In this document: positions 1 through 64,000 of the stretch, one piece after another
Position numbering within the stretch: the first letter of the stretch is position 1
Layout of the letters: each line of letters begins with the position of its first letter
Source of the DNA: an uncultured SAR86 cluster bacterium
GTDB taxonomy: Bacteria; Pseudomonadota; Gammaproteobacteria; Magnimaribacterales; D2472
DNA length: 64,000 nt
Assembly: GCA_902596165.1 (NCBI GenBank)
Contig: CACJSU010000002.1
Location: 23,245 to 87,244 of the forward strand
Direction: 5' to 3'
Program-made: the position numbers and the translations under genes
The notes under the pieces: model-generated
Seen by the model: the letters and a program-made list of their open reading frames with translations, nothing else
Database searches by the model: none
What the model was told of the DNA's origin: nothing

Positions 1-441
1 TAATAGACAGCCAGAGGTAGATTTATCTATACGATGGCAAAGGTCAATTTCTAGCTTAGGAAAGGAGGCTCTGGCAATATCAATCAAGCCAAATTGATTA
101 TTTGTTCCAGAATGAACGCTTAGTTCAGGATCTTTATTAACAATAATATAGTCGTCATTTTGATGAATAATTGATAAATTGAATTCCTTAACTCTTGAAT
201 GTGGAATCTTTAAATCAGATCCATCATTTTTAAAATCAATTAAATATGGTGGGATTCTTATTTCGTCATTAAGCTGCAATTTGTAGGTCGGTTTTATTCG
301 ACCAGAGTTAATTCTAATCTCGCCCTTGCGGATCATGCTATAAATTTTTGACTTAGGAAGTGATCTATAAATATTAAATAAATAATTATCAACACGCCTT
401 CCTACGTTACCCTCATCTATTTTTAGGTTTTTGACGCTCAT
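1..441 (-). CDS. rluC: 23S rRNA pseudouridine synthase RluC (truncated by window edge)
   Basis: Manual translation from ATG at 441: MSVKNLKIDEGNVGRRVDNYL..IRKGEIRIN (S4 domain)..VNKDPELSVHSG..CHRIDKSTSGCLL (RluA-family catalytic motif); divergent from rne. Confidence 0.9.
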   Translation of the reverse strand, partial: MSVKNLKIDEGNVGRRVDNYLFNIYRSLPKSKIYSMIRKGEIRINSGRIKPTYKLQLNDEIRIPPYLIDFKNDGSDLKIPHSRVKEFNLSIIHQNDDYIIVNKDPELSVHSGTNNQFGLIDIARASFPKLEIDLCHRIDKSTSGCLL

Positions 442-494
442 TAAGGTAGAATACTTGAAATTGATAGTTTAAGAATTAAAAACTATAAGTATAA

Positions 495-713
495 ATAGCT
501 TATTGCAATGTGTCATAAGCACTAATATAAGAATGCTGCAGTGCAGCATGATAAGAGAAAGTTAAAAATAAAGCACAAAGGTGCTAAAAGAATAAAACAA
601 GTTTTAAAAGCTCCATATAGACTAATGGGGCAAGTTAAAAGAGCTCCAAAGGATAAGACTCTATTAACCCTGTAAGCACTAGTGCTATTCACTTTCTCTG
701 TACCGGAGAAAAA
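495..713 (+). promoter_or_regulatory. Long structured rne 5' leader (putative autoregulatory UTR)
   Basis: Short inverted repeats (GCTTAT..ATAAGC, ATGCTGCA-G-TGCAGCAT 533-549, AGCAC-AAAG-GTGCT, AGCACTAGTGCT) separated by A-rich spacers; one of the longest intergenic regions in the window. Confidence 0.5.
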
Positions 714-2780
714 ATGAAAAGAATTCTAATTAATTGCTCATATTCAGATGAGCTTCGCGTGGCTTTGGTTGACGGAGCTAAACTATTCGACTTAGACAAT
801 GAGTTTAATGCGCAATCCCTATTAAAAGGAAGTATATTCAAAGCAACTGTTTCAAGAGTTGAGACAAGTTTAGATGCAGCTTTTGTTAATTTTGGAAGTG
901 AAAGGCATGGTTTTTTACCACTAAAAGAATTATCCAATGAATACTTTACCAAAGATGCTGATGGGAAAAAGAAATGCTCACTCAAGGAAGGTGATGAGAT
1001 CCTTATTCAAGTTTTAAAAGAAGAACGAGGAACTAAAGGTGCTGCCCTATCAAATCAAATCTCACTTGCAGGGCGATTTATAGTTTTAATTCCAAATTCT
1101 GAAAAATCTGGTGGTGTATCAAGAAGAATATCGGGAGATGAAAGAGATGAGATAAAAAATGCTCTAAATGCACTACAAATTCCAGAAGGCATGAGTGTAA
1201 TTGTCAGAACTGCTGGTCTGGGAAGATCTACTGAAGAATTAAAATGGGATTTAGATTATTTAATGAATCTGTGGAGTCAAATAAAATCAACCGTCACTGA
1301 GGCTCCAAGCCCTAGTTTAATTTATAAAGATGATAAATTAATTTTAAGAGTATTTAGGGATTATTTTAGAGACGATATAGCAGAAATTCTAATAGATGAC
1401 GAAACCGTGCATTCAGAAGCATTGGATTTTGCAAAGTCAGTAATACCAGATCATGCAGATAAAGTTATTTACTATAATGAAGACATTCCTTTATTTAATA
1501 GATATCAGATAGAAAGCCAAATTGAATTAGCTTTTCAAAGAGAAATTTCATTACCCTCAGGTGGATCTATAGTAATAGATCCTACTGAAGCTATGGTCTC
1601 AATAGATGTTAATTCTGCACGCTCAACCAAAGGAAAAGACATAGAATCAACAGCTTTTGCTACAAACATGGAGGCAGCTAAAGAGGTTGCTCGACAACTT
1701 AGATTGAGAGATTTGGGCGGCCTTATTGTTATTGATTTTATTGATATGCAGGATGAAAAACATCAGCAAAAAGTTGAAAACACTTTTAGATCCGCTGTTC
1801 AATCTGACAGAGCTAGAGTACAGATTGCTGGAATATCTAGATTTGGGTTACTTGAGTTGTCCAGACAACGCCTTAGACCCTCTTTAGAGGAGACGTATGA
1901 TATACAACATGTCCAGGTTCGTGGTGCTCGTTCTTTAGGTCAATCAATTTTAAGAATAATTAGTGAAGATGCAGCTAAGGAAAATACGGGTGAAATTCAT
2001 GTATATGTTCCAGCAGATGTATCAAGTTATCTCTTGAATGAAAAAAGAAGAGACATCATTGCTATAGAGAATAGCTATCAAGTAAATATTTTAGTTATAG
2101 CTGATCCATACAAGTCAAGGCCATACTACAAAGTTGCAAGAGTTAAAGCTGCCGCTGGAAAAAAACAATTTTCATATGATATGACTCCAAGCAGCCCAGA
2201 ACCATCTATGGATTGGCGTGATTCCAATTCAAATAAAAAATCATTAAAGCCTTTGGTTAAAGTTTCGGTCCCTCCTAGAATGCCAAAGAAAAAAAAGAAA
2301 AACGGCTTATTTGCATTTCTCAAATCTGTTATAACTCTCTCTTTTTTTAAATCTAAAAAGAAAAAGGCATCTAAAAATAAAAGATCAAGAAATTATAAAA
2401 AAGGTCAAACTAGGACCAATAGAAATACTAGAAATAATAAAAACCAAAACAATCGGGGTAGAAAACAAAATAACAAAACTAATGACAATAATTCCAGAAA
2501 ACATCAGCCAAAAAAATCTTCAAAACCAGTTGTAATACCTCCGAAAAAAAATATACAAGCAGAAAAAAAAGAGTCTAAAACAAATAAAACTAACACTGCT
2601 AATAGGGATAAAGATGGTAATAAATCAAATGTTGAAGTTTCAACATCTGCCTTGCCAGCACAAGCTCCTGCGCCTACGCCAGCACCAACTCCTGCGCCTA
2701 CGCCAGCACCAACTCCTGCGCCTACGCCAGCACCTAAACCTACTAGAGCTTTGAACGACCCTCGATATAAGAGCGAATAA
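714..2780 (+). CDS. rne: Ribonuclease E
   Basis: S1 domain (AAFVNFGSERHGFLPL), IDVNS and GGLIVIDFIDM catalytic motifs, amphipathic membrane helix (GLFAFLKSVITLSFF), disordered basic C-terminal region. Confidence 0.97.
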   Translation: MKRILINCSYSDELRVALVDGAKLFDLDNEFNAQSLLKGSIFKATVSRVETSLDAAFVNFGSERHGFLPLKELSNEYFTKDADGKKKCSLKEGDEILIQVLKEERGTKGAALSNQISLAGRFIVLIPNSEKSGGVSRRISGDERDEIKNALNALQIPEGMSVIVRTAGLGRSTEELKWDLDYLMNLWSQIKSTVTEAPSPSLIYKDDKLILRVFRDYFRDDIAEILIDDETVHSEALDFAKSVIPDHADKVIYYNEDIPLFNRYQIESQIELAFQREISLPSGGSIVIDPTEAMVSIDVNSARSTKGKDIESTAFATNMEAAKEVARQLRLRDLGGLIVIDFIDMQDEKHQQKVENTFRSAVQSDRARVQIAGISRFGLLELSRQRLRPSLEETYDIQHVQVRGARSLGQSILRIISEDAAKENTGEIHVYVPADVSSYLLNEKRRDIIAIENSYQVNILVIADPYKSRPYYKVARVKAAAGKKQFSYDMTPSSPEPSMDWRDSNSNKKSLKPLVKVSVPPRMPKKKKKNGLFAFLKSVITLSFFKSKKKKASKNKRSRNYKKGQTRTNRNTRNNKNQNNRGRKQNNKTNDNNSRKHQPKKSSKPVVIPPKKNIQAEKKESKTNKTNTANRDKDGNKSNVEVSTSALPAQAPAPTPAPTPAPTPAPTPAPTPAPKPTRALNDPRYKSE
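2665..2734 (+). repeat. 24-bp tandem repeat (~3 copies) encoding (PAPT)n in the RNase E tail
   Basis: CTCCTGCGCCTACGCCAGCACCAA at 2665 and 2689, partial copy at 2713. Confidence 0.95.
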
Positions 2781-3570
2781 GCTGACCAGAAATTGATGCA
2801 TCAGGTGGGATAATTGGTAATTCATTTACATTAAACCACTTGGCATCTTCAAGCTCATTATCGTTTAAGAGTATTTTTCCAGATTTGTATTTGCAAAAAT
2901 AGCCCAGCATTAACTGAGCTGGAAATGGCCATGACTGTGACGAGTAATATTCAATATCTGTAACATCAACATTCACCTCCTCTTTTACTTCACGAATTAA
3001 TGCTTCTTCAGCATTTTCACCAGCTTCAATAAAGCCAGCAAGGGTGCTATACATATTTGATGGAAAGAATTTACTTCTTCCTAACAATATACGCTCCTCA
3101 TCATGTATTAAAGTGATAATGCACGGAGATATGACAGGGTATTTTGGACTAGAATTACACTTGCACTCAAATGCACCCTCATTTTCATTGTAGAAATTGG
3201 TTTTTCCACAAATACTACAAAAGCCATTAGTGCTAATCCATGTTTGAAGTATCGATGCGCGTGAGGCTAGCAAGAAACTTGATTGATCAAGGAAACCTAA
3301 TATTTGCCTTAAATCAACAAAGTTTATAGATTTAGGATCCATAAATAGACCTAGAATATTTTCATCTTTATTGATATTCACTACATAGAAATAGCAATTA
3401 TCGATTAGAGCTATTGATAAAAATGGTTTTGATTGATTTATTAAATTTAAATCTTTTGGAGCAAAACTATAAGAATTTTCGCTTTGATCGTATAAAATCT
3501 TGTTATCGCAAAATATAATTAACTTAGAATCTTCTTTTAACGACTCATGGAGTTCTCTGATTAATTTCAT
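2743..3570 (-). CDS. nudC: NAD(+)/NADH diphosphatase NudC
   Basis: CxxCG zinc site, Nudix box AGFIEAGENAEEALIREVKEEVNV, SQSWPFP signature. Confidence 0.95.
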   Translation of the reverse strand: MKLIRELHESLKEDSKLIIFCDNKILYDQSENSYSFAPKDLNLINQSKPFLSIALIDNCYFYVVNINKDENILGLFMDPKSINFVDLRQILGFLDQSSFLLASRASILQTWISTNGFCSICGKTNFYNENEGAFECKCNSSPKYPVISPCIITLIHDEERILLGRSKFFPSNMYSTLAGFIEAGENAEEALIREVKEEVNVDVTDIEYYSSQSWPFPAQLMLGYFCKYKSGKILLNDNELEDAKWFNVNELPIIPPDASISGQLIRSYIEGRSKL

Positions 3571-3592
3571 GTAAATTACGGTTTAAATAAAT

Positions 3593-5104
3593 ATGATAAA
3601 AAACTTATACAAAATGTTTCTAGGCGATTCACCTGAATGGTACAAAAATACCATCATAGCGTTTTTAATTATTAATCCTATTATTTTATTGCTTTTAAAT
3701 TCAATGAGCTTAAACGGGGGCTTTATTGTTGGCTGGGTGATTTTATTAGAATTTATATTCACCCTCGCCCTCGCACTAAAGTGCTACCCTCTTCAACCTG
3801 GTGGATTAATTGCAATTCAAGCGTTATTTCTGGGATTAACTAACCCCTACTCCCTCCTTCACGAAATAGAACATAACCTTGAAGTTATTTTGTTATTAGT
3901 ATTTATGGTTGCTGGCATTTATTTCATGAAGAATTTGATGTTAACAATTTTCACTAAATTACTTCTTACTGTTGAATCAAAAATAAAATTATCTCTAATG
4001 TTTTGTTTTGTATCAGCTTTTTTATCAGCTTTTCTTGATGCACTAACTGTTACAGCTGTTCTAATAGCTGTTGCGGTAGGTTTTTATAGAATTTTTCATT
4101 TAGCCAGTTCTGGTATGGCATTTTCAGAAACAAATCATGATTATCTCAATGATAGCTCTCTTTCAGATGCGGGTATTGAAGATTTAGAGAGCTTCAAAGC
4201 GTTTCTTAGAGATTTAATCATGCATGGTGTTGTTGGAACAGCGCTAGGAGGCGTTTGCACAATTGTTGGAGAACCTCAAAACCTACTTATAGCAAATGTT
4301 GCTGGCTGGGAATTTATTGAGTTCATGATCAAAATGGCTCCTATCACCGTACCAGTTTTTATTGCAGGAATGATTACTTGCTTTGCAATTGAACAATTAG
4401 GTATTTGCGGCTTTGGAAATCAACTACCTCCTAGAATTAAAAATATCTTCCATGAGTACAATGCATATGAAATATCTCAAAGCACCGATGAAAGTAAATT
4501 AGAGCTATATATTGAAATGCTGGTTGGCATTTTTCTTATTATTGCTTTGGCGCTTCACTTGGCAGCTGTTGGAATAATTGGCCTAGGAGTGATTATTCTT
4601 TTAACTTCATTTAAAGGCATAACCCATGAGCATGACTTAGGAGATGCATTCAAAGAAGCGCTTCCATTTACAGCATTGTTAGTTGTTTTCTTTGGTGTTG
4701 TAAGTGTGATAGCAGATCAACAGCTCTTTACTCCTGTTATTTCTTATGTACTGTCAAAAGATGCTAGCATTCAAGCTCCAATATTCTTTGTAGCCAATGG
4801 TGTCTTATCTGCCATTAGCGATAATGTATTTGTAGCAACTATTTACATAAATGAAATAAAAGATGCTCTTGATATGAATATTATCTCCAGAGAGCAATTT
4901 GATAAGCTTGCAATAGCTATTAATACCGGCACAAATATTCCGAGTATAGCTACCCCCAATGGACAAGCAGCATTTTTATTCTTGTTAACATCTTCCTTGG
5001 CACCACTTATAAATCTGTCTTATATGAGAATGGTTGTGATGGCTCTTCCCTACACAATAGTATTAAGTATTGTTGGATTTGTCGCAGTGGTCATTAACTT
5101 ATAA
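3593..5104 (+). CDS. nhaB: Na+/H+ antiporter NhaB
   Basis: [58 protein letters not shown]. Confidence 0.95.
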
Positions 5105-5108
5105 CTAA

Positions 5109-6071
5109 ATGTCTTTAAGTCATAAATTCTGCATTGCTCCAATGATGCAGTGCACAGATATACATGATAGATTCTTATTTCGCCTGATATCCAAAAAAGC
5201 TTTTTTATATACAGAAATGGTTACTACAGGAGCAATAATTCATGGTAAATGCTTGGAACAGCTAAATTTTAACAGAGAAATAGAACATCCTGTTGCGGTT
5301 CAACTTGGGGGATCAGATCCTACTGATCTTGCTATATGCTCAAAAATTTGTTCTTCACTTGGTTATGATGAAATTAATTTAAATATTGGCTGTCCATCTG
5401 AAAGAGTGCAAAAAGGCTCGTTTGGTGCATGCCTTATGCAAGACCCAGAGCTTGTTAAAGATTGCATTGTAGCCATGCAAGAAGCTACCTCTATACCTAT
5501 CACAATTAAATGCAGGATAGGTGTCAATGACAGAGATGATATAAATTTTTTAAATGAATTTGTAGCTAAAATTTTAAACCCAAGCTTAAAAACAATTATA
5601 GTTCATGCAAGAGTGGCTATTCTCACAGGTCTTACTCCTAGACAAAATAGACAAATTCCACCTCTGAAATATGAAAATGTATACCAACTAAAACATGAAT
5701 TTCCTGGATTAGAGGTTGTTATCAATGGAGGAATTAAAGATGTTGATGATTCACTCGAGCATTTAAATAAAGTTGACGGGGTTATGCTGGGACGCAGCCC
5801 CTATGATAATCCTATGATTGTTAGTAATGTAGATTCAAAAATTTTTAATGAGATTGATCTTGGTAAGGACAGGCAAACTGTTTTAAGGGAGTATTTGCAA
5901 TATTGTTTACATCAACTAGATCAAGGTCATCCTCTTTCACGAACGTTGAAGCATATATTTGGCTTAAATCGTGGTTTAAAAAATGCCAAGTCATTCAGAA
6001 AACTAATTCTTGAAACAATCCAAAAGAATAATTTAGAAGTAACTCAGGAAGATTTAATATCTATGGTTTGA
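5109..6071 (+). CDS. dusA: tRNA dihydrouridine synthase DusA
   Basis: IAPMM, QLGGSDP, NLNIGCPSERVQKGSFGACLM, NRQIPPLKY. Confidence 0.93.
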   Translation: MSLSHKFCIAPMMQCTDIHDRFLFRLISKKAFLYTEMVTTGAIIHGKCLEQLNFNREIEHPVAVQLGGSDPTDLAICSKICSSLGYDEINLNIGCPSERVQKGSFGACLMQDPELVKDCIVAMQEATSIPITIKCRIGVNDRDDINFLNEFVAKILNPSLKTIIVHARVAILTGLTPRQNRQIPPLKYENVYQLKHEFPGLEVVINGGIKDVDDSLEHLNKVDGVMLGRSPYDNPMIVSNVDSKIFNEIDLGKDRQTVLREYLQYCLHQLDQGHPLSRTLKHIFGLNRGLKNAKSFRKLILETIQKNNLEVTQEDLISMV

Positions 6072-6078
6072 CCCTGGG

Positions 6079-6783
6079 CTAATCAAGCAAAAAATCATCC
6101 ATATCATCGACGAAATCGTCAGGTTGATCTTCGCCATTACTCGATTCAAAAGCTTGATATTGCATATACGAGTCTCTAATAAAAGAGTATCTATCTCCAA
6201 TGATGAGCGTTTCAACTTCTAAGTATCTTGCTCGCGTTTCTAATGCATCAAGGGCTGTTAATCCAATTCTTACATCTGTTTCTTCAATTGCGAATGTTCC
6301 ACTCAAGACAGAGCTCACGGTTCTTCCAGCCAAGCCTCTGGGCGTAGAAGGTCCATATATTGGGATCATTAAAAATGGACCTGAGCCAACACCCCAAGTT
6401 CCTAAAGTTTGTCCAAAGTCTTCGTCATGTCTTTCAAGACCAAATTTAGACCCAACATCAATAAAGCCTCCGAGGCCTATCGTTGAATTAATTAAAAATC
6501 GAGTAAAATCATTAATTGCTAACAAAGGTCTTCCCTGCAGTAACTGATTAGCGGTATTATCAAGCTCATTTAAGTTTCTAAAAAAATTAGTAATCCCAAC
6601 TTCAATGAAATCAGGAGTTATGGATGTATAAACTTCAGCAGTTGGTTTTGCAAAATTATTATCAAGAAATTCATTAAAAGCCCATACTTTTCGATTATAT
6701 TCTTCAAAAGGATCGTCATTAGCAAGTATGAAATTGCTTAAAAAGAACAGCAAAGCAATTGAGGTAAATCGTCTATAGTTCAT
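6079..6783 (-). CDS. mlaA: MlaA/VacJ family protein
   Basis: DPFEEYNR, RFLINSTIGLGG, EDFGQTLGTWGVGSGPFLMIPIYGPST. Confidence 0.93.
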   Translation of the reverse strand: MNYRRFTSIALLFFLSNFILANDDPFEEYNRKVWAFNEFLDNNFAKPTAEVYTSITPDFIEVGITNFFRNLNELDNTANQLLQGRPLLAINDFTRFLINSTIGLGGFIDVGSKFGLERHDEDFGQTLGTWGVGSGPFLMIPIYGPSTPRGLAGRTVSSVLSGTFAIEETDVRIGLTALDALETRARYLEVETLIIGDRYSFIRDSYMQYQAFESSNGEDQPDDFVDDMDDFLLD

Positions 6784-7499
6784 TGTATTATCTTGAGAAT
6801 TTCATTATAGATTGGCTCAAACAAAATTGATGATTTTTCTGGATTAAAATTACCTATCTCTCTTGTTCTAGGAACAGAACCAAGAACTTTGAGACCAATC
6901 TCATCCTCAAGGTTGATTGCGGTAAATTCATGTATTTTCTTATCAGAACTTGGTGAAATTGAATAAGACATATTATCAATTATTCCAATCATTGGTATTT
7001 TCAACCTATCAAACATAACCTTTGATTTAATAGTATCTTGTACAGCTAGATTACTTTGGGAAGTAACTAGCAATACATGATCTGGCTTGATTTCAGCTGC
7101 TACAGTTAAATATGCGTCACCTGTTCCAGGAGGCATATCTATAAATAAATAATCTAAATCCCCCCATTGAGTTAAGTTTTTTAGCTGCTTAATTGCACCA
7201 CTTAGCATTGGACCCCTCCACATTGCAGCCTTATCGTTATCAAGAATAAAGCCCATACTGTTTAAGGCAATATTATTAACTTGTATAGGTATAAACGATT
7301 TAGTACCGTCAACAGTTTGAACTTCTGGTTTCTGATTTAACACATCGAAAAGTAAGTGTTGGTTAGGTCCATAGATATCCGCATCTAGAATACCAACTTT
7401 GAAGTTTTTTGAAAAAAGAGAGGCTAAGTGCGCGCAAATAGTTGATTTACCAACCCCACCCTTTGCTGAAGCTATAGCAATTATTTGTTTGATGCCCAT
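6780..7499 (-). CDS. apbC: Mrp/ApbC P-loop Fe-S carrier (short, no N-terminal domain)
   Basis: KGGVGKST, DADIYGP, WRGPM, WGDLDYLFIDMPPGTGD; divergent from metG. Confidence 0.85.
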   Translation of the reverse strand: MGIKQIIAIASAKGGVGKSTICAHLASLFSKNFKVGILDADIYGPNQHLLFDVLNQKPEVQTVDGTKSFIPIQVNNIALNSMGFILDNDKAAMWRGPMLSGAIKQLKNLTQWGDLDYLFIDMPPGTGDAYLTVAAEIKPDHVLLVTSQSNLAVQDTIKSKVMFDRLKIPMIGIIDNMSYSISPSSDKKIHEFTAINLEDEIGLKVLGSVPRTREIGNFNPEKSSILFEPIYNEILKIIQ

Positions 7500-7554
7500 T
7501 GATATAATTTTTTGACTTATAATACTCGATTAATACTTAAATTGGTTCTCTGAA

Positions 7555-9516
7555 ATTAACAAATCAAGAAAAATAATCGTTACTAACGCTCTTCCATATG
7601 CAAATGGTGAGATTCATTTGGGTCATATTTTAGAGCACATACAAACAAATATTTGGTCTCGATTTATGAGCTTGACCAATAATGAAGTGCTGACTTTTTG
7701 TGCTGATGATGCTCATGGGGCACCAATTATGATGAAAGCAGATGAATTAGGCATCAAACCCTCGGAATTTATCGATGAAGTTAAAGATGAGCACCAAAAA
7801 TCATTAGCTAAGTTTGGTATTGAATACACAAACTATCATTCAACTCATTCTAAAGAAAATGAGTCCTTGGTTTCAGAAATCTATCTAGATGCAATATCCT
7901 CTGGATATATTTATAAAAAAGAGATTCAGCAATGTTTTGATGAAGAAAAACAAATGTTCTTAGCTGATAGATATATTATTGGTGAATGTCCAAAATGTTC
8001 TGCTAAAAATCAGTATGGAGACGGGTGTGAAGAATGCGGAGCAACATATTCAGCTACAGAGCTCATTAATCCAAAATCATCATTATCTGAAACTGCACCC
8101 ATAACTAAATTTTCCGATCATATATTTTTCGATCTTGAAAAAGCAAAAAATAAACTTATTGGATTTCTAGAAAAATCTTCAATTCAAAAACCAATCCTTG
8201 CTAAGTTATCTGAATGGCTTGATGGAGATTTAAAAAGCTGGGATATATCAAGAGATGCGCCATATTTTGGATTTAAGATACCAGATGAAAAAGAGAAATA
8301 TTTCTATGTTTGGGTTGATGCTCCTATTGGATATATAGCATCGGCAGCTAATTGGGCAAATCAGAATTCTCAATCAATAGAGAACTTGTGGGGCAAAGAT
8401 TCAGATTACGAAATTCACCATTTTATTGGTAAAGATATCACTTATTTTCATGGGTTATTTTGGCCTGCCTTGTTAATGGAATCTAAATATAAGCTTCCTG
8501 AAGCTATTCACGTGCACGGATTTGTAACAATAAACGGTGAAAAAATGTCAAAGTCAAAAGGCACATTCATAACTGCAGATCAATTTGCTGATGTTTGCGA
8601 TCCAGAATTACTCCGATATTACTTTGCAAGTAAATTGAATTCAAAGATCGAAGATTTAGATTTAAATCTTGAGGACTTAGCACAAAAAATTAACTCTGAC
8701 TTAGTTGGAAAATTTTCTAATATTTTTAGCAGATCGGCTCCTTTTATATCAAAAAATAATAACTATTTAAGCAAAGAAATTCATCGAGACCATATAGTAA
8801 AATCTAATAAAAATATAAAAAAGATATTACAAAACTATGAAGATAAAGAATTTTCAAAAGCTATTAAATTAATTATGGAGATAGCTGATAATACTAATAA
8901 ATATATTAATGAACATACACCTTGGAAACTTGATCAAGCCGATGCATTAATAATTGCGACAACCGCTCTTAACGTTTTTAAAAACTTATGTGTGTTACTT
9001 TCACCTGTAATCCCACATCTCTGCAAGCAAATGCTGTCAATGTTAGATATTGATGACCTCAAAATAGAAAATCTTGAAAATGAATTAGTTGATACTAAAA
9101 TAGGTGATTTTCAGCCAATCCTCTCAAGAGTTAAACCCTTAAATATTCAAGATTTTTATAAAAAGGAAGAAGAAATGAAAGAAGATAATGTTATTCAAAT
9201 AGACGATTTTATGAAAGTTGATCTAAGAGTTGCGCAGGTTGAGGAGGCCTCTCATGTTGAAGGTGCAGATAAACTCCTTGCCATTAAATTAAACCTAGGT
9301 GAGCTTGGTACAAAAAATGTATTTGCTGGAATAAAATCAGCTTATGAACCTTCTGATTTAAAAGGAAAATTAGTTGTAATGGTTTACAACTTAGCTCCTA
9401 GAAAAATGAAATTTGGATTATCTGAAGGCATGATTTTAGCTGCAAGTGATTCCGAAGGTGGTATCTTTGTATTGTCGCCAGATTCAGGCGCTCAACCAGG
9501 ACAAAGGATTAAATGA
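7555..9516 (+). CDS. metG: Methionine--tRNA ligase; start placed at the in-frame ATT 7555 (track start 7618 cuts the HIGH motif)
   Basis: Frame reads (I)[23 protein letters not shown] upstream of the track start; CPKC/CEEC knuckles, KMSKS, C-terminal tRNA-binding domain. Confidence 0.95.
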
Positions 9517-10556
9517 AAATTGAAACAGACATATTGGTAATTGGTGCGGGTCCAGTAGGATTGTTTACAGTATTTGAAGCTGGGTTATTGGGCTTAAAAT
9601 GCACATTAATCGATAACCTCGATAAAGTAGGCGGTCAATGCTCTGAACTTTATCCTGAAAAACCAATTTATGATATTCCTGGTGTACCAAGCCAAACAGC
9701 TCAAGAGCATGTGGATGCGCTTATGGAGCAAATCAAACCATTTGAATACGATCTTCATCTTTCACAAAGGGTTGAATCAATAGAAGCTCATTCTGTCACT
9801 GATAACATCACAACTTGGTTGATAAAAAGCAATGAAGGACTTGAGTGCATAACCAAAAATATTTTTATAGCAGCAGGTGCTGGTTCATTTGAGCCCCGAA
9901 GACCTCCAAACATAGAAGATCCTGATAAATACTTAAATAAAGGTATCAGTTATGCAGTCAAATCCAAAGATCTCTACAAAGATAAGAATTTATTTATTTT
10001 TGGTGGTGGTGACTCTGCCTTAGATTGGACAGTTGAATTGGCGAAAATAGCTAAATCAGTAAATTTGATTCATCGAAGAGATCAATTCAGAGGTGCCCAA
10101 CACACCGAAGCGCAAATGAGGGATTTAGTAAAAGCTGGTGATGTTAATTTACTAACACCCTTCCAAATTGAAGAAATTCTTGGTGAAGAAAAGGTTTCAG
10201 GGGTAAAGTTAAAAAACTTCGATACTAAAGAATCTTTCACCCATGATGCTGATGAGTTGTTATTTTTATTTGGTCTTAATAAAAAATTAGGTCCAATTCT
10301 TGAGTGGGAGCTAGAGCTCGAGTCTAAAAAGATTTCAGTTAACACTGAGGACTTTCAAACCAATCGGGATGGTATTTTTGCAGTTGGAGATATCAATGAC
10401 TACCCTGGTAAACTTGACTTAATTTTATGCGGTTTTCATGAAACAACTCTTGCAGTGCAAAAAGCTTATCAAAGAAATTTTCCTGGAGAAAGAGTTCCCT
10501 TTGGATATACAACATCAAATACAAAACTTCAAAGGAAGCTTGGGGTTGTGGATTAA
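9513..10556 (+). CDS. Ferredoxin--NADP+ reductase, TrxR-like type
   Basis: [36 protein letters not shown], no Cxx[10 protein letters not shown]. Confidence 0.88.
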
Positions 10557-10562
10557 TTCTAA

Positions 10563-11234
10563 ATGAATAATTTAATTGAGCTAATCAATGCTGAATTACC
10601 TCAATTTCAATGTGGACGATGTGACACTCCTGGATGCAGACCTTACGCAGAAGAAATTGTAAAGGGGTCTCCTCATAATAGATGTGTTCCTGGAGGCCAA
10701 GATACATTAATTAAAATTTCTAATATTTTAGGTAAAGATTCTATATTGCTGGACGAAGACTACGGCCCAGAATTAAAACCGCAAGTAGCACATATTATTG
10801 AAGAAGACTGTATTGGTTGCAAAAAATGTATTGATGCTTGCCCAGTAGATGCTATAACTGGTTCAGCTAATCTTATGCACAATGTTATAAATGATTTGTG
10901 CACTGGGTGTGAGTTATGCATTGAGCCTTGTCCAGTTGATTGCATAGAATTAATTGAAGTAGAAAAAGATCAATCATTAAAAGTTAGAAATCATTCCGAA
11001 TATTTCTTTAATCTTAAAATTGAATTACACAACCGAAAAAAGAAAAAATCTAAAATGAACAAAAATATTGCTGAAAATCTAGATATTGCTGATTCAATAA
11101 ATCAGAAATTGAAAAATAGAAATATTGATAAAGAAGCATCTTTAAGAAACCTACAAATAGAAATACTGGAATCTCAAAAAAATGAGAAGCATATAAAATC
11201 CTCAGATTTAGAGGTATTAAAAAAACAATTATAA
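10563..11234 (+). CDS. RnfB-like polyferredoxin (stand-alone, no N-terminal anchor)
   Basis: LPQFQCGRCDTPGC..NRCVPGG, CIGCKKCIDACPVDAI, CTGCELCIEPCPVDCI. Confidence 0.85.
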   Translation: MNNLIELINAELPQFQCGRCDTPGCRPYAEEIVKGSPHNRCVPGGQDTLIKISNILGKDSILLDEDYGPELKPQVAHIIEEDCIGCKKCIDACPVDAITGSANLMHNVINDLCTGCELCIEPCPVDCIELIEVEKDQSLKVRNHSEYFFNLKIELHNRKKKKSKMNKNIAENLDIADSINQKLKNRNIDKEASLRNLQIEILESQKNEKHIKSSDLEVLKKQL

Positions 11235-12248
11235 AGTTTGCTTATTAAGCGCTTCTAAAATAGAAATTGAGTTTTCTTTTGAAGAAATCATCAGACCTTT
11301 AACTCTTTTTGCTATATCTTTCAGAGCCATTTCTATCTGAGCTTCATCTCTATGTAATAAATCTTTTGTTAAACCTATTACACCGCCTGAATTAATCAAG
11401 ATGTCGGGTATGAAGACTATTCCTATATCATGTAAATCTTTCGCAATTGAGGCATCTAGCAATTGATTATTAGCACCTCCAGCAATAATTTTACACTTAA
11501 GGTTGTTGATAGAAGATTTAGTAAATATTGCTCCTACAGCACAAGGTGAAAATAAATCACATTCAAATGATAATGCATCATCAATAGGCGTGATATTCTT
11601 ATGTTCGATTGAGTCTAATTTTGATCGATCAATATCAGAAATATAAACTTGAGCACCTGAGTTTACTAAATGTTCAGCAAGTTTTTTACCAACGCTTCCA
11701 GCGCCCTGTATTGCAATTTTTTTATTCTGAAGATCTTCAGAAAAATATATATTTATTGCCTGTTCAATTGAATAAAATAAGCCTTTGGCTGTATAGGGTC
11801 CTGGATCGACATTATCAAACACATAATCACTATACTTTTTAACAAACTTAATATCCTCAAGAGTAATGCCTATATCTTCAGCAGATATATATGAACCCTT
11901 TAAATTATTCAGGAAAGCGGCAAATGATTTAAGCAAAGATTGGGATTTATCTCCATGCTTGAAGATTACAGCTTTACCTCCACCAAAAGGAATTTGTGCA
12001 GCATTATTTTTATCTGTCATGCCCTTTGATAAACGCAAAACATCTGTTAGACCAGCATCAAATGAGTCATATTCCTTAAATCTACAGCCACCAATAGCGG
12101 GACCTTTAACTGAATTATGAATCGCAATCAAAGATTTTAACCCTACATTTTGATCTTCATAATAGTAAACTTTCTCATGGCAAAACTCATGATGAGATGA
12201 AATATCAATCCCATTAAAATTTATATCTGTTATGTCCTTAAAAATCAT
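11229..12248 (-). CDS. Glu/Leu/Phe/Val dehydrogenase (leucine dehydrogenase-like)
   Basis: GPAIGGCR, LSKGMTDK, GGGKAVI, AEDIG, QGAGSVG, GGANNQL. Confidence 0.9.
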   Translation of the reverse strand: MIFKDITDINFNGIDISSHHEFCHEKVYYYEDQNVGLKSLIAIHNSVKGPAIGGCRFKEYDSFDAGLTDVLRLSKGMTDKNNAAQIPFGGGKAVIFKHGDKSQSLLKSFAAFLNNLKGSYISAEDIGITLEDIKFVKKYSDYVFDNVDPGPYTAKGLFYSIEQAINIYFSEDLQNKKIAIQGAGSVGKKLAEHLVNSGAQVYISDIDRSKLDSIEHKNITPIDDALSFECDLFSPCAVGAIFTKSSINNLKCKIIAGGANNQLLDASIAKDLHDIGIVFIPDILINSGGVIGLTKDLLHRDEAQIEMALKDIAKRVKGLMISSKENSISILEALNKQTL

Positions 12249-12298
12249 AATTGTATGAATTTTTCGTTTATATTATACGTGCATATTAAAGGGCTGAA

Positions 12299-12886
12299 AT
12301 GTTAAAAGATAGATTTAGAAAATTTCTACCAGTTGTTGTGGATCTAGAAACTGGAGGATTTGATTCTAAAAAAAATGCTATTTTAGAAATTGCTATTCAG
12401 CTGATTGAGGAGAATGACTCAAAGCTAGATTTAGGTGAATCTCACAGATATCATATAAAACCATTTGCGGGCCTGGAGATTGAAAAAGATTCATTAGAAT
12501 TCCTTAGATTAGACTTAAATCATCCACTGCGGTCGGCTGTAGATGAAAAATTTGCATTGACTGAAATCTTTAAAATAATCAATAAGCATAGAAGTAAGTA
12601 TGAGTGCTCAAGAGCAATTCTGGTTGGTCATAATGCATTTTTTGATCATAGTTTTCTTCTTGAAGCATGCATTAGAAATAAGATTAAAAAATCGCCTTTC
12701 CATCCCTTCTCTCTAATCGATACAGTAAGTTTAGGCGTTCTTGCAACCAAACAAACTGTTTTAGCTAGAGTATGTAAAGAATTAGATATCTCTTATGACA
12801 ACGATGAAGCCCATAGCGCCTCCTATGATGCGATGGTTACTGCTCAAGTATTTTGTAAAATCATCAATGATTTTGATTTAAACTAA
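12299..12886 (+). CDS. rnt: Ribonuclease T
   Basis: RFRKFLPVVVDLETGGF, LVGHNAFFD, PFHPFS, AHSASYDA. Confidence 0.95.
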   Translation: MLKDRFRKFLPVVVDLETGGFDSKKNAILEIAIQLIEENDSKLDLGESHRYHIKPFAGLEIEKDSLEFLRLDLNHPLRSAVDEKFALTEIFKIINKHRSKYECSRAILVGHNAFFDHSFLLEACIRNKIKKSPFHPFSLIDTVSLGVLATKQTVLARVCKELDISYDNDEAHSASYDAMVTAQVFCKIINDFDLN

Positions 12887-12890
12887 ATCT

Positions 12891-13616
12891 TTATAAACTT
12901 AGTGAATCACCAACTTGTTGACAGCTTGCAGGCATCAAATTAATTCCCTGATAGGACTCTTTAATGGACAACAGGTAACTAATCAAACCGCTGGTTCGTT
13001 TTGGAGCTATACCTGTTGCAATAAAATATTTAGCATTTAATTTAGATTTAGCTATTTTTGCTTGATTAAGACCCATTGAAACTTGAACTAATCCTAAGAC
13101 TTTAACCATATCAACAGTAATGATGCATGCATCAACATTATCAATTGCCAAATTTCTATTAAACATATGAGGTTCGTGAAAAACCTTAGCTCTTGAGCTG
13201 CTTAATGAATATGCAAAGGTTGTAGTATTATAAGGTTTGCCTGCTTTGTGAATATCTAACTTAAAGGAATTAAGCTCATATTCATTGTTAATATTAACCA
13301 CAACAACACTTGAAAATCCGGCTTTGATTAATACCTTAGATGCTTCATGAGTTGTAAAAATAGGGATATTTTTATTGAATAACTTCAATGAGTCTAAATC
13401 AAGATGATCTGAAAAATGAGCAGTGATGATAATATGAGTAACTTTATCAATAAGCTTATTTTTTAATAGATAGGCTTCCTCTGTTGATTCACGATTCAAC
13501 AACCAATTCATTTTTGGGAAAACCTGCCGTTTTGTTAGCCATGGATCAACAACTATCAAATCATCATCATTTGAATAAACCCATGATTGGTAATCATCGC
13601 CTCTAATAATTTGCAT
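12891..13616 (-). CDS. Metallo-beta-lactamase fold protein
   Basis: VVDPWL..IITAHFSDHLD (divergent HxHxDH). Confidence 0.65.
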   Translation of the reverse strand: MQIIRGDDYQSWVYSNDDDLIVVDPWLTKRQVFPKMNWLLNRESTEEAYLLKNKLIDKVTHIIITAHFSDHLDLDSLKLFNKNIPIFTTHEASKVLIKAGFSSVVVVNINNEYELNSFKLDIHKAGKPYNTTTFAYSLSSSRAKVFHEPHMFNRNLAIDNVDACIITVDMVKVLGLVQVSMGLNQAKIAKSKLNAKYFIATGIAPKRTSGLISYLLSIKESYQGINLMPASCQQVGDSLSL

Positions 13617-13654
13617 ATATGTATAATTTCATAAATGAGAATAAATACCAAACT

Positions 13655-13673
13655 GATAATGATTATCATTAAA
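13655..13673. promoter_or_regulatory. Fur box
   Basis: GATAATGATTATCATTAAA matches 16/19 of GATAATGATAATCATTATC and lies next to a ferritin-like gene. Confidence 0.8.
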
Positions 13674-13747
13674 AAAATACCTTAAATCAGTGCTTTACAT
13701 ATTTAATAAACAATATTAAAGTAAAAAGAAATAAACCAGGAATTTAT

Positions 13748-14188
13748 ATGGAAATGAAAGAAATCAATACAAATGAAGTATGCGATATATTGAATGAAAT
13801 AATGGAATATGAACTAGCAGGCGTTGTTAGGTATACACACTCCTCATTAATGGTATCTGGGCCATATAGATTACCCATAGTGACATTTTTGAAAGAACAA
13901 GCCGCTGAATCTATGCTCCATGCTCAGCAAGCTGGTGAATTGCTAGTAGGACTTGATGGACATCCTAGTCTTAAGGTTGCAAAAATTGAAGAAACCCACA
14001 GGCATTCAATAAAAGATATATTAGAAGAAGGCCTTGAGCATGAGTTACATGCACTGAGTTTATACAAAAAATTATTAACTAGCGTTGCAGATGCATCAGT
14101 GTATTTAGAAGAATATGCTAGAAGTATGATTGGAGAGGAAGAGCAGCACACTTTAGAGTTAAAAGCTATGTTAAAAGATTTTGTCTAA
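13748..14188 (+). CDS. Bacterioferritin-like / ferritin-family protein
   Basis: Four-helix di-iron pattern: EYELAG..Y, ESMLHA, EHE..Y, EEEQH. Confidence 0.8.
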   Translation: MEMKEINTNEVCDILNEIMEYELAGVVRYTHSSLMVSGPYRLPIVTFLKEQAAESMLHAQQAGELLVGLDGHPSLKVAKIEETHRHSIKDILEEGLEHELHALSLYKKLLTSVADASVYLEEYARSMIGEEEQHTLELKAMLKDFV

Positions 14189-14191
14189 CAG

Positions 14192-14506
14192 CTAGGACAC
14201 AGCATCTTTAATAATAGACTTAAGTTCTCCTGCTTCATGCATCTCAGTCACAATGTCGCAGCCTCCTATTAACTCGCCGCTAACAAAGACCTGAGGGAAA
14301 GTTGGCCAATCTGAAATATTTGGAAGAGTCTGTCTAATGTCTTGATTTTCTAAGATATCAACATATGAAAATTCAGCCTCACATTCAATCAACGCTTGAA
14401 CCGTTTTAGCTGAAAAGCCACACTTAGGTTCATATGGTGAACCTTTCATATATATTAAAATTTTATTGTCTTTTATTTGCTCTTTGATTTTATCTTCAAT
14501 TGACAT
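14192..14506 (-). CDS. grxD: Monothiol glutaredoxin Grx4
   Basis: MKGSP..PKCGFS, WPTFPQ, GGCDI. Confidence 0.96.
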   Translation of the reverse strand: MSIEDKIKEQIKDNKILIYMKGSPYEPKCGFSAKTVQALIECEAEFSYVDILENQDIRQTLPNISDWPTFPQVFVSGELIGGCDIVTEMHEAGELKSIIKDAVS

Positions 14507-15261
14507 TATTTTTTCCTTAAGGAATCGATGTATTTAATTATGGTGTCCTCAAAGCCAAATTTCAATGCATCTGTAATAATTGCATGACCTATTGATACCT
14601 CATCAACTTTTCCACATTCAATTAAATGGGGAAGATTATCTAGATTAAGATCATGTCCAGCATTAATACCCAATTTAAATTCACGCGCATCACTAATACA
14701 TTTAGTAATGTCACTTTTACAACTATTAAAGTTTGTAAAATCTTCATCAGACAAATAACTTGCAAATGGGCCAGTGTAAATTTCAATCCTATCAAAACCA
14801 ATGTCCGAAGCATATTTAACTGAGCTTGTATTTGCATCTATAAATAGACTGGTCCTTGACTTAGTTCCCTTCACCAAATTAATAAAATCTCTTAATTCAT
14901 TATCTAAAAAACCTGGTTGCCAGCCGTGATCAGAGGTGATTTGCTCATTATTATCTGGAACCAAGGTTATTTGATCGGGAGTTGAGCGAAGACACAACTC
15001 ATGAAAACCAATAAATTCTCCGTCAGGCAAAGAGAATGGATTTCCCTCTAAATTAAATTCAATACCACGATCTTTGCATATTTTAGAGATATTAATAGCA
15101 TCGTCTGAAGTTGCATGGCGATGATCTGGCCTGGGATGAAGAGTCAAACCATCAACCCCCAAATCAATACATTTTTGCGCATACTCAATTAGAGAAGGAT
15201 TGTCATGACCTCGGGAATTTCTAAGTAAAGCAATTTTATTTAAATTGACACTAAGCTTCAT
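14506..15261 (-). CDS. pdxJ: Pyridoxine 5'-phosphate synthase
   Basis: LSVNLNKIALLRNSR, HPRPDHRH, NLEGNP, NAGHDLN, EVSIGHA. Confidence 0.96.
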   Translation of the reverse strand: MKLSVNLNKIALLRNSRGHDNPSLIEYAQKCIDLGVDGLTLHPRPDHRHATSDDAINISKICKDRGIEFNLEGNPFSLPDGEFIGFHELCLRSTPDQITLVPDNNEQITSDHGWQPGFLDNELRDFINLVKGTKSRTSLFIDANTSSVKYASDIGFDRIEIYTGPFASYLSDEDFTNFNSCKSDITKCISDAREFKLGINAGHDLNLDNLPHLIECGKVDEVSIGHAIITDALKFGFEDTIIKYIDSLRKK

Positions 15262-15275
15262 ACAGGAGAAATGAA

Positions 15276-15704
15276 TTAGCCTCTATCTTTAAAGTCTTCA
15301 ACATTTATATCAATTGAATTAATGTCATGAGGCTGTGAAATAGATGATTCATCCCAAAAAGCCCGGCCACTGATAATCTTACCACTCTCATTAACAACAA
15401 AATGATCAACAATTGAAATATCCATACCTGAATTATCATTTGTATTTCTAACCTGCATCACAGCTTTTAAAATACCTTCATTTGCACAAATCACTGTCTC
15501 AACATTTGTGGGTGTAATTTCCATTCCATTACTATGACCAAAATCCCAAAATGCACATATCGCATCAATTCCATTACAAGGCTCTGTTCCAACTGGATCT
15601 TCAAAAATAGCAGCATCATCCCAAAGACTTCTGAATAAGTTTTTATCATTATTCTTGTATGCTAAAACATAATTATCTAGTGCAGCTTGTACCGTTTCTT
15701 TCAT
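15276..15704 (-). CDS. Ketosteroid isomerase-like NTF2 protein
   Basis: N-terminal Tyr, FEDPVG (catalytic Asp), IVDHF..GKIISGRAFW. Confidence 0.75.
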   Translation of the reverse strand: MKETVQAALDNYVLAYKNNDKNLFRSLWDDAAIFEDPVGTEPCNGIDAICAFWDFGHSNGMEITPTNVETVICANEGILKAVMQVRNTNDNSGMDISIVDHFVVNESGKIISGRAFWDESSISQPHDINSIDINVEDFKDRG

Positions 15705-15712
15705 ATTAATTC

Positions 15713-16198
15713 CTATTTTTGTTTTCCTTTTTCTTTAAGTAAAATTTTAGTGAATTTATCATCAGGATTAATGGGTGAAACTTTCTCCCATATACGATCG
15801 TATTCAGAATGTTGAATTAACCATTGATCATCTTCTTTAATATATTTATCAACATATAGTGCAGTGCCTTGAGTAATACTTCCTAAATCAAAGTTATAGA
15901 ATATGTCTTGGAGATACCATTTTCCAGTTGCTTTAATATTTGAGAGAACCTCAATTTCCGGATGATGAGCAGTATGCATTGCAGCAGTCTGATTATGAAA
16001 TGCATGTTTTAAACTTTCCTTGATAGTCTCCTTGCCTTCAGATTCCCATCTATATGTACCACCTCGATAATCAATTGTTATATCTTGTGAAAATACATTA
16101 TCCAATAAATCAAAATCAGCCATATCTATTGCTCTAAAATATCTATGCTTAAGATTTTTAATTTCTTCTATATCAATTAATTTTTGCAGTTTATCCAT
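15713..16198 (-). CDS. SnoaL/BaiE-like NTF2 protein (start moved to ATG 16198)
   Basis: MDKLQKLIDIEEIKNLKHRYFRAID..HTAHHPEI..ATGKWYLQD..Y.D.Y. Confidence 0.72.
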   Translation of the reverse strand: MDKLQKLIDIEEIKNLKHRYFRAIDMADFDLLDNVFSQDITIDYRGGTYRWESEGKETIKESLKHAFHNQTAAMHTAHHPEIEVLSNIKATGKWYLQDIFYNFDLGSITQGTALYVDKYIKEDDQWLIQHSEYDRIWEKVSPINPDDKFTKILLKEKGKQK

Positions 16199-16205
16199 GC
16201 TAGCC

Positions 16206-16958
16206 TTAACGAAGATACGCCTGACCTCCATCAAGCATAATAGTCGATCCAGTGATGTAATTCATTCCATCAGAAAGAATATGACAGACAGCCTCGCCAA
16301 TATCATTTTTGCAGTCACCTACTCTACCCAAGGGTATAGTTTTAAGAAATTCATTAGCTTCATCAGGATACTCATTCATCCACCATTCCATCCCAGTGGA
16401 CTTTGCAAGGGGCATTATGCAATTAACTAAAATATTGTCCTGACCCCACTCTACTGCAGCTGCCCTAGATAAGGATCGAATGGACTCTTTCACAGCTGCA
16501 TAAGCTCCATAAGAATTTGAATCAGGTCGTAAAGCAGAAGAGCTCGCTAAATTAATAACTTTTCCATCCCCTTTTAAATGAGGGTATGAAGCTTTCATAA
16601 AGCGGAATGTTGCCAACGGGCCAGAATTCCATCCATTGATAAAGGATTCGTCCGTTACATCTAAAATATTTCCTAGAGGTACTTCTTGCGCATTATTTAT
16701 TAAAATATTAAGAGACTTAAACTTTGAAATTGTGGCTTCAATTGAATTATTAATAGATTCGTTATTTTTTACATCGCATTCAATTGCAATGGCTGATCCG
16801 CCTAGTCGGTTAATATCTTCGGCAACAGCTTCTACTTTAGAAAGGGTTCTTCCAACTAAGCAGACGCTTGCTCCATATGATGCTAGAGCTCTTGCAATTC
16901 CTTCGCCAACCCCTTGACCGGATCCGGTAATTAAAGCTGTTTTATTTGAAAAATCCAT
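16206..16958 (-). CDS. SDR oxidoreductase (start moved to ATG 16958)
   Basis: MDFSNKTALITGSGQGVG, INNA, YAAVK. Confidence 0.88.
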   Translation of the reverse strand: MDFSNKTALITGSGQGVGEGIARALASYGASVCLVGRTLSKVEAVAEDINRLGGSAIAIECDVKNNESINNSIEATISKFKSLNILINNAQEVPLGNILDVTDESFINGWNSGPLATFRFMKASYPHLKGDGKVINLASSSALRPDSNSYGAYAAVKESIRSLSRAAAVEWGQDNILVNCIMPLAKSTGMEWWMNEYPDEANEFLKTIPLGRVGDCKNDIGEAVCHILSDGMNYITGSTIMLDGGQAYLR

Positions 16959-18667
16959 TAAAAATTTGAACCGGTAATATCTTTTGCAGCCAAATAACCA
17001 AAAGTCATCGCTGGGCCAAGTGTTGAACCAGGACCAGGATAAGTTGGCAACAATGCAGTAGAGCAATTTCCGCATGCATAAAGCCCTGGTATAGCTTTAC
17101 CATCTTTGTTCAACACTCTGGCGTGTGTATCAATTACTAGACCGCCTGCTGTACCCATTTCGCCTGGATACAAAACCATACAATAAAAAGGTCCTGTTTC
17201 TAATGGAGCAAGACATGGATTTGGTGTTACTGATGGATCGCCATAATATCTATCGTAAACACTATCGCCACGTTGAAGATCAAGATCTTTACCTGAGGCA
17301 GCATATTCATTAACTTTTGCCTGAGTTACCAAAAGCCCATCAACATTAATACCCGCCACTTCAGCTAGCTCTTCAAGGGTTTCTCCCTTGGATAAGAAAG
17401 TTGGGGTCCACCACTCTTTTGGCACAGCTGAATCAGGTTGCATCGATGCCTGCAGAAGTGGGCCACAAGGTCTATTTTTTCTAAATGTACTATCAAAAAT
17501 CATGTAACAGGGAGCACAAGGATTTCCCTCAGCGTATTTATCAAACATATCATTTACAAAGCTGACATAGTTTTGTGATTCATTGGAGAATCTTTCACCA
17601 TTTTTATTGACAGTAAAATTTCCAGGCATTGATTTATCTACCATTGATAGCCAACCTTTGTCTTGCCCTGGCACCTTCATTACAGTAGACCACCAACCTG
17701 TATCCATTTGATGAGTATCAGCGCCTAATTTTAATGCAGCCTTTAATGCATCACCTGTATTATAAATATTAGCAGCACTCCACTCTATGTTTGTTGGCTT
17801 AGGCAAATATTGATCTCTCAAAGCTTGATCTTTTTCAAATCCTCCGGAAGCAAGAATAACCCCCTTATTAGCCTTAATATTAATTTCAATATTGTTTTTT
17901 GAAGCCTTAATTCCGATCACCGAACCATTTTCGTCAATAAGATCCGTCATTGCAGTTTCTGTCCATAAATCCACGTTCCTATCCTTTAAAGATAAGATTA
18001 ATCTTGCAACACCTGCATTGCCCATTGTTAATCGTCTGTCTTTCCAACCCCATTTAAGCCTCATTGGTAGATCTAAAATATATTTAGTAAATAGTTTTGC
18101 AAATAAAGATTTCCAGCCAGGCAAAGCCCCAAGTAATAGCTGACCCTCTACTTGGGTAAAATTCATATTTATTGGACCCATGGTAAAGGCAGTTTGTGGG
18201 TGCTGTTCTCTTAATTTACCCAGGTCATCTCCGAGATCAGTTCCCTTTATGGGCTCAGGCTCCATGGATCTATTTCCTGCCTTTCCTCCAGGATTATCTG
18301 GAAAATAATCTGGATAATGAGCTAAATTTCTATATTTAACTTGTGAATTTTCATGAAGATAATCAATCATTTTGGGGCCCTCAGAAAGATAAGTTTCAAC
18401 TAGCTCATCTTTAATTTTTCCCTCAGGTGAAACGCTATTTATGTAGTCTCTTGCATCTTGATCAGAGTCATCGACATTTTCAGCTTTTGCATACCTGTTA
18501 TTAGGTATCCAGACACCTCCACCAGAGGTAGCCGAGGTTCCGCCAAATTGAGTACTTTTTTCTATAACTAATGTTTTTGCACCACCATCGTGGCTGCACA
18601 AAGCAGATGTTAAGGCTCCGTTACCAGAACCAATTACAACCACATCAAATTCATAATCCCATTTCAT
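16958..18667 (-). CDS. 3-ketosteroid-delta1-dehydrogenase-like FAD oxidoreductase
   Basis: GGTSATSGGGVWIPNN, YPDY, NESQNY, GLYACGN, YPGPGSTLGPAMTFGY. Confidence 0.82.
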   Translation of the reverse strand: MKWDYEFDVVVIGSGNGALTSALCSHDGGAKTLVIEKSTQFGGTSATSGGGVWIPNNRYAKAENVDDSDQDARDYINSVSPEGKIKDELVETYLSEGPKMIDYLHENSQVKYRNLAHYPDYFPDNPGGKAGNRSMEPEPIKGTDLGDDLGKLREQHPQTAFTMGPINMNFTQVEGQLLLGALPGWKSLFAKLFTKYILDLPMRLKWGWKDRRLTMGNAGVARLILSLKDRNVDLWTETAMTDLIDENGSVIGIKASKNNIEINIKANKGVILASGGFEKDQALRDQYLPKPTNIEWSAANIYNTGDALKAALKLGADTHQMDTGWWSTVMKVPGQDKGWLSMVDKSMPGNFTVNKNGERFSNESQNYVSFVNDMFDKYAEGNPCAPCYMIFDSTFRKNRPCGPLLQASMQPDSAVPKEWWTPTFLSKGETLEELAEVAGINVDGLLVTQAKVNEYAASGKDLDLQRGDSVYDRYYGDPSVTPNPCLAPLETGPFYCMVLYPGEMGTAGGLVIDTHARVLNKDGKAIPGLYACGNCSTALLPTYPGPGSTLGPAMTFGYLAAKDITGSNF

Positions 18668-18689
18668 AATTTTTATTAATTTTTGTTAA

Positions 18690-18810
18690 ATTGTAACTAA
18701 TTCACTATAACTCAATGGGTATTTTTTAAAAAATTGTTATATATATTTATTTTGATTGACAAATTTTTACCAGTTGATACTCCCAAATTATTTTCATTAA
18801 TGTCTATAAT
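18690..18810. promoter_or_regulatory. Divergent promoter region with motifs shared with the F420 operon promoter
   Basis: Minus: ATACCCATTGA (18722-18712) starting 27 nt before TACAAT. Plus: TTGACAAATTT-N9-GATAC-N24-TATAAT. Confidence 0.5.
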
Positions 18811-18837
18811 CAAGTTTTATAAAAAATGAATTACTAA

Positions 18838-19968
18838 ATGAAAACTGATATTTGTAAAAAACTTGGTATTGAATATCCTATTTTTGCTTTTACTCACTGC
18901 AGGGATGTTGTTGTTGCAGTTAGTAAAGCTGGTGGAATCGGCGTGCTTGGTGCTGTGGGTTATTCACCTGAACAATTGAAAGAAGAGCTTGATTGGATCG
19001 ATAAGCATATTGGAGATTATCCGTATGGCGTTGATACAGTAATTCCACAAAAATATGAAGGTATGGATGAGAAAGATCCCGAGCAATTATTAGAATCATT
19101 GCAAAAAATGATACCCGATGGACATAGAGAATTTGTTGATGCTCTTTTAACAGATAATGGCGTTCCAGAAGCACCAGAATCTAATGGACCCAAAGGTGGG
19201 CTCTTGGGCTGGACAGAGGCAACCGCTGAACCTCAAATAGAAGAGGCTTTAAAACATCCAAATGTAAAATTAATAGCAAATGCTTTGGGTACACCTCCTG
19301 CTGATATGATTAAAAAAATTCAAGATAAAGGCGTTTTGATTGGTGCATTATGTGGAAAAATCAAACAGGCAGTTGCACATAAAGAGGCAGGCCTTGATTT
19401 CATCATTGCACAAGGTGGTGAAGGTGGAGGACATACTGGTGAGATAGGAAGTATAGTTTTGTGGCCTCAAATTGTTGATGCTGTTGATGGGCTACCAGTT
19501 CTAGCTGCAGGTGGAATCGGGAATGGTCGTCAAATGGCTGCAGCTATGTCTACAGGAGCTCAAGGAGTATGGTGTGGTTCATTATGGCTAGCTGTTGAAG
19601 AGGCAGCAGCTCAACCAGCAGAAAAAGATTCATATTTAAATGCAACCAGTGAAGACACAATTAGAAGCAGAGCTTGGACAGGCAAACCTGCAAGAATGCT
19701 AAAAAATAAATGGACAGAAGCATGGGAAAATCCTGACAATCCTGATCCATTACCAATGCCATTACAAGGGATGATTACTTTTGATGCAATGAGACGAACT
19801 TCTATCTATGCTGGCTCAGGTAATACACAGGATGTTTCCTTTAACGCTGCTGGCCAAGTTATTGGCCAAGTAAAACAAATTGAGTCAGTAAAAGATGTGA
19901 TCTATAGAATTATCAATGAATATCTTGATTCAGTTGAGCGACTAAACTCTTTGTTACCAGAAGAATAA
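18838..19968 (+). CDS. Nitronate monooxygenase-family flavoprotein (resembles mycobacterial Rv1894c)
   Basis: LGIEYPIFAFTHCRDVVVAVSKAGG, AQGGEGGGHTG, LAAGGIGNG. Confidence 0.85.
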   Translation: MKTDICKKLGIEYPIFAFTHCRDVVVAVSKAGGIGVLGAVGYSPEQLKEELDWIDKHIGDYPYGVDTVIPQKYEGMDEKDPEQLLESLQKMIPDGHREFVDALLTDNGVPEAPESNGPKGGLLGWTEATAEPQIEEALKHPNVKLIANALGTPPADMIKKIQDKGVLIGALCGKIKQAVAHKEAGLDFIIAQGGEGGGHTGEIGSIVLWPQIVDAVDGLPVLAAGGIGNGRQMAAAMSTGAQGVWCGSLWLAVEEAAAQPAEKDSYLNATSEDTIRSRAWTGKPARMLKNKWTEAWENPDNPDPLPMPLQGMITFDAMRRTSIYAGSGNTQDVSFNAAGQVIGQVKQIESVKDVIYRIINEYLDSVERLNSLLPEE

Positions 19969-19977
19969 ATTTTATCA

Positions 19978-20160
19978 ATGCTTGAAACTCTGTTTTCTGA
20001 GTTAAAAGACCTACTTTGGGGTCTTGGGATAGTGTCTTTTGCTATAGTTGGATTGCTGATGTTGCCTAAAAAACTCTCAAATCAACTTGGTCAGCACCCT
20101 TTTATTTTAACAATCATGTTTTTTTTAATACTCTATGCAGTCATAAGGGTTTTTAATTAG
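19978..20160 (+). CDS. Small two-TM membrane protein
   Basis: 60-aa hydrophobic ORF filling the gap, 9 bp after the upstream stop. Confidence 0.55.
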   Translation: MLETLFSELKDLLWGLGIVSFAIVGLLMLPKKLSNQLGQHPFILTIMFFLILYAVIRVFN

Positions 20161-21458
20161 CTGCTTGAGTTGAAATCTGAAGAGAAGTCCTGAACTAAGT
20201 TAACAAATGCTTTCACTCCGTTAGTTAAAGCAGAATCATCAACATAAAAGTATGGTGAATGATTTGTTGGACTGTCTTCAACTCCTGGTGCATTAACCCC
20301 AAGAAAAAAGAATAGTCCTGGAACTTGTTGAGCAAAAAATGAAAAGTCCTCTGCACCAGTCCGAGGAACTCTTGCCTCATAAAAATCTCCATTTGTAGCT
20401 TCAATTAGAGAGGAGGAATATTTTTTTGCTAGCTCTTCATCGTTAACAGTCACTGGATAGCCTCCATAAACTTTAAATTCGGTAGTAGCCTTAGCATGAT
20501 GGGCAGCAGCTACGTTTTCAGCAATTAGCTTTATCTCATCTCGAATTTGATCAGCATAGGAATCTTTAAATGTTCTTATGGTTCCTTCTAGCATAGCTGT
20601 TGAAGGTATTATGTTATTTCTTGTTCCTGCTTTCATAATTCCAACCGTTACAACTGCCTGACTATCTAAAAGGTTCAACCTTCTACTTACAATGGTTTGT
20701 AAAGTTGTAGCTATGTCAGATGCCGCTATTATTGGATCAACTCCACTCCAAGGCCTTGACCCATGAGTTTGCTTGCCTTGGACAGTTATTCTAAAAGCTT
20801 CAGCTGAAGCCATTATTGGTCCAGGTTTTGTCCAAATTTGACCATTTTTAAAATTAGACACGTGCAATCCAAAAATTGCATCTGGCTTCTCAATTTCAAA
20901 GAGGCCTTCTTTAAGCATTAACTCAGCGCCGCCCTCCTCACCCTCAGGTGCGCCCTCTTCAGCTGGTTGAAAAATTAGCAAAATATCACCATTTAACTTA
21001 TCAGTATTCCTAGAAAGAAAACTTGCAACTCCAAGAAGTACTGCTATGTGAGCGTCATGACCGCATGCATGCATGACTCCAACTTCATTTCCCTGGTATG
21101 TAGTTTTAACTTTTGAAGAAAATGGCAGATTAAGTTTTTCAGTTACTGGCAGTCCATCAATATCAGCTCTAAGTGCAATTAAGGGACCTGGATTTTGACC
21201 TCTAATAAATGCAGTAACTCCTGTGATACCAAATTCTGTATTAGGCTCAAGACCCATCTCAGTTAATGCCTCAACTATAGATTCCTGAGTTTTATATTCT
21301 CTGTTAGAGAGTTCGGGATACTGATGAAAATGATGCCTCCAATCAGTAACCTTTGTCATAACCCCTTGTATGTCTCTATCCAATTGAGTTTTTAGGTCAT
21401 CTGCAGAAATTGGATTTGTAAGTAAAATTAAAAAAAAGAATTGGATAAAATTTTTCAT
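20157..21458 (-). CDS. M20D amidohydrolase with signal peptide
   Basis: HQYPELS, LRADIDGLP, MHACGHDAH, FQPAEEG, GAEDFS, NHSP. Confidence 0.9.
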   Translation of the reverse strand: MKNFIQFFFLILLTNPISADDLKTQLDRDIQGVMTKVTDWRHHFHQYPELSNREYKTQESIVEALTEMGLEPNTEFGITGVTAFIRGQNPGPLIALRADIDGLPVTEKLNLPFSSKVKTTYQGNEVGVMHACGHDAHIAVLLGVASFLSRNTDKLNGDILLIFQPAEEGAPEGEEGGAELMLKEGLFEIEKPDAIFGLHVSNFKNGQIWTKPGPIMASAEAFRITVQGKQTHGSRPWSGVDPIIAASDIATTLQTIVSRRLNLLDSQAVVTVGIMKAGTRNNIIPSTAMLEGTIRTFKDSYADQIRDEIKLIAENVAAAHHAKATTEFKVYGGYPVTVNDEELAKKYSSSLIEATNGDFYEARVPRTGAEDFSFFAQQVPGLFFFLGVNAPGVEDSPTNHSPYFYVDDSALTNGVKAFVNLVQDFSSDFNSSS

Positions 21459-21461
21459 CGC

Positions 21462-22340
21462 TTAGCCCCTTTTAAAAATGTTTATAAAAATTGCTGGGGT
21501 AGAATCCATATATTCCTTAAAATCTGGGCGTCTTTCTAATGAACGTTTATCCATCATTGCAACTGATGCAATAGCAATTAAAGCATACATAATTAAAGAA
21601 CCTATCAAAAGCCATGCAAACGAATAATTAGCTGCCAAAGCAAAGACAAAAAGGCTAAACCAAAACAATATTTCACCAAAGTAGTTTGGATGACGTGAGT
21701 AATACCACAAGCCTGATTTCATAGTTCTAGGTTCAGAAAGATTTTTTCTAAAATTATACATTTGCTGATCAGAGACAATTTGAATGATGACTGCAGCTAC
21801 AGCCAAAAAAGTTGCAAATATATCTAAATTGTTTAATTCGTTACCAGAGTAAGCAAGAGCATAAATCATTGGGAGTAATGCCATATAAACACAAAGCGTT
21901 GGAATAAGATGTATAGAACCAAAATCGACTATGAAGTATTGAAATTTATTCTTTGTTTTCCCTTTCATCATTATGTATCGCCAATCTTCATGTGAGAAAC
22001 CTTCCCATGATCTTATCCAGTTATAGGTTAATCGGATAGCCCATAACAATAAGCATGCATGCATTAAAAATGCCCTTTGAACATCACCTGCTGCAGAGAT
22101 ATCTGCCCAACACATGATTGTTAAGACAACGGGAATAACTGACCAAAAAGCATCGTACCAGCTAGAATTATTGAAAATTACACTTAAAAAATATATAAAA
22201 ATTGTAGCCTCAATGTGGCAAATAAGTACTTTGAATATTAAAGATGATTCAGAAAAAAGGTTCCAAGTAAACTGCATGGAATAAATGCATGCTACGTACC
22301 CAGCTAAAATAACTAATAGATGTAAAAATTTTGTTTTCAT
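21462..22340 (-). CDS. DUF1295 / steroid 5-alpha-reductase-like membrane protein
   Basis: NSSWYDAFWS, EDWRY, GLWYYSRHPNYFGE. Confidence 0.85.
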   Translation of the reverse strand: MKTKFLHLLVILAGYVACIYSMQFTWNLFSESSLIFKVLICHIEATIFIYFLSVIFNNSSWYDAFWSVIPVVLTIMCWADISAAGDVQRAFLMHACLLLWAIRLTYNWIRSWEGFSHEDWRYIMMKGKTKNKFQYFIVDFGSIHLIPTLCVYMALLPMIYALAYSGNELNNLDIFATFLAVAAVIIQIVSDQQMYNFRKNLSEPRTMKSGLWYYSRHPNYFGEILFWFSLFVFALAANYSFAWLLIGSLIMYALIAIASVAMMDKRSLERRPDFKEYMDSTPAIFINIFKRG

Positions 22341-24754
22341 GTGATGTTAATTAATTTTTTAGGTTGATGATAATCATTTTTAATAGGAATGAGAGGAATA
22401 GATTGTAAAGTAATTAAGTCTCGAAGATTATTGTTTAATGAATCGTACAATGTATTTCTTTGCTGTAAATTTAATTTTAATTCATCGGCAATTCCTATTA
22501 CCTCTTCAAGTCTAAGTTCTTGACCAAAAGAAGCGCCAGCAGATCTTGTAATAGATTCATTCATCAACACTCCTCCGATATCATTAATTCCAGAAGTTAA
22601 TAGGAATTTGAGCCCGGCAAGACCCATTTTAACCCAAGAACCCTGAATATTATTGATCTGACCTTGGAAAAGAATTCTGGCAACGGAATGAACCAAAATT
22701 GTTTCTTTAAAAGTAGGGCCTGGTCTGGCTTGACCCCGCCTAAATATAGGAGCCTCATCTGCAACAAATGGCAAAGGTACAAATTCAGTTATACCATTTG
22801 TTTTTTGTTGAAGATTTAAAAGCTTCAATAAATGATGAGCAACATGAGAATTTCTCTCCACATGTCCAAACATCATGGTAGATGTTGTAGGCAATCCTAC
22901 AGAGTGAGAAGTTTCAATGATGTTAATCCATTGCTTGGAGGTAAGTTTATCAGGGCAAATAATTGCTCTTATTTCATCATGCAAAATTTCTGCTGCCGTT
23001 CCTGGAAGTGAGTTCAAACCTGCTTTTTTTAACTCTACAAGAAACTCTTTAACAGAAATATTTAATGTTTTTCTACCGTGATCAATTTCTAAAGGAGAAA
23101 AGGCATGAATATGAATTGATGATGAGGCTGATCTAATTGCCCTAACAATATCAAGGTAAGTTTCACCAGAATATTTTGGATGTATTCCGCCTTGTAAACA
23201 GACTTCCGTAGCACCCCTTTCGATGGCTTCATTTGTTCTTCGGATAATCTCTTCGTGAGAAATATTATATGGCTTACCTCTTAAGTCATCATGACCCCTG
23301 CCTTTAGAAAAAGCACAAAAATTGCACTTGAAAGAACATATATTTGTGTAGTTAATATTTCTGTTAACTACAAAAGTAATATCTGATCCATGAAGTTGTA
23401 ATTTAAGATCATTGGCATAATCAGTAACATATTTAAAATCATTATCAGATGTCTCTAATAGATACTGGATATTCTCAATAGATGGATTATTTTCAACATC
23501 TTTAATTGACTGTCGAATATTAGAAGTAAAAACAGCTTCTGGATATGAAGGTATTTTATTGCTGATTCCTGATCTCCAAAGATCAGACCGAATAAAAGAT
23601 TGAGAATCAGTTATTTGAAGAAGTTTAGAAGATATTCTAGGCGTTGAAAAAGACTTAAGATCAGTAAAATACTTTGGATACAAAGTTGCTCTTGGTTTTA
23701 AAGTTTGTTTTGACCTTGAGATTATTTTATTAAGCTTGGCTATTTCAGGCCATGGCGCTTCAGGATTTACATAATCCTTTGTAACTGGAGATATTCCACC
23801 AAAATCATTAATTCCAGACTGAGCTAATTGATTAATGTGATCTGAATTTAGATTTGGTGGGACCTGAAGACTAACGTCACCAGGTAAGATCAATCTAGCC
23901 ATCGCAATAGTCCACATAAGCTCATCAAATGATGGTTCGCTAGCATTTGCCATCAATGTATTAGGCTTTGCTCTAAAATTCTGCACAATGACTTCTTGAA
24001 TATGATTATGTGCAAAATGCAATTCAGCTATTTTGTGCAATGACTCTAATCGCTCCAACCTTGTTTCACCAATTCCAATTAATATGCCAGTTGTAAAAGG
24101 AACCTTTTGTCTTCCAGCTTCCTCCAATGTCTTCATTCTAAATATAGGATCTTTATCTGGAGATCCGAAGTGCGGCTGACCCCTTTCAGTTAATCGAGAT
24201 GACAAAGACTCAACCATTAATCCCATAGAGCCACTTAGGGGTTTAAGTTGAGTAATTTCATTAGATGTTAGGCAACCAGGATTTAAATGAGGAATCAAAG
24301 ATGTCTCATTTAATACAGCATCAGCGCATGCAGCCAAATAATCATTTGTTGTCTTGAAACCATTTAAAGACAGCCAATCTCTAGCAGTCTTATATCTTAA
24401 TTCAGGCTTATCACCAAGTGTAAATAATGCTTCATGACAGCCATTAGCCTCGCCCTCTTTAGCAATTGAGATAACTTGATCAATTGATAAATATGGAGAT
24501 TTGACCTTCTTAGGCGTTTTAGCAAATGTACAGTAATGACAAACATCCCGACATAAAAATGTTAAAGGAATAAAAACCTTTGGTGAATAGGTTAATAGAT
24601 CTTTAAAATACGTTTTTTTCTTCTCATAGGATGCTTTGATTAAGTCATCAGATAAACAAATATTAGCTAAGGAGCTTAATTCAGAAAATTCAATTGATTC
24701 CGAAGTAATTAGTTGCTCTAAAGCTTGGTTTGACTGTTCTTGAATTTTCAACAA
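22337..24754 (-). CDS. fbiC: FO synthase FbiC (CofG+CofH fusion)
   Basis: TYSPKVFIPLTFLCRDVCHYC and NRNINYTNICSFKCNFCAFSKG radical-SAM motifs; GTAAEIL; MNESITRSAGA. Confidence 0.95.
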   Translation of the reverse strand: MLKIQEQSNQALEQLITSESIEFSELSSLANICLSDDLIKASYEKKKTYFKDLLTYSPKVFIPLTFLCRDVCHYCTFAKTPKKVKSPYLSIDQVISIAKEGEANGCHEALFTLGDKPELRYKTARDWLSLNGFKTTNDYLAACADAVLNETSLIPHLNPGCLTSNEITQLKPLSGSMGLMVESLSSRLTERGQPHFGSPDKDPIFRMKTLEEAGRQKVPFTTGILIGIGETRLERLESLHKIAELHFAHNHIQEVIVQNFRAKPNTLMANASEPSFDELMWTIAMARLILPGDVSLQVPPNLNSDHINQLAQSGINDFGGISPVTKDYVNPEAPWPEIAKLNKIISRSKQTLKPRATLYPKYFTDLKSFSTPRISSKLLQITDSQSFIRSDLWRSGISNKIPSYPEAVFTSNIRQSIKDVENNPSIENIQYLLETSDNDFKYVTDYANDLKLQLHGSDITFVVNRNINYTNICSFKCNFCAFSKGRGHDDLRGKPYNISHEEIIRRTNEAIERGATEVCLQGGIHPKYSGETYLDIVRAIRSASSSIHIHAFSPLEIDHGRKTLNISVKEFLVELKKAGLNSLPGTAAEILHDEIRAIICPDKLTSKQWINIIETSHSVGLPTTSTMMFGHVERNSHVAHHLLKLLNLQQKTNGITEFVPLPFVADEAPIFRRGQARPGPTFKETILVHSVARILFQGQINNIQGSWVKMGLAGLKFLLTSGINDIGGVLMNESITRSAGASFGQELRLEEVIGIADELKLNLQQRNTLYDSLNNNLRDLITLQSIPLIPIKNDYHQPKKLINIT

Positions 24755-24755
24755 T

Positions 24756-25331
24756 TTAACTATTAATATATTTAATTAGTTTGAAGTAATCTTCCTCGGA
24801 GTCAAGGTCATCTTGAATGCTTTCAATGGAAATATTTTGATAATCTATATCATTATTTTGAAATTCATTCACAAAAAGATTATAGCTATCTATACCAAAT
24901 TTTAGATTAAAAGTTATTGATGAGTTGAACATCAAGCAATTTGTTCCTTGTGTGAAAAAATCAGAAATAATACTGACTTTTTTTATATCAAAAGTTTTTG
25001 CAAGCTCATGAAGATCTTTTTCATTAATTTTAGGAAGATCAGCATGCATGATTAAAATAATGCCATTAGTAGAGTGCAAATTTATAGCCTCATTCAAACC
25101 ATCATTCAATGAAGAATTTGTAAAATATGAAGTTGAATGATTTAAATTTAGATTGCTATCATTTGTAACAACTGTTATCGAATCGCAGATTTCTGAATTA
25201 TGCAAAGTAGTTATTGTTTTTTTTGCCATTGAAGCAGCTAACATTTCTCGTTCAGATGAACTAATAATATTTGACAGTCGGTTCTTTGAAGATGAAAACT
25301 TTTTTATTGGGATGAATGCAGAGACATTCAT
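24756..25331 (-). CDS. cofC: 2-phospho-L-lactate/PEP guanylyltransferase CofC (FbiD)
   Basis: IPIK..SKNRLS, HADLP, GTN, FG.DS, DLDSEED; operon position. Confidence 0.85.
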   Translation of the reverse strand: MNVSAFIPIKKFSSSKNRLSNIISSSEREMLAASMAKKTITTLHNSEICDSITVVTNDSNLNLNHSTSYFTNSSLNDGLNEAINLHSTNGIILIMHADLPKINEKDLHELAKTFDIKKVSIISDFFTQGTNCLMFNSSITFNLKFGIDSYNLFVNEFQNNDIDYQNISIESIQDDLDSEEDYFKLIKYINS

Positions 25332-26261
25332 TTATTTAGATTCAAGTTCATGAATTATTGCCTCGGCAAGTGCATTTTTGTTATCAATAGTATTCATGAT
25401 TAAATCTGCAATATGCACTTCATAACCAAGATCATTTAATTTGTTGGATTCGTCTAAATCAGATGAATCTATAAATATTCTTTTAGAATAACTTTTATAA
25501 AACTTACCAATAGTTTTAACGTCCACTTCTTGGCCAAGCTCTTGCATCATTTTGGCAGTTGGACCTTTTAATGACTGAGCATTAACTATTGGACTTATAA
25601 CAGTAACTTTTTCTGAATAATCATGTAAATAATTTTTTAATGAAGATAATTGAAGCATTGGGTTGATGCTTACATAAGGGTTTGATGGACATATAATAAT
25701 TTCATCATAAGTTGATAAATCTAAATCTTCATTAAAACCAGCCTTATCCAGTCCCTTGAACACGAAGTCAGCTACAGGTGGTTCGCATTTCAATTTTACA
25801 AAATATTCTTGAAATGAAAGTAATCTATTTTTTGTTTGTATATAAGTTTCAACAGGTTGGTTGCTCATTGGAAAGATATTTTTCGGTAGGTTAAATGACT
25901 CACATAAAGTTTGAGTGGCTTGAGTAAGTGATTGACCATTATTTATTAAATACGTTCTTTGAATATGGGTAGCTAAATCTTTATCTCCAAGTTGAAACCA
26001 TGTTTCTCCTCCCATTTCAGACAAAGCTGAAAGCATATTCCATGATTCATCTTTTCTACCCCAGCCCTTTGATGTATCTGATTCCCCCGCAAGGGTATAC
26101 ATCACAGTATCAAGATCGGGACAGATTTTTAATCCATAATGAGTGAAATCATCTCCGGTATTAACAGCAATAGTTAATTTTTTTGGATCAATTGAATTTT
26201 TAAAACCCAATGCAAGCTTAGCTCCCCCTACTCCTCCACATAATAAAAGATAATTTTTCAT
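25332..26261 (-). CDS. cofD: 2-phospho-L-lactate transferase CofD (FbiA)
   Basis: GGVGGAKL, VNTGDD, ICPDLDTVMYTLAG, WFQLGDKDLATH, FQEYFV, PSNPYVSI, KGPTAKMM. Confidence 0.95.
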   Translation of the reverse strand: MKNYLLLCGGVGGAKLALGFKNSIDPKKLTIAVNTGDDFTHYGLKICPDLDTVMYTLAGESDTSKGWGRKDESWNMLSALSEMGGETWFQLGDKDLATHIQRTYLINNGQSLTQATQTLCESFNLPKNIFPMSNQPVETYIQTKNRLLSFQEYFVKLKCEPPVADFVFKGLDKAGFNEDLDLSTYDEIIICPSNPYVSINPMLQLSSLKNYLHDYSEKVTVISPIVNAQSLKGPTAKMMQELGQEVDVKTIGKFYKSYSKRIFIDSSDLDESNKLNDLGYEVHIADLIMNTIDNKNALAEAIIHELESK

Positions 26262-27019
26262 CTAAATAAATCCTCGTCTTCACTACGAATTAATGATTGA
26301 GAATCACTGAGGTTATTTTGATTAAATTTATAGTCCTTTATTAACACAACAGGTTTTTTCTGTGCAGCTTGACCCATTAATAATGATGCGGCAGCTGCTA
26401 ACTCATCTGCAATACCAATTTGAGTTACTTTAAGTTCATTACCAAATAGATCATTTTTTCCTCGCTCGTCTAAAAGGCATTCAATATTATGACTGCCAAT
26501 AGTAAAACCCACTATCCCATTCCTAAAAGGCCTTCCCATGGTATCTGTAATAATTACAGATATATTTTTTTGAAAATGCTCAGATAAAGAATGTGAAATC
26601 TTTTTTGCAGAATCATCAGGATTTTCTGGTAACAACAACACGATGTCTGGTTTTTGATCAATATTGGATCTATCAATACCAGCATTCGCATGAATAAACC
26701 CTAGCTTATGCTCAACTATCAATACTCCCATTCTATATCGCACTACTTTCTTGGACTCATTCAAGATGGCTTGAATAAATCTTGGATCTTTATCAATTTT
26801 AGTTGCTAAAGTTTTTGCTTCATCTGATGGACTAAGCCCTGAAATATCTAGATATCTATTTTCTGACTTAGAAACAATCTTTTGGGCAACTGCTATCACA
26901 TCTCCATCATCAATATGGAGCGCTTCTGATTCTATGGCTTTGATAATTTCTGCAGACAAATCTTGTCCGGGCTGGATCAGAGGTAATGTCTCTAATGCTA
27001 TGAGGTTTATAGAACTAAT
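26258..27019 (-). CDS. cofE: F420-0:gamma-glutamyl ligase CofE; start placed at in-frame ATT 27019
   Basis: AQKIVSKSE, ANAGIDRSN, LLPENPD, ITDTMGRPFRNG, ADELAAAA; conserved N-terminus LIALETLPLIQPGQDL lies upstream of the track start. Confidence 0.92.
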   Translation of the reverse strand: MSSINLIALETLPLIQPGQDLSAEIIKAIESEALHIDDGDVIAVAQKIVSKSENRYLDISGLSPSDEAKTLATKIDKDPRFIQAILNESKKVVRYRMGVLIVEHKLGFIHANAGIDRSNIDQKPDIVLLLPENPDDSAKKISHSLSEHFQKNISVIITDTMGRPFRNGIVGFTIGSHNIECLLDERGKNDLFGNELKVTQIGIADELAAAASLLMGQAAQKKPVVLIKDYKFNQNNLSDSQSLIRSEDEDLFR

Positions 27020-27034
27020 AATATTTCTCTTTTT

Positions 27035-27667
27035 TTAATGGCCTGTAATCTTGATGCCTGAATGTGCAAGTGAGTGTTTTTTGTTAATTGCAATAAGTAT
27101 TGAGGTCAAGGCTTCTGCTGCAACTGAATTGCATAATGGTCCTGCATGCCATCCAGTAAGACCAGCATCTGATGCCAGATCAATAACTATATTTCTTGCC
27201 TCTATCAAGTCTCCAGCAACCAATACATCACAATCTATTTTTGCATCAGTTTGAAGTAATTCAGCTGAGATATTTTGAAAAGCTGATACTACGGTTGTAT
27301 GTTCACCTAATATTGATTGTGCATTTAAAGCTGCCGAGCCACCTTCTGGCAATTGAACTCTCATTACTTTAGGTGGCATAAGGGGAACAGTTGCATCGAT
27401 CATAATTTTATTATGCAAAGTATTTTCTATACTCAAGAGCGTTGATTCTTGATGGGCAAATGGAACTGTTAAACAAGCAATTTCACAAGATTTAGCAGCA
27501 TCAATATTGAGCATCCCAGAAGAATGATCAAGGCCTAGTTGATCAGCTATTTCTTGAGCTTTTAATAAATCACGACTTCCGATAATGATCTCATGACCTG
27601 CTTTAATCCACCTTGAGCCCAATCCTTTGCCCAAAGAGCCTGTACCACCGAGAATAGCTATTTTCAT
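27035..27667 (-). CDS. npdG: NADPH-dependent F420 reductase (Fno)
   Basis: GGTGSLGKGL, IGSR, LTVPF, IDATVPL, SAFQNISA, AEALTSILI; heads the cof operon; AGGAG RBS. Confidence 0.93.
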   Translation of the reverse strand: MKIAILGGTGSLGKGLGSRWIKAGHEIIIGSRDLLKAQEIADQLGLDHSSGMLNIDAAKSCEIACLTVPFAHQESTLLSIENTLHNKIMIDATVPLMPPKVMRVQLPEGGSAALNAQSILGEHTTVVSAFQNISAELLQTDAKIDCDVLVAGDLIEARNIVIDLASDAGLTGWHAGPLCNSVAAEALTSILIAINKKHSLAHSGIKITGH

Positions 27668-27697
27668 TCAATATCTCCTGATTGATATGTAATAAAT

Positions 27698-27751
27698 ATT
27701 ATACAAATTCATCAACCAATCAATGGGTATCTTTAAGAATAAATTTGTCAA
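27698..27751 (-). promoter_or_regulatory. Putative promoter/operator of the F420 operon
   Basis: Minus strand TTGACAAATTT-N9-GATACCCATTGA..TATAAT (27703-27698). Confidence 0.5.
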
Positions 27752-27809
27752 CATAAATCAAGCATACATACTCTATAATAAAAATGATTGAATCTAAAAA
27801 ATACTAAAA

Positions 27810-28577
27810 ATGATAAATTTAAAAAACAAATCAATAGTGGTAACCGGAGGTACAAAAGGTATTGGCGTTGAAATCACTAAATCCTTTTTAAAGCAAAATT
27901 CCCGAGTCTTCGTTCTTGCAAGACAAAAACCTAAAAGAATTATCCAAGCAAAAGGGAATAAAGCTATATTTATTGAATGTGACATAAGAAAAATTGAGTC
28001 CTTAGATAATGCGGTAAAAGAGATTAAAACGTCATCAAAATCGATTGATGTTTTGATCAATAATGTTGGTGGTGCTCCAATGGCTGATGCCTTGAATGTA
28101 TCCAATAAATTTCATGAAGCAGTTATTGATTTGAATTTAATTGCACCACTGAACGTAAGCCAAAGATTTGCAAAAATTATGATGAAACAAAAGACGGTTT
28201 CAAATATCATAAATATATCTAGCGTTACAGCAACTAGACCTACACCTGGAAGTGCTGCTTATGGAGCTGCCAAGGGCGCCCTCGTAAATCTTACTAAAAC
28301 TCTAGCTGTCGAATGGGCTCCAAAAATTAAAGTTAACTCTATTGTTGTTGGCTACATAGAAACTGAAAATTCAATAGTGCATTACGGAAGCAAAAAAGAG
28401 ATAAATAAAGTTGCAAAGCGAATCCCAATGAAAAGGATGGGGAAACCAGAAGATGTTGCAAATGCCTGCATATTCTTTGCCTCTACCTTAGCAGATTGGA
28501 TTACAGGTGCTGCTTTAGAGGTTCATGGTGGGGGTGAAAAACCTACTTATCTAGAAGTAGCTAAACCTAAAAAATAA
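27810..28577 (+). CDS. SDR oxidoreductase
   Basis: TGGTKGIG, NNVGG, YGAAK, LEVHGGGE. Confidence 0.9.
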   Translation: MINLKNKSIVVTGGTKGIGVEITKSFLKQNSRVFVLARQKPKRIIQAKGNKAIFIECDIRKIESLDNAVKEIKTSSKSIDVLINNVGGAPMADALNVSNKFHEAVIDLNLIAPLNVSQRFAKIMMKQKTVSNIINISSVTATRPTPGSAAYGAAKGALVNLTKTLAVEWAPKIKVNSIVVGYIETENSIVHYGSKKEINKVAKRIPMKRMGKPEDVANACIFFASTLADWITGAALEVHGGGEKPTYLEVAKPKK

Positions 28578-28584
28578 GAAGAAC

Positions 28585-30111
28585 TTAACCAAATAGTTTT
28601 CTAACTAATCGATTTCCCCAAAATATTTTCAAAGCGCCCTTAAGTTGCTCAAATGATTTATCAGTGTAGGGATATGCAGATGCTGATTTTTTGCCAATAA
28701 TTATAGGCATAGGGTGGGCGTACGCCAGCAAGCCCTCTTTGCCATTAACCACACCCAATCCGCTTTCTTTTACACCACCAAATGGAACTTCATTGACGCC
28801 ATAGCTCATTGCCATGTCATTTACAGAACAGGCACCTGTTTCAATTGATTTTGCTAACCTTTGGCCTTTTTTTAGATCTTTAGTCCAAACATTTCCATTT
28901 AATCCATAGTGAGATTGATTTGCCAACATTAATGCTTCATCTTCTGATTGAACTTTCATGATAGAAATAATTGGTCCAAAAGTTTCATCCTTCATGATCT
29001 TCATCTCATGGGTCACTTCGACAAGAACAGTTGGTTCAAAATATAAACCTTCAAACATAGGATTTCTTTTGCCACCAACCAATATTTTTGCACCTTTGTC
29101 TACAGCATCCTTGACATGATCTTCGATAATATCTATTTGTTTGTCCCAAAAAGTTGGACCCACATCACCTTTACAATCATTTGATTGGATTAGTTTTTTG
29201 GTAATATTCACGACTTCATCAACGAACTCATCATAAACATCATCCATAACGTAAATTCTTTCAGTGCCACAACAATATTGACCAGCATTCATGCAGGAAC
29301 CCACAACTGCACCACTGGCTGCATCTTTTATATCAGCATCCGAACAAACAATCATGGCGTCTTTACCACCTAATTCAAGACTATAAGGAATAAGCATTTG
29401 GCCACATTTTGCAGCAATCTTCTTTCCAGTAACAACACTGCCTGTGAAGGAAACTTTATCTGGGCCTTGATCAATTAATTCAGCACCAGTTTCTCCATCT
29501 CCAATTACAGTTTGAACTAGATGTTGAGGTGCTTCTGCTAATGCAAAGATCTCTTGAACTAGTGCCCCTGACATTGGTGTTACCTCAGATGGTTTTACTA
29601 CAACGCTGTTTCCACAAAGAACGGCTTGAATTACTGGATTAATGGAAAGTATAAATGGACCATTCCATGGGGTGATTACAGCCACAACTCCTCTTGGCTT
29701 GAAAGTGATAATAGTCTTTTTTAGGAACTGCATAGGACCATGCATTTTAATTTTTTTATCTGAAAGCCATTTTTGTGCTCTCTTAGCGTAAAAAACCAAA
29801 GAATCTACAGCTGAGAAAACCTCCATAGACATTGCCTCTTGCTCAGGTTTACCAGTTTCCCTCATTACAACATCCATGATTCTATCTTGTTGCTGTATGA
29901 CAACATCAGCAACTTTGTGCATTAATTCAACTCTCTCTTTTAGGGTTGTTTTTTTCCATTCACTTTGAGCAACTTTAGCTTGAGTCATTATGGTTGATAT
30001 TTCTTCAACAGATGTACATTCATAAGTATCAATAGGCGAAAGATCAACAGGACTTTTTAAATTTAAAAGTTTTTTGCCGGTTTCGGAATGTGAGATAGAA
30101 AAAATAGCCAT
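28585..30111 (-). CDS. Aldehyde dehydrogenase
   Basis: ITPWNGP, KPSEVTP, FTGS, LELGGKD, NAGQYCC, ETFGP, PFGGVKESG. Confidence 0.93.
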   Translation of the reverse strand: MAIFSISHSETGKKLLNLKSPVDLSPIDTYECTSVEEISTIMTQAKVAQSEWKKTTLKERVELMHKVADVVIQQQDRIMDVVMRETGKPEQEAMSMEVFSAVDSLVFYAKRAQKWLSDKKIKMHGPMQFLKKTIITFKPRGVVAVITPWNGPFILSINPVIQAVLCGNSVVVKPSEVTPMSGALVQEIFALAEAPQHLVQTVIGDGETGAELIDQGPDKVSFTGSVVTGKKIAAKCGQMLIPYSLELGGKDAMIVCSDADIKDAASGAVVGSCMNAGQYCCGTERIYVMDDVYDEFVDEVVNITKKLIQSNDCKGDVGPTFWDKQIDIIEDHVKDAVDKGAKILVGGKRNPMFEGLYFEPTVLVEVTHEMKIMKDETFGPIISIMKVQSEDEALMLANQSHYGLNGNVWTKDLKKGQRLAKSIETGACSVNDMAMSYGVNEVPFGGVKESGLGVVNGKEGLLAYAHPMPIIIGKKSASAYPYTDKSFEQLKGALKIFWGNRLVRKLFG

Positions 30112-30113
30112 TG

Positions 30114-31184
30114 TTATAATTCCTTAAGTTTTGCTTCAAGCATTGGTGTTACATGATTATTAATGTGTGCATTTAAACCAAGTGGCATCATTTCATAATG
30201 CTCAAGCTTCCTGACGACCTTAACCATGATTACAGTAAATTTATACAATGCTAAAAGATAATAGTAGTCATAATCATCTGCACTAAATCCGGTTAAAGCT
30301 TCCCATTTTGCTATGGTGGCTACTGGTCCTGGAAAGCCGCTTAATCTGTCTACATGTACACCTTTGGAATTACAATCATCAATAGCTATTCCCCAAGCAA
30401 GGTCCATGCAAGGATCTCCTAGGGCAGCCATTTCCCAATCTAAAACAGCTGAAACTTGTCCATCAAGGTTATACATAATATTTGCACATCTGCAATCTCC
30501 CCAAAGGATAGAAGCTTGAGTTGGTTTTGGTTTATTTTTCTTCAACCATTCTCTTGCCTGATCTGCTGCTGGATGGGCTTCACCTTCCATAGCCCAATCA
30601 TGAAAATCAAAGTAATAATTTAATTCTTGATCAAGGTAATCTTCAGCAATTTTTGGCCGGTTAAGAAACTCAAAGTCTCCATTAGATATGTCTACCTTAT
30701 GAATTTTAGCCATCTGCTCAACCCACCCCCACCAGATTCTCTCTCTTACTTCTTCAGATGAATCAGCAACCCAACCTTCTTGATGAAACGGGGGGTTATC
30801 AGATGGAGCATCGCCGCTTGCCATTTCCATAACATAAAAAGATGTTCCAAAAACCGCGTCACTGGGCTCATACCAAAGAACTTTTGGAACTTTGATATCG
30901 TGATCAGCTAGTTTTTGCATAATTAAAAACTGTTTGTGAATATCATAATCAGGAAATACAAAGAAACCTTCTGGATGGAATCTAAGCACCATGCCAGTTT
31001 CTATACTTGTTCCGTTTAATTTATAAGAAACATTAAAACTTAATGTTTCGTTAGAAAAACCTGTATTTTCAGGTCCCCCTAATAACTCCACATTCAGATC
31101 ACTAACTCCATCTAGTTTTCTCTCAATCCAGTTACTAAAAATTACTCTAGTCGCATCTAAATCTCTTTCTTGTGGCTTCGGCAT
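30114..31184 (-). CDS. APH/choline kinase-like phosphotransferase family protein
   Basis: GFSNET, FYVME, LWGDCRCANI, VLDWEMA.LGDP. Confidence 0.82.
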   Translation of the reverse strand: MPKPQERDLDATRVIFSNWIERKLDGVSDLNVELLGGPENTGFSNETLSFNVSYKLNGTSIETGMVLRFHPEGFFVFPDYDIHKQFLIMQKLADHDIKVPKVLWYEPSDAVFGTSFYVMEMASGDAPSDNPPFHQEGWVADSSEEVRERIWWGWVEQMAKIHKVDISNGDFEFLNRPKIAEDYLDQELNYYFDFHDWAMEGEAHPAADQAREWLKKNKPKPTQASILWGDCRCANIMYNLDGQVSAVLDWEMAALGDPCMDLAWGIAIDDCNSKGVHVDRLSGFPGPVATIAKWEALTGFSADDYDYYYLLALYKFTVIMVKVVRKLEHYEMMPLGLNAHINNHVTPMLEAKLKEL

Positions 31185-31251
31185 TGTGTTGTTCTATTCA
31201 TTGATTAAACATCAACCTTAATATAAATTTAATTAATTAAAAAGAAAAAAA

Positions 31252-32334
31252 ATGGCTGATTTATTTAAAGAAAAATGGGATGCATTTTGTGAAAACCTTA
31301 AAGAAGTTGGATCAATTATTGAATCAGAATCCTCACTTAGTGAAACAGATCAAGCAGAGGGATACAGATACTTACTAAGACTGATGCGTTTGTCATTAGA
31401 AATGAATATGGAGCATTCAAACCTATCAACACCCTCTTTTTATAATCTTTCTCATGAAACTGCAAAGATAGGTGCAGATAATCCGGATAACATCTATCTA
31501 AATGCAAACATAGATGGAAAACAATCATACGAGGTGTATGGCAATATTGGTGAGTCAGACTATTTAAGTTTTGGATTAAAGGAAAACAGATATAGCAAAG
31601 ATGGGACGATGGTTTCTCTTGGAGAGATAGACTTGAGAGATATGACGGTAGATGAGTCAGGTAATTTTATTTTGTATATTGGTGGAAAGACTAATTCTAA
31701 AAATTTTTTACCGCTACCTAAAAATGCAAACATGTTAATTGTTCGTCAAACCTATAAAAATAGAATCCTTCAAACGCATGCAAAAATTAATATAAAAACT
31801 TCAAACACATCTCCAATTCCAGAACCTTTAACAGCTGTAAAACTTGAAAATCAGTTAAATCAATCCCTTGCATTTGTTAGTGGAACTGCGTCGACCTTTC
31901 TAAAGTGGGTTCATGAATTTAAGAAAAATCATTTGAATCAATTACCTTTAGGTGACCAAGATTTTTTTCAAGCGGCTGGAGGCGATCCTAAAATATGTTA
32001 CCTTCATGGTTACTTTGACTTTGATGATGATGAGTACATGGAAATAACAACTGAAATTCCTGACTGTGAATATTGGAATTTCCAATTAGAGAATCATTGG
32101 ATGGAGTCATTGGATTATAGACATTACCCTATTCACATAAATGAATCGTCAGCTGATCTTAATAAAGATAAAAGCATAACTATTAATGTTAGTCACTCGC
32201 CTGAGAAATTAAAAAATAACCTAATTACTGAGGGTCGTAAAAATGGAGCTATGCTCCTTAGATGGATTGGAGCAACCTCATTTCCAATTCCAACGGTCGA
32301 AATTAAAAAACTCAACTCTTTGCAGGATAGATAA
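31252..32334 (+). CDS. DUF1214-type protein (Rv3531c-like)
   Basis: AEGYRYL, GADNPDNIY, CEYWNFQL.NHWMESLDY, G.MLLRW. Confidence 0.72.
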   Translation: MADLFKEKWDAFCENLKEVGSIIESESSLSETDQAEGYRYLLRLMRLSLEMNMEHSNLSTPSFYNLSHETAKIGADNPDNIYLNANIDGKQSYEVYGNIGESDYLSFGLKENRYSKDGTMVSLGEIDLRDMTVDESGNFILYIGGKTNSKNFLPLPKNANMLIVRQTYKNRILQTHAKINIKTSNTSPIPEPLTAVKLENQLNQSLAFVSGTASTFLKWVHEFKKNHLNQLPLGDQDFFQAAGGDPKICYLHGYFDFDDDEYMEITTEIPDCEYWNFQLENHWMESLDYRHYPIHINESSADLNKDKSITINVSHSPEKLKNNLITEGRKNGAMLLRWIGATSFPIPTVEIKKLNSLQDR

Positions 32335-33473
32335 TGCTCAATTCCGCAAAAATAATTGATGAAGCAAAAAAACAAACAAATTTAGATTACTTTGGTAATC
32401 CCTTGTTTATGGAAGGATTTGAGAGTCTTGTTCAATCAATAAATGAAGAAGCACATTTAAATGATATTGGAATGGAGGCACAGGAACATAGATTAATAGG
32501 TGTTCTAAGCAATCTTCTCAGAATAGAAGATGCTTTTGTTCAAAATCCTGAAATATTAAATGAAGAAATTCATTCTCCAATTGTGATTGTTGGACTTCCA
32601 AGAACAGGAAGCACAATGACCCATAGACTCCTTGCTTCCGATCCAAGGCATACAGCAATGCTATGGTGGGAAGGCAGACATCCAGCAATGCTCAAAGATG
32701 AAGTACGTGGCAAACCAGAAAAACGAATGGAAATGGGTAAAGCTGAAGTTGAAGCTGTTATGCAAGCATCGCCAGAAGCTCTCACCATTCATCCTTGGGA
32801 CTATAAGGGGGCTGATGAAGAAATTTTGCTATTAGAGCATACATTTTTTAGTACAGTTCCAGAATCATTCATGCGTCTTCCCTCTTACTCTAAATGGGTT
32901 GAATCTCAGGATCATATTCATGCATATGCTCAACTCAAAAAAATGCTTCAATATCTTCAATGGCAAAATCCTGGACGAGAAAGAAAAAGATGGGTTTTAA
33001 AGTCACCTCATCATTTGGGGTTTATAGATAAGCTTCTAAAAATATTTCCAGATTCAAAAGTAATACAAACTCACAGAGATCCATTAAAAACAATTCCGTC
33101 ATTTTGTTCGATGTGTGCAAACTTATTTGAACCTCTGACAAATTCATTTGATAAAAACGAAATTGGCCATCATTGGGCTCATAAATTAGCTAAAGTCCTT
33201 AATCACTGCATGGAAGTAAGTAATGAAAATAATGACAATTTCCTTAATCTTGAATTTAGTAAAATGATAAAAGATCCTATCCTTGAAATGAATGAAGTTT
33301 ATAACTTTATAGGAGAGGATTTTACCGATCAGGCTGAAAATGCAATGAAGGCATGGAAAGAGGAAAATCAACATGAAATGGGGGCTCATCAATATTCTCT
33401 CGAAGAGTTTGGTATAGAAAGTTCATTCATTGATGAGTATTTTAGTAAATACATAGATCAATATATAAAGTAG
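32334..33473 (+). CDS. Sulfotransferase-family protein (Rv3529c-like)
   Basis: IVGLPRTGST (5'-PSB loop), RWVLKSPHHL, QTHRDP, HQYSLEEFG. Confidence 0.88.
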   Translation: MLNSAKIIDEAKKQTNLDYFGNPLFMEGFESLVQSINEEAHLNDIGMEAQEHRLIGVLSNLLRIEDAFVQNPEILNEEIHSPIVIVGLPRTGSTMTHRLLASDPRHTAMLWWEGRHPAMLKDEVRGKPEKRMEMGKAEVEAVMQASPEALTIHPWDYKGADEEILLLEHTFFSTVPESFMRLPSYSKWVESQDHIHAYAQLKKMLQYLQWQNPGRERKRWVLKSPHHLGFIDKLLKIFPDSKVIQTHRDPLKTIPSFCSMCANLFEPLTNSFDKNEIGHHWAHKLAKVLNHCMEVSNENNDNFLNLEFSKMIKDPILEMNEVYNFIGEDFTDQAENAMKAWKEENQHEMGAHQYSLEEFGIESSFIDEYFSKYIDQYIK

Positions 33474-33481
33474 GAAAAAAG

Positions 33482-34258
33482 ATGTTATTAAAAGATAAAG
33501 TGGTAATAGTATCTGGTATAGGACCAGGATTGGGTCAAGAGCTTGCCTATGGAGCTGCAAGAGAAGGTGCAAAAATTACGATTGCAGCTAGATCTTCTGA
33601 GCTCTTAGATAAACTTCAAGATGAGATTGGGAAGAATTCAGAGGTTATAGCAATACCTTGCGATATAACAAATCCATCTGACTGTGAAAACTTAGTCAAT
33701 GAGACAGTCAAAAAATATGGAAGGCTTGATGGATTAATCAATAGCGCCTACCGTGCTGGTGAATTTAAAGAAATTACAGATTCTGATTTCTCTGATTGGC
33801 AAGAGACCATGAACACAAATTTTTTTGGAACTATGAATTTAACTATGGCTGCTGTTAAAGAGATGACACCAAATCAACAAGGCGCAATTGTTATGATTAA
33901 TAGTCTAATAACTAAGAAACCTCTTCCAACTCAAGGTGGCTATGCCGCTTCCAAAGGAGCTCTAGCTACGGCTACCAAAATTCTTGCTAAGGAGCTTGGA
34001 CCAAAAGGAATTAGAGTTAATTCAGTCTTCATGGGGTGGATGTGGGGCCCGCCGGTTGAGATGTATGTTAACTTCACTGCAGAATCTATGGGGGTTGAAC
34101 CAAAAGAAATAATCGATGGAGTTACTAAAGACATTCCATTGGGCATTATTCCAGATGATTCTGATTGCGCTAACGCTGCGTTATTTCTTATATCAGATCT
34201 AGCCAAAGTAATAACTGGAGCTAATTTAGATGTTAATGGTGGAGAATTTATGACATAG
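33482..34258 (+). CDS. SDR oxidoreductase (Rv3530c-like)
   Basis: KVVIVSGIGPGLG, YAASK, GWMWG, ITGANLDVNGGE. Confidence 0.88.
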   Translation: MLLKDKVVIVSGIGPGLGQELAYGAAREGAKITIAARSSELLDKLQDEIGKNSEVIAIPCDITNPSDCENLVNETVKKYGRLDGLINSAYRAGEFKEITDSDFSDWQETMNTNFFGTMNLTMAAVKEMTPNQQGAIVMINSLITKKPLPTQGGYAASKGALATATKILAKELGPKGIRVNSVFMGWMWGPPVEMYVNFTAESMGVEPKEIIDGVTKDIPLGIIPDDSDCANAALFLISDLAKVITGANLDVNGGEFMT

Positions 34259-34358
34259 ATGAGTATCAAATGAAATTTATTCGTCAAGTTAAATAAAAGT
34301 ATTCTCCGTTTTTTTAAAAAATACGATTTTCTTTAAAATAAGTGTTTAGAATTAAGTA

Positions 34359-35225
34359 ATGGCAATTAATAAGAATATCCATACTATTGACCTTATGCTG
34401 GGTATTCCTGAACAAGAAGATAGGTCCGATTGGTATAAATTCATGGAACCATTGCTTCGTGATGAGGAATCAAAGTCCATGTTCAAGATGCCTGCTCAAT
34501 ACATGTTTAAAGATATTCCTGAGACTGGATCACACGATGATTTTATTCAGTTCACAATAGATCAAATGAATAAATTTCATATCAATCAAGCAATGATAGG
34601 GTTTCATGAACAATCTGAAGTGAAAATTGAAGCTGCAAAAAATCACTCAGATAGATTCTTTTTTGACCTTCCAGTAAACCCAAATATTGATAATGAAGCT
34701 GAGAATATTAAGAGACATGTTGAAACCTATGGCATTAAAGCTGTTAGCGCTTTCCCCTCTGGAATGCATCCTCAAATTCCAATCAATGATGAAAAATGGT
34801 ATCCAATATACGAAATGTGCGTTGAACTAGATATACCTTTTTTTTGCTGCGTCGGAGTTCCTGGGCCAAGAATACCAATGGCACCACAAAAAGTTGAACT
34901 GATCGATGAAGTTTGTTGGTACTTCCCTGAATTAAAATTCGTTATGCGCCATGGAGCTGAGCCCTGGACAGCCTTAGCATGCAAACTCATGCTAAAATAT
35001 CCTAATTTATATTACTCAACCAGCGCCTTTTCACCTAAACATTACCCTAAAGATATTATAAATTTTGCTAATACACGCGGTAAGAAGAAAATTATGTATG
35101 CGGGATATTTTCCAATGGGCTTATCTTTAGATAAAATCTTTAAAGAAATGAATGATGTGCCCTTCAACGACGATGTGTGGCCATTATTTTTAGGAGAAAA
35201 TGCTCAAAGAGTGCTTAAACTATAG
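34359..35225 (+). CDS. Amidohydrolase_2 family protein
   Basis: YPIYEMCVELDIP, GVPGPR, FPELKFVMRHGAEPW, PNLYYSTSA, LGENAQRVL. Confidence 0.8.
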   Translation: MAINKNIHTIDLMLGIPEQEDRSDWYKFMEPLLRDEESKSMFKMPAQYMFKDIPETGSHDDFIQFTIDQMNKFHINQAMIGFHEQSEVKIEAAKNHSDRFFFDLPVNPNIDNEAENIKRHVETYGIKAVSAFPSGMHPQIPINDEKWYPIYEMCVELDIPFFCCVGVPGPRIPMAPQKVELIDEVCWYFPELKFVMRHGAEPWTALACKLMLKYPNLYYSTSAFSPKHYPKDIINFANTRGKKKIMYAGYFPMGLSLDKIFKEMNDVPFNDDVWPLFLGENAQRVLKL

Positions 35226-35258
35226 AAATAACTAAAATATCTTCTAATACCAAAGACT

Positions 35259-36221
35259 ATGACTGATAAAAAAAGATACTCAATGTTACAAATCCCATTT
35301 GGCTGGTACGTAGTTGATTACTCTAATGAACTTAAACCTGGTGATGTAAAGGCTGTTCGTTATTTTGCCCAAGATCAAGTTTTATTTAGAACCGAATCAG
35401 GAGAAGTAAGCATGCTTGATGCTTATTGTCCTCATTTAGGTGCACACCTTGGACACGGCGGCATAATTAATGGTGAATGTATTGAATGTCCTTTCCATGC
35501 GTGGAGATGGAAAACAGATGGAAAAATTGGTGAGATACCTTACGCAAAGAATATTCCTCCTAAAGCAAAAGAAACTAAAATATTCACATACCCAACTGTA
35601 GAAAAAAATAATCTTATATATGCTTGGTATCATCCAAATGGTGAGGAGCCTCATTATGAGGTTGAAACCTATCCAGAAATTAATGATCCTGAGTGGGGTG
35701 ATGAATTTGAAAAATTTGAATATCGAATTAAGTGTCATATACAAGACATGGCAGAAAACGCGGTTGATGCCGCACACTTCATGTATGTTCATGGAGTTGC
35801 TTCGTATCCAGAATTTGAGGTGAGTTACCAAGATCAGAAAAGATTTTTTTCTCAAAAAGCCGATATGATTACACCTAGAGGCACCGTAAAAGGAAAAATT
35901 TCAGGAGCCTCAAATGGACCTGGTGATAATTTTACAAGGTTTGAAGGAATATGTGACACCCTGCTCTTGGGTTCAACAACTCCAACAGAAAACGAAGAGG
36001 TTATTACAAGATTTTCTTTTCTTCAAAAAAAGGTTGATGGAAAAGTTCCAACTGGTGGTGTTGGATCTGCAATTATTGCCGATATAAATAAACAAGTTAA
36101 AGAAGATATACCTGTCTGGGAAAATAAAAAATATGCTTCAAGACCTGTTCTTTGTGATTCTGATGGTCCAATTGCTAAATTTAGAAAGCATTTTGCTACT
36201 TTTTATGTTGATCAATTATAA
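35259..36221 (+). CDS. Rieske non-heme iron oxygenase, KshA/Neverland-like
   Basis: PFGWY, CPHLGAHL..CPFHAW, ENAVDAAHFMYVHG, EDIPVWENKKY. Confidence 0.85.
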   Translation: MTDKKRYSMLQIPFGWYVVDYSNELKPGDVKAVRYFAQDQVLFRTESGEVSMLDAYCPHLGAHLGHGGIINGECIECPFHAWRWKTDGKIGEIPYAKNIPPKAKETKIFTYPTVEKNNLIYAWYHPNGEEPHYEVETYPEINDPEWGDEFEKFEYRIKCHIQDMAENAVDAAHFMYVHGVASYPEFEVSYQDQKRFFSQKADMITPRGTVKGKISGASNGPGDNFTRFEGICDTLLLGSTTPTENEEVITRFSFLQKKVDGKVPTGGVGSAIIADINKQVKEDIPVWENKKYASRPVLCDSDGPIAKFRKHFATFYVDQL

Positions 36222-36230
36222 AAATTACTT

Positions 36231-36401
36231 CTAAGAATCCATTGGTTCATAGTCAAACTTACTAACCCCACAATCAGGACAAACCCAATCATCTGGAATA
36301 TCTTCCCACTTGGTTCCAGCAGGAATGCCGCCATCGGGATCGCCAAGCTCCTCATCGTAAATATGCCCACAAATAACGCATTCAAATTTTTTGTAATTCA
36401 T
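36231..36401 (-). CDS. Rubredoxin (56 aa, missed by ORF track)
   Basis: [56 protein letters not shown]. Confidence 0.96.
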
Positions 36402-36403
36402 TA

Positions 36404-37744
36404 TTAAGTTTTTAAATTTGCCTTAATTTTTGCATGTTCTTCCCTGGTTAATGAATGAGAAAATAGTAAATATGCAGCTATAGAATAACTAATAACTGGT
36501 ACAAATGTATAGATATAAAAAATGGCCATCTTGGATGAGGTGCTATTTTCTATTCCCAAGCTAATATCAAACCCCCAAAGAAATTCAAGGACAACATAGG
36601 GAACTACTGCGGCAAGAGCAAAGCCAATTTTAGTCAAGGTGGTTAAATATGAAAAAACCGTGCCTGAAATATTTTCACCACCTTCAAGATTTAATTTATC
36701 AGAAATATCAGCAGTAATTGCATTAATTAGGGGTAACGGTCCTGAAAAAGCAAAACCATACAAAATGATAAAAGATCCAACACCGATCAATTTAGGAAAA
36801 TCTTCAAAATCTTTTATAAACCAATAGCCAACAAAACCAATTAACAAAACCACAATTGCATATAGGCAAGCAATACCGGCAGCATAGTGTTTTGATGTTT
36901 TGATGCCCAACTTTCTCCATACCCAAAGCCCAAAAACACTCACCACATAATAGGCCAGCATTAATCTAGATGAGTATTCAGGCAATTCGATAACTACCTC
37001 CATCCAGATTAAATAAAGTGCTCCATTTAAGCTCATGCAAAATCCTATAAGAACAGCAGCGAAAACAATTTTATTCAGCATTCTATTCTTAAATAAACTT
37101 CTAAAGGCTCTAAATGGGTTGGTTAATCTTTCTTTTGAAGCAGGTTCAATGGAGTCTGGAACTTGTTTCAATGCATTGAGGGTAATTAATGGAATGCAAA
37201 ATAAAAGAAACATCCCAATAGCATTTACCTTAGCCTTCAGTGAAGGATCATTAATCTCAACAATCGCTGGTATCGCTATAACTGTAAACATACCCATTAA
37301 AGACATTAACTCTCTTAGAGTTAAGAGTTTGGTTCTATCATCATAGTTGGGTACAAGAAAAGAAGCCCAGGACAATTGAGTAATGCTGCTTAAAGTAAAT
37401 GCTGAATACATTAAAAATAGCCCAACAATAAAATATATTACTGAGGGTTGTTCAGTAGGCGGTAAAAAAATAACATAGGTAGCAAGCATAAAAACTGGTG
37501 CTGATAAAAATATCCAGAGTTTATGTTTGCCCCATCTTGATGGAAATTTATCAATCAAGACCCCCATAACTGGATCAGTCAATACATCTGCAAACCTGCC
37601 AAAGAAAAAAATAATACCAACAAGCGATAAGCCAAGACCTAAATCCCCTGCGTAAAAAGGCAAAATAAAGATAAACATTGGCATCCCAGCCGCAGAGGTT
37701 GGAAAGTTTAATGCGGTATATGATAGCCGCTGAAACAAATTCAT
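36404..37744 (-). CDS. MFS transporter, GPH/MelB-like
   Basis: About 12 TM segments, [28 protein letters not shown]. Confidence 0.85.
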
Positions 37745-37757
37745 AGTTTTTGAAGGT

Positions 37758-38159
37758 CTAAGCTTTAAAAACGTCTCTCATTGAAATGATTCCAACTAGG
37801 TGCTCACCTGAAAAAACAGGGAGATGTCTGATTTGATTCTCCAACATCATTGATTTAGCCTCTGAGTTTGATGTTTCAGGACATGTAAATATCAATTTCC
37901 TTGTCATGATGTCTTTAACAGTTTTAGTTTCTAAATTTTTAGAGCCTCCAGACAAGGCATATACTAGGTCCCGTTCAGTTAAAATGCCTACAACAGATGA
38001 TTTTGACAAATGATCTTCAGAGCCTTTTTCACATATCATCAAGGCTCCAATTTTATTTTTATTCATCAAAGCTGCTGCATCAAATAAATTAGAATCTTCT
38101 GACACGGTAAATATATCCCAATATTTTTGCTCATTTAAATGATCTTTTACTTTTTTCAT
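37758..38159 (-). CDS. CBS-domain protein
   Basis: GILTERD, VKDIMT, IRHLPV, LVGIISMRD. Confidence 0.9.
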   Translation of the reverse strand: MKKVKDHLNEQKYWDIFTVSEDSNLFDAAALMNKNKIGALMICEKGSEDHLSKSSVVGILTERDLVYALSGGSKNLETKTVKDIMTRKLIFTCPETSNSEAKSMMLENQIRHLPVFSGEHLVGIISMRDVFKA

Positions 38160-38300
38160 GTATGTATAGGTTTATGGTAGCTTTATAAGAATAATTTCAA
38201 AGATGTTAACACCCAAACTGATTTCTTGGTATTATAAAGGTACAATACGGTACGTTTAACAATTACTTATATATTTTAACTATAACAACATAAATCCATC

Positions 38301-38675
38301 ATGAAATCATTAAATTCACTCCTAATTTTTGTTTTTGTTTTTTTGCTTACTCTGCCTGCTTTTGCTGGTGACAAAGGATATGTCGGTGAAGAAGGCACTG
38401 AAATAGAGGTTACTAGAGTTTCTAGTCCTGCTCCTGAATATCCAAGAAGAGCTATAAGACTTGGCGTTGAGGGATCTGTACGCCTTGAATTTGATGTAGA
38501 TACAGATGGATCAGTATTAGATCCATATGTAGTCGAAAGCAGTCCAGCTGGAGTATTTGATAGGGCAGCAATAAAAGCTGTAAGAAAGTTTTTATATCAG
38601 CCTCCTACTTACAATGGAACCTCTGTAAAAGTTAACAATGTGCAGATTGATCTTACCTTTAAACTCGCCAACTAA
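38301..38675 (+). CDS. TonB C-terminal domain protein with signal peptide (mini-TonB)
   Basis: Signal ending LPAFA, then PEYPRRAIRLGVEGSVRLEFDV..FDRAAIKAVRKFLYQP; no Pro-rich linker. Confidence 0.85.
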   Translation: MKSLNSLLIFVFVFLLTLPAFAGDKGYVGEEGTEIEVTRVSSPAPEYPRRAIRLGVEGSVRLEFDVDTDGSVLDPYVVESSPAGVFDRAAIKAVRKFLYQPPTYNGTSVKVNNVQIDLTFKLAN

Positions 38676-38706
38676 CTTTTAGCTCTAATATAGCCTAAGG
38701 ATAATT

Positions 38707-41685
38707 ATGCCTATAAGACTCCAGTTACTTTTATTTGGGGTAATTGGTAATGTTCTTGTTGCTGCTATATTTATATTTTCTTTCGGTTATAGAGAAAATA
38801 TTCAAGAAAACTCATCAAATGAATCACTATTAACTCTTTATGAATCTGCTTGGTATCAAACATACAATAAATCTTTTGACGTCATGTCAAAGTGGCTTCC
38901 AGTAACTGGAGAAAATGCGTCCTTTTGGGATCCTGAGTCAGAAATCTTTTTAGATGAAGTAGACTCTAGTGATATCTATACAAATCCACTGCTAGATACT
39001 ATTAGCGCAGATAGAATTGGTGATGCTCAATACCTGATAGAACTATTTTTTGAAGAAGAGCTTGATTATGGAAACTTAAGTTATGTTATGGCTTACTTCC
39101 CTTCCGGTGAAAGGATTTATTGTGGCAGTGCGCTTGACTTATTGGGAGTTGACCCCTGTTCTCCTGCAGCCCGACCTGATTTTTTTAGCTATCTAGATTC
39201 ATTTCTTCAAGATGCTTCAAGCAGGCCAAGGCAGTCAATTGTAAAAATTAAAGATAAAAATGAAGAACAGGCTTCCACTTTAAATCAAGCATTGAGTTTT
39301 CCGATTAAGGTTGAGGGTGAAACTTTGGCTGTAATAGCTTTGGGTGTGGATATTAGAAAAGGCCTGGAAGTTTTTGAGGATGAATTTGAAGTTAGAACTG
39401 CAATTAATACTGACTCTGGCTTGATATCTCTAAATGACTATTACCAGCAGTTTGGTGATACAGAAGATGATTTGTTTGATATAGAGAACTTCAATAAATT
39501 AACTGATAAGGCGGCTTCATTTAAAGCAATAAATGGCTCCCGTCACTCTGAGAAAGACACCGAACTTGGAACTTCAGTTACTCTTCTCCCCTTGAGTACT
39601 TTTTTATCAGCGGACGAAGCGCAATTATTTATTTTTAAAGATGAGAGAGAAAATATCTTGAGGGCGGCTAATGTATTAAATTTAACCTACGTAGCTGCTA
39701 TATCATTTGTGATATTTATTATTTCACTCATAGCGTTTATCACCACCAGAACCTTTGGTGGAATAACGAAAGCTATCGAGGTGCTCGAGGGCCTTACAAA
39801 GGGTGATCATACCCAAGAAATGCCAATCAGAAAGGGAATTCTTGCATCAGAAAAGGACGAAGTTGGGCAGCTTTCTGCTGCGCTTGGAACCTATAAATCT
39901 CATTTAGTTGAAATGGAATCTATCAGAGAGGAACAAGCAAAACGAAGGCATGAAAGAGATGAAGTAATTATTGAAAAAATGACAGCGCTTGCAGATCAGC
40001 TTGATGGTAGTGCAAGAACTCTTATTCTAAATGATATTAAAAAAATGAATGAGCTTGCTGATAATGCTGATAGAAACTCAAGCGAAGAAGCCTCTGTAGA
40101 ATTGATGTTAGTTGCTTTCTCAAGAATGTCTGATGAGGTTAACGGATTGATTGATGCTAGAACCAGTGAAATGGAAACTGCAAGAGATGAAGCTAGAGAT
40201 GCCAGTGATCAAAAAACAAAGTTCTTTGCAAATATGAGTCATGAATTGAGAACTCCGCTAAATGCCATTCTTGGTTATGGAGAAATGCTTTATGAAGACT
40301 GTGAAGATTTAGGCTACGATGACCTGCTTCCAGACCTAAAAAAAATTACCTCTTCGGGGACTCATCTATTATCTTTAATTAATAATATTTTAGATCTTTC
40401 TAAAATTGAAGCTGGAAAGATGGAGCTATTTGTTACAAGTTTTGAGATTGAGAATATGGTTCAAACAATTAAAGATGTTTCCGAGCCTTTAGCAGCAAAA
40501 AATGATAATGGATTTGTAATTAGCCTTGATGGTGCTATGGGATCTATGTCTCAAGACGAGACAAAACTCAGACAGTGTCTAACAAACTTTTTAAGTAATG
40601 GTTTCAAGTTTACTAAAAATGGAACGGTTACTTTAGATGTAAAGGCAAGAATGGATGGTGACGTTGAATTTATAGACTTTGCAGTCATTGATACCGGTGC
40701 AGGAATGAGCCCAGAGGGGGTAGCTAAGGTATTTGAAGAATATACTCAAGCTGAAAGATCAACATCGGCAAATTATGGTGGAACCGGTTTAGGCCTACCA
40801 ATTTCAAAGAAATTTGCAGAGATGATGGGTGGAGATGTTGTAGTTACAAGTGAAGAAGGTGTTGGTTCTGTGTTTACTATGTCAGTCCCACGAGAATGTC
40901 CTGAATACAGTGAGGATGAAGTAGAAGGAAGTGTAATTAATCTTGATGATCAAGATAATCTTGTAGTGTTAGTCGATGATGACGTGGCAATGCATGATCT
41001 AATTAAAAGGACAATCTCAAAACTCAATTTAACTCTTCTTGGTGCAACAAACAGCGAAAAGGGAATGGAATTAATTAGAGAAGTTAAACCTAAATTAATT
41101 CTGCTTGACGTATTAATGCCTGGTCGTGATGGCTGGTCTCTATTAAAAGAATGTAAAACAGATCAAGAGTTAAAAGACATACCTGTAATTATGATTAGTC
41201 AACTAAATCAATCAAATCTTGCCTCATCTCTTGGTGCAAATGATTATCTAACTAAGCCAATTGATAGAACGCATTTTATAAATACATTAAAAAGAATATT
41301 GGGTACAGATACTCGCAATCAAAAAGTATTAGTCATAGATGATGATAAGGATGTAAGAGACCTTCTATCCAGACTATTAAAAGATGCAGATTATATGCCA
41401 ATAGATGCTCGAGATGGTAAAGAAGGTCTTGAAAGAACAAAAGATGAGCCAGCATTAATAATTTTAGATTTAGAGATGCCTAGAATGGATGGGTTTGAAT
41501 TTTTAGACAACTATATTAAAGATGTGCCAGAAGAAAAAAGAGCGCCAGTTTTAGTTTTCTCTGGTAAGGATTTAACAGATGTGCAGGAAGATCTTTTAAA
41601 AGAGAGAGTTATTGGTCTAGTTAAAAAGGATGATACATCTATGGATAAACTCTCACATATGATCCAAGGAATTTTAAAAAACTAA
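38707..41685 (+). CDS. Hybrid sensor kinase: TM-periplasmic-TM-HAMP-HisKA-HATPase-REC-REC
   Basis: FANMSHELRTPLNAI, NFLSNGFKFT, DTGAG, GGTGLGL, two receivers (LLDVLMP, ILDLEMP). Confidence 0.93.
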   Translation: MPIRLQLLLFGVIGNVLVAAIFIFSFGYRENIQENSSNESLLTLYESAWYQTYNKSFDVMSKWLPVTGENASFWDPESEIFLDEVDSSDIYTNPLLDTISADRIGDAQYLIELFFEEELDYGNLSYVMAYFPSGERIYCGSALDLLGVDPCSPAARPDFFSYLDSFLQDASSRPRQSIVKIKDKNEEQASTLNQALSFPIKVEGETLAVIALGVDIRKGLEVFEDEFEVRTAINTDSGLISLNDYYQQFGDTEDDLFDIENFNKLTDKAASFKAINGSRHSEKDTELGTSVTLLPLSTFLSADEAQLFIFKDERENILRAANVLNLTYVAAISFVIFIISLIAFITTRTFGGITKAIEVLEGLTKGDHTQEMPIRKGILASEKDEVGQLSAALGTYKSHLVEMESIREEQAKRRHERDEVIIEKMTALADQLDGSARTLILNDIKKMNELADNADRNSSEEASVELMLVAFSRMSDEVNGLIDARTSEMETARDEARDASDQKTKFFANMSHELRTPLNAILGYGEMLYEDCEDLGYDDLLPDLKKITSSGTHLLSLINNILDLSKIEAGKMELFVTSFEIENMVQTIKDVSEPLAAKNDNGFVISLDGAMGSMSQDETKLRQCLTNFLSNGFKFTKNGTVTLDVKARMDGDVEFIDFAVIDTGAGMSPEGVAKVFEEYTQAERSTSANYGGTGLGLPISKKFAEMMGGDVVVTSEEGVGSVFTMSVPRECPEYSEDEVEGSVINLDDQDNLVVLVDDDVAMHDLIKRTISKLNLTLLGATNSEKGMELIREVKPKLILLDVLMPGRDGWSLLKECKTDQELKDIPVIMISQLNQSNLASSLGANDYLTKPIDRTHFINTLKRILGTDTRNQKVLVIDDDKDVRDLLSRLLKDADYMPIDARDGKEGLERTKDEPALIILDLEMPRMDGFEFLDNYIKDVPEEKRAPVLVFSGKDLTDVQEDLLKERVIGLVKKDDTSMDKLSHMIQGILKN

Positions 41686-42047
41686 GACCCTACAAACGCC
41701 TCAATTTTACCTAATAACCTTTTAAAATCTACAGGCTTTGTATCAAAATCGTCTGCTCCACATTCTAATGCCTTTTGTTTATCTGATTCTAGAGCATGAG
41801 CAGTTAGAGCAATAATTGGAATAGAGCTAATAGATTCATCAGCTTTAGCCTGAATTGTTGCTTCCCAGCCATCCAAGACTGGCAAACCCATATCCATAAG
41901 CACAAGATCGGGGGCTTCACTCCTCATCATATCCAGGCCCGCTTGACCATCAAAAGCCATAATAATTTCGTACCCTCTTCTTGAAAGTCTTCGAGATAGC
42001 ATGTCTCGATTCATTTCATTATCTTCAACGTATAGTAATTTTGCCAT
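41682..42047 (-). CDS. Single-domain response regulator (DivK/CheY-like)
   Basis: YVEDNEMNRDML, LMDMGLP, IALTAHA, TKPVD. Confidence 0.93.
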   Translation of the reverse strand: MAKLLYVEDNEMNRDMLSRRLSRRGYEIIMAFDGQAGLDMMRSEAPDLVLMDMGLPVLDGWEATIQAKADESISSIPIIALTAHALESDKQKALECGADDFDTKPVDFKRLLGKIEAFVGS

Positions 42048-42051
42048 TTTA

Positions 42052-43536
42052 TTAGTCTCCTACTAACTCACTATCAATTAATTTAAATCTATTCCTTCCA
42101 TTCTTTTTAGCTTCATAAAGTCTCTCATCAGCTTTGTTGGTCAAATCAGCAGAAGTTTCAGTTTCTGTTGAAAATGCAACGCCGCCACTTGAACTTACTT
42201 TAATATCTGTTCCTTCAAAATTAACAATATTATCGTTAATTTTTTTAATTAATTTGGTACAGAACTCTTTTGCTTGATCATGATCAAGGTAAAGAATTGC
42301 CAAAAACTCTTCTCCACCTATTCTACCAACTATATTCGGCGAAGAAATCTCCGCTTGCAACAATTGAGCAAAAGATATTAAGACTGCATCTCCTCCGGCA
42401 TGTCCATAGTTATCGTTGACTTGTTTAAAAAAATCAATATCAAACATAATGGTTGCAAATTGGCGATCTTTTGATTGCTTTGAATTATCCATAGCCTCAT
42501 CCAGGGCCTCAAAAATTACCCTACGATTGTATATTCCTGTAAGTTGATCAGTTGTAGCTTGAATATGTAATTTATTTACCAGCTCTTTTTCACGCTCTCG
42601 CCAAAATTTTCTCTCCAAGGCAGCTACTACTTTAGCAAGCAATATAGTTCCATTAATAGGTTTTGGTAGATAGTCTTGGGCTCCTAATTGAATACATTTA
42701 GAAATACTATCAACATCATTAAAAGCCGATACCATGATCACTGGTAAAGATTCTGAATTATGCTCTTTTCTAAATGTTTTCAATAGCTCAAGGCCATTAA
42801 TGTCAGGCAAAATTACATCTAAAAGAATCAAATCTGGAGTTTTTTTAAAGACTTCCGCAATTGCAGTATTACCATCATAGGCAGTTCTGCAGGAAAGACC
42901 CTGCATTGATAAGCGCCTTTGAAGAACCTCACAGTTTGTTACATTGTCATCAACAATTAGGATATCTGATTCTTTAATCTCATCACCAAGAGTAATTGAA
43001 TACTCTATATCGCCTAAAGATTTAAATAGCGCTTCTGCAGATTCTAGCTGGTTTGAAGAATTATTATTATTTTGGTCAATTACCTCACCTCTTATATAAT
43101 CAACAAAATTTTCTATTGCGGTTTCAGTTTCTCTAGCAAGATTAATAATTTGCTGGAAATCTTCTAAGGTATTTTCTTCAAGATCATCCTCATAGTCCTC
43201 CATTAAAATTTCACTGTATCCAATGATTGCATTTAAAGGGGTTCTAAGATTATGCCTAAGTTCAGAGTATTCCTCAGGAGATTTCTTTGATGAATCAGCA
43301 TTGACTCCAGTATTTTGAACAAAAGCAACTTCATATTGATCAATTAATTTAGAACAAGAAGATTTAATTTGCTCTATTTCTTCATCAGACTGAAGATCAG
43401 CATCATTCAGAACTTTTTCAACCATATCTACATAATCAAATATGGCATTAGCAGGCGTAATAAAATCCTGTTTAATTTGTGTTAGAACTATTTCTTCTGC
43501 GCCCTTGGATGTTTCTTTTGGAGTTAGTTTATCCAT
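42052..43536 (-). CDS. HisKA-like x2 + REC + GGDEF diguanylate cyclase
   Basis: RHNLRTPLNAIIGYSE, IVDD..LLDVILP..PKP, DQLTGIYNRR, DIDFFKQVNDNYGHAGGD, RIGGEEF. Confidence 0.9.
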   Translation of the reverse strand: MDKLTPKETSKGAEEIVLTQIKQDFITPANAIFDYVDMVEKVLNDADLQSDEEIEQIKSSCSKLIDQYEVAFVQNTGVNADSSKKSPEEYSELRHNLRTPLNAIIGYSEILMEDYEDDLEENTLEDFQQIINLARETETAIENFVDYIRGEVIDQNNNNSSNQLESAEALFKSLGDIEYSITLGDEIKESDILIVDDNVTNCEVLQRRLSMQGLSCRTAYDGNTAIAEVFKKTPDLILLDVILPDINGLELLKTFRKEHNSESLPVIMVSAFNDVDSISKCIQLGAQDYLPKPINGTILLAKVVAALERKFWREREKELVNKLHIQATTDQLTGIYNRRVIFEALDEAMDNSKQSKDRQFATIMFDIDFFKQVNDNYGHAGGDAVLISFAQLLQAEISSPNIVGRIGGEEFLAILYLDHDQAKEFCTKLIKKINDNIVNFEGTDIKVSSSGGVAFSTETETSADLTNKADERLYEAKKNGRNRFKLIDSELVGD

Positions 43537-43539
43537 TTT

Positions 43540-44634
43540 TTAAGTTTCCTTTTTTTTGAATGAATCCAAGAAGTCAGGTCGATGCATTAAATAACCCTGA
43601 CCAATTTTACAACCAAGATCTAGCATCATTTCTTTCTCCTCTTCAGTCTCAATACCCTCGCCAATCATTTCTAATTCAAGATCTTTACAAACCTCTGAAA
43701 CAAAGCTAATGAGTCTTGCTGTAGATGAATCTGAAACATTAAATGTAAAATGTTTATCCAATTTAACAACATCAATAGGTAAATCTCTTACATACTTCAA
43801 TGATGCATAGCCAGCACCAAAATCATCTAAAGCAATTTTTATTCCTTTAGATTTTAAGAAACTTAAAGACTCAGAAGCCACATTAATATCTGCAAGCTCG
43901 GCAGTTTCTGTAACCTCTAGTCCAAATTGATTGGGACCAAGTTTATGTTTTTCTACAAAATCAGTGAATATTGAACAAAACTCTGGATGCATGATGGTAT
44001 GAGCTGAAACATTTAAATATAGTGTTGCAGCTTTGAATCCAATATCATCTTTTATTGCAAAGAACTTTTCTAACTGAACAAGAGATTCTAAAACAACCAA
44101 AGAAAATAAGCTTTCACCTTCAATTTGCGGGATTATTTGGTCATTTGGCAAATAGCCACCTTCCCCATCTTGAAGTCTTAAAAGAGCTTCTATTCCAGTA
44201 ACTTCATTTGTCTCAAGATTTACTTGTTTTTGATATGCCAACTCTATTCTATGATGCTCTATACAATCAATGGTTTTTCTCAAGGCATCTAGGCCTGATC
44301 TTGAAGAGCACAATAACTCAATTAACATAATACCTTTAGATAGATCCACAGGAATCATGTGCACTCTTGTTCGCATAAAAAAGTTAATTTCCCTGAGAGA
44401 GATCTCTATAGGTGTATCGTAATAAAGGGCAATGGAATCCAAGTCACCAAAATTATTTGTAATTTTTTCATCAATTTTTACAACTGAAAGTTCATTCAAT
44501 GAATTTAAATTGAAAATATAATTAGCTGCGATATTTGCCCAAGCAATTGAACCATCAAGCTCATAGATAATGTAAGGGCTTGGATGATGTTGAAGAGATT
44601 TTGTTAAATAGTTTAGCTCTTGATCAGTATGCAT
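43540..44634 (-). CDS. EAL c-di-GMP phosphodiesterase with PAS-like N-terminus
   Basis: EALLRL, LNVS, LEVTE, ALDDFGAGYAS, KLDK, EGIET, QGY. Confidence 0.9.
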   Translation of the reverse strand: MHTDQELNYLTKSLQHHPSPYIIYELDGSIAWANIAANYIFNLNSLNELSVVKIDEKITNNFGDLDSIALYYDTPIEISLREINFFMRTRVHMIPVDLSKGIMLIELLCSSRSGLDALRKTIDCIEHHRIELAYQKQVNLETNEVTGIEALLRLQDGEGGYLPNDQIIPQIEGESLFSLVVLESLVQLEKFFAIKDDIGFKAATLYLNVSAHTIMHPEFCSIFTDFVEKHKLGPNQFGLEVTETAELADINVASESLSFLKSKGIKIALDDFGAGYASLKYVRDLPIDVVKLDKHFTFNVSDSSTARLISFVSEVCKDLELEMIGEGIETEEEKEMMLDLGCKIGQGYLMHRPDFLDSFKKKET

Positions 44635-44639
44635 CTTTG

Positions 44640-45107
44640 TTAACCATATAATTTGCTTTGCTTAATTTGCTCATCAACAAGCTCAACAAAATCTTCTGCG
44701 AATGTAATTTTAATAAATTCCCATATTTCAAGATGTTTTGGTTCTTTGAAGAGAGTTTTAAATGAAATCAACATAGCATTCCACTCATCCTCATCAAGCA
44801 TTCCTATTTTAAATTGATAAAATTGATTCTCTCTAGCTCGAAGCATGACACTGAAATAAGTTAGGTATACTGCATTCTCCTCTTTAGTTAATTCTTCGTT
44901 ATTTCTAAGTTTGATCTTTGTGTCAACTAGAATAGGTTTCATGCCAGCTAAGGCAACCTTCTGGTGAGAATCTGCTATATTTTGACGAGCATTTGCTCGA
45001 GCCACCCTGTTTTGTTCTTTTAATTCTGTAACCAAAAAGTAGACAGTTACCAAAACTGTAAAAGGACCTACTGTCTGAAGAACCAGAATAATATTCTCAA
45101 AAGTCAC
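44640..45107 (-). CDS. Hypothetical single-TM protein heading the c-di-GMP operon
   Basis: N-terminal TM then helical domain; 5 bp from the EAL gene; GTG start. Confidence 0.7.
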   Translation of the reverse strand: MTFENIILVLQTVGPFTVLVTVYFLVTELKEQNRVARANARQNIADSHQKVALAGMKPILVDTKIKLRNNEELTKEENAVYLTYFSVMLRARENQFYQFKIGMLDEDEWNAMLISFKTLFKEPKHLEIWEFIKITFAEDFVELVDEQIKQSKLYG

Positions 45108-45305
45108 TTGTAATTTATATGTGTATTTTTATTACTTTAATATAAGGTTTTTTTACAAGTCGGTAAAGAAACTACATAAATTTAAATAATGATAATTTCG
45201 ATGTTTTAAGAACAAAAATATTCTCTAAATATATAAATTTAATAGCAATAAAATAATATGTTAAATTAGTTCTATTAAACAAGTAACACTCTTATTAGAA
45301 AATTT

Positions 45306-46988
45306 ATGATACTTACTCCAAAAAATAGAATTAAGGAATATACTGATAATGGCTGGTGGAATTCAGATACCTTATACACACTTTTTTTAGACGCTTGCGA
45401 AGAAGCTGGAAACAAAGAAGCTCTTTTAGACCCTCCAAATAGAAATGAATTTACCATTGGTGATCCAAGGAGGTTAACTTTTAATGATGTTAAAAAGGAA
45501 GTTGATAGATTTTCCTCAAAGTTTTTTGATTTAGGCTTTAGAAAAGATGACAAAGTTATTTTACAGCTTCCAAATATTGTTGAATTAGCAATTCTATACA
45601 TTGCTTTATCAAAAATAGGTGTGATTATTTCTCCGGCTCCTATTCAGTATGGCAAATTTGAAATTGAAAAGATTATCAAGGATATCAGCCCAAAGGGGTT
45701 CATTGGAATTTCTGAGTTCAATGGAAAAAATCTTATAGATGATTTAAAAGACTCATTTTCATCCAATCATGTGCTTATGTCTTTAGGTGAATCTGAAGGT
45801 TTCATAGATATATTAAATTTAAATAATCCTACGAATTTAGACGAACTAAATAATTATGTCGATTCAATGGATTATGGATCAAATGATTTACTTACAATAT
45901 GCTGGACATCCGGAACAACTGGAAGCCCAAAGGGGGTGCCAAGAAGTCATAACTTATGGGGAACAATGGCTAAGGCTGCTTATCATTTAGCTGACACACA
46001 AAAAGGAGACATTTTATTAAATCCATTTCCATTAGTTAATATGGCTAGCATAGGAGGCTTTTTGTTTAACTGGCTAATTTGTAAAGGTAAGCTTATTCAG
46101 CATCATCCATTTGATTTAGGAATTTTTTTAGATCAAATGTCTCAAGAAAAAGTTAATTACACCATTGCTGCTCCAGCTATAATGAATATGTTATTAAATA
46201 ATAAATCTTTATTTGAAAATTTAGATCTATCTAATTTACGTTCAATTGGCTGTGGTGGAGCTCCTTTGTCTGAATGGATGGTTGAATCTTTCCAAAATAA
46301 TCATGGCATAACAATCCAAAATATTTTCGGTTCAAATGAAGGCATGAGTTTATTTAGCACAAGAGACGATGTAGAGGACCCAAAATTAAGGGCGGTTTAT
46401 TTTCCAAGATTTGGTGTGAGTGAGTTTGACTGGAATAACCCTATTTCTAAAACAATTAAAACAAAACTAATCAATCTTGAAACTAATGAACAAATTTCTT
46501 CTCCAGGCCAACCTGGTGAATTATTAATTTCTGGCTCGACTGTTTTTGACGGATATTGGAATGCACCTGAAACAAATAAAGAAGTTTTCGATCATGAAGG
46601 TTTTTTTAGAACTGGAGACATGTTTGAAATTTCATCAAATGAAACTAAGAATAGATTTTATAAGTATCAAGGCAGATGCAAAGACCTAATAATTAGAGGT
46701 GGCATGAATATCTCTCCAGAAGAGCTTGATTATTTACTTATCTCTCATCCTTCTATTCTTGATGTGGCAGTTACAGGTTATGACGACAAAGTGTTGGGTG
46801 AAAAGGTTGGCGTAGTGGTTGTTCCAAACGAAGGCGAATCTATAGAGTTATCTGATATAAGTAACTTTCTCAAAGAAGCTGGGATTGCTAAATACAAATA
46901 TCCAGAGGAACTTAGGATTATTGATGAGCTCCCAAGAAATCCAGTTGGCAAGGTCTTAAGAAGGAATTTAAAAGATTTGTTTACTTAA
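45306..46988 (+). CDS. Acyl-CoA synthetase (class I adenylate-forming)
   Basis: WTSGTTGSPKG, FGSNEG, FFRTGD, GRCKDLIIRGG, LPRNPVGK. Confidence 0.92.
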   Translation: MILTPKNRIKEYTDNGWWNSDTLYTLFLDACEEAGNKEALLDPPNRNEFTIGDPRRLTFNDVKKEVDRFSSKFFDLGFRKDDKVILQLPNIVELAILYIALSKIGVIISPAPIQYGKFEIEKIIKDISPKGFIGISEFNGKNLIDDLKDSFSSNHVLMSLGESEGFIDILNLNNPTNLDELNNYVDSMDYGSNDLLTICWTSGTTGSPKGVPRSHNLWGTMAKAAYHLADTQKGDILLNPFPLVNMASIGGFLFNWLICKGKLIQHHPFDLGIFLDQMSQEKVNYTIAAPAIMNMLLNNKSLFENLDLSNLRSIGCGGAPLSEWMVESFQNNHGITIQNIFGSNEGMSLFSTRDDVEDPKLRAVYFPRFGVSEFDWNNPISKTIKTKLINLETNEQISSPGQPGELLISGSTVFDGYWNAPETNKEVFDHEGFFRTGDMFEISSNETKNRFYKYQGRCKDLIIRGGMNISPEELDYLLISHPSILDVAVTGYDDKVLGEKVGVVVVPNEGESIELSDISNFLKEAGIAKYKYPEELRIIDELPRNPVGKVLRRNLKDLFT

Positions 46989-46989
46989 A

Positions 46990-48225
46990 TTAAACCCCAA
47001 CAACAAAACTGACAACTGTTGTAGCACTTCCACCAATGTTTAATGTAGCAACATTTTTTGCATTTTCGACTTGATAATCACCAGCATTATTTGTGCATTG
47101 CTTGAAAGAATCAAGCAACATTCTGACTCCTGTAGCACCAACAGGATGACCTAAACCAATTAATCCACCGCTAGCATTTATTGGTATCTTGCCTCCCACT
47201 TCAATATCACCAGATTCAATAGCCTTCCAACTTTCACCTGGTTTGGTGATACCAAAATGATCTATAGCCATGTACTCTGTAGAAGAAAAACAATCATGAG
47301 TTTCAATAGCATCTAAAGATTCGTGGTTAGGAATTGAGGCTCGATTAAACGCATCATCAATTGCGCTTTTTACATGAGGAAAAATATAGTCACTATTTTG
47401 ACTATAATCAATTTTATCTTTTAAAGTGATAGGTCCTGTTTTGTGTCCCCAGCCTTTGATATAAGGTATATCTTCTATTCTTAAATTATTATCTTGAGCA
47501 TATTTTTTTGCCCTACTTTCATTTGCGAGAAAAATAATTGCTGCTCCATCCGTAATTTGACCACAATCAGTTTTTCTGGTTCTACCCTCAATAACTGGAT
47601 TAAATTTATCATCACGTGAAAAAGATTCACTCTCAAATGACCACCCGCGTGTTTGTGAGTTCGGATTTTTCTTTGCATTTATAAGATTAATTTCTGAAAT
47701 TCGTGATAAATGATCCTCATTAATACCATAACGTTTATCATATTCATCAGTTAATAGACTAAACATATGAGGCCATGGATATTGAATACCTTGACATTCA
47801 TGACCAGACCACATTGCAGGACCTCCGATATTATTAGCAGCTTCTTCAGCAGGAACATTTTTCATTTGCTCTATTCCAATAACAGCAGCCAAATCATACC
47901 TACCTAGCTCAAGCTCAGCTGAAGCAGCCAAGGTTGCTATACTTCCTGATGCACATGCAGCCTCATGCCTCGAAGCAGGAATTCCTTTGAAAAAGTGTTT
48001 ATCAGTAGAAGCAAAAAATCCACCTAAATGGCCCTGATTACAAAAAAGTTCAGCTGTAAAATTACCAACATGGGCAACATCAATGTCTGAAGGTTCAAGG
48101 TTTGTTTTTACTAATCCAGTATGAACGGTATCACTGAATGCATCGAATAGATCAAGATTATTTCTTGCCCAATTCTGAGCAAAATCAGTTTGGTGTCCGC
48201 CTAAAATATATACTCTCTTTTCCAT
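46990..48225 (-). CDS. SCP2-type thiolase (Rv0914c-like)
   Basis: ILGGHQTDFA, QGHLG, RHEAACASG, ETHDCF, GHPVGATG. Confidence 0.88.
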   Translation of the reverse strand: MEKRVYILGGHQTDFAQNWARNNLDLFDAFSDTVHTGLVKTNLEPSDIDVAHVGNFTAELFCNQGHLGGFFASTDKHFFKGIPASRHEAACASGSIATLAASAELELGRYDLAAVIGIEQMKNVPAEEAANNIGGPAMWSGHECQGIQYPWPHMFSLLTDEYDKRYGINEDHLSRISEINLINAKKNPNSQTRGWSFESESFSRDDKFNPVIEGRTRKTDCGQITDGAAIIFLANESRAKKYAQDNNLRIEDIPYIKGWGHKTGPITLKDKIDYSQNSDYIFPHVKSAIDDAFNRASIPNHESLDAIETHDCFSSTEYMAIDHFGITKPGESWKAIESGDIEVGGKIPINASGGLIGLGHPVGATGVRMLLDSFKQCTNNAGDYQVENAKNVATLNIGGSATTVVSFVVGV

Positions 48226-48255
48226 AAAAATATTATAAGTTTAATAGTTGAAGTT

Positions 48256-49212
48256 TCATAATGCAGTGGCTGCTTTACTTAATGGAACTGATACTTTTGA
48301 TGGCTCAACGACTTCAGAGCATGATGTGCAAATCGTTTTAATAGACAAATCTTTTCCACATGGCACATGGATTAAAGAGATAGGATTATTCTTTGAATTT
48401 AACATCCATTTATTTGCCCAAAAGTGAAGATGTATAGCAGTTAAATACCCGCTTCTTCCCTTTTTTGTAAGCCTATATTCATATCTTGCTGGCTTGTGCT
48501 GGTAAATTCTTTTCTCTATTACGCCTGCATCAAGGAATTTTTTTAGTCTATTTGCAAGTATATTTGTTGAAATCTCTAAAGCCTCATTAAATTCATCAAA
48601 CCTTCTTAAACCATAAAGTAGTCCTGCATAAACTAAACCAGTCCATCTATCGCCTAACAAATCCTCAATTTGAAAAATATTGTTACTTATGTTGTTAGAC
48701 GAATTTTCACTTCTTCGTGCTTTGAAAGATGTTAATTTAGAAAATTTTAGATTTTCTTTAATTTGAAACTGAACATCACTGATCTTGATGGTTTTATTAC
48801 AATGCTGGCAATTACTAGAGAGATTTAAGTAATTTCCGCACGAAGTATGAATAAGCTCTTCAGGAACATCGGAATTTTCAGTCCAATGATTATTCCATTC
48901 CCATAAATAGGATGCAATAGGATAGGTATCAAGACCTTTTTCAGTCAATTTGTATTCATATCTTCTAGGGCCTGACTGATAAATATCTTTATAGATAATT
49001 CCATGATCCAGGAGAAATTTTAATCTTGAAGAAAGCGTTCCCCTTGATACGCCTGTGCCTGAAATGAAATCTTCAAATTTTCTTTTTCCAAGCCAAATTG
49101 ATTTTAAAATTAGCAGCGTTGATTTATCGCCTAAAATTTGAAGCGCATATTCAACAGGACTATTAAGAATAGCATTACCAATAAATTTAGCATTTAATCT
49201 TTTATTAACCAT
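48256..49212 (-). CDS. Tandem HxlR-family winged-helix regulator
   Basis: Two repeats: LGDKSTLLIL..RYEYKLTEKG and LGDRWT..RYEYRLTKKG, each followed by H..CG..CxxC. Confidence 0.88.
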   Translation of the reverse strand: MVNKRLNAKFIGNAILNSPVEYALQILGDKSTLLILKSIWLGKRKFEDFISGTGVSRGTLSSRLKFLLDHGIIYKDIYQSGPRRYEYKLTEKGLDTYPIASYLWEWNNHWTENSDVPEELIHTSCGNYLNLSSNCQHCNKTIKISDVQFQIKENLKFSKLTSFKARRSENSSNNISNNIFQIEDLLGDRWTGLVYAGLLYGLRRFDEFNEALEISTNILANRLKKFLDAGVIEKRIYQHKPARYEYRLTKKGRSGYLTAIHLHFWANKWMLNSKNNPISLIHVPCGKDLSIKTICTSCSEVVEPSKVSVPLSKAATAL

Positions 49213-49214
49213 TA

Positions 49215-49997
49215 CTATGAAAATATCCTTGGGATTATTGAATTAGATGACTTAATATATTCGCTATAACCATTATAATTTTGACTCATCCTTTTATCCA
49301 TTGTCTTTACACCTGTTACATTAATAATTAGGTAGGAAAAAAGAATCGGGCCAATAATAGAAATTAAGGTTAGAGAGTTTACTATAGAAAATATATAGAT
49401 TCCCCACCAAAACATAATTTCTCCAAAATAATTTGGGTGCCTGCTCAGTGACCATAAACCGCTTTGAAGAAAAGTTTTCTGATTAACTTCATTTCTCTTG
49501 AATTTATTTAGTTGGATGTCTGCAACACATTCCCAAAAGAAACCTACAGAAATTATGATTAAACCAATAATATTAAAAATATTTAAGCTCGAAGTTGTGC
49601 TTGTAAAAAGTAAAAATTGAACAGGTAAGGTGACAAGCCATATAACTATCCCCTGTTTGATGAAAACCTGCCATAAAGCAAAAATATTAAAACTTAATCC
49701 TGGTTTTTTCCATTCGCGTAATTTGGTATACCTTGAATCTTCTCCATGACCAAGCTTTCTCTGAAGCATTAAAAGAGTTAATCGAACCGTCCAGATAAAA
49801 ATTATTACAAAGATAATGTATTTAAATATAGATGCAGCTGGTGATAAATATATAGATAGAAAAGTAATAACAAATATAATTGGCGCAAATGCAGTATCAA
49901 TAATACTGACATCTTTGATAATCATTGAAATTATCCACAATGAAAGAACAATAATGCTTGTTATAAGCGCAGTTTGAAACAAAAAATAAATCAGCAT
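49215..49997 (-). CDS. DUF1295 / steroid 5-alpha-reductase-like membrane protein (second copy)
   Basis: DVSIID, GEDSRY, ADIQL, GLWSLSRHPNYFGE. Confidence 0.85.
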   Translation of the reverse strand: MLIYFLFQTALITSIIVLSLWIISMIIKDVSIIDTAFAPIIFVITFLSIYLSPAASIFKYIIFVIIFIWTVRLTLLMLQRKLGHGEDSRYTKLREWKKPGLSFNIFALWQVFIKQGIVIWLVTLPVQFLLFTSTTSSLNIFNIIGLIIISVGFFWECVADIQLNKFKRNEVNQKTFLQSGLWSLSRHPNYFGEIMFWWGIYIFSIVNSLTLISIIGPILFSYLIINVTGVKTMDKRMSQNYNGYSEYIKSSNSIIPRIFS

Positions 49998-50079
49998 GTT
50001 TCTCTTAAAGTTTAATTGTGCAAGTTATATAATATTGTATAATTTCATCCTTTAAAAATCATCTTTCATTTATAAATTC

Positions 50080-50985
50080 ATGGGTAAATTAGACATTTTA
50101 AATAAATTGAGATTACCAGTCATAGTGGCTCCGATGTTTCTAGTGTCAGGACCAGAATTAGTTATTGCGAGTTGCAAATCAGGTCTAATTGGATCATTTC
50201 CTGGCCCAAATGCAAGAACAATTGAGGATCTAGAAAGCTGGATGAACCAAATTGTAAAAAATCTTAATGGAGAGACCTGGGCATACAATATGATTGCTCA
50301 TAAAACTTATGACAGATTCGATGATGAATTAAAATTAATTTCTCAATTTAAACCTCCATTAGTAATTACAGCGCTAGGAAGTCCAGCAAGAGTTTTGGAA
50401 ACTGTTCACTCGTATGGAGGAATTGTAATTGCTGATGTTAATTCAGTTGAGTATGCAAAAAAATGTGCTGATTATGGAGCAGATGGACTTGCTTTGGTTA
50501 CTTTTGGTGCAGGCGGTCATACAGGAACATTATCACCATTTGTTTTTACATCACACGTAAGAGAGTTTTTTGATGGACTTATTGTTTTGGCTGGTGGAAT
50601 CTCAAATGGTAAGCACATCAAAGCTGCTCAGCATCTTGATGTTGATTTATGTTACATGGGTACAAAATTTATAGCAGCAAAGGAAAGCATGGCTGTTGAT
50701 GAGTATAAATCCATGGTTACAAACTCAACAAGCACTGACTTAAGACTTACAAATTTATTTACAGGTGCAAATGCTTATTATTTAAAAGATAGCATTATTA
50801 ATAATGGACTTGATCCTGATAATTTAGAGACAAATGATAAAGGTTTTAATATTTCAGGATCTCAAGAAAAGATTAACGCATGGAAGGATATTTGGTCAGC
50901 AGGTCAAGGTGTTGGGTTTTCAAACCAAATTGAATCAACTGAAGAAATTACATTAAAATTGGAAAAAGAATGGAATGATGCATAA
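50080..50985 (+). CDS. Nitronate monooxygenase / FabK-like flavoprotein
   Basis: LPVIVAPMFLVSGP, GAGGHTG, LAGGISNG, MGTKFIA, WKDIWSAGQG. Confidence 0.87.
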   Translation: MGKLDILNKLRLPVIVAPMFLVSGPELVIASCKSGLIGSFPGPNARTIEDLESWMNQIVKNLNGETWAYNMIAHKTYDRFDDELKLISQFKPPLVITALGSPARVLETVHSYGGIVIADVNSVEYAKKCADYGADGLALVTFGAGGHTGTLSPFVFTSHVREFFDGLIVLAGGISNGKHIKAAQHLDVDLCYMGTKFIAAKESMAVDEYKSMVTNSTSTDLRLTNLFTGANAYYLKDSIINNGLDPDNLETNDKGFNISGSQEKINAWKDIWSAGQGVGFSNQIESTEEITLKLEKEWNDA

Positions 50986-50993
50986 TTATTTTC

Positions 50994-52448
50994 ATGAAAG
51001 TTAAAAAACTAAATACAGTTCAATCAAGTCTAAAAAATAAAGACCATCCATACATGAAAGGAGCATGGGAGCCTTTTTATGATGAGTTTGAAGTCTTAAA
51101 TCTAGATTCAATTGGCTCTATCCCCAAAGACTTTGATGGAGTCTATTTGAGGAATACTGAAAATCAAATCCATGAGCCTATAGGAAGATTTCATCCCTTT
51201 GATGGAGATGGTTTATTGCACTCTATTGTTTTTCAAAATGGAAAAGCAGATTACAGAAATAAGTTTGTCCGCACTGAAGGGTTTCAAATAGAGCAAAAAT
51301 TCAATTCTTCAAAATGGGCGGGATTAATGGAACGTCCTGGAACATCTATATTACCTGGTTGGGGAGCTCAAGGCTGTCTTAAAGATACATCTTCAACAGA
51401 TGTAGTTGTCCATGCTGGAAAAGCTTTAACTACCTTTTATCAATGTGGAGATGGTTATAATTGTGATCCTATAACTTTAGATTCTGCTGGAAAGGTATCA
51501 TGGGCACCTATAGAAGGTGTTTCAGCTCATACTAAAGTTGATCTTCGTACTGGAGAACTACTGTTTTTTAATTATTCAAAACAGGCGCCCTATATGCACT
51601 ACGGCGTTGTAGGTTCTGATAATAAACTTAAACATTACACACCGATACCACTTCCAGGGCCTAGACTGCCTCATGATATGGCATTCACTGAAAATTTTTC
51701 TATTCTCAATGATCTTCCATTATTTTGGGATTCAGAAATGCTTAAACGAGGCATACATGCAACAAAACTACACGATCTTCCATCAAGATTTGCAATAATT
51801 CCACGTTACGGCTCAGCTGACGAAATTAAATGGTTTGAAGCGAGTCCTACATATTGCCTTCATTGGAATAATGCATATGAGAATGGTGATGAAATTATTT
51901 TAGAGGGATATTTTCAAGAAAATCCTGAGCCAGGTAATTATGATGGAGCGCCTAAGGGATTAGAAAGAATGATGGCATTTTTAGATAATCATTTACTGCA
52001 ACCTAAACTTCATAGATGGAGATTCAATCTTGCAACTGGAAAAACAATTGAAGAACGATTGGATGATAAAGTTCTAGAATTTGGAGCAATTAACCAAAGA
52101 TATGCATGCAAAAAACACAGATACACATATAGCATGATGCCTACTAAAGGTTGGTTTACTTTTGATGGCATTTGCAAACATGATCATAAGACTAACAATG
52201 ATGATATATATAAATTTGGAGATGGCATTTTTGGTAGTGAAGTTTGTTTTGCACCTAGACATAACTCGATAAATGAAGATGATGGATACTTAATTTCAAT
52301 TATTACAAACGTAAATGAAAAAATATCAGCTTGTTTGATTTTCGATGCAACAAATATAACTGCAGGCCCAATTTCTACCCTAGAATTACCCCATCAAGTT
52401 TGCTCAGGCACTCATGCTACATGGGCCCAAATGAATGAAATTTTTTAA
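50994..52448 (+). CDS. Carotenoid oxygenase family (RPE65/CCD; Rv0913c-like)
   Basis: HPFDGDG and four Fe-ligand His (SAH, PHDM, LHW, GTH); EDDGYL. Confidence 0.92.
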   Translation: MKVKKLNTVQSSLKNKDHPYMKGAWEPFYDEFEVLNLDSIGSIPKDFDGVYLRNTENQIHEPIGRFHPFDGDGLLHSIVFQNGKADYRNKFVRTEGFQIEQKFNSSKWAGLMERPGTSILPGWGAQGCLKDTSSTDVVVHAGKALTTFYQCGDGYNCDPITLDSAGKVSWAPIEGVSAHTKVDLRTGELLFFNYSKQAPYMHYGVVGSDNKLKHYTPIPLPGPRLPHDMAFTENFSILNDLPLFWDSEMLKRGIHATKLHDLPSRFAIIPRYGSADEIKWFEASPTYCLHWNNAYENGDEIILEGYFQENPEPGNYDGAPKGLERMMAFLDNHLLQPKLHRWRFNLATGKTIEERLDDKVLEFGAINQRYACKKHRYTYSMMPTKGWFTFDGICKHDHKTNNDDIYKFGDGIFGSEVCFAPRHNSINEDDGYLISIITNVNEKISACLIFDATNITAGPISTLELPHQVCSGTHATWAQMNEIF

Positions 52449-52451
52449 AAA

Positions 52452-53651
52452 TTGAGCCCTGTATACATACTTGAATCGATTAGAACGCCTAGAGGAAAAG
52501 CTAAAGAATCTGGAGGCTTGCATGAATTATCTCCATATGAACTATTAGATTCTTTATATAATTATATTTCAGAAAACGAGTATGTTGATTTTAATAAAAT
52601 AGATGATGTAATTCTTGGTTGTGTAACTCAACAAGGTGAACAAGCGGGAAATATTGCCAAGTCATCAGCTCTCTTTTCAGGTTTACCAGATAAAGTAAAT
52701 GGGATAACTTTAAACAGATTTTGCTCTTCAAGTTTAGATGCAATCAATTTTGGATATCTTAAAATTCTTTCCGGTCAAAGTAATTTAGTTTTTTCTGGTG
52801 GAATTGAAATGATGTCAAGAGTTCCAATGTTATCTGATGAAGCTTCAATTTGGATTGATCCCAAAATAGCACATAAATCAAAAATTTTTATGATGGGTAG
52901 TGGAGCAGATCTTATCGCATCTTTAAATAATATTTCACGTGAAGAAGCTGACAAACTTGCATATAGTAGTCAACAAAAAGCATATTTTGCCAAAACTAAT
53001 AATTATTTTAAATCAGTAATACCAGTCAAAAACCCATATAAGGATTTGATTTGTAAAGAAGATGAATGTATTAGACATGAAACTACCATTGATGATTTAA
53101 GTTTATTAGATCCTAGCTTTGATGAGTTAGGAAAAAGAGGTGTTGATGAGCTTCAATTAAAACTTTTTCCAGAATTAAAACAAATCAACCACATTCACAC
53201 AGCTGGCAATTCTCCTGCAATGGCTGATGCTGCCAGTATCACTATTTTATCTAATTCTAAACACTCAGATTCAGATAAATATAAATATAGAGCTACTATA
53301 AAAGCAGTAGCAACGGTAAATGATGACCCTGCATTTGTATTATCAGGTTGTCTTGCTGCTACAAAACAAATTCTTAACGATATGAAATTAACCGTAAATG
53401 ACATTGACATGTTTGAAATTCATGAAGCCTTCGCATCTACAATCATTCATACTCAAAGGGTTCTTGAAATCCCTCAAGACAAGTTAAATGTTAATGGGGG
53501 TTGTATTGCATTAGGTCATCCAATGGGTGCAACGGGCTCAATTATGATGTCTACCCTATTAGATGAAATGGAGAGACAGAATCTTTCTCTTGGCATTGTA
53601 TCTACTAGCGGCGCTGCTGGTGCTGGAACAGCTATTCTGATTGAACGATAA
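52452..53651 (+). CDS. Acetyl-CoA C-acyltransferase (thiolase), atypical C-terminus
   Basis: RTPRGK, NRFCSSS, HEAFA, GHPMGATG; TTG start. Confidence 0.87.
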   Translation: MSPVYILESIRTPRGKAKESGGLHELSPYELLDSLYNYISENEYVDFNKIDDVILGCVTQQGEQAGNIAKSSALFSGLPDKVNGITLNRFCSSSLDAINFGYLKILSGQSNLVFSGGIEMMSRVPMLSDEASIWIDPKIAHKSKIFMMGSGADLIASLNNISREEADKLAYSSQQKAYFAKTNNYFKSVIPVKNPYKDLICKEDECIRHETTIDDLSLLDPSFDELGKRGVDELQLKLFPELKQINHIHTAGNSPAMADAASITILSNSKHSDSDKYKYRATIKAVATVNDDPAFVLSGCLAATKQILNDMKLTVNDIDMFEIHEAFASTIIHTQRVLEIPQDKLNVNGGCIALGHPMGATGSIMMSTLLDEMERQNLSLGIVSTSGAAGAGTAILIER

Positions 53652-53723
53652 AAATTCAGAGACTTGCTCAACTAAACTTACTGATATATATTTAATTCAA
53701 AGTAAGTTATTGGAGAAATATCA

Positions 53724-54167
53724 ATGAATGATAAAACATTAGAAGTTGTTCAAACTATGTTTGCTGCATGGGAAAGTCTTGATATGGAGGCTGTATTGCA
53801 AAACTGGCATGAAGATGGATATCTATGGAGCATGATGAATACTGAAAAAACACAAGGTCATGAAAAACTTAGAGAACACTTAAATAGGTTAATGTCCACA
53901 TGTACAAGGCTTAACATAGAAGTTCAAAATTATGTTGTAAATGGTGATACCTATATGTGTGAATGTATAGATGATTTCGATACTGAGACTGGAGGTCATG
54001 GTTATATCCCTACTGCAAGAGTGATGACTGTGAGAGATGGCAAAGTAGATCAGTGGAGAGATTATTATAATCGAGCTACATTAATGGCTGCTATGGGGGT
54101 TGAAGAATTTGATCCAAAACAAGGGAAAAAACTAATGCCAGAGGATAAAAAATTCTTCGTCTTATAA
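53724..54167 (+). CDS. Limonene-epoxide-hydrolase-like NTF2 protein
   Basis: E.ID and DGKVDQWRDYY; GGAG RBS; candidate promoter TTGCTC-17-TATATT. Confidence 0.72.
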   Translation: MNDKTLEVVQTMFAAWESLDMEAVLQNWHEDGYLWSMMNTEKTQGHEKLREHLNRLMSTCTRLNIEVQNYVVNGDTYMCECIDDFDTETGGHGYIPTARVMTVRDGKVDQWRDYYNRATLMAAMGVEEFDPKQGKKLMPEDKKFFVL

Positions 54168-54168
54168 A

Positions 54169-55338
54169 GTGTCAAACTTATTTGATCCGATAAGCATAAG
54201 ATCAATTAATTTTCGAAATAGAATTGGAGTCTCGCCAATGGTTCAGACTTCATCTTATGATGGGTTTGCAAATAATTGGCATCTCGTTCATTTAGGCTCA
54301 AGGGCCGTTGGTGGGGCTGGGCTTGTAATGACTGAAGCAACAGCTGTTGAAAAAAAAGGAAGGATCTCCCTCAATGATCTTGGGATATGGAAAGATGCCC
54401 ATATTCCAAAATTACTAGAGATTAGCTCATTTATTAAAAATCAAGGTTCCGTACCTGGAATACAATTAGCTCATGCTGGAAGAAAAGCTAGCTACTCATC
54501 TCCTCTAGATAAACAAGGACTTAGAGCCTATGCTCCTCTTGAAAAATCCAAAGGTGGCTGGGAAACTCTAGGACCAAGCCCTATACCTTTTGAAGATGGA
54601 GGCAATCAACCCAAATTAATGACAAAAAATGACATTAAGAAAGTTATCAATTCGTTCACAAAAGCAGCGTCAAGAGCTGATAAAGCTGGATTTGAATTAG
54701 TTGAAATTCATGCTGCCCATGGCTATCTTTTGCACCAATTTTATAGTCCAATCTCAAACATAAGAACAGATGCATATGGCAATGATTTCAATGGAAGAAT
54801 TCAGTTAACATTAGAAGTGGCCAAGTGTGTCAGAAAAGTTTGGCCATCTAACAAAGTACTATGCTTTAGAATTTCATTCACTGATTGGATAGATGGCGGA
54901 TGGGTTTTAGAAGACTCAATTGAACTTTGTAAAAAGTTAAAAAAAATAGGTGTTGATATAATTGATGTAAGTTCTGGTGGAACTTCCTCAAAGACTGTTG
55001 CTATTGCAAAAGAATTGATTGAAGACAGAGACAATGTTGAAATAAAAAGCGTCATTCCTCTTGAACCAGGATACCAAGTTCATGCAGCTGAATTAATTAA
55101 ACAAAAAGCAAAAATTAAGACAGCATCAGTTGGCTTAATAACAGATCCACAGCATGCACAAAATATTGTATCTTCCAAAAAATCTGATTTCGTTTTTCTA
55201 GGAAGAGAGCTGCTAAGAGACCCATATTGGCCTATAAAAGCAGCGCAAACACTCAATCAAGCAAAAAACTTATCAATACCTGGACAATATTATCTTGGCT
55301 GGAGAGATTTACTTGGTGTTAAATATAGAGGAATTTAG
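54169..55338 (+). CDS. Old Yellow Enzyme, YqjM/NamA-like NADH:flavin oxidoreductase
   Basis: HLGSRAVGGAGL, QLAHAGRKAS, HAAHGYLLHQF, GRELLRDPYWP. Confidence 0.92.
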   Translation: MSNLFDPISIRSINFRNRIGVSPMVQTSSYDGFANNWHLVHLGSRAVGGAGLVMTEATAVEKKGRISLNDLGIWKDAHIPKLLEISSFIKNQGSVPGIQLAHAGRKASYSSPLDKQGLRAYAPLEKSKGGWETLGPSPIPFEDGGNQPKLMTKNDIKKVINSFTKAASRADKAGFELVEIHAAHGYLLHQFYSPISNIRTDAYGNDFNGRIQLTLEVAKCVRKVWPSNKVLCFRISFTDWIDGGWVLEDSIELCKKLKKIGVDIIDVSSGGTSSKTVAIAKELIEDRDNVEIKSVIPLEPGYQVHAAELIKQKAKIKTASVGLITDPQHAQNIVSSKKSDFVFLGRELLRDPYWPIKAAQTLNQAKNLSIPGQYYLGWRDLLGVKYRGI

Positions 55339-56207
55339 TTTTCTAATGCTTCAAAGCTCTCACTTGCATCTTCTCGAGTGACCACTTCTTCCAGGCTCAT
55401 CAACGATTGCAAGTTATTATCAATTTCAACGTCAGAAATTTGATTTAATGCGGAGAGGTCAATTCCAGTATTCTCTATCATTTTTGCAATTTTAAATTGC
55501 CCTCCTCCAGCTATAAAAATATTTCCAGAAATTCTTTGTGACTCAAGTAAAAATTTTACAATCGGAGTAACTTTATCAGTTGTGAACTGTTGCTTTTGAG
55601 ATGTTGTTAAGAAATTCTTGGTCATGTTAGTGAAAGCAAATGGAGATAAAACATTAATATTTAAATTCTTTGTTTTTGCTTCTAAATGCAATGAATGTGC
55701 TAATCCAATAAGCCCTGCTTTAGATGATGAGTATGCCGGCATACCATGTTGGCCGAACAGTCCTGCGCCTGAGGTAGTAAATAAAATACTCCCAAAATCA
55801 TTCTCATACATGTGCTGAAAGCATGCATGGGAAACATTTACAGCCCCAGTAAAATTAATAGAAATTATTTCATTAAAATCTTGTAATGTTGTTTGATGAA
55901 ATGTTTTGCCTTCTGCGACTCCTGCATTATTTATCAAATAATCAAAAGACCCAAATTCATCTAAGCATTGTTCTAATATCTCCTTGCCGCTATTAGGATC
56001 TTCAATGCTTGAATGATTTGCGGATGCATTACCCCCCATATTTCTAATTTCTTCTACAATTTGTTCGGCAGAGCTTTTCTGGTTCTTATGAATCCTATTA
56101 TTCACAAGAACATTCATGCCGTTAGATGCAAGATATGTAGCATATGCTGCTCCCAGACCCTTACCTGCACCTGTAATAGCAACAGTTCTTTCAACCGGAT
56201 TGTTCAC
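55335..56207 (-). CDS. SDR, MFE-2/hydroxyacyl-CoA dehydrogenase-like
   Basis: TGAGKGLGAAYA, NNAG, TTSGAGLFG, YSSSK. Confidence 0.85.
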   Translation of the reverse strand: MNNPVERTVAITGAGKGLGAAYATYLASNGMNVLVNNRIHKNQKSSAEQIVEEIRNMGGNASANHSSIEDPNSGKEILEQCLDEFGSFDYLINNAGVAEGKTFHQTTLQDFNEIISINFTGAVNVSHACFQHMYENDFGSILFTTSGAGLFGQHGMPAYSSSKAGLIGLAHSLHLEAKTKNLNINVLSPFAFTNMTKNFLTTSQKQQFTTDKVTPIVKFLLESQRISGNIFIAGGGQFKIAKMIENTGIDLSALNQISDVEIDNNLQSLMSLEEVVTREDASESFEALEN

Positions 56208-56211
56208 TAGA

Positions 56212-57942
56212 TTATGCTCTTAAAAGATTTGTTTTTTTATAATCAATCTGATTATTTTTTATCATAACTTTATAAATATTTTTTGCTGCACTTGATGAAA
56301 TTTTTTTATTCATATAGTCATCTAGAACTAGTTCAGGATCTCTTTTTTCAGGGTTTCCAAAACCGCCACTTCCAGTTGTATGTATTTTTATAATGTCTCC
56401 CTTTTTTAGAGGTGTATCAATTTTTCCTGGAAGGGAATATTTTTGTTTCTTGGAGATTATTTGAGTTTTACACAATGGGGCATCATGCCCGCCTTCAATT
56501 CCCCACGGTTTGAATTTCATTCTATCTCTTCTGAAGGATCCGTAACAATCTCCTCCCATCCACTCAACTTCAGCTGTGTATCCTAAACCCCCTCGCCACT
56601 TCCCAGCTCCTCCAGAATCAGTCCATAAGAGACTTTTCTTAAAAAGAATAGGTAATTTTGATTCGCTCACCTCAATTGGAATCGGTGAACCATTCGTTGC
56701 TCCATGCTCAGTTACATCAATTCCATCTTTATTTGATCTTGCACCATGACCTCCAGCATATGGCCCCCCCATGTGACCTTGAATTCTATTTCCGTTAATA
56801 TCGAAACCAACAAAATTTACCATTGTGTATTGTCCGCTATGTGCTGCTGTCATTCTTTGTGGTAATGCCTTAGCCATAACCCCACAAATAACGTCCTCAA
56901 CACGTTTTAATGTAATACCTCTTACAGCTACAGGTGCAGGAAAAGTGCTATTAACTATAGATCCTTTTGGCAATTTAATTTTAATAGGCCTAAAACTGCC
57001 CTCATTATTTGGCACTTTATCACCTGTTAAAGTTCTGACTGCATAATAGACAACTGAATTTGGGCATGATGGAACATTGTTTATAGCAATATCAACTTGA
57101 TTATCTGTTCCATCAAAGTCAAATTCTAAATTTGAGCCTTTAACTTTGAGTGTGACGCAAATCTTTACAGGTTTTGCAGTTGCTTCTAAAGAATCATCAT
57201 CCAAAAAGTCTTCAAAATAATATTCCCCATTTGGAATTTTTTTTATTTCATTTCTTGTCATCCGCTCGGAATAATCTAATAAAGATTCAACACATTTTTG
57301 AACTTTTTTTAAACCGATTTTTGAAATTATTTCTTTATATCTTTTCACTCCTGTCAGACAAGCAGCTATTTGCCCACCAAGATCCCCTTTTAAAGTTTCA
57401 GGCACTCTGCTATTTGCTAGAATTGTATCAAAGAGCGGCTCATTAACTTTTCCATTCTTTACAATGGTTGCCATTGAAAGTATTAGGCCTTCAGCATATA
57501 AATCTTTTGCTGCAAAATTAACGCTTCCTGGAGCAAATCCACCTATATCTGCATGATGAGACATAGTCGCCACGTATCCAATTAATTTACTCTTAAAAAA
57601 AACTGGGGACACAATTGCTAAATCAGGTAAATGAGTTCCTCCGTTATACGGATCATTATGGATATAAACATCACCTTCGTTTGCCTGATGGTTAAAATGA
57701 CTTGCAAATATTCTTCCCAAATCTTGCAAACAACCAAGATGACATGGAACTGCTGTAGCTTGGGCTATTGTTCTACCTTGAGCATCAAATAAAGCAGATG
57801 TTGAATCTCTTCCATCAGTTATTAGTGGTGAGTGAGATACTTTGTATAAGACTTGTTGAACTTCTTCAGCTGCAGCATCTAATAAGCCTCTTACAACCTC
57901 AGTAGTAATTGGATCATCAAAAGACTCTTTATTCTTTTTCAT
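56212..57942 (-). CDS. Hydantoinase B/oxoprolinase family subunit
   Basis: NDPYNGGTHLPD, HHADIGG, DSGGAGKWRGGLG, GGFGNP. Confidence 0.92.
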   Translation of the reverse strand: MKKNKESFDDPITTEVVRGLLDAAAEEVQQVLYKVSHSPLITDGRDSTSALFDAQGRTIAQATAVPCHLGCLQDLGRIFASHFNHQANEGDVYIHNDPYNGGTHLPDLAIVSPVFFKSKLIGYVATMSHHADIGGFAPGSVNFAAKDLYAEGLILSMATIVKNGKVNEPLFDTILANSRVPETLKGDLGGQIAACLTGVKRYKEIISKIGLKKVQKCVESLLDYSERMTRNEIKKIPNGEYYFEDFLDDDSLEATAKPVKICVTLKVKGSNLEFDFDGTDNQVDIAINNVPSCPNSVVYYAVRTLTGDKVPNNEGSFRPIKIKLPKGSIVNSTFPAPVAVRGITLKRVEDVICGVMAKALPQRMTAAHSGQYTMVNFVGFDINGNRIQGHMGGPYAGGHGARSNKDGIDVTEHGATNGSPIPIEVSESKLPILFKKSLLWTDSGGAGKWRGGLGYTAEVEWMGGDCYGSFRRDRMKFKPWGIEGGHDAPLCKTQIISKKQKYSLPGKIDTPLKKGDIIKIHTTGSGGFGNPEKRDPELVLDDYMNKKISSSAAKNIYKVMIKNNQIDYKKTNLLRA

Positions 57943-60011
57943 CAGGTTATAGGAACTTCTATCAATAAATTATTAAATTTATCAACTTTTAAAAAATGAT
58001 TAGTATGTAAAATTGTTGTAGTGTCAGGCTGTTCGATTATAGCTGGACCTTTTAATTCAAAACCCCTAGATAAATCAGCTCTTTTATATATTGGCACTTT
58101 TTTGAAACCAAGTTTTTTTGAAAAACAAACATCCCTTAAAGTTTTATTAACAACCTTAGATTTTTTTGATTTTTTTGATTTTTCTAAAATGGAACTCTCT
58201 TGAGATAATTTTTGATGAACAGTTCTCAATGTTACAAATTCAACATCAGCAGATTTATCGCTGTAACTATAGGTATTTTGATGAATTTCATGAAATAAAG
58301 ATTGCGCTTTTGTTATTAAATTTTTATTAATTTCACCTGTAACTGGAACTTCTATTTCATGTGACTGCCCAATGTATCTCATTTCTACAAAATAATTTTT
58401 TGTTACATCTTTTTTTAAAACTCTATCTTCCCTCATGCGATCAAAGCACTCTTTATCCAAGGAAGAAAAAATACTTTTAATGTCTTTCCAAGAGCTATCG
58501 AGGGTATTTTTTTCGTAACTTGCCATTGATTCATGTTGAATAGGGGCAAGCATTAAACCCAAAGCCGAGAGAACTCCGGGAGTTGGAGGAATTAAAATTT
58601 GTTTTATCGATGATATCTCTGCTAGTTTTCCACTGTGTATTGGGCCTGCGCCACCAAATGGCATCAAAGCAAACTCTCTTGGATCATGCCCTTGCTTTAT
58701 GGATACTAACCTTAGTGTTTGCGCCATATTTGAATTGACTATCTCATGAATACCCAAGGCAGCCTCAATTAAAGAAATGCCCAGTGGTTTACATATTTTA
58801 TTTCTAATAGCTGCTTTGCTTTTCTCAATATCAATATCTAATGAACCTGCAAAAGTATCTTTATTCAGATAACCCAAAACAAAACTTGCATCAGTGACAG
58901 TTGGATTTTCTCCGCCTTGAGAATAGCATGCAGGCCCCGGAAAAGCTCCTGCACTTTCTGGGCCAACTTTTAAAGCACCACCTGCATCGACATATGCAAT
59001 ACTGCTTCCTCCTGCGCCTATAGTTCTTACGTCAATCATAGGAATATTAAGAGGATATTCTTCAAAAGCTCCATCATTTGTAATAATGGCTTGCCCATCT
59101 TTGATCAATGCAACATCAGTACTAGTTCCCCCCATGTCTAAACTAATGCAGTCAGGATACCCAGCATTTAGCCCAACATTTGCCGCTCCTATGACCCCTG
59201 CAGCCAAACCAGATAAAGCCGTTCCAACTGGTTTTTTGCATATGTTTGTAATTCCGCTAACTCCTCCATTAGATTGCATAACATGAAAAGAACAATTAGC
59301 TCCGACTTGTTCAAGAGATGATTCTAAATTATTAAGGTAATTAGTTACGATAGGTTTTACATATCCATCAAAGCCACTTACGACTAGTCTTTTATATTCT
59401 CTCTTTCTAGGTAAAATTTCACTTGAAATTGTTATAGGTATATCTGGATATACTTTTTGAAGATAATCTTTTGCCTGCCTTTCATGCTCAGGGTTAGCAT
59501 ACGAATGAAGGAAACAAATAACAAATACTTCACATTTTTCTTTTTTAACCAAAAATTTTGCTTTTGCTTTTAAATTCTCTATATCAAGCTTTCTAATAAC
59601 ATTACCTTGAAAATCCATTCTTTCATTCACTCCAATACATCTTCTTCTTGGAGCAAGAAATAATGGCTCAACTGGATCCATATTCAAGTCATACATTTTT
59701 GGTCGCCAACCATAGCCAATTTGAAGGATATCGCTGACTCCCTCAGTAAGCAACATACCTACTCTTGCACCTGATTCAGTTATAATTGTGTTAGTAGCAA
59801 CAGTTGTTCCATGAATGATTCTTTGGATATCTGCAGTTTCTTTTGATCCAAGCTTAAGTGTTTGATGAACACCATTCATAAAGCCATCGCTAAAATTTGG
59901 AGGTGTTGATGGTACTTTATTTACAATCCAATTATTGGAATCTAAATCTTTTATAAAGATATCTGTAAAAGTTCCGCCAATATCAATACCAATTTCAATT
60001 TTATTAGACAT
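57942..60011 (-). CDS. Hydantoinase A/oxoprolinase family ATP-binding subunit
   Basis: GIDIGGTFTD, HGTTVATN, DMGGTSTD, GAGGSS, GPESAGAFPGPACY, FGGAG. Confidence 0.93.
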   Translation of the reverse strand: MSNKIEIGIDIGGTFTDIFIKDLDSNNWIVNKVPSTPPNFSDGFMNGVHQTLKLGSKETADIQRIIHGTTVATNTIITESGARVGMLLTEGVSDILQIGYGWRPKMYDLNMDPVEPLFLAPRRRCIGVNERMDFQGNVIRKLDIENLKAKAKFLVKKEKCEVFVICFLHSYANPEHERQAKDYLQKVYPDIPITISSEILPRKREYKRLVVSGFDGYVKPIVTNYLNNLESSLEQVGANCSFHVMQSNGGVSGITNICKKPVGTALSGLAAGVIGAANVGLNAGYPDCISLDMGGTSTDVALIKDGQAIITNDGAFEEYPLNIPMIDVRTIGAGGSSIAYVDAGGALKVGPESAGAFPGPACYSQGGENPTVTDASFVLGYLNKDTFAGSLDIDIEKSKAAIRNKICKPLGISLIEAALGIHEIVNSNMAQTLRLVSIKQGHDPREFALMPFGGAGPIHSGKLAEISSIKQILIPPTPGVLSALGLMLAPIQHESMASYEKNTLDSSWKDIKSIFSSLDKECFDRMREDRVLKKDVTKNYFVEMRYIGQSHEIEVPVTGEINKNLITKAQSLFHEIHQNTYSYSDKSADVEFVTLRTVHQKLSQESSILEKSKKSKKSKVVNKTLRDVCFSKKLGFKKVPIYKRADLSRGFELKGPAIIEQPDTTTILHTNHFLKVDKFNNLLIEVPIT

Positions 60012-60061
60012 AAATAAATTGTTTATTTGTAAATCTATTATTAATGTTAACTGCTAAAAAC

Positions 60062-60134
60062 ATGGGCCTCAATAAATATATATATCTTAATTATCTAAGG
60101 GAAATCGAGACCCATCGATATTGTTATCTCCTTT
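60062..60134 (-). promoter_or_regulatory. Putative structured leader of the hydantoinase operon (hairpin plus RBS and micro-ORF)
   Basis: Minus strand AAAGGAG, then ATGGGTCTCGAT..ATTGAGGCCCAT 12-bp stem with two G-U pairs. Confidence 0.4.
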
Positions 60135-60257
60135 ATAATAACTTTTATTATAGAACTTACAATCATTTTTACCTAAAAAGTGCTTTAAAAAAGTCATGTT
60201 GTTACTTGTGTTATTAAATTTAACTTAATATATTTAAATAACTCGATTGATTTAATA

Positions 60258-60803
60258 ATGAAAGAAAATAAGCTAAACACTCCTCACTCTAAGAGAATAA
60301 TAAAGATAGGATCAAAAATACCTACAAATATATTTAAGGTTTTATCTGACTCAGGCGAGATACAAGAATCGATTCTATCTGATGATATTTTTAAAGATAA
60401 AAAAATTGTTTTATTTTCAGTCCCTGGAGCATTCACCCCAAAAAGCACTAATGTTCAAATTCCAGGATATTTAAATTTAGCAGAAAAAATTTTTGAACAA
60501 GGGATTGATGAGATTATCTGTGTATCCGTAAATGATGCATTTGTCATGGATGCCTGGGCGGAACATTGTAAAGCAAAAGGAAAAATTACAATGCTAGCTG
60601 ATGCTCATTGTCATTTTTTTAATTCCGTAGGTTTAGAAATGGATTGTACGAGATTTAATCTTGGATTTAGATGTGAAAGATTTTCAATGATTATTTTTGA
60701 TGGGATTCTCAAAGATCTCAATATAGAAATTGCTGGGGGTCCCGTCGATGCTTCGTCTGCAAACCAGATTCTTAAAAATTTAACAAAAAATACATATGAA
60801 TAA
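60258..60803 (+). CDS. Peroxiredoxin-5-like protein lacking the peroxidatic Cys
   Basis: KKIVLFSVPGAFTPKS (canonical PGAFTPxC), CVSVNDAFVMDAW, MLAD. Confidence 0.82.
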   Translation: MKENKLNTPHSKRIIKIGSKIPTNIFKVLSDSGEIQESILSDDIFKDKKIVLFSVPGAFTPKSTNVQIPGYLNLAEKIFEQGIDEIICVSVNDAFVMDAWAEHCKAKGKITMLADAHCHFFNSVGLEMDCTRFNLGFRCERFSMIIFDGILKDLNIEIAGGPVDASSANQILKNLTKNTYE

Positions 60804-61218
60804 AACTGAAGAAAGAAATATTAAGTTGATTAATAAATGGTTAAATGCGTGGACATTACCAGGTGGCTCTCTTCAAGAAATGTTGAAATGCTATTCAGAC
60901 AATAATGACCTTGAAGTCTATGCGCCTATTCAAGATCATTACGTTGTTAAAAAAGGTGGCAGTAGGGAATTTTGGAATAAGGGCGAGGGTAAAATTGAAA
61001 ATATTACAAAATCAAGAAAAATGAACTTATCAAACATTGTTGCCTCTGGTAATAAAGTTTCAATTGAAGGTCAAATTGATAGTGAGTCTATTGATGGTGA
61101 AAAAAAATCTTGGAATTTTGCTGTATTCTTTGAAATAGATGAATCAACAGGTTTAATTACTAGCGATCACAGCTACATGCCTGATACACCCGGTATGAAA
61201 GTTTTAAAACCTGAATAA
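60796..61218 (+). CDS. NTF2/SnoaL-like protein
   Basis: IVASGNKVSIEG..FAVFFEID..GLITSDHSY; overlaps upstream gene. Confidence 0.65.
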   Translation: MNKTEERNIKLINKWLNAWTLPGGSLQEMLKCYSDNNDLEVYAPIQDHYVVKKGGSREFWNKGEGKIENITKSRKMNLSNIVASGNKVSIEGQIDSESIDGEKKSWNFAVFFEIDESTGLITSDHSYMPDTPGMKVLKPE

Positions 61219-61229
61219 TAAAACTTAAA

Positions 61230-62111
61230 ATGAAAGAAATAATTAAGGAATTTCCACCTGGTCCCGATAAATCCCTAAAAAGAAAATATATTTCTCCTGA
61301 ACCGCTATCTATATCAAAATCTATACGCAATTCTGCTGAAAAACTAGGCTTATATGATCATTTAATTTTTTTAAGAAATGAAGGATATTGCATAATCGAG
61401 AATGTTTTTAAGGATAGATTTGTTGCTGAGATAAGAAAAAAGATAATCTCTTTAGCTGAAGAGTCAGAGGGAGATTTTAAAGGACTTTCTGCGGCAATGC
61501 TACTTGGAAGGGATCCTATATTTGAAGAAGTTGTAACAAACTCAAAATTGCTTAATATTGTCGAATTTGCTGTTGGTAAAGGGGCATTACTTTCTCAATT
61601 GCTTGGGGGTATAAGACCGCAAGGAGGTGGCAACTTTGACATTCACATTGATTCAGCTTGGACCCCTGCTCCTTTGCCTGATTATCCCTTAATGATAACA
61701 GCATGTATGCCCTGTGAAGATTTTACGCTTAAAGCAGGCCCAACAAAAGTAATACCAAAAAGCCATCTTTACAAGAGACAACCATATAAAGATGAGGTAA
61801 AAAGTGAAGATGGAGCTATACCAATTTTGTGCAAAAAAGGATCATTGGTATTTTGGTTGGGGTCAACATGGCATGGAAATTACCCAAGACTCAAAAAAGG
61901 TAAGCGAGTAGTCTTACATATTTCATTTTCTAGACTAATGATGCGACCAATTGAAAATTATGATCACTTAAATGATTCTTGGCTTAAAGGAAAGCCTAAA
62001 AGTATTAAAACTATGCTTGGCAGGGATGATTTTTTGGGAACTTCAACTAAATTTAGTGGCGGAACCGATAGAAGCAAGACAATTAAAACATTCAATAGAT
62101 CTCATTCCTAA
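61230..62111 (+). CDS. PhyH-family Fe(II)/2-oxoglutarate dioxygenase
   Basis: HID (HxD), GPTKVIPKSH, WHG, distal Arg. Confidence 0.87.
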   Translation: MKEIIKEFPPGPDKSLKRKYISPEPLSISKSIRNSAEKLGLYDHLIFLRNEGYCIIENVFKDRFVAEIRKKIISLAEESEGDFKGLSAAMLLGRDPIFEEVVTNSKLLNIVEFAVGKGALLSQLLGGIRPQGGGNFDIHIDSAWTPAPLPDYPLMITACMPCEDFTLKAGPTKVIPKSHLYKRQPYKDEVKSEDGAIPILCKKGSLVFWLGSTWHGNYPRLKKGKRVVLHISFSRLMMRPIENYDHLNDSWLKGKPKSIKTMLGRDDFLGTSTKFSGGTDRSKTIKTFNRSHS

Positions 62112-62116
62112 AAATA

Positions 62117-63442
62117 ATGGAAATTTCTCCACAAAATAATATAGATTTAAAGTATTCCTGGTATTTTCTTTCGATTATGACGCTGTCATTTGCTGTTTCA
62201 TTTATTGATCGACAAGTAATGACCTTGCTAATAGAGCCAATAAAATCTGATTTATTAATCAATGATACTCAAGTAAGTTTATTGATTGGATTTGCATTCT
62301 CAATCTTCTACATATCGATGGCTATACCAATTGCTAGACTTGTAGATAGAGGAAATAGAGTAAACATAATATCATTGGGAGTTTTTTTTTGGAGTCTTAT
62401 GACAGCAGTTTGCGGGCTGGCAAAAAACTATTGGCAGCTATTTTTAGCTAGAGTTGGGGTTGGAGTTGGTGAGGCTACCTTAACACCAGCTGTATACTCA
62501 TTGATTCCAGACTATTTTCCAAAAGAAAAATTAGGAACTGCGGTTGGTTTTTATATGTTGGGTATGTCTTTTGGGACTGGTTTTGCTTTAGTTCTTGGAG
62601 GCGCAATCTTAAGTTATGTATCGAATATTGGAGATATTGTTTTTCCTATAGTGGGTACTTTGAGACCATGGCAAGTCACGTTTGTAATAGTTGGTTTGCC
62701 AGGAATATTTTTAGCGTTATTAATCAAGCTATCGATAAAAGAACCTGTTAGAAGAAATATCTTTGACAATGACAGCAGCTCAATTGATAAAACCTCTCTA
62801 ATTTCTTTTCTTGATAACAATAAAAAAACTCTTTCTCTAATTACTCTTGCATATTCATTTGGTGGTATGGTTTTTTATGGTTTTTTAACTTGGATCCCTG
62901 AACACTTAAGACGTGCTTTTGACTGGGATATTAGTAATGCAGGATATGTTTTTGGATTAATGTTAGCTATTTTCGGATCCTTTGGAGCTGTTTTAGGCGG
63001 AAAGTTTCATGATTATATGTTTAGCAAAGGTTATAAAGATGCTCCCATAAGATGTGCTTTAATAGTCTTCTCATTGTTATTTCCTATTATGGCAATCACC
63101 CCACTTATATCTAACTCAACATTCGCTGTAGTTATGCTTGGAATTTTTTCTTTTACAATGTTTCTCCAGCAAGCAATGTCACCTGTTGCAATTCAAATGA
63201 TAGCTCCGAATCATATAAGAGCACAGGTAGTTGCAATTTTCTTTTTTATTGCCAGCTTCTGCTCAATTGGAATTGGGCCTAGCATTGTTGCTATTTTTAC
63301 AGATTACATTTTTAAAGATGAAAGCTTATTATATTATTCAATCTCAACAGTTTCAGCGATTTTTCTTCCCATTTGTTTAGTGGCCCTATACCTTTGTTTG
63401 AAACCCTATAAAAATAGTGTTTTAAGGGCAAATACAAGATAA
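62117..63442 (+). CDS. Spinster-like MFS transporter
   Basis: SFIDRQ..LIEPIKSDL, ARVGVGVGEA, DYFPKEK, WQVTFVIVGLPG, KEPVRR. Confidence 0.88.
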   Translation: MEISPQNNIDLKYSWYFLSIMTLSFAVSFIDRQVMTLLIEPIKSDLLINDTQVSLLIGFAFSIFYISMAIPIARLVDRGNRVNIISLGVFFWSLMTAVCGLAKNYWQLFLARVGVGVGEATLTPAVYSLIPDYFPKEKLGTAVGFYMLGMSFGTGFALVLGGAILSYVSNIGDIVFPIVGTLRPWQVTFVIVGLPGIFLALLIKLSIKEPVRRNIFDNDSSSIDKTSLISFLDNNKKTLSLITLAYSFGGMVFYGFLTWIPEHLRRAFDWDISNAGYVFGLMLAIFGSFGAVLGGKFHDYMFSKGYKDAPIRCALIVFSLLFPIMAITPLISNSTFAVVMLGIFSFTMFLQQAMSPVAIQMIAPNHIRAQVVAIFFFIASFCSIGIGPSIVAIFTDYIFKDESLLYYSISTVSAIFLPICLVALYLCLKPYKNSVLRANTR

Positions 63443-63535
63443 GTTTATTCCTTGCATAACTGTATCTAAAACTTGCACAATTAGACCTTGATATGCTAAA
63501 TTTATTGGAAACCTAAAATTTACTCAGGGGGAGAC

Positions 63536-64000
63536 ATGAGAAGAATTTTTCTTAGTTATTTAATTGCATTGCCTATAGCTTTTATAGGTTTCAGTTCAAT
63601 AGAAACCAATGCGCAAGAAATAGAAGAAGTAGTAGTTTCAGCAACTAAAAGAGATGAAAGTCTTCAGGATGTAAACATTGCTGTTAATGCTTTTACTGGC
63701 CAAGATTTAGATCAACTTGGTTGGGAAGATATTACAAACATAGCAAACCAAGCACCAAACGTAGATGTTAAATACGCATGGGGTAATTCAATGCCTATTT
63801 ACACTATTAGAGGAGTTGGAATGAATAGTTTCCAAGCTAGTGATACTGCAAGCGTTGGATTATTCATTGATGAAGTTTTTCAAACTTCCATTGTCAGTAT
63901 GGGCGCTCAACTATATGACATGGAAAGAGTTGAAGTTTTAAAAGGCCCGCAAAGTGCGTTATTCGGAAGAAACACTAATGGTGGTGCTGTAAATTATTTC
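63536..64000 (+). CDS. TonB-dependent receptor, N-terminal part (truncated by window edge)
   Basis: GGGGGAG RBS; signal peptide, AQEIEEVVVSATKR (TonB box), plug motif ERVEVLKGPQSALFGRNTNGGAVN. Confidence 0.93.
   Translation, partial: MRRIFLSYLIALPIAFIGFSSIETNAQEIEEVVVSATKRDESLQDVNIAVNAFTGQDLDQLGWEDITNIANQAPNVDVKYAWGNSMPIYTIRGVGMNSFQASDTASVGLFIDEVFQTSIVSMGAQLYDMERVEVLKGPQSALFGRNTNGGAVNYF

Follow-up and report, generated by a model that had tools for sequence, protein, structure and literature searches.

The window, the whole stretch of 64,000 nucleotides that was analysed, belongs to an uncultured marine gammaproteobacterium, probably SAR86-like to judge from GC content and habitat; it is very compact and has a GC content of 34.5 %. 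On its forward strand, positions 7555..9516 are occupied by metG, the gene for methionine--tRNA ligase (methionyl-tRNA synthetase, MetRS), which comprises 653 codons and a TGA if read from an ATT at 7555..7557, the proposed initiation codon. The terminal TGA (9514-9516) overlaps the ATG of the next gene at 9513. An in-frame TAA at 7531..7533 closes the metG frame upstream. Within the gene, the HIGH signature of class I synthetases, here HLGH, is located at 7615..7626 (residues 21-24) and contains a TTG at 7618, an internal ATG at 7666..7668 codes for Met38, and the KMSKS signature lies at 8542..8556 (residues 330-334). Divergent from metG, on the reverse strand, apbC/mrp for an Fe-S cluster carrier ATPase extends over 6780..7499 with its ATG at 7499; it matched the NCBIfam ApbC/Mrp models with E-values of about 1e-55, under the full-length cut-offs. 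The apbC-metG intergenic region is divided into a near-invariant block with promoter-like motifs on 7500..7532 (TGATATAAT at 7500-7508, TTGACT at 7512-7517, TATAAT at 7518-7523), not assigned to a strand, and a variable, non-coding, A/U-rich metG leader on the forward strand without a Shine-Dalgarno (SD) motif (7533..7554). A small ORF on the forward strand, out of frame with metG (7512..7553; TTG, 13 codons, TGA), ends one nucleotide before the ATT. A second gene of the window, cofE for F420-0:L-glutamate ligase (26258..27022, reverse strand), is likewise without a canonical start and has two candidate start codons, ATT 27022-27020 and ATT 27019-27017.

The predicted metG product is a full-length MetRS of the PRK00133/NF001100 type with both HIGH and KMSKS. 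It scored 802 bits against NCBIfam NF001100 (cut-off 587), residues 3-653 aligning to profile positions 3-676, and its C-terminal tRNA-binding (Trbp111-like) domain reached 133.7 against TIGR00399 (cut-off 116.65; residues 524-653). MetRS chains in the PDB matched the product with E-values of about 1e-164. The HIGH motif is essential for catalysis by class I synthetases. It is included in the protein only if translation begins upstream of TTG 7618, and a form starting at Met38 is without it. The first-pass annotation had reported that metG has no canonical start codon before this motif, and its coordinates and codons proved correct on re-reading of the frame: TAA 7531-7533 is followed by seven codons and then by ATT 7555-7557, the first in-frame ATG, GTG or TTG is TTG 7618-7620, coding for the L of HLGH, and the first in-frame ATG is that of Met38 (7666-7668). 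Of the 59 ORFs retained as genes, none has its first canonical start further from the upstream stop than metG, with 28 codons; the next four have 25, 25, 23 and 19. A run of 28 codons without ATG, GTG or TTG is nevertheless not rare in DNA of 34.5 % GC (estimated P about 0.26). The anomaly of metG is a conserved catalytic N-terminus inside a stretch devoid of these codons, not the length of the stretch.

Past the upstream stop, the in-frame near-cognate codons are ATT 7555, ATA 7573, ATC 7576 and ATT 7612, and between TAA 7531-7533 and Arg5 the sole codon with one mismatch to ATG is ATT 7555. With this ATT as residue 1, residue 3 was aligned to position 3 of NF001100, and residue 4 of the query to residue 4 in the crystal chains of E. 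coli MetRS. To within one residue, the N-terminus predicted from the ATT agrees with both the family profile and E. coli MetRS, and these alignments bear out the initial proposal that ATT 7555 gives an N-terminus of normal length. Across the window and the two closest relatives (L001 and L003), codons 2-37 include 13 with synonymous variation alone and four with a change of residue, thus these codons are translated and under purifying selection. In seven of eight distant loci (L002, L004-L010) an ATG precedes the first beta-strand (I/L-L/I-V-T) by 3-7 codons, in L010 by about ten. A basic pair before I-I-V-T, R5-K6 in metG, is common to the seven distant loci read and to E. coli; since it is kept, the start has to be placed upstream of the pair, which excludes ATA 7573 and ATC 7576. 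The segment between the ATT and Ile7 has five residues, of constant length, and K3, R5 and K6 are conserved in every N-terminus seen in the clade. ATT 7555 is the best and essentially the only candidate for the metG start, and the relatives carry the same codon.

A scan of species-representative genomes yielded ten loci, the two close ones and the eight distant ones with 39-48 % identity; the DNA-level sample over the metG start codon consists of three sequences, the window, L001 and L003. In both close relatives (81 % MetRS identity for L001, 76 % for L003) the homologous codon is likewise ATT and no canonical start precedes it, hence the ATT is invariant in three of three DNA sequences. The third-base invariance is not significant alone, as the third base is invariant in 21 of 36 neighbouring codons of the three genomes. 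L001 has an in-frame TAG where the window has TAA 7531-7533, and L003 a further in-frame TAG only four codons ahead of the ATT, so that the start in L003 has to lie within these four codons or at the ATT itself. A protein search with the N-terminal residues 1-45 added P0243-P0247, five clade members whose N-terminus is called, and each of them keeps Ile at the ATT position. Their called starts are located upstream of this position, by four codons in P0243 and P0245, two in P0246 and 14 in P0244 and P0247. These members have an in-frame canonical codon upstream, and the Ile may be internal in their proteins. The first-pass annotation had named an ATG in relatives, or an indel supplying one, as the sign of an assembly error; the 5' ends in the independent assemblies L001 and L003 present neither, the ATT being conserved. 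Judged from these genomes, the metG ATT is inherited throughout the clade, to MetRS identities as low as about 70 %, and is not an error.

The conservation upstream of metG is unevenly distributed. In the block 7500-7532, 32 of 33 columns are invariant between the window, L001 and L003, which exceeds the conservation of the flanking coding DNA, and the block is unique within the window. It is probably a promoter region shared by the divergent genes apbC and metG. A simple promoter scan gave other hexamer pairs than the motifs of the block. The leader that follows varies in eight of 22 columns, contains stops in the metG frame in L003, and differs by indels in the spacing from the TTG to the Ile in relatives, as deduced from the N-termini of P0243 and P0245. 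From the ATT onward, 24 of 26 bases are invariant in the three genomes, synonymous sites included, and this suggests selection at the nucleotide level on the start region. No SD-like motif is present in the 25 nt before the ATT; such a start is ordinary here, for 35 of 59 starts in the window are without an SD-like motif. The metG start region is predicted to be unstructured, its minimum free energies of -2.3 to -6.4 kcal/mol being no better than those of shuffled sequences. Rfam searches gave no match at gathering scores for the whole window and none with E-values up to 1 for positions 7440-7700.

Most existing gene calls do not contain the metG N-terminus, because gene callers take only ATG, GTG and TTG as starts. 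Of the 120 best MetRS homologues, 114 come from gene callers, measure 615-618 aa and have Met38 or the residue three positions further on as their first; P0003 (616 aa), which the collection lists for the present contig, is one of them. One further protein (ENA) begins at a chance canonical codon within A-L-P-Y. The remaining five, all from NCBI, are complete proteins in which M occupies the ATT position (M-N-K-S-R-K or M-K-K-S-R-K). The NCBI annotation of these five relatives implicitly starts at this codon, which may be ATT or ATG in their DNA. None of the gene-caller (ENA/JGI) proteins among the 120 best homologues starts at the ATT codon, and none of the gene-caller proteins seen in either search has a canonical codon at that position. 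Thus 114 of the 120 closest MetRS entries in the searched collection lack the first 37 or more residues together with the HIGH motif. The practical consequence is a systematic mis-annotation of metG in metagenome catalogues, and work on completeness, phylogeny or structure in an abundant marine group inherits the truncated gene; the pattern for cofE is alike.

The cofE case emerged from a comparison of the first canonical start with the start of the family match for every ORF, with matches to Pfam for 55 and to NCBIfam for 47 ORFs. Besides metG, the only conflict between start and domain was found in cofE (ORF 26258-27034, reverse strand). Downstream of the npdG stop codon TAA, the cofE frame translates as K-K-R-N-I-I-S-S-I-N-L-I-A-L-E-T-L-P-L-I-Q-P-G-Q-D-L. 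Its final L is encoded by TTG 26959-26957, codon 26 past the stop and the first canonical start. The Pfam domain F420_ligase matches from residue 17, and residue 10 corresponds to position 2 of TIGR01916. The cofE calls in relatives are either truncated, with 242 or 233 aa, or run into npdG, with 277 aa, and one NCBI protein (P0133) begins with M at the position of the window's second ATT. Two of the 59 ORFs kept as genes, metG and cofE, appear to start at ATT. The cofE case speaks for AUU starts being generally tolerated or used in the lineage.

We consider it probable that metG is translated from the AUU at 7555-7557, and four other readings of the locus were weighed against this start. An origin of the missing start in sequencing or assembly error that destroyed an ATG, in a pseudogene, or in a truncated protein that begins at TTG 7618 or ATG 7666 would fit the truncated MetRS put out by the gene callers. 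However, two other species-level genomes show the same state, as do, by implication, the 114 gene calls from independent assemblies, and metG codons 2-37 are under purifying selection with 13 synonymous-only against four replacement changes, so that we give this reading practically no credence. Assembly error at the ATT was ruled out by the independent genomes and gene calls. A truncated MetRS from TTG 7618 or ATG 7666 was ruled out as well, as HIGH would be missing and codons 2-37 evolve as coding sequence. Initiation at the downstream near-cognate codons ATA 7573 or ATC 7576, one or two residues before V-T-N-A-L-P-Y, is very unlikely. Both codons are invariant in the three genomes and are preceded by a weak purine run, AAGAAAA, but a start there would remove the basic pair that is kept in seven distant loci and E. 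coli and would leave an N-terminus shorter than in any homologue seen. The constant length of the segment between the ATT and Ile7 also speaks against it, whereas indels and stops do occur upstream of the ATT.

The small ORF at 7512..7553 is a possible upstream ORF, or a chance ORF across the promoter block. Read from TTG 7512, its peptide begins L-T-Y-N-T-R. In L001 and L003 the frame is open for 15 codons, up to a TAA that has its T in common with the ATT. In P0244 and P0247 the corresponding leader (M-T/S-Y-N-T-R...) is fused in frame to MetRS. In each of the three genomes the ORF terminates at the ATT or beside it, and metG initiation may therefore depend on it. By termination-reinitiation, ribosomes would translate the ORF from TTG 7512, terminate at TGA 7551-7553 and begin anew on the neighbouring ATT. 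This arrangement of an open small frame ending at or next to the ATT recurs in three of three genomes, the ATT-ATT of cofE is likewise located 12-15 nt past the stop of the upstream npdG, and overlaps of the ATTAA type are noted as possible with ATT starts (PMC10666635). We nevertheless regard reinitiation as unlikely. TTG 7512 has no SD motif and lies inside the promoter-like block. With TGATATAAT (7500-7508) as the -10 element, transcription would begin at about 7515, downstream of this TTG. The peptide is not conserved past the invariant block (five residue-changing against two synonymous codon differences), the position of its stop varies between genomes, and indels in relatives bring its frame into that of metG. 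The reinitiation route would still use the metG ATT, and coupling would offset the weak codon and the missing SD motif. A programmed +1 frameshift similar to prfB, starting from TTG 7512 and adding about 14 N-terminal residues to MetRS, draws on the +1 offset of the two frames, on their overlap between 7534 and 7553, and on the in-frame fusion of the leader in P0244 and P0247. The overlap is, however, the most variable segment of the region (eight of 22 columns), has neither a shared slippery site nor an SD-like stimulator, and ends at a stop whose position differs between genomes. For L003 our own reading leaves a permitted shift span of only about 14 nt without a re-pairing codon. Third positions of the leader DNA are invariant as well, pointing to a signal at the DNA level rather than a coding one, and the N-terminal extension is absent from the family profile and from E. 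coli MetRS. A frameshift is extremely improbable on these grounds.

The sequences establish the missing canonical start, the position and conservation of ATT 7555 and the coding status of codons 2-37, while the decoding of the AUU, its efficiency and any regulation are what we infer. The AUU at 7555-7557 would be read by initiator fMet-tRNA with a mismatch at the third position, yielding the 653-aa MetRS including HIGH. Initiation would take place in an SD-less, A/U-rich and apparently unstructured region, as for most genes in the window. By analogy with E. coli, the AUU start is expected to be a weak one that responds to IF3, temperature and ppGpp. MetRS synthesis in the lineage may then be set low and be responsive to IF3 activity and growth state. 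With an AUU efficiency of about 1-2 % of AUG in E. coli reporters and no SD motif, an adequate expression of MetRS is not obvious. The idea that the AUU couples MetRS synthesis to IF3 and initiation fidelity is putative, gains no support from the present data and is weakened by cofE and by the missing SD motif. A device specific to metG is argued against because the unrelated cofE within the same 64 kb also has no canonical start (ATT-ATT), and because the metG ATT, unlike that of E. coli infC, has no SD motif. The data are accounted for no less well by an expression set-point through a weak start, or by tolerance of AUU throughout the lineage, than by fidelity coupling. The AUU of metG most likely serves as a low translational set-point that is tolerated or favoured in the lineage, rather than as part of a metG-specific feedback loop. 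The gene for IF3 itself, infC, was found neither in the window by Pfam and NCBIfam scans nor among the ORFs of L001 and L003, which have the same gene order.

A more far-reaching and rather doubtful possibility is that the lineage uses AUU initiation far more than model bacteria, with a re-tuned start-codon discrimination and an AUU on metG selected as set-point. This far more frequent use is drawn from two of 59 genes in one 64-kb window, SD-less and with the essential MetRS among them. If true, the discrimination would have been re-tuned through IF3, the initiator tRNA or the P site of the 30S subunit, and the set-point would make the supply of MetRS respond to initiation stringency, nutrient state or temperature. 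For an essential synthetase, and one by which the initiator tRNA too is charged, a clade-wide, SD-less AUU start is unusual. In genomes of very low GC content nearly all starts are ATG (PMC5499595), thus the fixed ATT of metG runs against this trend. The metG ATT offers a testable entry to the question whether start-codon discrimination is relaxed in streamlined marine bacteria.

In the literature consulted, an AUU or ATT start for metG or methionyl-tRNA synthetase was not found, and the survey table of one preprint (10.1101/063800) might list such cases. The same preprint gives infC and pcnB as the only confirmed AUU starts in E. coli, and AUU, AUC, AUA and CUG as reaching about 1-2 % of AUG in E. 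coli reporters (10.1101/063800). A value of 0.3 % for AUU initiation is quoted elsewhere (PMC10666635). AUU mRNAs are described as poor competitors, above all at low temperature, when nutrients are limiting and in the presence of ppGpp, and the AUU or AUC of infC, conserved in relatives, as the target of IF3 autoregulation (PMC5499595). In the E. coli genome (NC_000913.3), infC is annotated with ATT, followed by AAA GGC, and GGAGG is located a few bases upstream. Like metG here, E. coli infC is an essential gene of the translation apparatus with an ATT start; it has a strong GGAGG Shine-Dalgarno sequence, whereas metG has none. The infC logic, in which IF3 represses its own AUU, is not obviously transferable to MetRS. 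The AUU of E. coli pcnB, shared with metG, is taken to hold expression low, but pcnB encodes a non-essential, low-abundance enzyme, unlike MetRS. The start codon of pcnB varies across phyla (AUG, GUG, UUG) according to the preprint (10.1101/063800), while the metG ATT is kept across the sampled clade. A conserved non-canonical start is known from sigR of Streptomyces, for which a genus-conserved GTC is reported as an IF3-repressed regulatory set-point, shown experimentally (PMC5472188). sigR resembles metG in the conservation of such a start and differs in the codon and in the gene class; it also involves translational coupling with rsrA. The metG of E. coli has the same PRK00133 form with the C-terminal tRNA-binding domain and an N-terminus of equal length within one residue, and E. 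coli K-12 has the same divergent arrangement, mrp-metG, as apbC-metG here. E. coli metG uses ATG, and its intergenic region spans 131 bp against 55 bp in the window.

Besides metG, the methionyl-tRNA synthetase (MetRS) gene, a second gene in the window was found with no canonical start codon ahead of its conserved N-terminus: cofE, encoding F420-0:L-glutamate ligase (26258-27034, minus strand). Its domain starts nine codons upstream of the first canonical codon, TTG 26959, and the ATT codons at 27022-27020 and 27019-27017 are candidate starts. The TAA of npdG, the gene for an NADPH-dependent F420 reductase, directly precedes cofE in the same frame; the cofE gene calls in relatives are either truncated or over-extended. 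cofE and npdG belong to a group of coenzyme F420 genes (22337-27667, minus strand) that looks complete and is carried here by a gammaproteobacterium; its other members are cofC, cofD and a fused cofG/cofH (fbiC), the last of these starting with TTG. Throughout the window, GTG or TTG starts were present in only six of the 59 genes, and a Shine-Dalgarno-like motif was missing at 35 of the 59 gene starts. A-rich starts are typical, with ATG AAA being common, and many adjacent genes overlap by a few bases, e.g., ATGA at 9513-9516.

The 55-nt intergenic region between metG and its divergent neighbour apbC contains a conserved block of 33 nt (7500-7532). Across the window and the loci of two close relatives, 32 of its 33 positions are invariant despite a MetRS protein divergence of 19-24 %, a conservation exceeding that of the flanking coding DNA. 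The block carries promoter-like hexamers on the plus strand. In some relatives, it translates as M-T/S-Y-N-T-R, fused to MetRS.

Within metG, a Lys codon in the linker is replaced by an in-frame TAA in the relative L003 (L003 5609-5611), separating the C-terminal tRNA-binding domain from the rest of the gene. An ATG three codons past this TAA could start a separate 118-codon ORF for this domain. The domain is also absent from database relatives of 553-554 aa, e.g., P0244.

Elsewhere in the window, genes similar to steroid or aromatic ring degradation enzymes were present at 16958-18685 (minus), 35232-36221 (plus), 46990-48240 (minus) and 52449-53651 (plus); the types include a 3-ketosteroid-delta-1-dehydrogenase-like protein, a KshA-like Rieske oxygenase, thiolases and several SDRs. 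A cluster for two-component and c-di-GMP signalling (38689-44661) adjoins these ring-degradation-like genes.

Follow-up and report, generated by a model that had tools for sequence, protein, structure and literature searches.

Genes for coenzyme F420 are already known from Proteobacteria and occur abundantly in marine metagenomes; in these bacteria FbiC is fused and Fno is a common F420 reductant (passages of PMC8498797). According to the same passages, the 2-phospholactate (2-PL) route requires a kinase, CofB, that has been identified in no organism, the PEP route gives DH-F420-0 and requires a reductase in the form of either the FbiB C-terminal domain or FbiE, and the two alphaproteobacteria tested gave only trace F420. 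For use of 3-PG, a section of PMC8764529 names a Ser or Thr equivalent to S162 of Mrhiz-CofC as diagnostic, with His145 aiding. No paper in the literature searched ties F420 to SAR86-like plankton, and F420 goes unmentioned in the main text and available supplements of the SAR86 comparison PMC11582366.

Here we describe, in a 64-kb stretch of DNA (the window), an operon that is very probably a vertically retained unit for F420 biosynthesis and recharging, predicted to be functional and arranged in the usual proteobacterial layout. An earlier note on this DNA had placed it in a compact marine gammaproteobacterium, which agrees with a GC content of 31-38% (reported for SAR86 as 31-40% in part of PMC11582366), a coding fraction of 95% and nearest relatives that are labelled Gammaproteobacteria, several of them from Tara samples. 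Because the same gene set and order are common in other proteobacteria, the locus is one more instance of an established arrangement; with it, predicted F420 producers gain a numerous low-GC marine gammaproteobacterial lineage, a clade in which ~5.3 kb of cofactor genes are kept under purifying selection.

Gene content and organisation

Five co-oriented minus-strand open reading frames (ORFs) form the string npdG-cofE-cofD-cofC-fbiC (Table 1), with outer coordinates, 22337-27667, exactly as first claimed. The gaps between successive genes are 75, -4, 0 and 1 nt, the first measured with the 233-aa cofE ORF and the second being a 4-nt overlap of cofD and cofE. First in the string is npdG, whose ATG is preceded, 7 nt upstream, by an AGGAG ribosome-binding site. 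Consensus scans of 19800-28000 returned 19 promoter-like sites, fewer than the 36.1 that shuffles predict, and 4 terminator-like sites, about the 4.4 of shuffles, and an Rfam scan of the whole 64-kb window gave zero matches and thus no riboswitch.

Table 1. Features of the F420 locus and adjoining genes, in window coordinates.
Feature	Coordinates	Strand	Length	Product or role	Family evidence
npdG/fno	27035..27667	-	210 aa	NADPH-dependent F420 reductase	TIGR01915, PF03807
cofE	26258..27022	-	233 aa as mechanical ORF (26258-26959, TTG start)	F420-0:gamma-glutamyl ligase, single domain	TIGR01916
cofD	25332..26261	-	309 aa	2-phospho-L-lactate (or enolpyruvyl) transferase	TIGR01819
cofC	24756..25331	-	191 aa	Guanylyltransferase activating C3 acid; predicted 2-PL/PEP type	TIGR03552
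fbiC	22337..24754	-	805 aa	FO synthase, fused CofG+CofH	TIGR03550 + TIGR03551
DUF1295	21462..22340	-	292 aa	Membrane protein, steroid-5-alpha-reductase clan	PF06966 (147.2 bits)
M20	20157..21458	-	433 aa	M20 amidohydrolase	PF01546, TIGR01891 (328.3 bits)
Intergenic region	27668..27809		142 nt	npdG to divergent SDR gene; presumed operon promoter region	

The gene identities proposed earlier were borne out, all five proteins scoring above curated NCBIfam family cut-offs and Pfam concurring for each; family E-values of 1e-31 to 1e-296 exclude chance matches. NpdG belongs to the Fno/NpdG family (188.7 bits, cut-off 149.8, NCBIfam), matches PDB 5n2i over residues 2-208 (E 4e-34) and 1jax (E 9e-32), and has GGTGSLG and GSR motifs that align with those of T. 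fusca Fno. In its 233-aa form CofE scores 256.5 bits (cut-off 180.65) over profile positions 21-244 and matches A. fulgidus CofE 2g9i at E 5e-45, while CofD falls within the CofD/FbiA family (274.6 bits, cut-off 257.45) and matches both 3c3d (E 1e-51) and FbiA 6uvx (E 1e-49). CofC passes at the borderline, with 108.9 bits against a cut-off of 105 (a margin of 3.9 bits), and matches M. mazei CofC 2i5e at E 5e-7. FbiC is a fused FO synthase: its CofG and CofH domains score 478.4 bits (cut-off 213.35) and 498.3 bits (cut-off 374.1), the whole-length bifunctional model NF006687 gives 985.3, just under its cut-off of 1018, and each half carries one CxxxCxxC motif. Both radical-SAM motifs are intact, as the earlier note had held: CRDVCHYC (residue 68, 24553-24530) and CSFKCNFC (residue 473, 23338-23315).

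Full-length cofE has no ATG, GTG or TTG start. An in-frame open stretch runs upstream to ATT at 27019/27022 and encodes a conserved CofE N-terminus, and the start is probably this ATT; the peptide is kept in relatives, and in one of them (L002, below) an ATT lies one base past the npdG stop. Thus extended, CofE scores 271.2 bits over profile positions 2-244 of TIGR01916, a full-profile match. An AlphaFold model of the extended protein, built on a shallow 12-row alignment, has a mean pLDDT of 56.4 and is confident only in the N-terminal block of residues 11-60 (82-92), with a strand at residues 10-13, which hints that the upstream stretch may be structured. The protein stops where the CofE profile ends, and neither Pfam nor NCBIfam found a C-terminal nitroreductase domain on it. 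An FbiB-type CofE was considered and rejected: the 449-position model NF009810 gave 182.2 bits, below its cut-off of 304, with only positions 29-243 matched.

Judging from the literature on these families, FbiC would carry out two radical-SAM reactions that turn tyrosine and 5-amino-6-ribitylaminouracil into the FO headgroup, CofC would use GTP to activate a C3 phospho-acid, either 2-phospho-L-lactate or PEP rather than 3-phosphoglycerate, and CofD would pass the activated acid to FO. The single-domain CofE would then add gamma-glutamates, and Fno (NpdG) would deliver hydride from NADPH to the cofactor. The enzymes that use F420H2, together with a 2-phospholactate source or a dehydro-F420 reductase, would be encoded outside the 64-kb window.

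Conservation and relatives

Measured against L001, an 88%-identical relative that served as the reference, dN/dS lies at 0.04-0.10 (CofE 0.038, CofD 0.086, CofC 0.098, FbiC 0.098). Synteny also persists in L002, whose five proteins are 34-66% identical (CofD 53%) and which has the same gene order and neighbourhood, and the claim that the operon has been retained is therefore upheld. Its supposed rarity is not: among related loci with enough flank (at least 2.5 kb upstream and at least 4.5 kb downstream), 23 of 54 keep the five genes in this order, as do 18 of the 28 labelled Gammaproteobacteria. Many near-identical CofD, CofE and MetRS clusters stem from ocean metagenomes. In a quick, unrooted CofD tree of 81 rows (the window and the 80 best of 580 relatives), a starred clade (99) unites the window with L001 and L002. 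The clade sits on a long branch and joins, at 94 (not starred), rows of odd composition that include two marine Chloroflexota, a position too loose for us to claim a donor or a transfer.

Linker substrate and end product

The string SDFFTQGTNCL, residues 123-133 of CofC, had been taken as a mark of divergence and a possible sign of 3PG-F420. Its GTN is nonetheless invariant in all 73 filled rows of a 74-row CofC alignment, as are the ligand- and Mg-binding positions (K, D, G-x-N, S, D, D; 73/73 filled rows), every one of which the window protein matches. By alignment, its K10, L79, D98, T130, G146 and S149 are M. tuberculosis FbiD K17, L92, D116, T148, G163 and S166; D175 and D177 were paired with D188 and D190 on motif grounds, using the M. 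mazei CofC alignment and column counts, and both sit in columns that hold D in 73 of the 73 filled rows. With a score above the cut-off and the FbiD ligand and Mg residues conserved, the protein belongs with the CofC/FbiD guanylyltransferases; it falls outside the 3-PG-activating CofCs, having Gly146 and Thr130 in place of Ser/Thr and His. Judged by these residues, CofC is not catalytically divergent and, because Gly rather than Ser/Thr occupies the 3-PG-diagnostic position (a column with G in 53 rows, D in 19 and N in 1), the predicted product is ordinary F420 or dehydro-F420, not 3PG-F420.

A divergent, Mycetohabitans-like CofC yielding 3PG-F420 is accordingly hard to credit at all. Among the five proteins CofC shows the lowest conservation (34% identity to L002); it clears its family cut-off narrowly and has a weak match to the 3-PG enzyme 7p97 (E 0.012, N-terminus only), but Gly146 aligns with FbiD Gly163, the counterpart of Ser162 in the 3-PG enzyme, and Thr130 with Thr148, the counterpart of His145, and none of the 74 aligned rows carries the Ser/Thr published as diagnostic. 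Less remote, though still unlikely, is an end product that is dehydro-F420 (DF420, from PEP) instead of classical F420. The statement that the five genes suffice for F420 went too far: CofE is single-domain, without an FbiB-type C-terminal domain, the window encodes no reductase for dehydro-F420 and no source of 2-phospholactate, and Pfam and NCBIfam found no nitroreductase-family (PF00881) gene in its 64 kb. The DH-F420-0 of the PEP route depends on the FbiB C-terminal domain or FbiE (PMC8498797, in part), and in-vitro CofC assays do not separate 2-PL from PEP as the in-vivo substrate; against this, the proteobacterial CofCs assayed used 2-PL best (both from sections of PMC8764529), and since the view is limited to 64 kb of the genome, an FbiE homologue may sit elsewhere. 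A low-probability idea, weaker than the DUF1295 reading given below, is that an aldehyde dehydrogenase (ALDH) and APH-family kinase pair (28585-31184, syntenic) provides lactate and 2-phospholactate and so the CofB step. Among solved structures, the kinase is closest to 9fsg (an unnamed APH-like protein), 3ats and the kinase domain of ACAD11; only a few other loci have an APH or ALDH gene close to the F420 operon.

Client enzymes and gene neighbourhood

Pfam was scanned with the 59 ORFs of at least 90 aa in the window, 13 at E<=1e-3 and 46 at E<=1e-5; six with no match or a generic (SnoaL-like) one were rescanned at E<=5, and NCBIfam was also run on those six and on four flavoenzyme or unexplained ORFs. 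The absence of an LLM or FDOR client from the window, asserted earlier, was confirmed: Bac_luciferase, PNPOx-like and F420H2_quin_red are missing from the 59 ORFs, and there is no Fgd among them. Two family-less ORFs, 44640-45107 and 60796-61218, were considered as FDORs and set aside, neither giving an FDOR signal in Pfam (E<=5) or NCBIfam. In contrast to the window, luciferase-like genes occur no more than 10 kb upstream of npdG in five of eight hand-picked loci from proteobacteria that carry this operon. What surrounds the operon here is a set of steroid/lipid-type catabolic genes (KstD-like, KshA-like, thiolases, SDRs, PhyH), a trait consistent with SAR86 (PMC11582366, in part), and this gene neighbourhood alone suggests a putative link between F420 and lipid or steroid chemistry. 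The M20 amidohydrolase, which starts 3 nt past DUF1295, has a hydrophobic, signal-peptide-like N-terminus and is syntenic in L001 and L002, is probably unrelated to F420.

One way to account for a 64-kb window without an F420 client would be that the genes serve mainly to furnish a photolyase with FO as its antenna in a bacterium of the surface ocean, the F420 branch being secondary. FO is a known photolyase chromophore (PMC8498797, in part); yet it needs none of cofC, cofD, cofE or fno, which are under purifying selection and conserved across the clade, and no photolyase gene was found in the 64-kb window, so that this reading is most improbable. Slightly better placed, but still improbable, is the DUF1295 protein as a local F420H2-using enzyme, reducing C=C bonds of lipids or sterols. 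The start of its gene and the fbiC stop share 4 nt, in L001 as well as in the window, and the L002 version of the gene, 55% identical, is adjacent to fbiC; the protein groups with steroid-5-alpha-reductase-like families, its atlas neighbours being DUF1295/Steroid_dh clusters, and steroid/lipid-type genes ring the operon. However, DUF1295 follows fbiC in just 2 of 80 related loci, and because both belong to the window's own clade with its wholesale synteny, the adjacency may be mere inheritance; unrelated genes in the window are also joined by 4-nt overlaps (for example 6783/6780 and 9516/9513). To our knowledge, the reductases known from the steroid-5-alpha-reductase clan use NADPH, which also counts against the proposal, and no paper in the literature searched mentions both DUF1295 and F420. 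Whether the gene is part of the F420 unit is uncertain, and it is a long shot that in this clade F420H2 is used not by LLM or FDOR enzymes but by a DUF1295 protein translationally coupled to fbiC; if true, F420-dependent reductases would gain a new class, an enzyme of steroid-5-alpha-reductase fold that acts on C=C bonds of membrane lipids or sterols.

Comparison with known F420 systems

An operon for F420 biosynthesis and recharging, the reading we prefer, shares parts with each of the described systems. With the mycobacterial FbiA/FbiB/FbiC/FbiD system (PEP route) it has in common a fused FbiC, CofC ligand residues that are those of FbiD, and a CofD that matches FbiA, but the window lacks the FbiB-type CofE-nitroreductase fusion, which serves as the mycobacterial dehydro-F420 reducer. 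The euryarchaeal 2-phospho-L-lactate route likewise has a single-domain CofE, and the best structural matches of the window CofC, CofD and CofE are archaeal (2i5e, 3c3d and 2g9i), whereas its FO synthase is split into CofG and CofH and that of the window is fused. The Mycetohabitans 3PG-F420 pathway also combines a proteobacterial host, a single-domain CofE and Fno as the sole known F420 reductant, but the Ser162/His145 pair that permits 3-PG there is Gly146/Thr130 here.

The operon also resembles the proteobacterial cluster of the F420-producing alphaproteobacteria Paracoccus denitrificans and Oligotropha carboxidovorans (PMC8498797, in part). The window genes differ from it in being low-GC and fast-evolving, with a CofD 38-46% identical to all relatives outside the clade, in a CofC that is shorter (191 aa) than other proteobacterial CofCs and without their C-terminal tail, and in having DUF1295 and M20 after fbiC with no adjacent LLM or FDOR gene. 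Both nevertheless comprise a fused FbiC, a stand-alone single-domain CofE, CofC and CofD, and in both Fno is the only F420-reducing enzyme nearby.

Identity and arrangement of the operon

The F420 operon in the window is real, intact, under selection and of the usual proteobacterial type. As the earlier note had proposed, npdG, cofE, cofD, cofC and fbiC lie co-oriented and nearly abutting across 22337-27667: the open reading frames occupy the identical span, NCBIfam and Pfam agree on what they encode, and the intergenic spacing from npdG to fbiC runs 75, -4, 0 and 1 nt. In FbiC both radical-SAM motifs are likewise intact (CRDVCHYC, residue 68; CSFKCNFC, residue 473); the NCBIfam model for the full-length bifunctional protein falls slightly under its cut-off (985.3 vs 1018). 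The nearest solved structures for the operon proteins are Fno, CofE, CofD/FbiA and CofC.

Coordinates of the F420 operon genes, the neighbouring SDR gene and the two DUF1295 genes of the window
Feature	Position	Strand	Identity and remarks
npdG	27035-27667	minus	Pfam F420_oxidored; NCBIfam equivalog above curated cut-off
cofE (as called ORF)	26258-26959	minus	Pfam F420_ligase; NCBIfam equivalog above curated cut-off
cofD	25332-26261	minus	Pfam CofD; NCBIfam equivalog above curated cut-off
cofC	24756-25331	minus	Pfam CofC; NCBIfam 108.9 vs cut-off 105, a narrow margin
fbiC (CofG+CofH)	22337-24754	minus	Pfam Radical_SAM and CofH_C; both NCBIfam domain models pass
SDR	27810-28577	plus	PRK07856 equivalog, 325.4 bits; divergent from npdG
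DUF1295 membrane protein 1	21462-22340	minus	Steroid-5-alpha-reductase clan; 4-nt overlap with fbiC stop
DUF1295 membrane protein 2	49215-49997	minus	Also matches Steroid_dh; adjoins double HxlR regulator

A scan with a CofD alignment, taking one genome per species, returned at least 580 relatives, from which the best 80 were kept; 54 of these 80 loci were usable for gene order, with at least 2.5 kb upstream and at least 4.5 kb downstream of cofD. Within that best-80 sample the order npdG-cofE-cofD-cofC-fbiC on one strand occurs in 23 of the 54 usable loci, and by label in 18 of 28 from Gammaproteobacteria and 4 of 14 from Alphaproteobacteria. A review describes F420 genes as variable across Proteobacteria and abundant in marine metagenomes, and FbiC as fused in Proteobacteria (PMC8498797). 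Taken together, the recurrence of the order and the review make the window operon a further example of an already known proteobacterial arrangement.

Host and conservation

The interest of the operon is mainly ecological. It lies in an abundant, low-GC clade of marine gammaproteobacteria. Housekeeping genes, among them those for RNase E, NhaB, MlaA, PdxJ and MetRS, and the names of close homologues ('Gammaproteobacteria bacterium', TMED104 and TMED236 among them, with several from Tara samples) support a marine gammaproteobacterium as the probable host, and the window's GC of 31-38% and abundant steroid- and lipid-type genes agree with the SAR86 order as described in PMC11582366. Our literature search returned no paper tying F420 to SAR86-type plankton, though genome lists of relevance may exist outside its scope, in Ney et al. 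2017 or in supplements on bioRxiv. The 59 non-overlapping ORFs fill 95% of the window, and a signalling cluster at 38707-44634, which combines a 992-aa hybrid histidine kinase with a stand-alone receiver, an EAL protein and a receiver-GGDEF protein, represents much regulation for so compact a genome. Two ORFs, at 44640-45107 (minus, 155 aa) and 60796-61218 (plus, 140 aa), have no Pfam match at E<=5; the latter has no NCBIfam match either, and the former only two, far under their cut-offs (17.9 vs 169.85 bits; 12.4 vs 264.3).

Among the best 80 of at least 580 relatives, the window's clade comprises only the loci L001 (CofD 88% identity) and L002 (53%, TMED104). With the window they form a clade, starred in our quick, unrooted CofD tree, on a branch so long, and with a wider placement so little fixed, that it allows no donor to be named. 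L002 and the window are colinear for ~17 kb, through sulfotransferase, unknown, APH, ALDH, SDR, five F420 genes, DUF1295, M20, NMO and KstD-like. Against L001, dN/dS is 0.038-0.098 for the four comparable F420 genes (npdG is absent because the L001 contig ends) and similar, at 0.023-0.067, for their neighbours. Low dN/dS and colinearity together indicate that the F420 genes are maintained by selection.

Compared with L002, CofC, CofD, FbiC and DUF1295 retain 34-55% identity and NpdG and CofE 66%, while the syntenic KstD-like, NMO, M20 and ALDH proteins are clearly better kept (70-80%). The cofactor proteins may evolve faster over deep time, as the sequences suggest, despite low dN/dS at the short distance to L001.

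The start of cofE

The 75-nt 'gap' between npdG and cofE (26960-27034, minus) is an open extension of the cofE frame, which is shared with that of npdG, and encodes IISSINLIALETLPLIQPGQD. With it included, CofE scores 271.2 rather than 256.5 bits against TIGR01916, and profile coverage widens from 21-244 to 2-244. The N-terminal peptide is kept in relatives, whose called lengths are inconsistent (233, 242, 253 and 269-295 aa), and a predicted CofE model, of low confidence overall (mean pLDDT 56.4), has a strand modelled with confidence inside the stretch. The alternative is a CofE without ~20 N-terminal residues, as in the called ORF. The stretch 26960-27034 holds no ATG, GTG or TTG. ATT codons stand at 27022 and 27019, 3' of a purine-rich run, and in L002 an ATT occupies the equivalent site, 1 base past the npdG stop, and from this ATT its CofE covers profile positions 1-244. 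Translation of the longer protein is likely, starting from a near-cognate AUU (27019 or 27022) or by reinitiation coupled to npdG termination.

Candidate clients and the lipid/steroid neighbourhood

Family searches of the window ORFs found no luciferase-like, PNPOx-like/FDOR or Fgd gene within the 64 kb, which upholds the earlier reading that the window holds no LLM or FDOR client. For comparison, eight other proteobacterial loci with a full operon and 20-kb flanks were picked by hand. Five of them (L016, L036, L042, L073 and L007) carry one to three Bac_luciferase genes at most 10 kb upstream of npdG, matches at the level of Pfam, which alone cannot tell F420 use, and in L007 a PNPOx_N gene sits immediately upstream as well; no Bac_luciferase gene lies within that distance in L057, L079 or L012. 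In the window's clade a divergently transcribed SDR gene fills the site upstream of npdG, and L057, a Halieaceae locus outside the clade, has a 46%-identical SDR at the same site (7558-8334). Beyond the window's SDR gene, at 28585-31184 (minus), an aldehyde dehydrogenase gene is separated by 2 nt from an APH-family kinase gene, and the pair keeps its synteny with the operon in L002; the best solved relatives of the kinase are APH-like 9fsg, 3ats and the ACAD11 kinase domain.

Lipid- and steroid-type genes of the window encode a KstD-like protein (under its cut-off), a KshA-like Rieske protein, thiolases, an acyl-CoA ligase, PhyH, several SDRs and SnoaL-like proteins, one OYE and the two DUF1295 proteins. 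Catabolic steroid-, terpenoid- and lipid-type genes are dense at 15276-19968, 33482-36221 and 45306-55338, where the KstD-like flavoprotein, KshA-like Rieske oxygenase, thiolases, acyl-CoA ligase, SDRs, SnoaL-like proteins and OYE are joined by NMO/FabK-like proteins and an RPE65-type carotenoid oxygenase. The overlap of DUF1295 with the fbiC stop is retained in L001 and L002. A lipid or steroid role for F420, read from this neighbourhood, stays a guess, because DUF1295 directly follows fbiC in only 2 of the 80 loci (best 80 of at least 580), synteny across the entire region reflects common descent, and 4-nt overlaps link unrelated genes elsewhere in the window too. That the DUF1295 protein is itself an F420 client is very improbable, and our literature search returned no paper with both DUF1295 and F420.

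The predicted product

The claim that the five genes suffice for F420 is not established, because CofE is single-domain and the 59 window ORFs include none of the nitroreductase family. According to PMC8498797, the 2-phospho-L-lactate (2-PL) route relies on a still unidentified lactate kinase, CofB, and the PEP route yields dehydro-F420-0, reduced by FbiB's C-terminal domain or a stand-alone FbiE. Classical F420 would thus require a gene outside the window; otherwise the product would be dehydro-F420.

The earlier note read CofC as divergent and possibly of the 3PG-F420 type, pointing to the motif SDFFTQGTNCL at residues 123-133; comparison with FbiD, the mycobacterial CofC, does not support this. 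Aligned by HMMER with M. tuberculosis FbiD (6bwg, chain numbering offset by 14), the window CofC pairs K10/K17, L79/L92, D98/D116, T130/T148, G146/G163 and S149/S166; D175 and D177 are paired with FbiD D188 and D190 by motif (M. mazei CofC alignment and column counts). Across 74 aligned CofC sequences (the window plus 73 loci), the residues K, D, G-x-N, S, D and D never vary in the 73 rows that are filled at those columns. PMC8764529 gives as diagnostic of 3-phosphoglycerate (3-PG) use a Ser/Thr at Mrhiz-CofC S162 (FbiD G163), assisted by His145 (FbiD T148). The diagnostic column holds G 53, D 19, N 1 and S/T 0 over the 74 rows, and the window CofC has Gly there and Thr at the His145 equivalent; from these residues and the conserved ligand columns we predict a 2-PL/PEP-type enzyme. 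PMC8764529 also cautions that in-vitro assays cannot tell 2-PL from PEP, and that CofD too selects the intermediate. The 3-PG enzyme Mrhiz-CofC is thus marked by S162 and His145, whereas the window CofC carries Gly146 and Thr130.

Follow-up and report, generated by a model that had tools for sequence, protein, structure and literature searches.

A carotenoid-oxygenase gene island of a SAR86 cluster bacterium with a possible role in the degradation of exogenous methyl-branched polyenes

Introduction

Carotenoid oxygenases (CCDs) of the RPE65/CCD fold family include the CCD1-type 9,10(9′,10′)-dioxygenases (9m3e, 9m6z, 9luz) and the bacterial enzymes ACO, NACOX1, MtCCO and SaCCO; the CCD1- and ACO-type enzymes are described as stand-alone and product-forming. 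In Sphingopyxis alaskensis, an active SaCCO is accompanied by an inactive paralogue. Bacterial members of the family, as described in PMC5133782, cut apocarotenals at the 9,10, 11,12, 13,14 or 15,15′ position. Catabolic cutting of alkenes by a CCD-family enzyme, with assimilation of the pieces, is found in the lignostilbene-α,β-dioxygenase (LSD) pathways (the LSDs of Sphingobium sp. SYK-6, LsdA, NOV1/NOV2), which are common in sphingomonads. The LSD products are aromatic aldehydes, and we know of no need for thiolases in these pathways. According to PMC8191317, Tyr101 and Lys134 of LSDs bind the 4-hydroxyl of the substrate.

Three other systems are relevant here. The ATP-dependent hydantoinase/oxoprolinase family comprises N-methylhydantoinase (7hk5), caprolactamase (6yra, CapAB) and the acetophenone and acetone carboxylases. 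Winged-helix regulators of the HxlR family typically sense aldehydes or electrophiles. Methyl-branched isoprenoid acyl-CoAs are handled by a set of PhyH, MFE-2 and SCP2-type thiolase, known from peroxisomal phytanic and pristanic acid oxidation (PhyH, MFE-2/D-bifunctional protein and SCPx thiolase); MFE-2 and SCP2-type thiolase are the pristanic-acid enzymes, a pair for the oxidation of methyl-branched acyl-CoAs.

Here we describe a CCD gene island from an uncultured SAR86 cluster bacterium. Its CCD shares the fold family and the four histidines of the enzymes named above. Unlike CCD1- and ACO-type enzymes, it is encoded within an operon, between a reductase and a thiolase gene, in a CoA-dependent cluster fed by a TonB-dependent receptor (TBDR). 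The three enzyme families of the peroxisomal system also co-occur in the island, but an acyl-CoA oxidase or dehydrogenase, a hydratase-2 domain and a 2-hydroxyacyl-CoA lyase are missing from it, its PhyH is lineage-specific, and a polyunsaturated chain is presumed in place of a saturated one. No description of the island's pathway was found in the literature, and the CCD-centred cluster spans many distant bacteria.

Results and Discussion

Extent and reality of the island

The window, i.e., the whole stretch analysed, has 64,000 nucleotides (GCA_902596165.1, contig CACJSU010000002.1, positions 23,245 to 87,244). The island is about 25 kb long, from window position 45306 to about 70593, the last 6.6 kb lying past the window end. 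The features within the window are:

45306..46988, + strand: acyl-CoA ligase (AMP-binding); Pfam AMP-binding 188 bits; conserved cluster member
46990..48225, - strand: SCP2-type (SCPx-like) thiolase; NF004936 619 bits, cut-off 375; conserved cluster member
48237..48255, + strand: 19-bp operator-like site; lies 12 bp ahead of the start of the SCP2 thiolase and differs from the seed at 3 positions; conserved in G003
48256..49212, - strand: single-chain tandem-HxlR regulator; Pfam HxlR 122 bits, two stretches
49215..49997, - strand: DUF1295 membrane protein; Pfam DUF1295 195 bits, Steroid_dh 28.8 bits
50008..50026, + strand: operator-like site (seed) in the divergent promoter region of DUF1295/HxlR and FabK-CCD-thiolase; identical in G003 and G012
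50080..50985, + strand: FabK/NMO-like FMN oxidoreductase; Pfam NMO 77.5 bits
50994..52448, + strand: CCD (RPE65 family); RPE65 365 bits
52452..53651, + strand: ordinary (degradative-type) thiolase; TIGR01930 326 bits, cut-off 240.55
53661..53679, - strand: operator-like site; lies after the thiolase and before the SnoaL-OYE unit; position kept in G003 and G012
53724..54167, + strand: SnoaL/limonene-epoxide-hydrolase (LEH)-like NTF2 protein; SnoaL_2 48 bits, LEH 29 bits
54169..55338, + strand: Old Yellow Enzyme (OYE; NamA-like ene-reductase); Oxidored_FMN 222 bits; 1 bp after SnoaL; lineage-specific
55335..56207, - strand: MFE-2-type SDR; last gene of the HydA-HydB-SDR unit
56212..57942, - strand: hydantoinase/oxoprolinase B subunit (HydB); Hydantoinase_B 534 bits; lineage-specific
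57942..60011, - strand: hydantoinase/oxoprolinase A subunit (HydA); Hydantoinase_A domain, CapA model 530 bits; lineage-specific, divergent
60258..60803, + strand: redoxin/peroxiredoxin-like protein; Redoxin 75 bits; first gene of the Redoxin-140aa-PhyH-MFS unit; lineage-specific
60796..61218, + strand: 140-aa protein, possibly NTF2-like; conserved in G003 and G012; lineage-specific
61208..61226, - strand: weak operator-like site immediately before PhyH; 4 mismatches; 14.4 bits, a score also reached by the genome background; individually uncertain
61230..62111, + strand: PhyH-family Fe(II)/2-oxoglutarate dioxygenase; PhyH 59.8 bits; lineage-specific
62117..63442, + strand: spinster-like MFS transporter (inner membrane); MFS_1 153 bits
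63470..63488, - strand: operator-like site upstream of the TBDR; the genome's highest-scoring site with the cross-taxon matrix
63536..64000, + strand: TBDR; Plug domain in the window; the full gene (750 aa, Plug and beta-barrel) continues at L001:781-3033

Beyond the window lie an SDR, a second MFS, a lone second HydB and a second PhyH, followed by tRNA-Arg(ACG). Pfam and NCBIfam located every gene class named in the original prediction, and the TBDR was completed past the window end; DUF1295, the FabK/NMO-like flavoprotein and the redoxin are additions to that list.

The grouping of these genes is more than chance, as gene order is kept in two relatives at 65–99% protein identity, synteny across classes holds for about half of the genes, a motif is shared, and metagenome contigs bridge the genes. 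Contigs from three independent marine metagenome runs, of three studies, span thiolase-SnoaL-OYE-SDR-HydB and HydB-HydA; since gene junctions are bridged in this way, the island is not an assembly artefact. The stretch occurs mostly in marine metagenomes. Expression support is weak: contigs of one metatranscriptome, a type of library that can contain DNA, touch 19 of 30 bins.

Two layers of conservation

Comparison with relatives and with distant loci divides the island into two parts: layer 1 is a cluster common to many Alpha- and Gammaproteobacteria, and layer 2 was found in this lineage only. With moderate confidence, we read the whole as one genuine catabolic island under common regulation. 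The recurring set of layer 1 consists of the TBDR, the CCD, the FabK-like reductase, the CoA ligase, the SCP2-type and ordinary thiolases, the tandem HxlR and DUF1295; the MFE-2-type SDR, the LEH/SnoaL protein and the spinster-like MFS are rarer members around CCD orthologues. Layer 2 comprises the OYE, the two-subunit hydantoinase/oxoprolinase-family enzyme, the redoxin, the 140-aa protein, two PhyH, the second MFS and the second HydB, and its genes are present only in the source genome (G000), G003 and G012.

Among the relatives, the whole order of genes 01–22 is retained in G003 (95–100% protein identity) and G012 (55–88%). A core of five to six genes (TBDR, thiolase, CCD, FabK-like, SCP2 thiolase, ligase) occurs in G007, G010, G018 and G025 at 61–78% identity, in a different genomic setting. 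A TBDR adjoins the CCD in four relatives, and a ligase homologue (61–99% identical) was present in all nine relatives' loci that cover the ligase side. It may be noted that G025 has two copies of the core; DAPG-hydrolase genes adjoin both, and a tannase/feruloyl-esterase gene adjoins one.

For the distant comparison, 80 loci with a CCD identity of 56–64% were kept from 553 confirmed. Homologues were found for the SCP2 thiolase at 34 of these loci (55–69% identity in most), HxlR2 at 31, the TBDR, FabK-like protein (44–60%) and DUF1295 at 28 each, the ligase at 27 (40–51%) and the ordinary thiolase at 25. At a relaxed threshold, SnoaL/LEH homologues appeared at 16/80 loci, with several copies at L065 and L106, and MFE-2-type SDR homologues at 15/80; those of the spinster-like MFS (35–44%) were seen at 7/80 with the strict and 8/80 with the relaxed threshold. 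Both 10-kb flanks were complete at 41 loci, of which 25 had at least three partner genes and 19 at least five, while seven had none and seven more a single one. Carriers include many sphingomonads, and soil and freshwater Alphaproteobacteria; orthologues of the CCD occur in the cultivable genera Sphingopyxis, Parasphingorhabdus, Hyphococcus and Woeseia. Thus the predicted co-occurrence held for the core genes, whose CCD partners recur across relatives and distant loci, but failed for the hydantoinase pair, OYE, PhyH and redoxin, which, like the 140-aa protein, lay beside the CCD in none of the 80 distant loci.

Layer-2 genes are interleaved with layer-1 genes in shared transcription units next to the tRNA-Arg hotspot, and the gaps between lineage-specific and conserved genes (−8 to +11 bp) indicate operon packing. 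This packing, along with weak motif sites that score within the genome background range, suggests that the layer-2 genes may act in the same pathway.

A shared 19-bp motif and the tandem HxlR regulator

Several transcription units of the island are preceded by a 19-bp operator-like motif (consensus about AAGTcTaaTTgTGCAAGTt), in which AAGT(T) is repeated at both ends, 14 bp apart. The window contains four occurrences at up to three mismatches where 0.06 would be expected, and each of them is intergenic; the only other match in the genome lies within a 1016-aa ORF. G003 and G012 keep these sites. In the clusters of G007, G009, G010, G018 and G025, neither an intergenic site nor, in the stretches examined, an HxlR gene was found.

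A matrix built from the four window sites was applied to the 80 distant loci and gave 26 sites, compared with 3.4 per mononucleotide shuffle. Twenty-five of them lie at most ~190 bp ahead of a CCD, FabK-like, TBDR or SDR gene; in the exception, L094, the site overlaps an annotated thiolase start. By eye, a 15-of-19 match was also seen upstream of the TBDR at Hyphococcus locus L065.

Like other HxlR-family regulators, the island protein has complete HxlR domains, but it carries two of them in one 318-aa chain. This tandem protein probably binds the motif and is probably a repressor or activator of the island. Among the literature matches listed, none linked an HxlR regulator to CCD genes and none contained the term HxlR.

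Enzymes of the CoA-dependent route

The SDR at 55335..56207 has MFE-2 (3R)-hydroxyacyl-CoA dehydrogenases (2et6, 1zbq, 1gz6, 3oml) as its closest solved relatives and is probably an enzyme of this activity, in keeping with its earlier description as MFE-like; one of the two thiolases is of SCP2 type, its closest solved relatives being SCP2-thiolase-like proteins. This pairing fits isoprenoid chains. The FabK/NMO-like flavoprotein, closest to FabK enoyl-ACP reductases of solved structure, is a candidate enoyl reductase, and the DUF1295 protein, with its weak similarity to steroid 5-alpha-reductase/ICMT, a candidate membrane C=C reductase. The spinster-like MFS is closest to the bacterial MFS entry 6e8j (168 bits), then to SPNS2. 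No aldehyde dehydrogenase, enoyl-CoA hydratase (crotonase/MaoC) or acyl-CoA dehydrogenase was found among the island genes.

Epoxide-hydrolase-like and NTF2 proteins had been listed in the original prediction. The SnoaL/LEH-like protein is an NTF2 protein by its Pfam matches. The 140-aa protein, which had been listed as NTF2, had no Pfam match even at E ≤ 5, and its model (pLDDT 53) gave weak matches, none at E ≤ 0.001; the weak matches listed were nearly all NTF2-like (ketosteroid isomerase, SnoaL2, LEH), which is only suggestive of such a fold.

Proposed pathway

A reasonable reading, to which we give about even weight, is that the island imports an exogenous methyl-branched, apocarotenoid-like polyene and degrades it in a CoA-dependent manner. 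Phytoene synthase was not found in the genome (87% complete), so the substrate must be exogenous. A hydrophobic conjugated methyl-branched polyene, such as an apocarotenoid or a carotenoid-derived acid or aldehyde, would cross the outer membrane via the TBDR and the inner membrane via the MFS, and a cytoplasmic CCD would cut a C=C bond at which oxidation would otherwise stop. Once activated by the ligase, the acid fragments would lose length through hydration, MFE-2-type dehydrogenation and thiolysis. In this last step the two thiolases would alternate, the SCP2 thiolase taking 2-methyl-branched and the ordinary thiolase unbranched 3-ketoacyl-CoA. An acyl-CoA dehydrogenase would be unnecessary because the chain is already unsaturated. 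Conjugated double bonds could be reduced by the FabK-like protein, the OYE and DUF1295, 3-methyl branches could be dealt with by the PhyH enzymes, and the NTF2/LEH proteins might be hydratases (a guess), isomerases or epoxide openers. Of the uptake-to-beta-oxidation route in the original prediction, this retains the CCD-centred core of uptake, CoA and thiolase enzymes; the carboxylase step and the wide co-occurrence of the layer-2 genes were not upheld.

The CCD and alternative substrates

The CCD is a single-copy gene, the only one of the RPE65 family in the genome, and its four iron-binding histidines are invariant in the alignment. Nearest solved sequences matched at E = 2e-57, the closest being the carotenoid 9,10-dioxygenase 9m3e; LsdA formed the second-best group. 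HMM scores place the CCD equally far from the lignostilbene model (197 bits, cut-off 800) and the apocarotenoid NACOX1-type model (196 bits, cut-off 675), both scores lying far below the cut-offs. No characterised orthologue was identified.

An unlikely reading that deserves weight is that the substrate is a hydrophobic unsaturated acid from a source other than carotenoids, such as a branched or polyunsaturated lipid, an alicyclic terpenoid acid or a polyene natural product, and that the CCD cuts a double bond impassable to ordinary beta-oxidation. The substrate cannot be read from the enzymes of uptake, CoA activation and thiolysis; the nearest models of the ligase include long-/medium-chain fatty-acid, cyclohexanecarboxylate and FadD3-type ligases, all scoring below their cut-offs, and the DUF1295, NTF2 and MFE-2/SCP2 enzymes recall the chemistry of steroid and bile-acid side chains. 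Against this stand the carotenoid 9,10-dioxygenase as nearest solved enzyme and the CCD substrates named in the excerpted literature, which are conjugated polyenes or 4-hydroxystyrene-type aromatics.

The latter class leads to breakdown of phenolic alkenes (stilbenes, isoeugenol, hydroxycinnamate-type lignin or algal phenolics) in the style of the LSD pathway, stilbenes having been offered as an alternative from the start. The lignostilbene model is the CCD's top NCBIfam match, LsdA ranks second among the solved groups, many carriers are sphingomonads, and the tannase/feruloyl-esterase and DAPG-hydrolase neighbours of the G025 core hint at phenolic substrates. However, of the LSD residue Phe59 and the catalytic Tyr101 and Lys134 the CCD keeps only Phe59; in place of the latter two it has Met112 and Tyr149, each invariant in alignment A1, with no Lys or Tyr within about five residues of either aligned position. 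As Tyr101 and Lys134 are the 4-hydroxyl-binding residues according to PMC8191317, their absence counts against a stilbene, as does a score so far under the lignostilbene cut-off. Moreover, aromatic aldehydes would presumably not require two thiolases and an MFE-2-type dehydrogenase. We therefore retain phenolic substrates as a rather improbable rival of the apocarotenoid-like polyene.

Could the main task of the CCD and TBDR instead be to supply proteorhodopsin with retinal made from (apo)carotenoids that the cell scavenges, the CoA enzymes disposing of the other fragment? The genome has a rhodopsin gene and, besides lacking a recognised phytoene synthase, offers one RPE65-family gene only; no blh/BCD gene was found in it by a search that was positive in no control genome either. 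A need for pigment scavenging has been proposed for SAR86 by Dupont et al. 2012 (PMC3358033). Yet rhodopsin occurs in 33 of 41 related genomes and any CCD match in 24, and in one family of five genomes (f4) rhodopsin was present in four (91–97% complete) and a CCD match in none. The CCD is co-transcribed with thiolases and does not adjoin the rhodopsin gene, and the same cluster and motif occur in soil and freshwater Alphaproteobacteria, in a comparison that covered cluster and motif. Retinal supply as the main role thus seems to have little probability.

Finally, the island might be a regulon that answers stress or removes reactive electrophiles, such as the unsaturated ketones and aldehydes of photo-oxidised lipids and pigments, in place of a growth pathway. 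This would suit the usual ligands of HxlR regulators, the OYE and redoxin, and the sunlit surface-water habitat suggested by the marine metagenomes, but is very unlikely, as the OYE and redoxin are lineage-specific and in 0/80 distant clusters, and a dedicated TBDR and MFS together with a CoA ligase and two thiolases speak for the import and recovery of carbon.

The hydantoinase pair

HydA and HydB have the full Hydantoinase_A and Hydantoinase_B domains of the hydantoinase/oxoprolinase family, but both fall below every equivalog cut-off. HydA scored 530 bits with CapA (cut-off 1000) and 297 with ApcC (cut-off 1500); HydB scored 271 bits with CapB (cut-off 1000) and 124 with ApcD. HydB gave 286 bits for N-methylhydantoinase and 75.5 for the alpha subunit of acetone carboxylase, which is also longer (776 aa, against 576 aa for HydB). 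By these scores the pair is closer to caprolactamase and N-methylhydantoinase, hydrolases of a lactam and a hydantoin, than to the acetone and acetophenone carboxylases. The genes beside the pair include none for a small third subunit. A methyl-ketone carboxylase role of the acetone/acetophenone type, as originally suggested, is therefore not supported.

HydA was matched at 80% identity or more only in G003 and G012 among 40 relatives, and its best match among 400 genomes of the class was 38% identical. The second, partnerless HydB, 9 kb away, is 52% identical to the first.

Gene content and extent of the island

The island was analysed in a SAR86 genome of 1.45 Mb (26 contigs, about 35% GC, 87% complete). 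Seventeen closely packed genes run from 45306 to the end of the window, and searches with Pfam and NCBIfam recovered all the gene classes that the original prediction had named there. These are a CoA ligase, an SCP2-type thiolase, a 318-aa protein with two HxlR stretches, a double-bond-cleaving oxygenase (CCD), a second thiolase, a SnoaL/LEH-like NTF2 protein, an OYE, an SDR, hydantoinase proteins B and A (HydB and HydA), a PhyH protein, an MFS transporter and the start of a TonB-dependent receptor (TBDR). Genes for a DUF1295 membrane protein, a FabK/NMO-like flavoprotein and a redoxin were found in addition. The contig stretch that continues past the window end (L001) completes the TBDR (750 aa in all) and then carries an SDR, another spinster-like MFS transporter that shares 46% identity with the one in the window, a second HydB on its own, a second PhyH (27% identical to the first) and a tRNA-Arg(ACG). 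After the tRNA come a flavin monooxygenase, peptidases, a P450, a thioesterase and a fatty-acid hydroxylase. We take the island to span 45306 to about 70593.

The gap between the SnoaL and OYE genes is 1 bp; the gaps are −1 and 4 bp within HydA-HydB-SDR, and −8, 11 and 5 bp within the unit made up of redoxin, a 140-aa protein, PhyH and MFS. Lineage-specific genes are interleaved with genes of the conserved cluster inside the same units. Independent metagenome contigs from three studies span the junctions of these units, and hence the arrangement is not a binning artefact. Unit packing and bridging contigs, along with a strong operator-like site before SnoaL-OYE (described below), support the view that the lineage-specific genes are functionally integrated in this lineage, on the basis of three related genomes. 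Low-depth joints that skip 4–15 kb were also seen in X2 and X4; their sides are only 21–24 letters long, and they probably stem from other strains or repeats. Contigs of the metatranscriptome X20 lay over 19 of 30 bins, although such contigs cannot show transcription and uncovered bins do not mean silence.

Genes for c-di-GMP and two-component signalling form a block directly upstream of the island (38707–44634). Their products are a hybrid histidine kinase of 992 aa, a HisKA-REC-GGDEF protein, an EAL protein and a response regulator. This block lies next to the island also in three related genomes (G003, G009 and G012).

A core shared with distant bacteria

An alignment of the CCD was scanned against 185,579 species genomes, and 553 relatives were confirmed. 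The best 80 of these 553 (56–64% identity) were used; their hosts include Sphingopyxis, Phenylobacterium, Woeseia, Parasphingorhabdus, Hyphococcus, Brevundimonas and Lentisalinibacter. Partner genes were counted within 10 kb of the CCD over all 80 loci, many of which are short contigs.

Partner genes of the CCD at the 80 distant loci
SCP2 thiolase (mostly 55–69% identity): 34 of 80
Tandem HxlR: 31 of 80
TBDR: 28 of 80
FabK-like: 28 of 80
DUF1295: 28 of 80
CoA ligase: 27 of 80
Thiolase: 25 of 80
SDR: 7 of 80 (15 of 80 at relaxed threshold)
MFS: 7 of 80 (8 of 80 at relaxed threshold)
SnoaL: 5 of 80 (16 of 80 at relaxed threshold)

The genes had been expected to occur together elsewhere, and for the core this was borne out: among the 41 loci with both flanks, at least three partners were present in 25, at least five in 19 and none in 7. 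Larger versions were seen in Hyphococcus and Parasphingorhabdus, in which LEH/SnoaL and SnoaL_4 proteins occur several times, alongside two ligases and two or three SDRs (Pfam; four loci annotated). The expectation failed for HydA, OYE and PhyH. These (both PhyH genes included), the redoxin, the 140-aa protein and the flavin monooxygenase were found at none of the 80 distant loci, and HydB gave a single 28% match.

At one locus only, in a Woeseia sp. MAG, the gene for a 584-aa thiamine-diphosphate enzyme (L043:8086-9840) immediately precedes the CCD, and an operator-like site separates the two. The enzyme may act in alpha-oxidation, as a partner of the 2-hydroxyacyl-CoA-lyase type.

A variable spot at tRNA-Arg

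A CCD orthologue of at least 66% identity was present in 15 of 40 relatives. The full gene order was seen only in G003 (CCD 98%) and G012 (CCD 80%), the island of the latter being split across two contigs that both end within it. G009 (CCD 80%) has only the ligase, the SCP2 thiolase and the FabK-like-CCD-thiolase genes, and its tRNA-Arg directly adjoins the thiolase. In the genome under study, the space between the thiolase and the tRNA is exactly that taken up by a 17-kb block, which begins with SnoaL and ends with the second PhyH. The tRNA-Arg(ACG) (L001:7925-8001, about window 70680–70756, past the window end; L015:4222-4298 in G009) marks a variable spot, with the 17-kb block between it and the thiolase in this genome, G003 and G012. 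No integrase was seen at the spot.

On the other side of the tRNA in G009 lie genes for an APH kinase and a luciferase-like monooxygenase. The P450, 4HBT thioesterase and fatty-acid hydroxylase genes downstream of the island (L001:13889-16983, about window 76644–79738) are 76–82% conserved in G009, and therefore belong to the backbone and not to the variable block.

A five-gene core is carried by G007, G010, G018 and G025, the last having two copies. A different TBDR adjoins the core at four of these five loci, the second G025 copy being cut by a contig end. The core also has another setting there: it is flanked by URO-D and, at the opposite end, by PsiE and CIA30 in three of them. HxlR and DUF1295 genes were not found at these core loci. 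It may be noted that a DAPG-hydrolase-like gene stands beside both G025 copies (L021:32-772 and 3359-4840 on G025:C5; L022:700-1458 on G025:C16), and at one of them a tannase/feruloyl-esterase gene separates the TBDR from the thiolase. These neighbours hint that some versions of the cluster act on phenolic esters.

The tandem HxlR protein and its putative operator

The two HxlR stretches of the regulator, which lie in one chain, scored 122 bits. Comparison of the intergenic spacers of the island yielded a 19-bp motif. With at most 3 mismatches it occurs four times in the window against 0.06 expected, each time in an intergenic place. One site precedes the SCP2 thiolase, one lies in the spacer between the divergent DUF1295/HxlR and FabK-CCD-thiolase genes, one precedes SnoaL-OYE and one the TBDR. 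Five matches were found in the whole genome at this threshold; the fifth (C4:22440, off the island) lies inside a 1016-aa ORF and was taken as chance. At 4 mismatches, two of 17 extra matches fall directly before the two PhyH genes. Candidates before the CoA ligase and in the HydA/redoxin spacer were rejected, as they showed about 6 mismatches by eye or 14.0 bits, which does not set them apart from the genome background.

When a matrix built only from the four window sites was applied to the 80 distant loci, it gave 26 sites of at least 14 bits, compared with 3.4 per shuffle; 25 of them stand no more than about 190 bp upstream of a CCD, FabK-like, TBDR or SDR gene. With a cross-taxon matrix, which incorporates four of the island sites, the top three sites of the genome are in the island (27.0, 26.0 and 21.8 bits), the next one scoring 16.8. 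The island makes up 1.5% of the genome and holds seven of the 21 sites of at least 14 bits, the weaker ones each being within the background.

G003 and G012 retain the sites. In five relatives in whose clusters no HxlR gene was found, the clusters yielded no intergenic site either. The presence of the HxlR gene thus goes with that of the motif, and we read the motif as a putative operator of the tandem HxlR protein.

The CCD and its likely substrate

The CCD matched PF03055 (RPE65) with 365.5 bits against a cut-off of 27, over residues 30–478, the domain covering the whole length. H179, H227, H290 and H474, the iron ligands, are invariant in the alignment of six orthologues, and H179, H227 and H474 align with His residues of 9m3e and of LsdA. 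The nearest solved structure is a carotenoid 9,10-dioxygenase (2e-57), with LsdA (7.5e-42) and ACO behind it. The NCBIfam lignostilbene dioxygenase (LSD) equivalogs gave 197.3 bits (NF053778, cut-off 800) and 161.5 bits (NF053780, cut-off 650), and the NACOX1-type model for 13,14 cleavage of 8'-apo-carotenoids gave 195.6 bits (NF052295, cut-off 675). The lignostilbene and apocarotenoid scores are hence equal, and both are far under their cut-offs.

According to a passage of PMC8191317, LSDs bind the 4-hydroxyphenyl group of the substrate through Phe59, Tyr101 and Lys134. In the HMMER alignment Phe59 is kept as F69 of the CCD, while Tyr101 and Lys134 are replaced by M112 and Y149; all three CCD residues are invariant among the six orthologues. 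The alignment posterior is about 0.7 at the M112 and Y149 columns, and neither Tyr nor Lys is close by. As judged from the sequence, the missing Tyr/Lys pair argues against stilbene-type substrates. Phytoene synthase (PF00494) was not found in the 87%-complete genome; therefore, any carotenoid would be exogenous, which the TBDR fits.

Enzymes of the proposed breakdown route

The SCP2-type thiolase scored 95 bits for PF22691 (Thiolase_C_1) and 619 bits for NF004936 (cut-off 375), and its closest solved relatives are the SCP2-thiolase-like 4bi9 and 3zbg, plus 6hsj. A search of solved structures upheld the naming of the SDR as MFE-like: it is closer to the (3R)-hydroxyacyl-CoA dehydrogenase domains of MFE-2 than to FabG (2et6, 247 bits; 1zbq, 146; 1gz6, 145; 3oml, 127; top FabG, 104). 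The same was true of the spinster label of the MFS transporter, for which 6e8j, 6e9c and 6eba (167.6 bits) came first and human SPNS2 followed at about 41 bits; 6e8j is the bacterial Spns homologue. The PhyH protein (61230–62111) scored 59.8 bits for PF05721 (cut-off 22) and the second copy 72.6 bits, with no NCBIfam match. Among solved structures, FabK enoyl reductases are closer to the ‘NMO’ flavoprotein than nitronate monooxygenases are. The 140-aa protein had no Pfam match even at E ≤ 5, and its poor single-sequence model (pLDDT 53) gave weak Foldseek matches, almost all to NTF2-like folds and none at E ≤ 0.001.

MFE-2-type dehydrogenases and SCP2-type thiolases handle 2-methyl-branched acyl-CoA. 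In the island an ordinary thiolase stands beside enzymes of these two types, and an acyl-CoA dehydrogenase is absent. This is exactly the enzyme set that a conjugated methyl-branched polyenoyl-CoA would call for: no desaturation step would be required, and shortening of the chain would alternately free propionyl-CoA and acetyl-CoA. A methyl group on the beta carbon would require a separate device, for which cleavage by the CCD is one candidate and, in this lineage, PhyH-type alpha-hydroxylation a second. Reduction of C=C bonds may fall to the FabK-like, OYE and DUF1295 proteins, and the NTF2/LEH proteins may serve as hydratases, isomerases or epoxide openers.

The hydantoinase pair

Acetone and acetophenone carboxylases have a long alpha subunit (about 776 aa) and a small extra subunit. 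HydA and HydB best match N-methylhydantoinase (431 and 286 bits) and caprolactamase (CapA 530 and CapB 271 bits, both against a cut-off of 1000); the acetophenone carboxylase models score well below (ApcC 297 and ApcD 124 bits, cut-offs 1500). HydB, with 576 aa against 776, matched the acetone carboxylase alpha subunit over residues 17–234 only (75.5 bits), and no small third-subunit ORF is listed next to the pair. Both are members of the hydantoinase/oxoprolinase family, with lactam-hydrolase-specific scores under the cut-off. The carboxylation of methyl ketones, suggested originally for this pair, was not supported, since lactam/hydantoin hydrolases score higher, though an identity of 35–40% leaves room for other substrates.

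HydA of at least 80% identity was present only in G003 and G012 among the 40 relatives. No match above 38% identity was found among 400 genomes of the class, and therefore neither a donor nor a context can be named. The second HydB (L001:5157-6896, about window 67912–69651) is 52% identical to the island HydB and has no HydA partner; it shares a unit with the second PhyH and the second spinster-like MFS, and may share the single HydA of the island.

Retinal supply and wider meaning

Carotenoids rank among the most abundant phytoplankton lipids, and we know of no defined bacterial pathway for their mineralisation. In the full-text literature, no description was found of a CCD inside a TBDR-fed, CoA-dependent thiolytic cluster, and nothing relevant that joins apocarotenoids with a catabolic gene cluster, beta-oxidation or TonB-dependent uptake, or DUF1295 with carotenoid. 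HxlR was absent from the papers on CCD terms, among the matches listed. Four things are new here: an extended form that includes the regulator, within a genus where a stripped five-gene form prevails; the 17-kb block next to the tRNA; the hydantoinase, OYE, PhyH and redoxin genes specific to this lineage; and the tie between HxlR gene and motif. If our reading is right, the regulon marks turnover of pigment carbon in the surface ocean, sediments, lakes and soils. Since Sphingopyxis, Parasphingorhabdus, Hyphococcus, Brevundimonas and Lentisalinibacter are cultivable carriers of the cluster, the question is directly testable, and the putative operator with the tandem HxlR protein offers a handle on the inducer.

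The genome has a rhodopsin gene (G000:C1:110697-111338) and one RPE65-family gene, the CCD; blh (PF15461) was not found in this 87%-complete genome, by a search that matched no control genome either. This combination matches the pigment-scavenging idea that a passage of Dupont et al. 2012 (PMC3358033) puts forward for SAR86; the supply of retinal to the rhodopsin through the CCD is a possible side benefit. However, of 41 relatives, 33 have rhodopsin and 24 have any CCD match, and in one family of relatives (f4) four of the five genomes have rhodopsin but none has a CCD match. Our reading of a pigment-carbon regulon, if right, would make the island a candidate for pigment scavenging in rhodopsin-bearing bacteria without retinal synthesis. 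It seems improbable to us that the island is in full the missing link to light harvesting in this streamlined marine bacterium. In that case, the CCD would cut carotenoids of phytoplankton, or oxidation products of these, after their import, one fragment giving a retinal or retinal-like chromophore for proteorhodopsin and the rest entering a hitherto undescribed route of CoA-dependent polyene beta-oxidation, all under the control of the tandem HxlR protein and its operator. If true, the occurrence of this regulon in many further Proteobacteria would mark a widespread, unrecognised sink for carotenoid carbon.

A part of the same paper (Dupont et al. 2012, PMC3358033) counts ‘nitropropane dioxygenases’ of SAR86 and takes them as a sign of nitro-aromatic degradation. 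The FabK-like copy at 50080–50985, predicted to be co-transcribed with the CCD, suggests a role other than this. The pigment-carbon reading would thus give an alternative account for one SAR86 ‘nitropropane dioxygenase’ gene.
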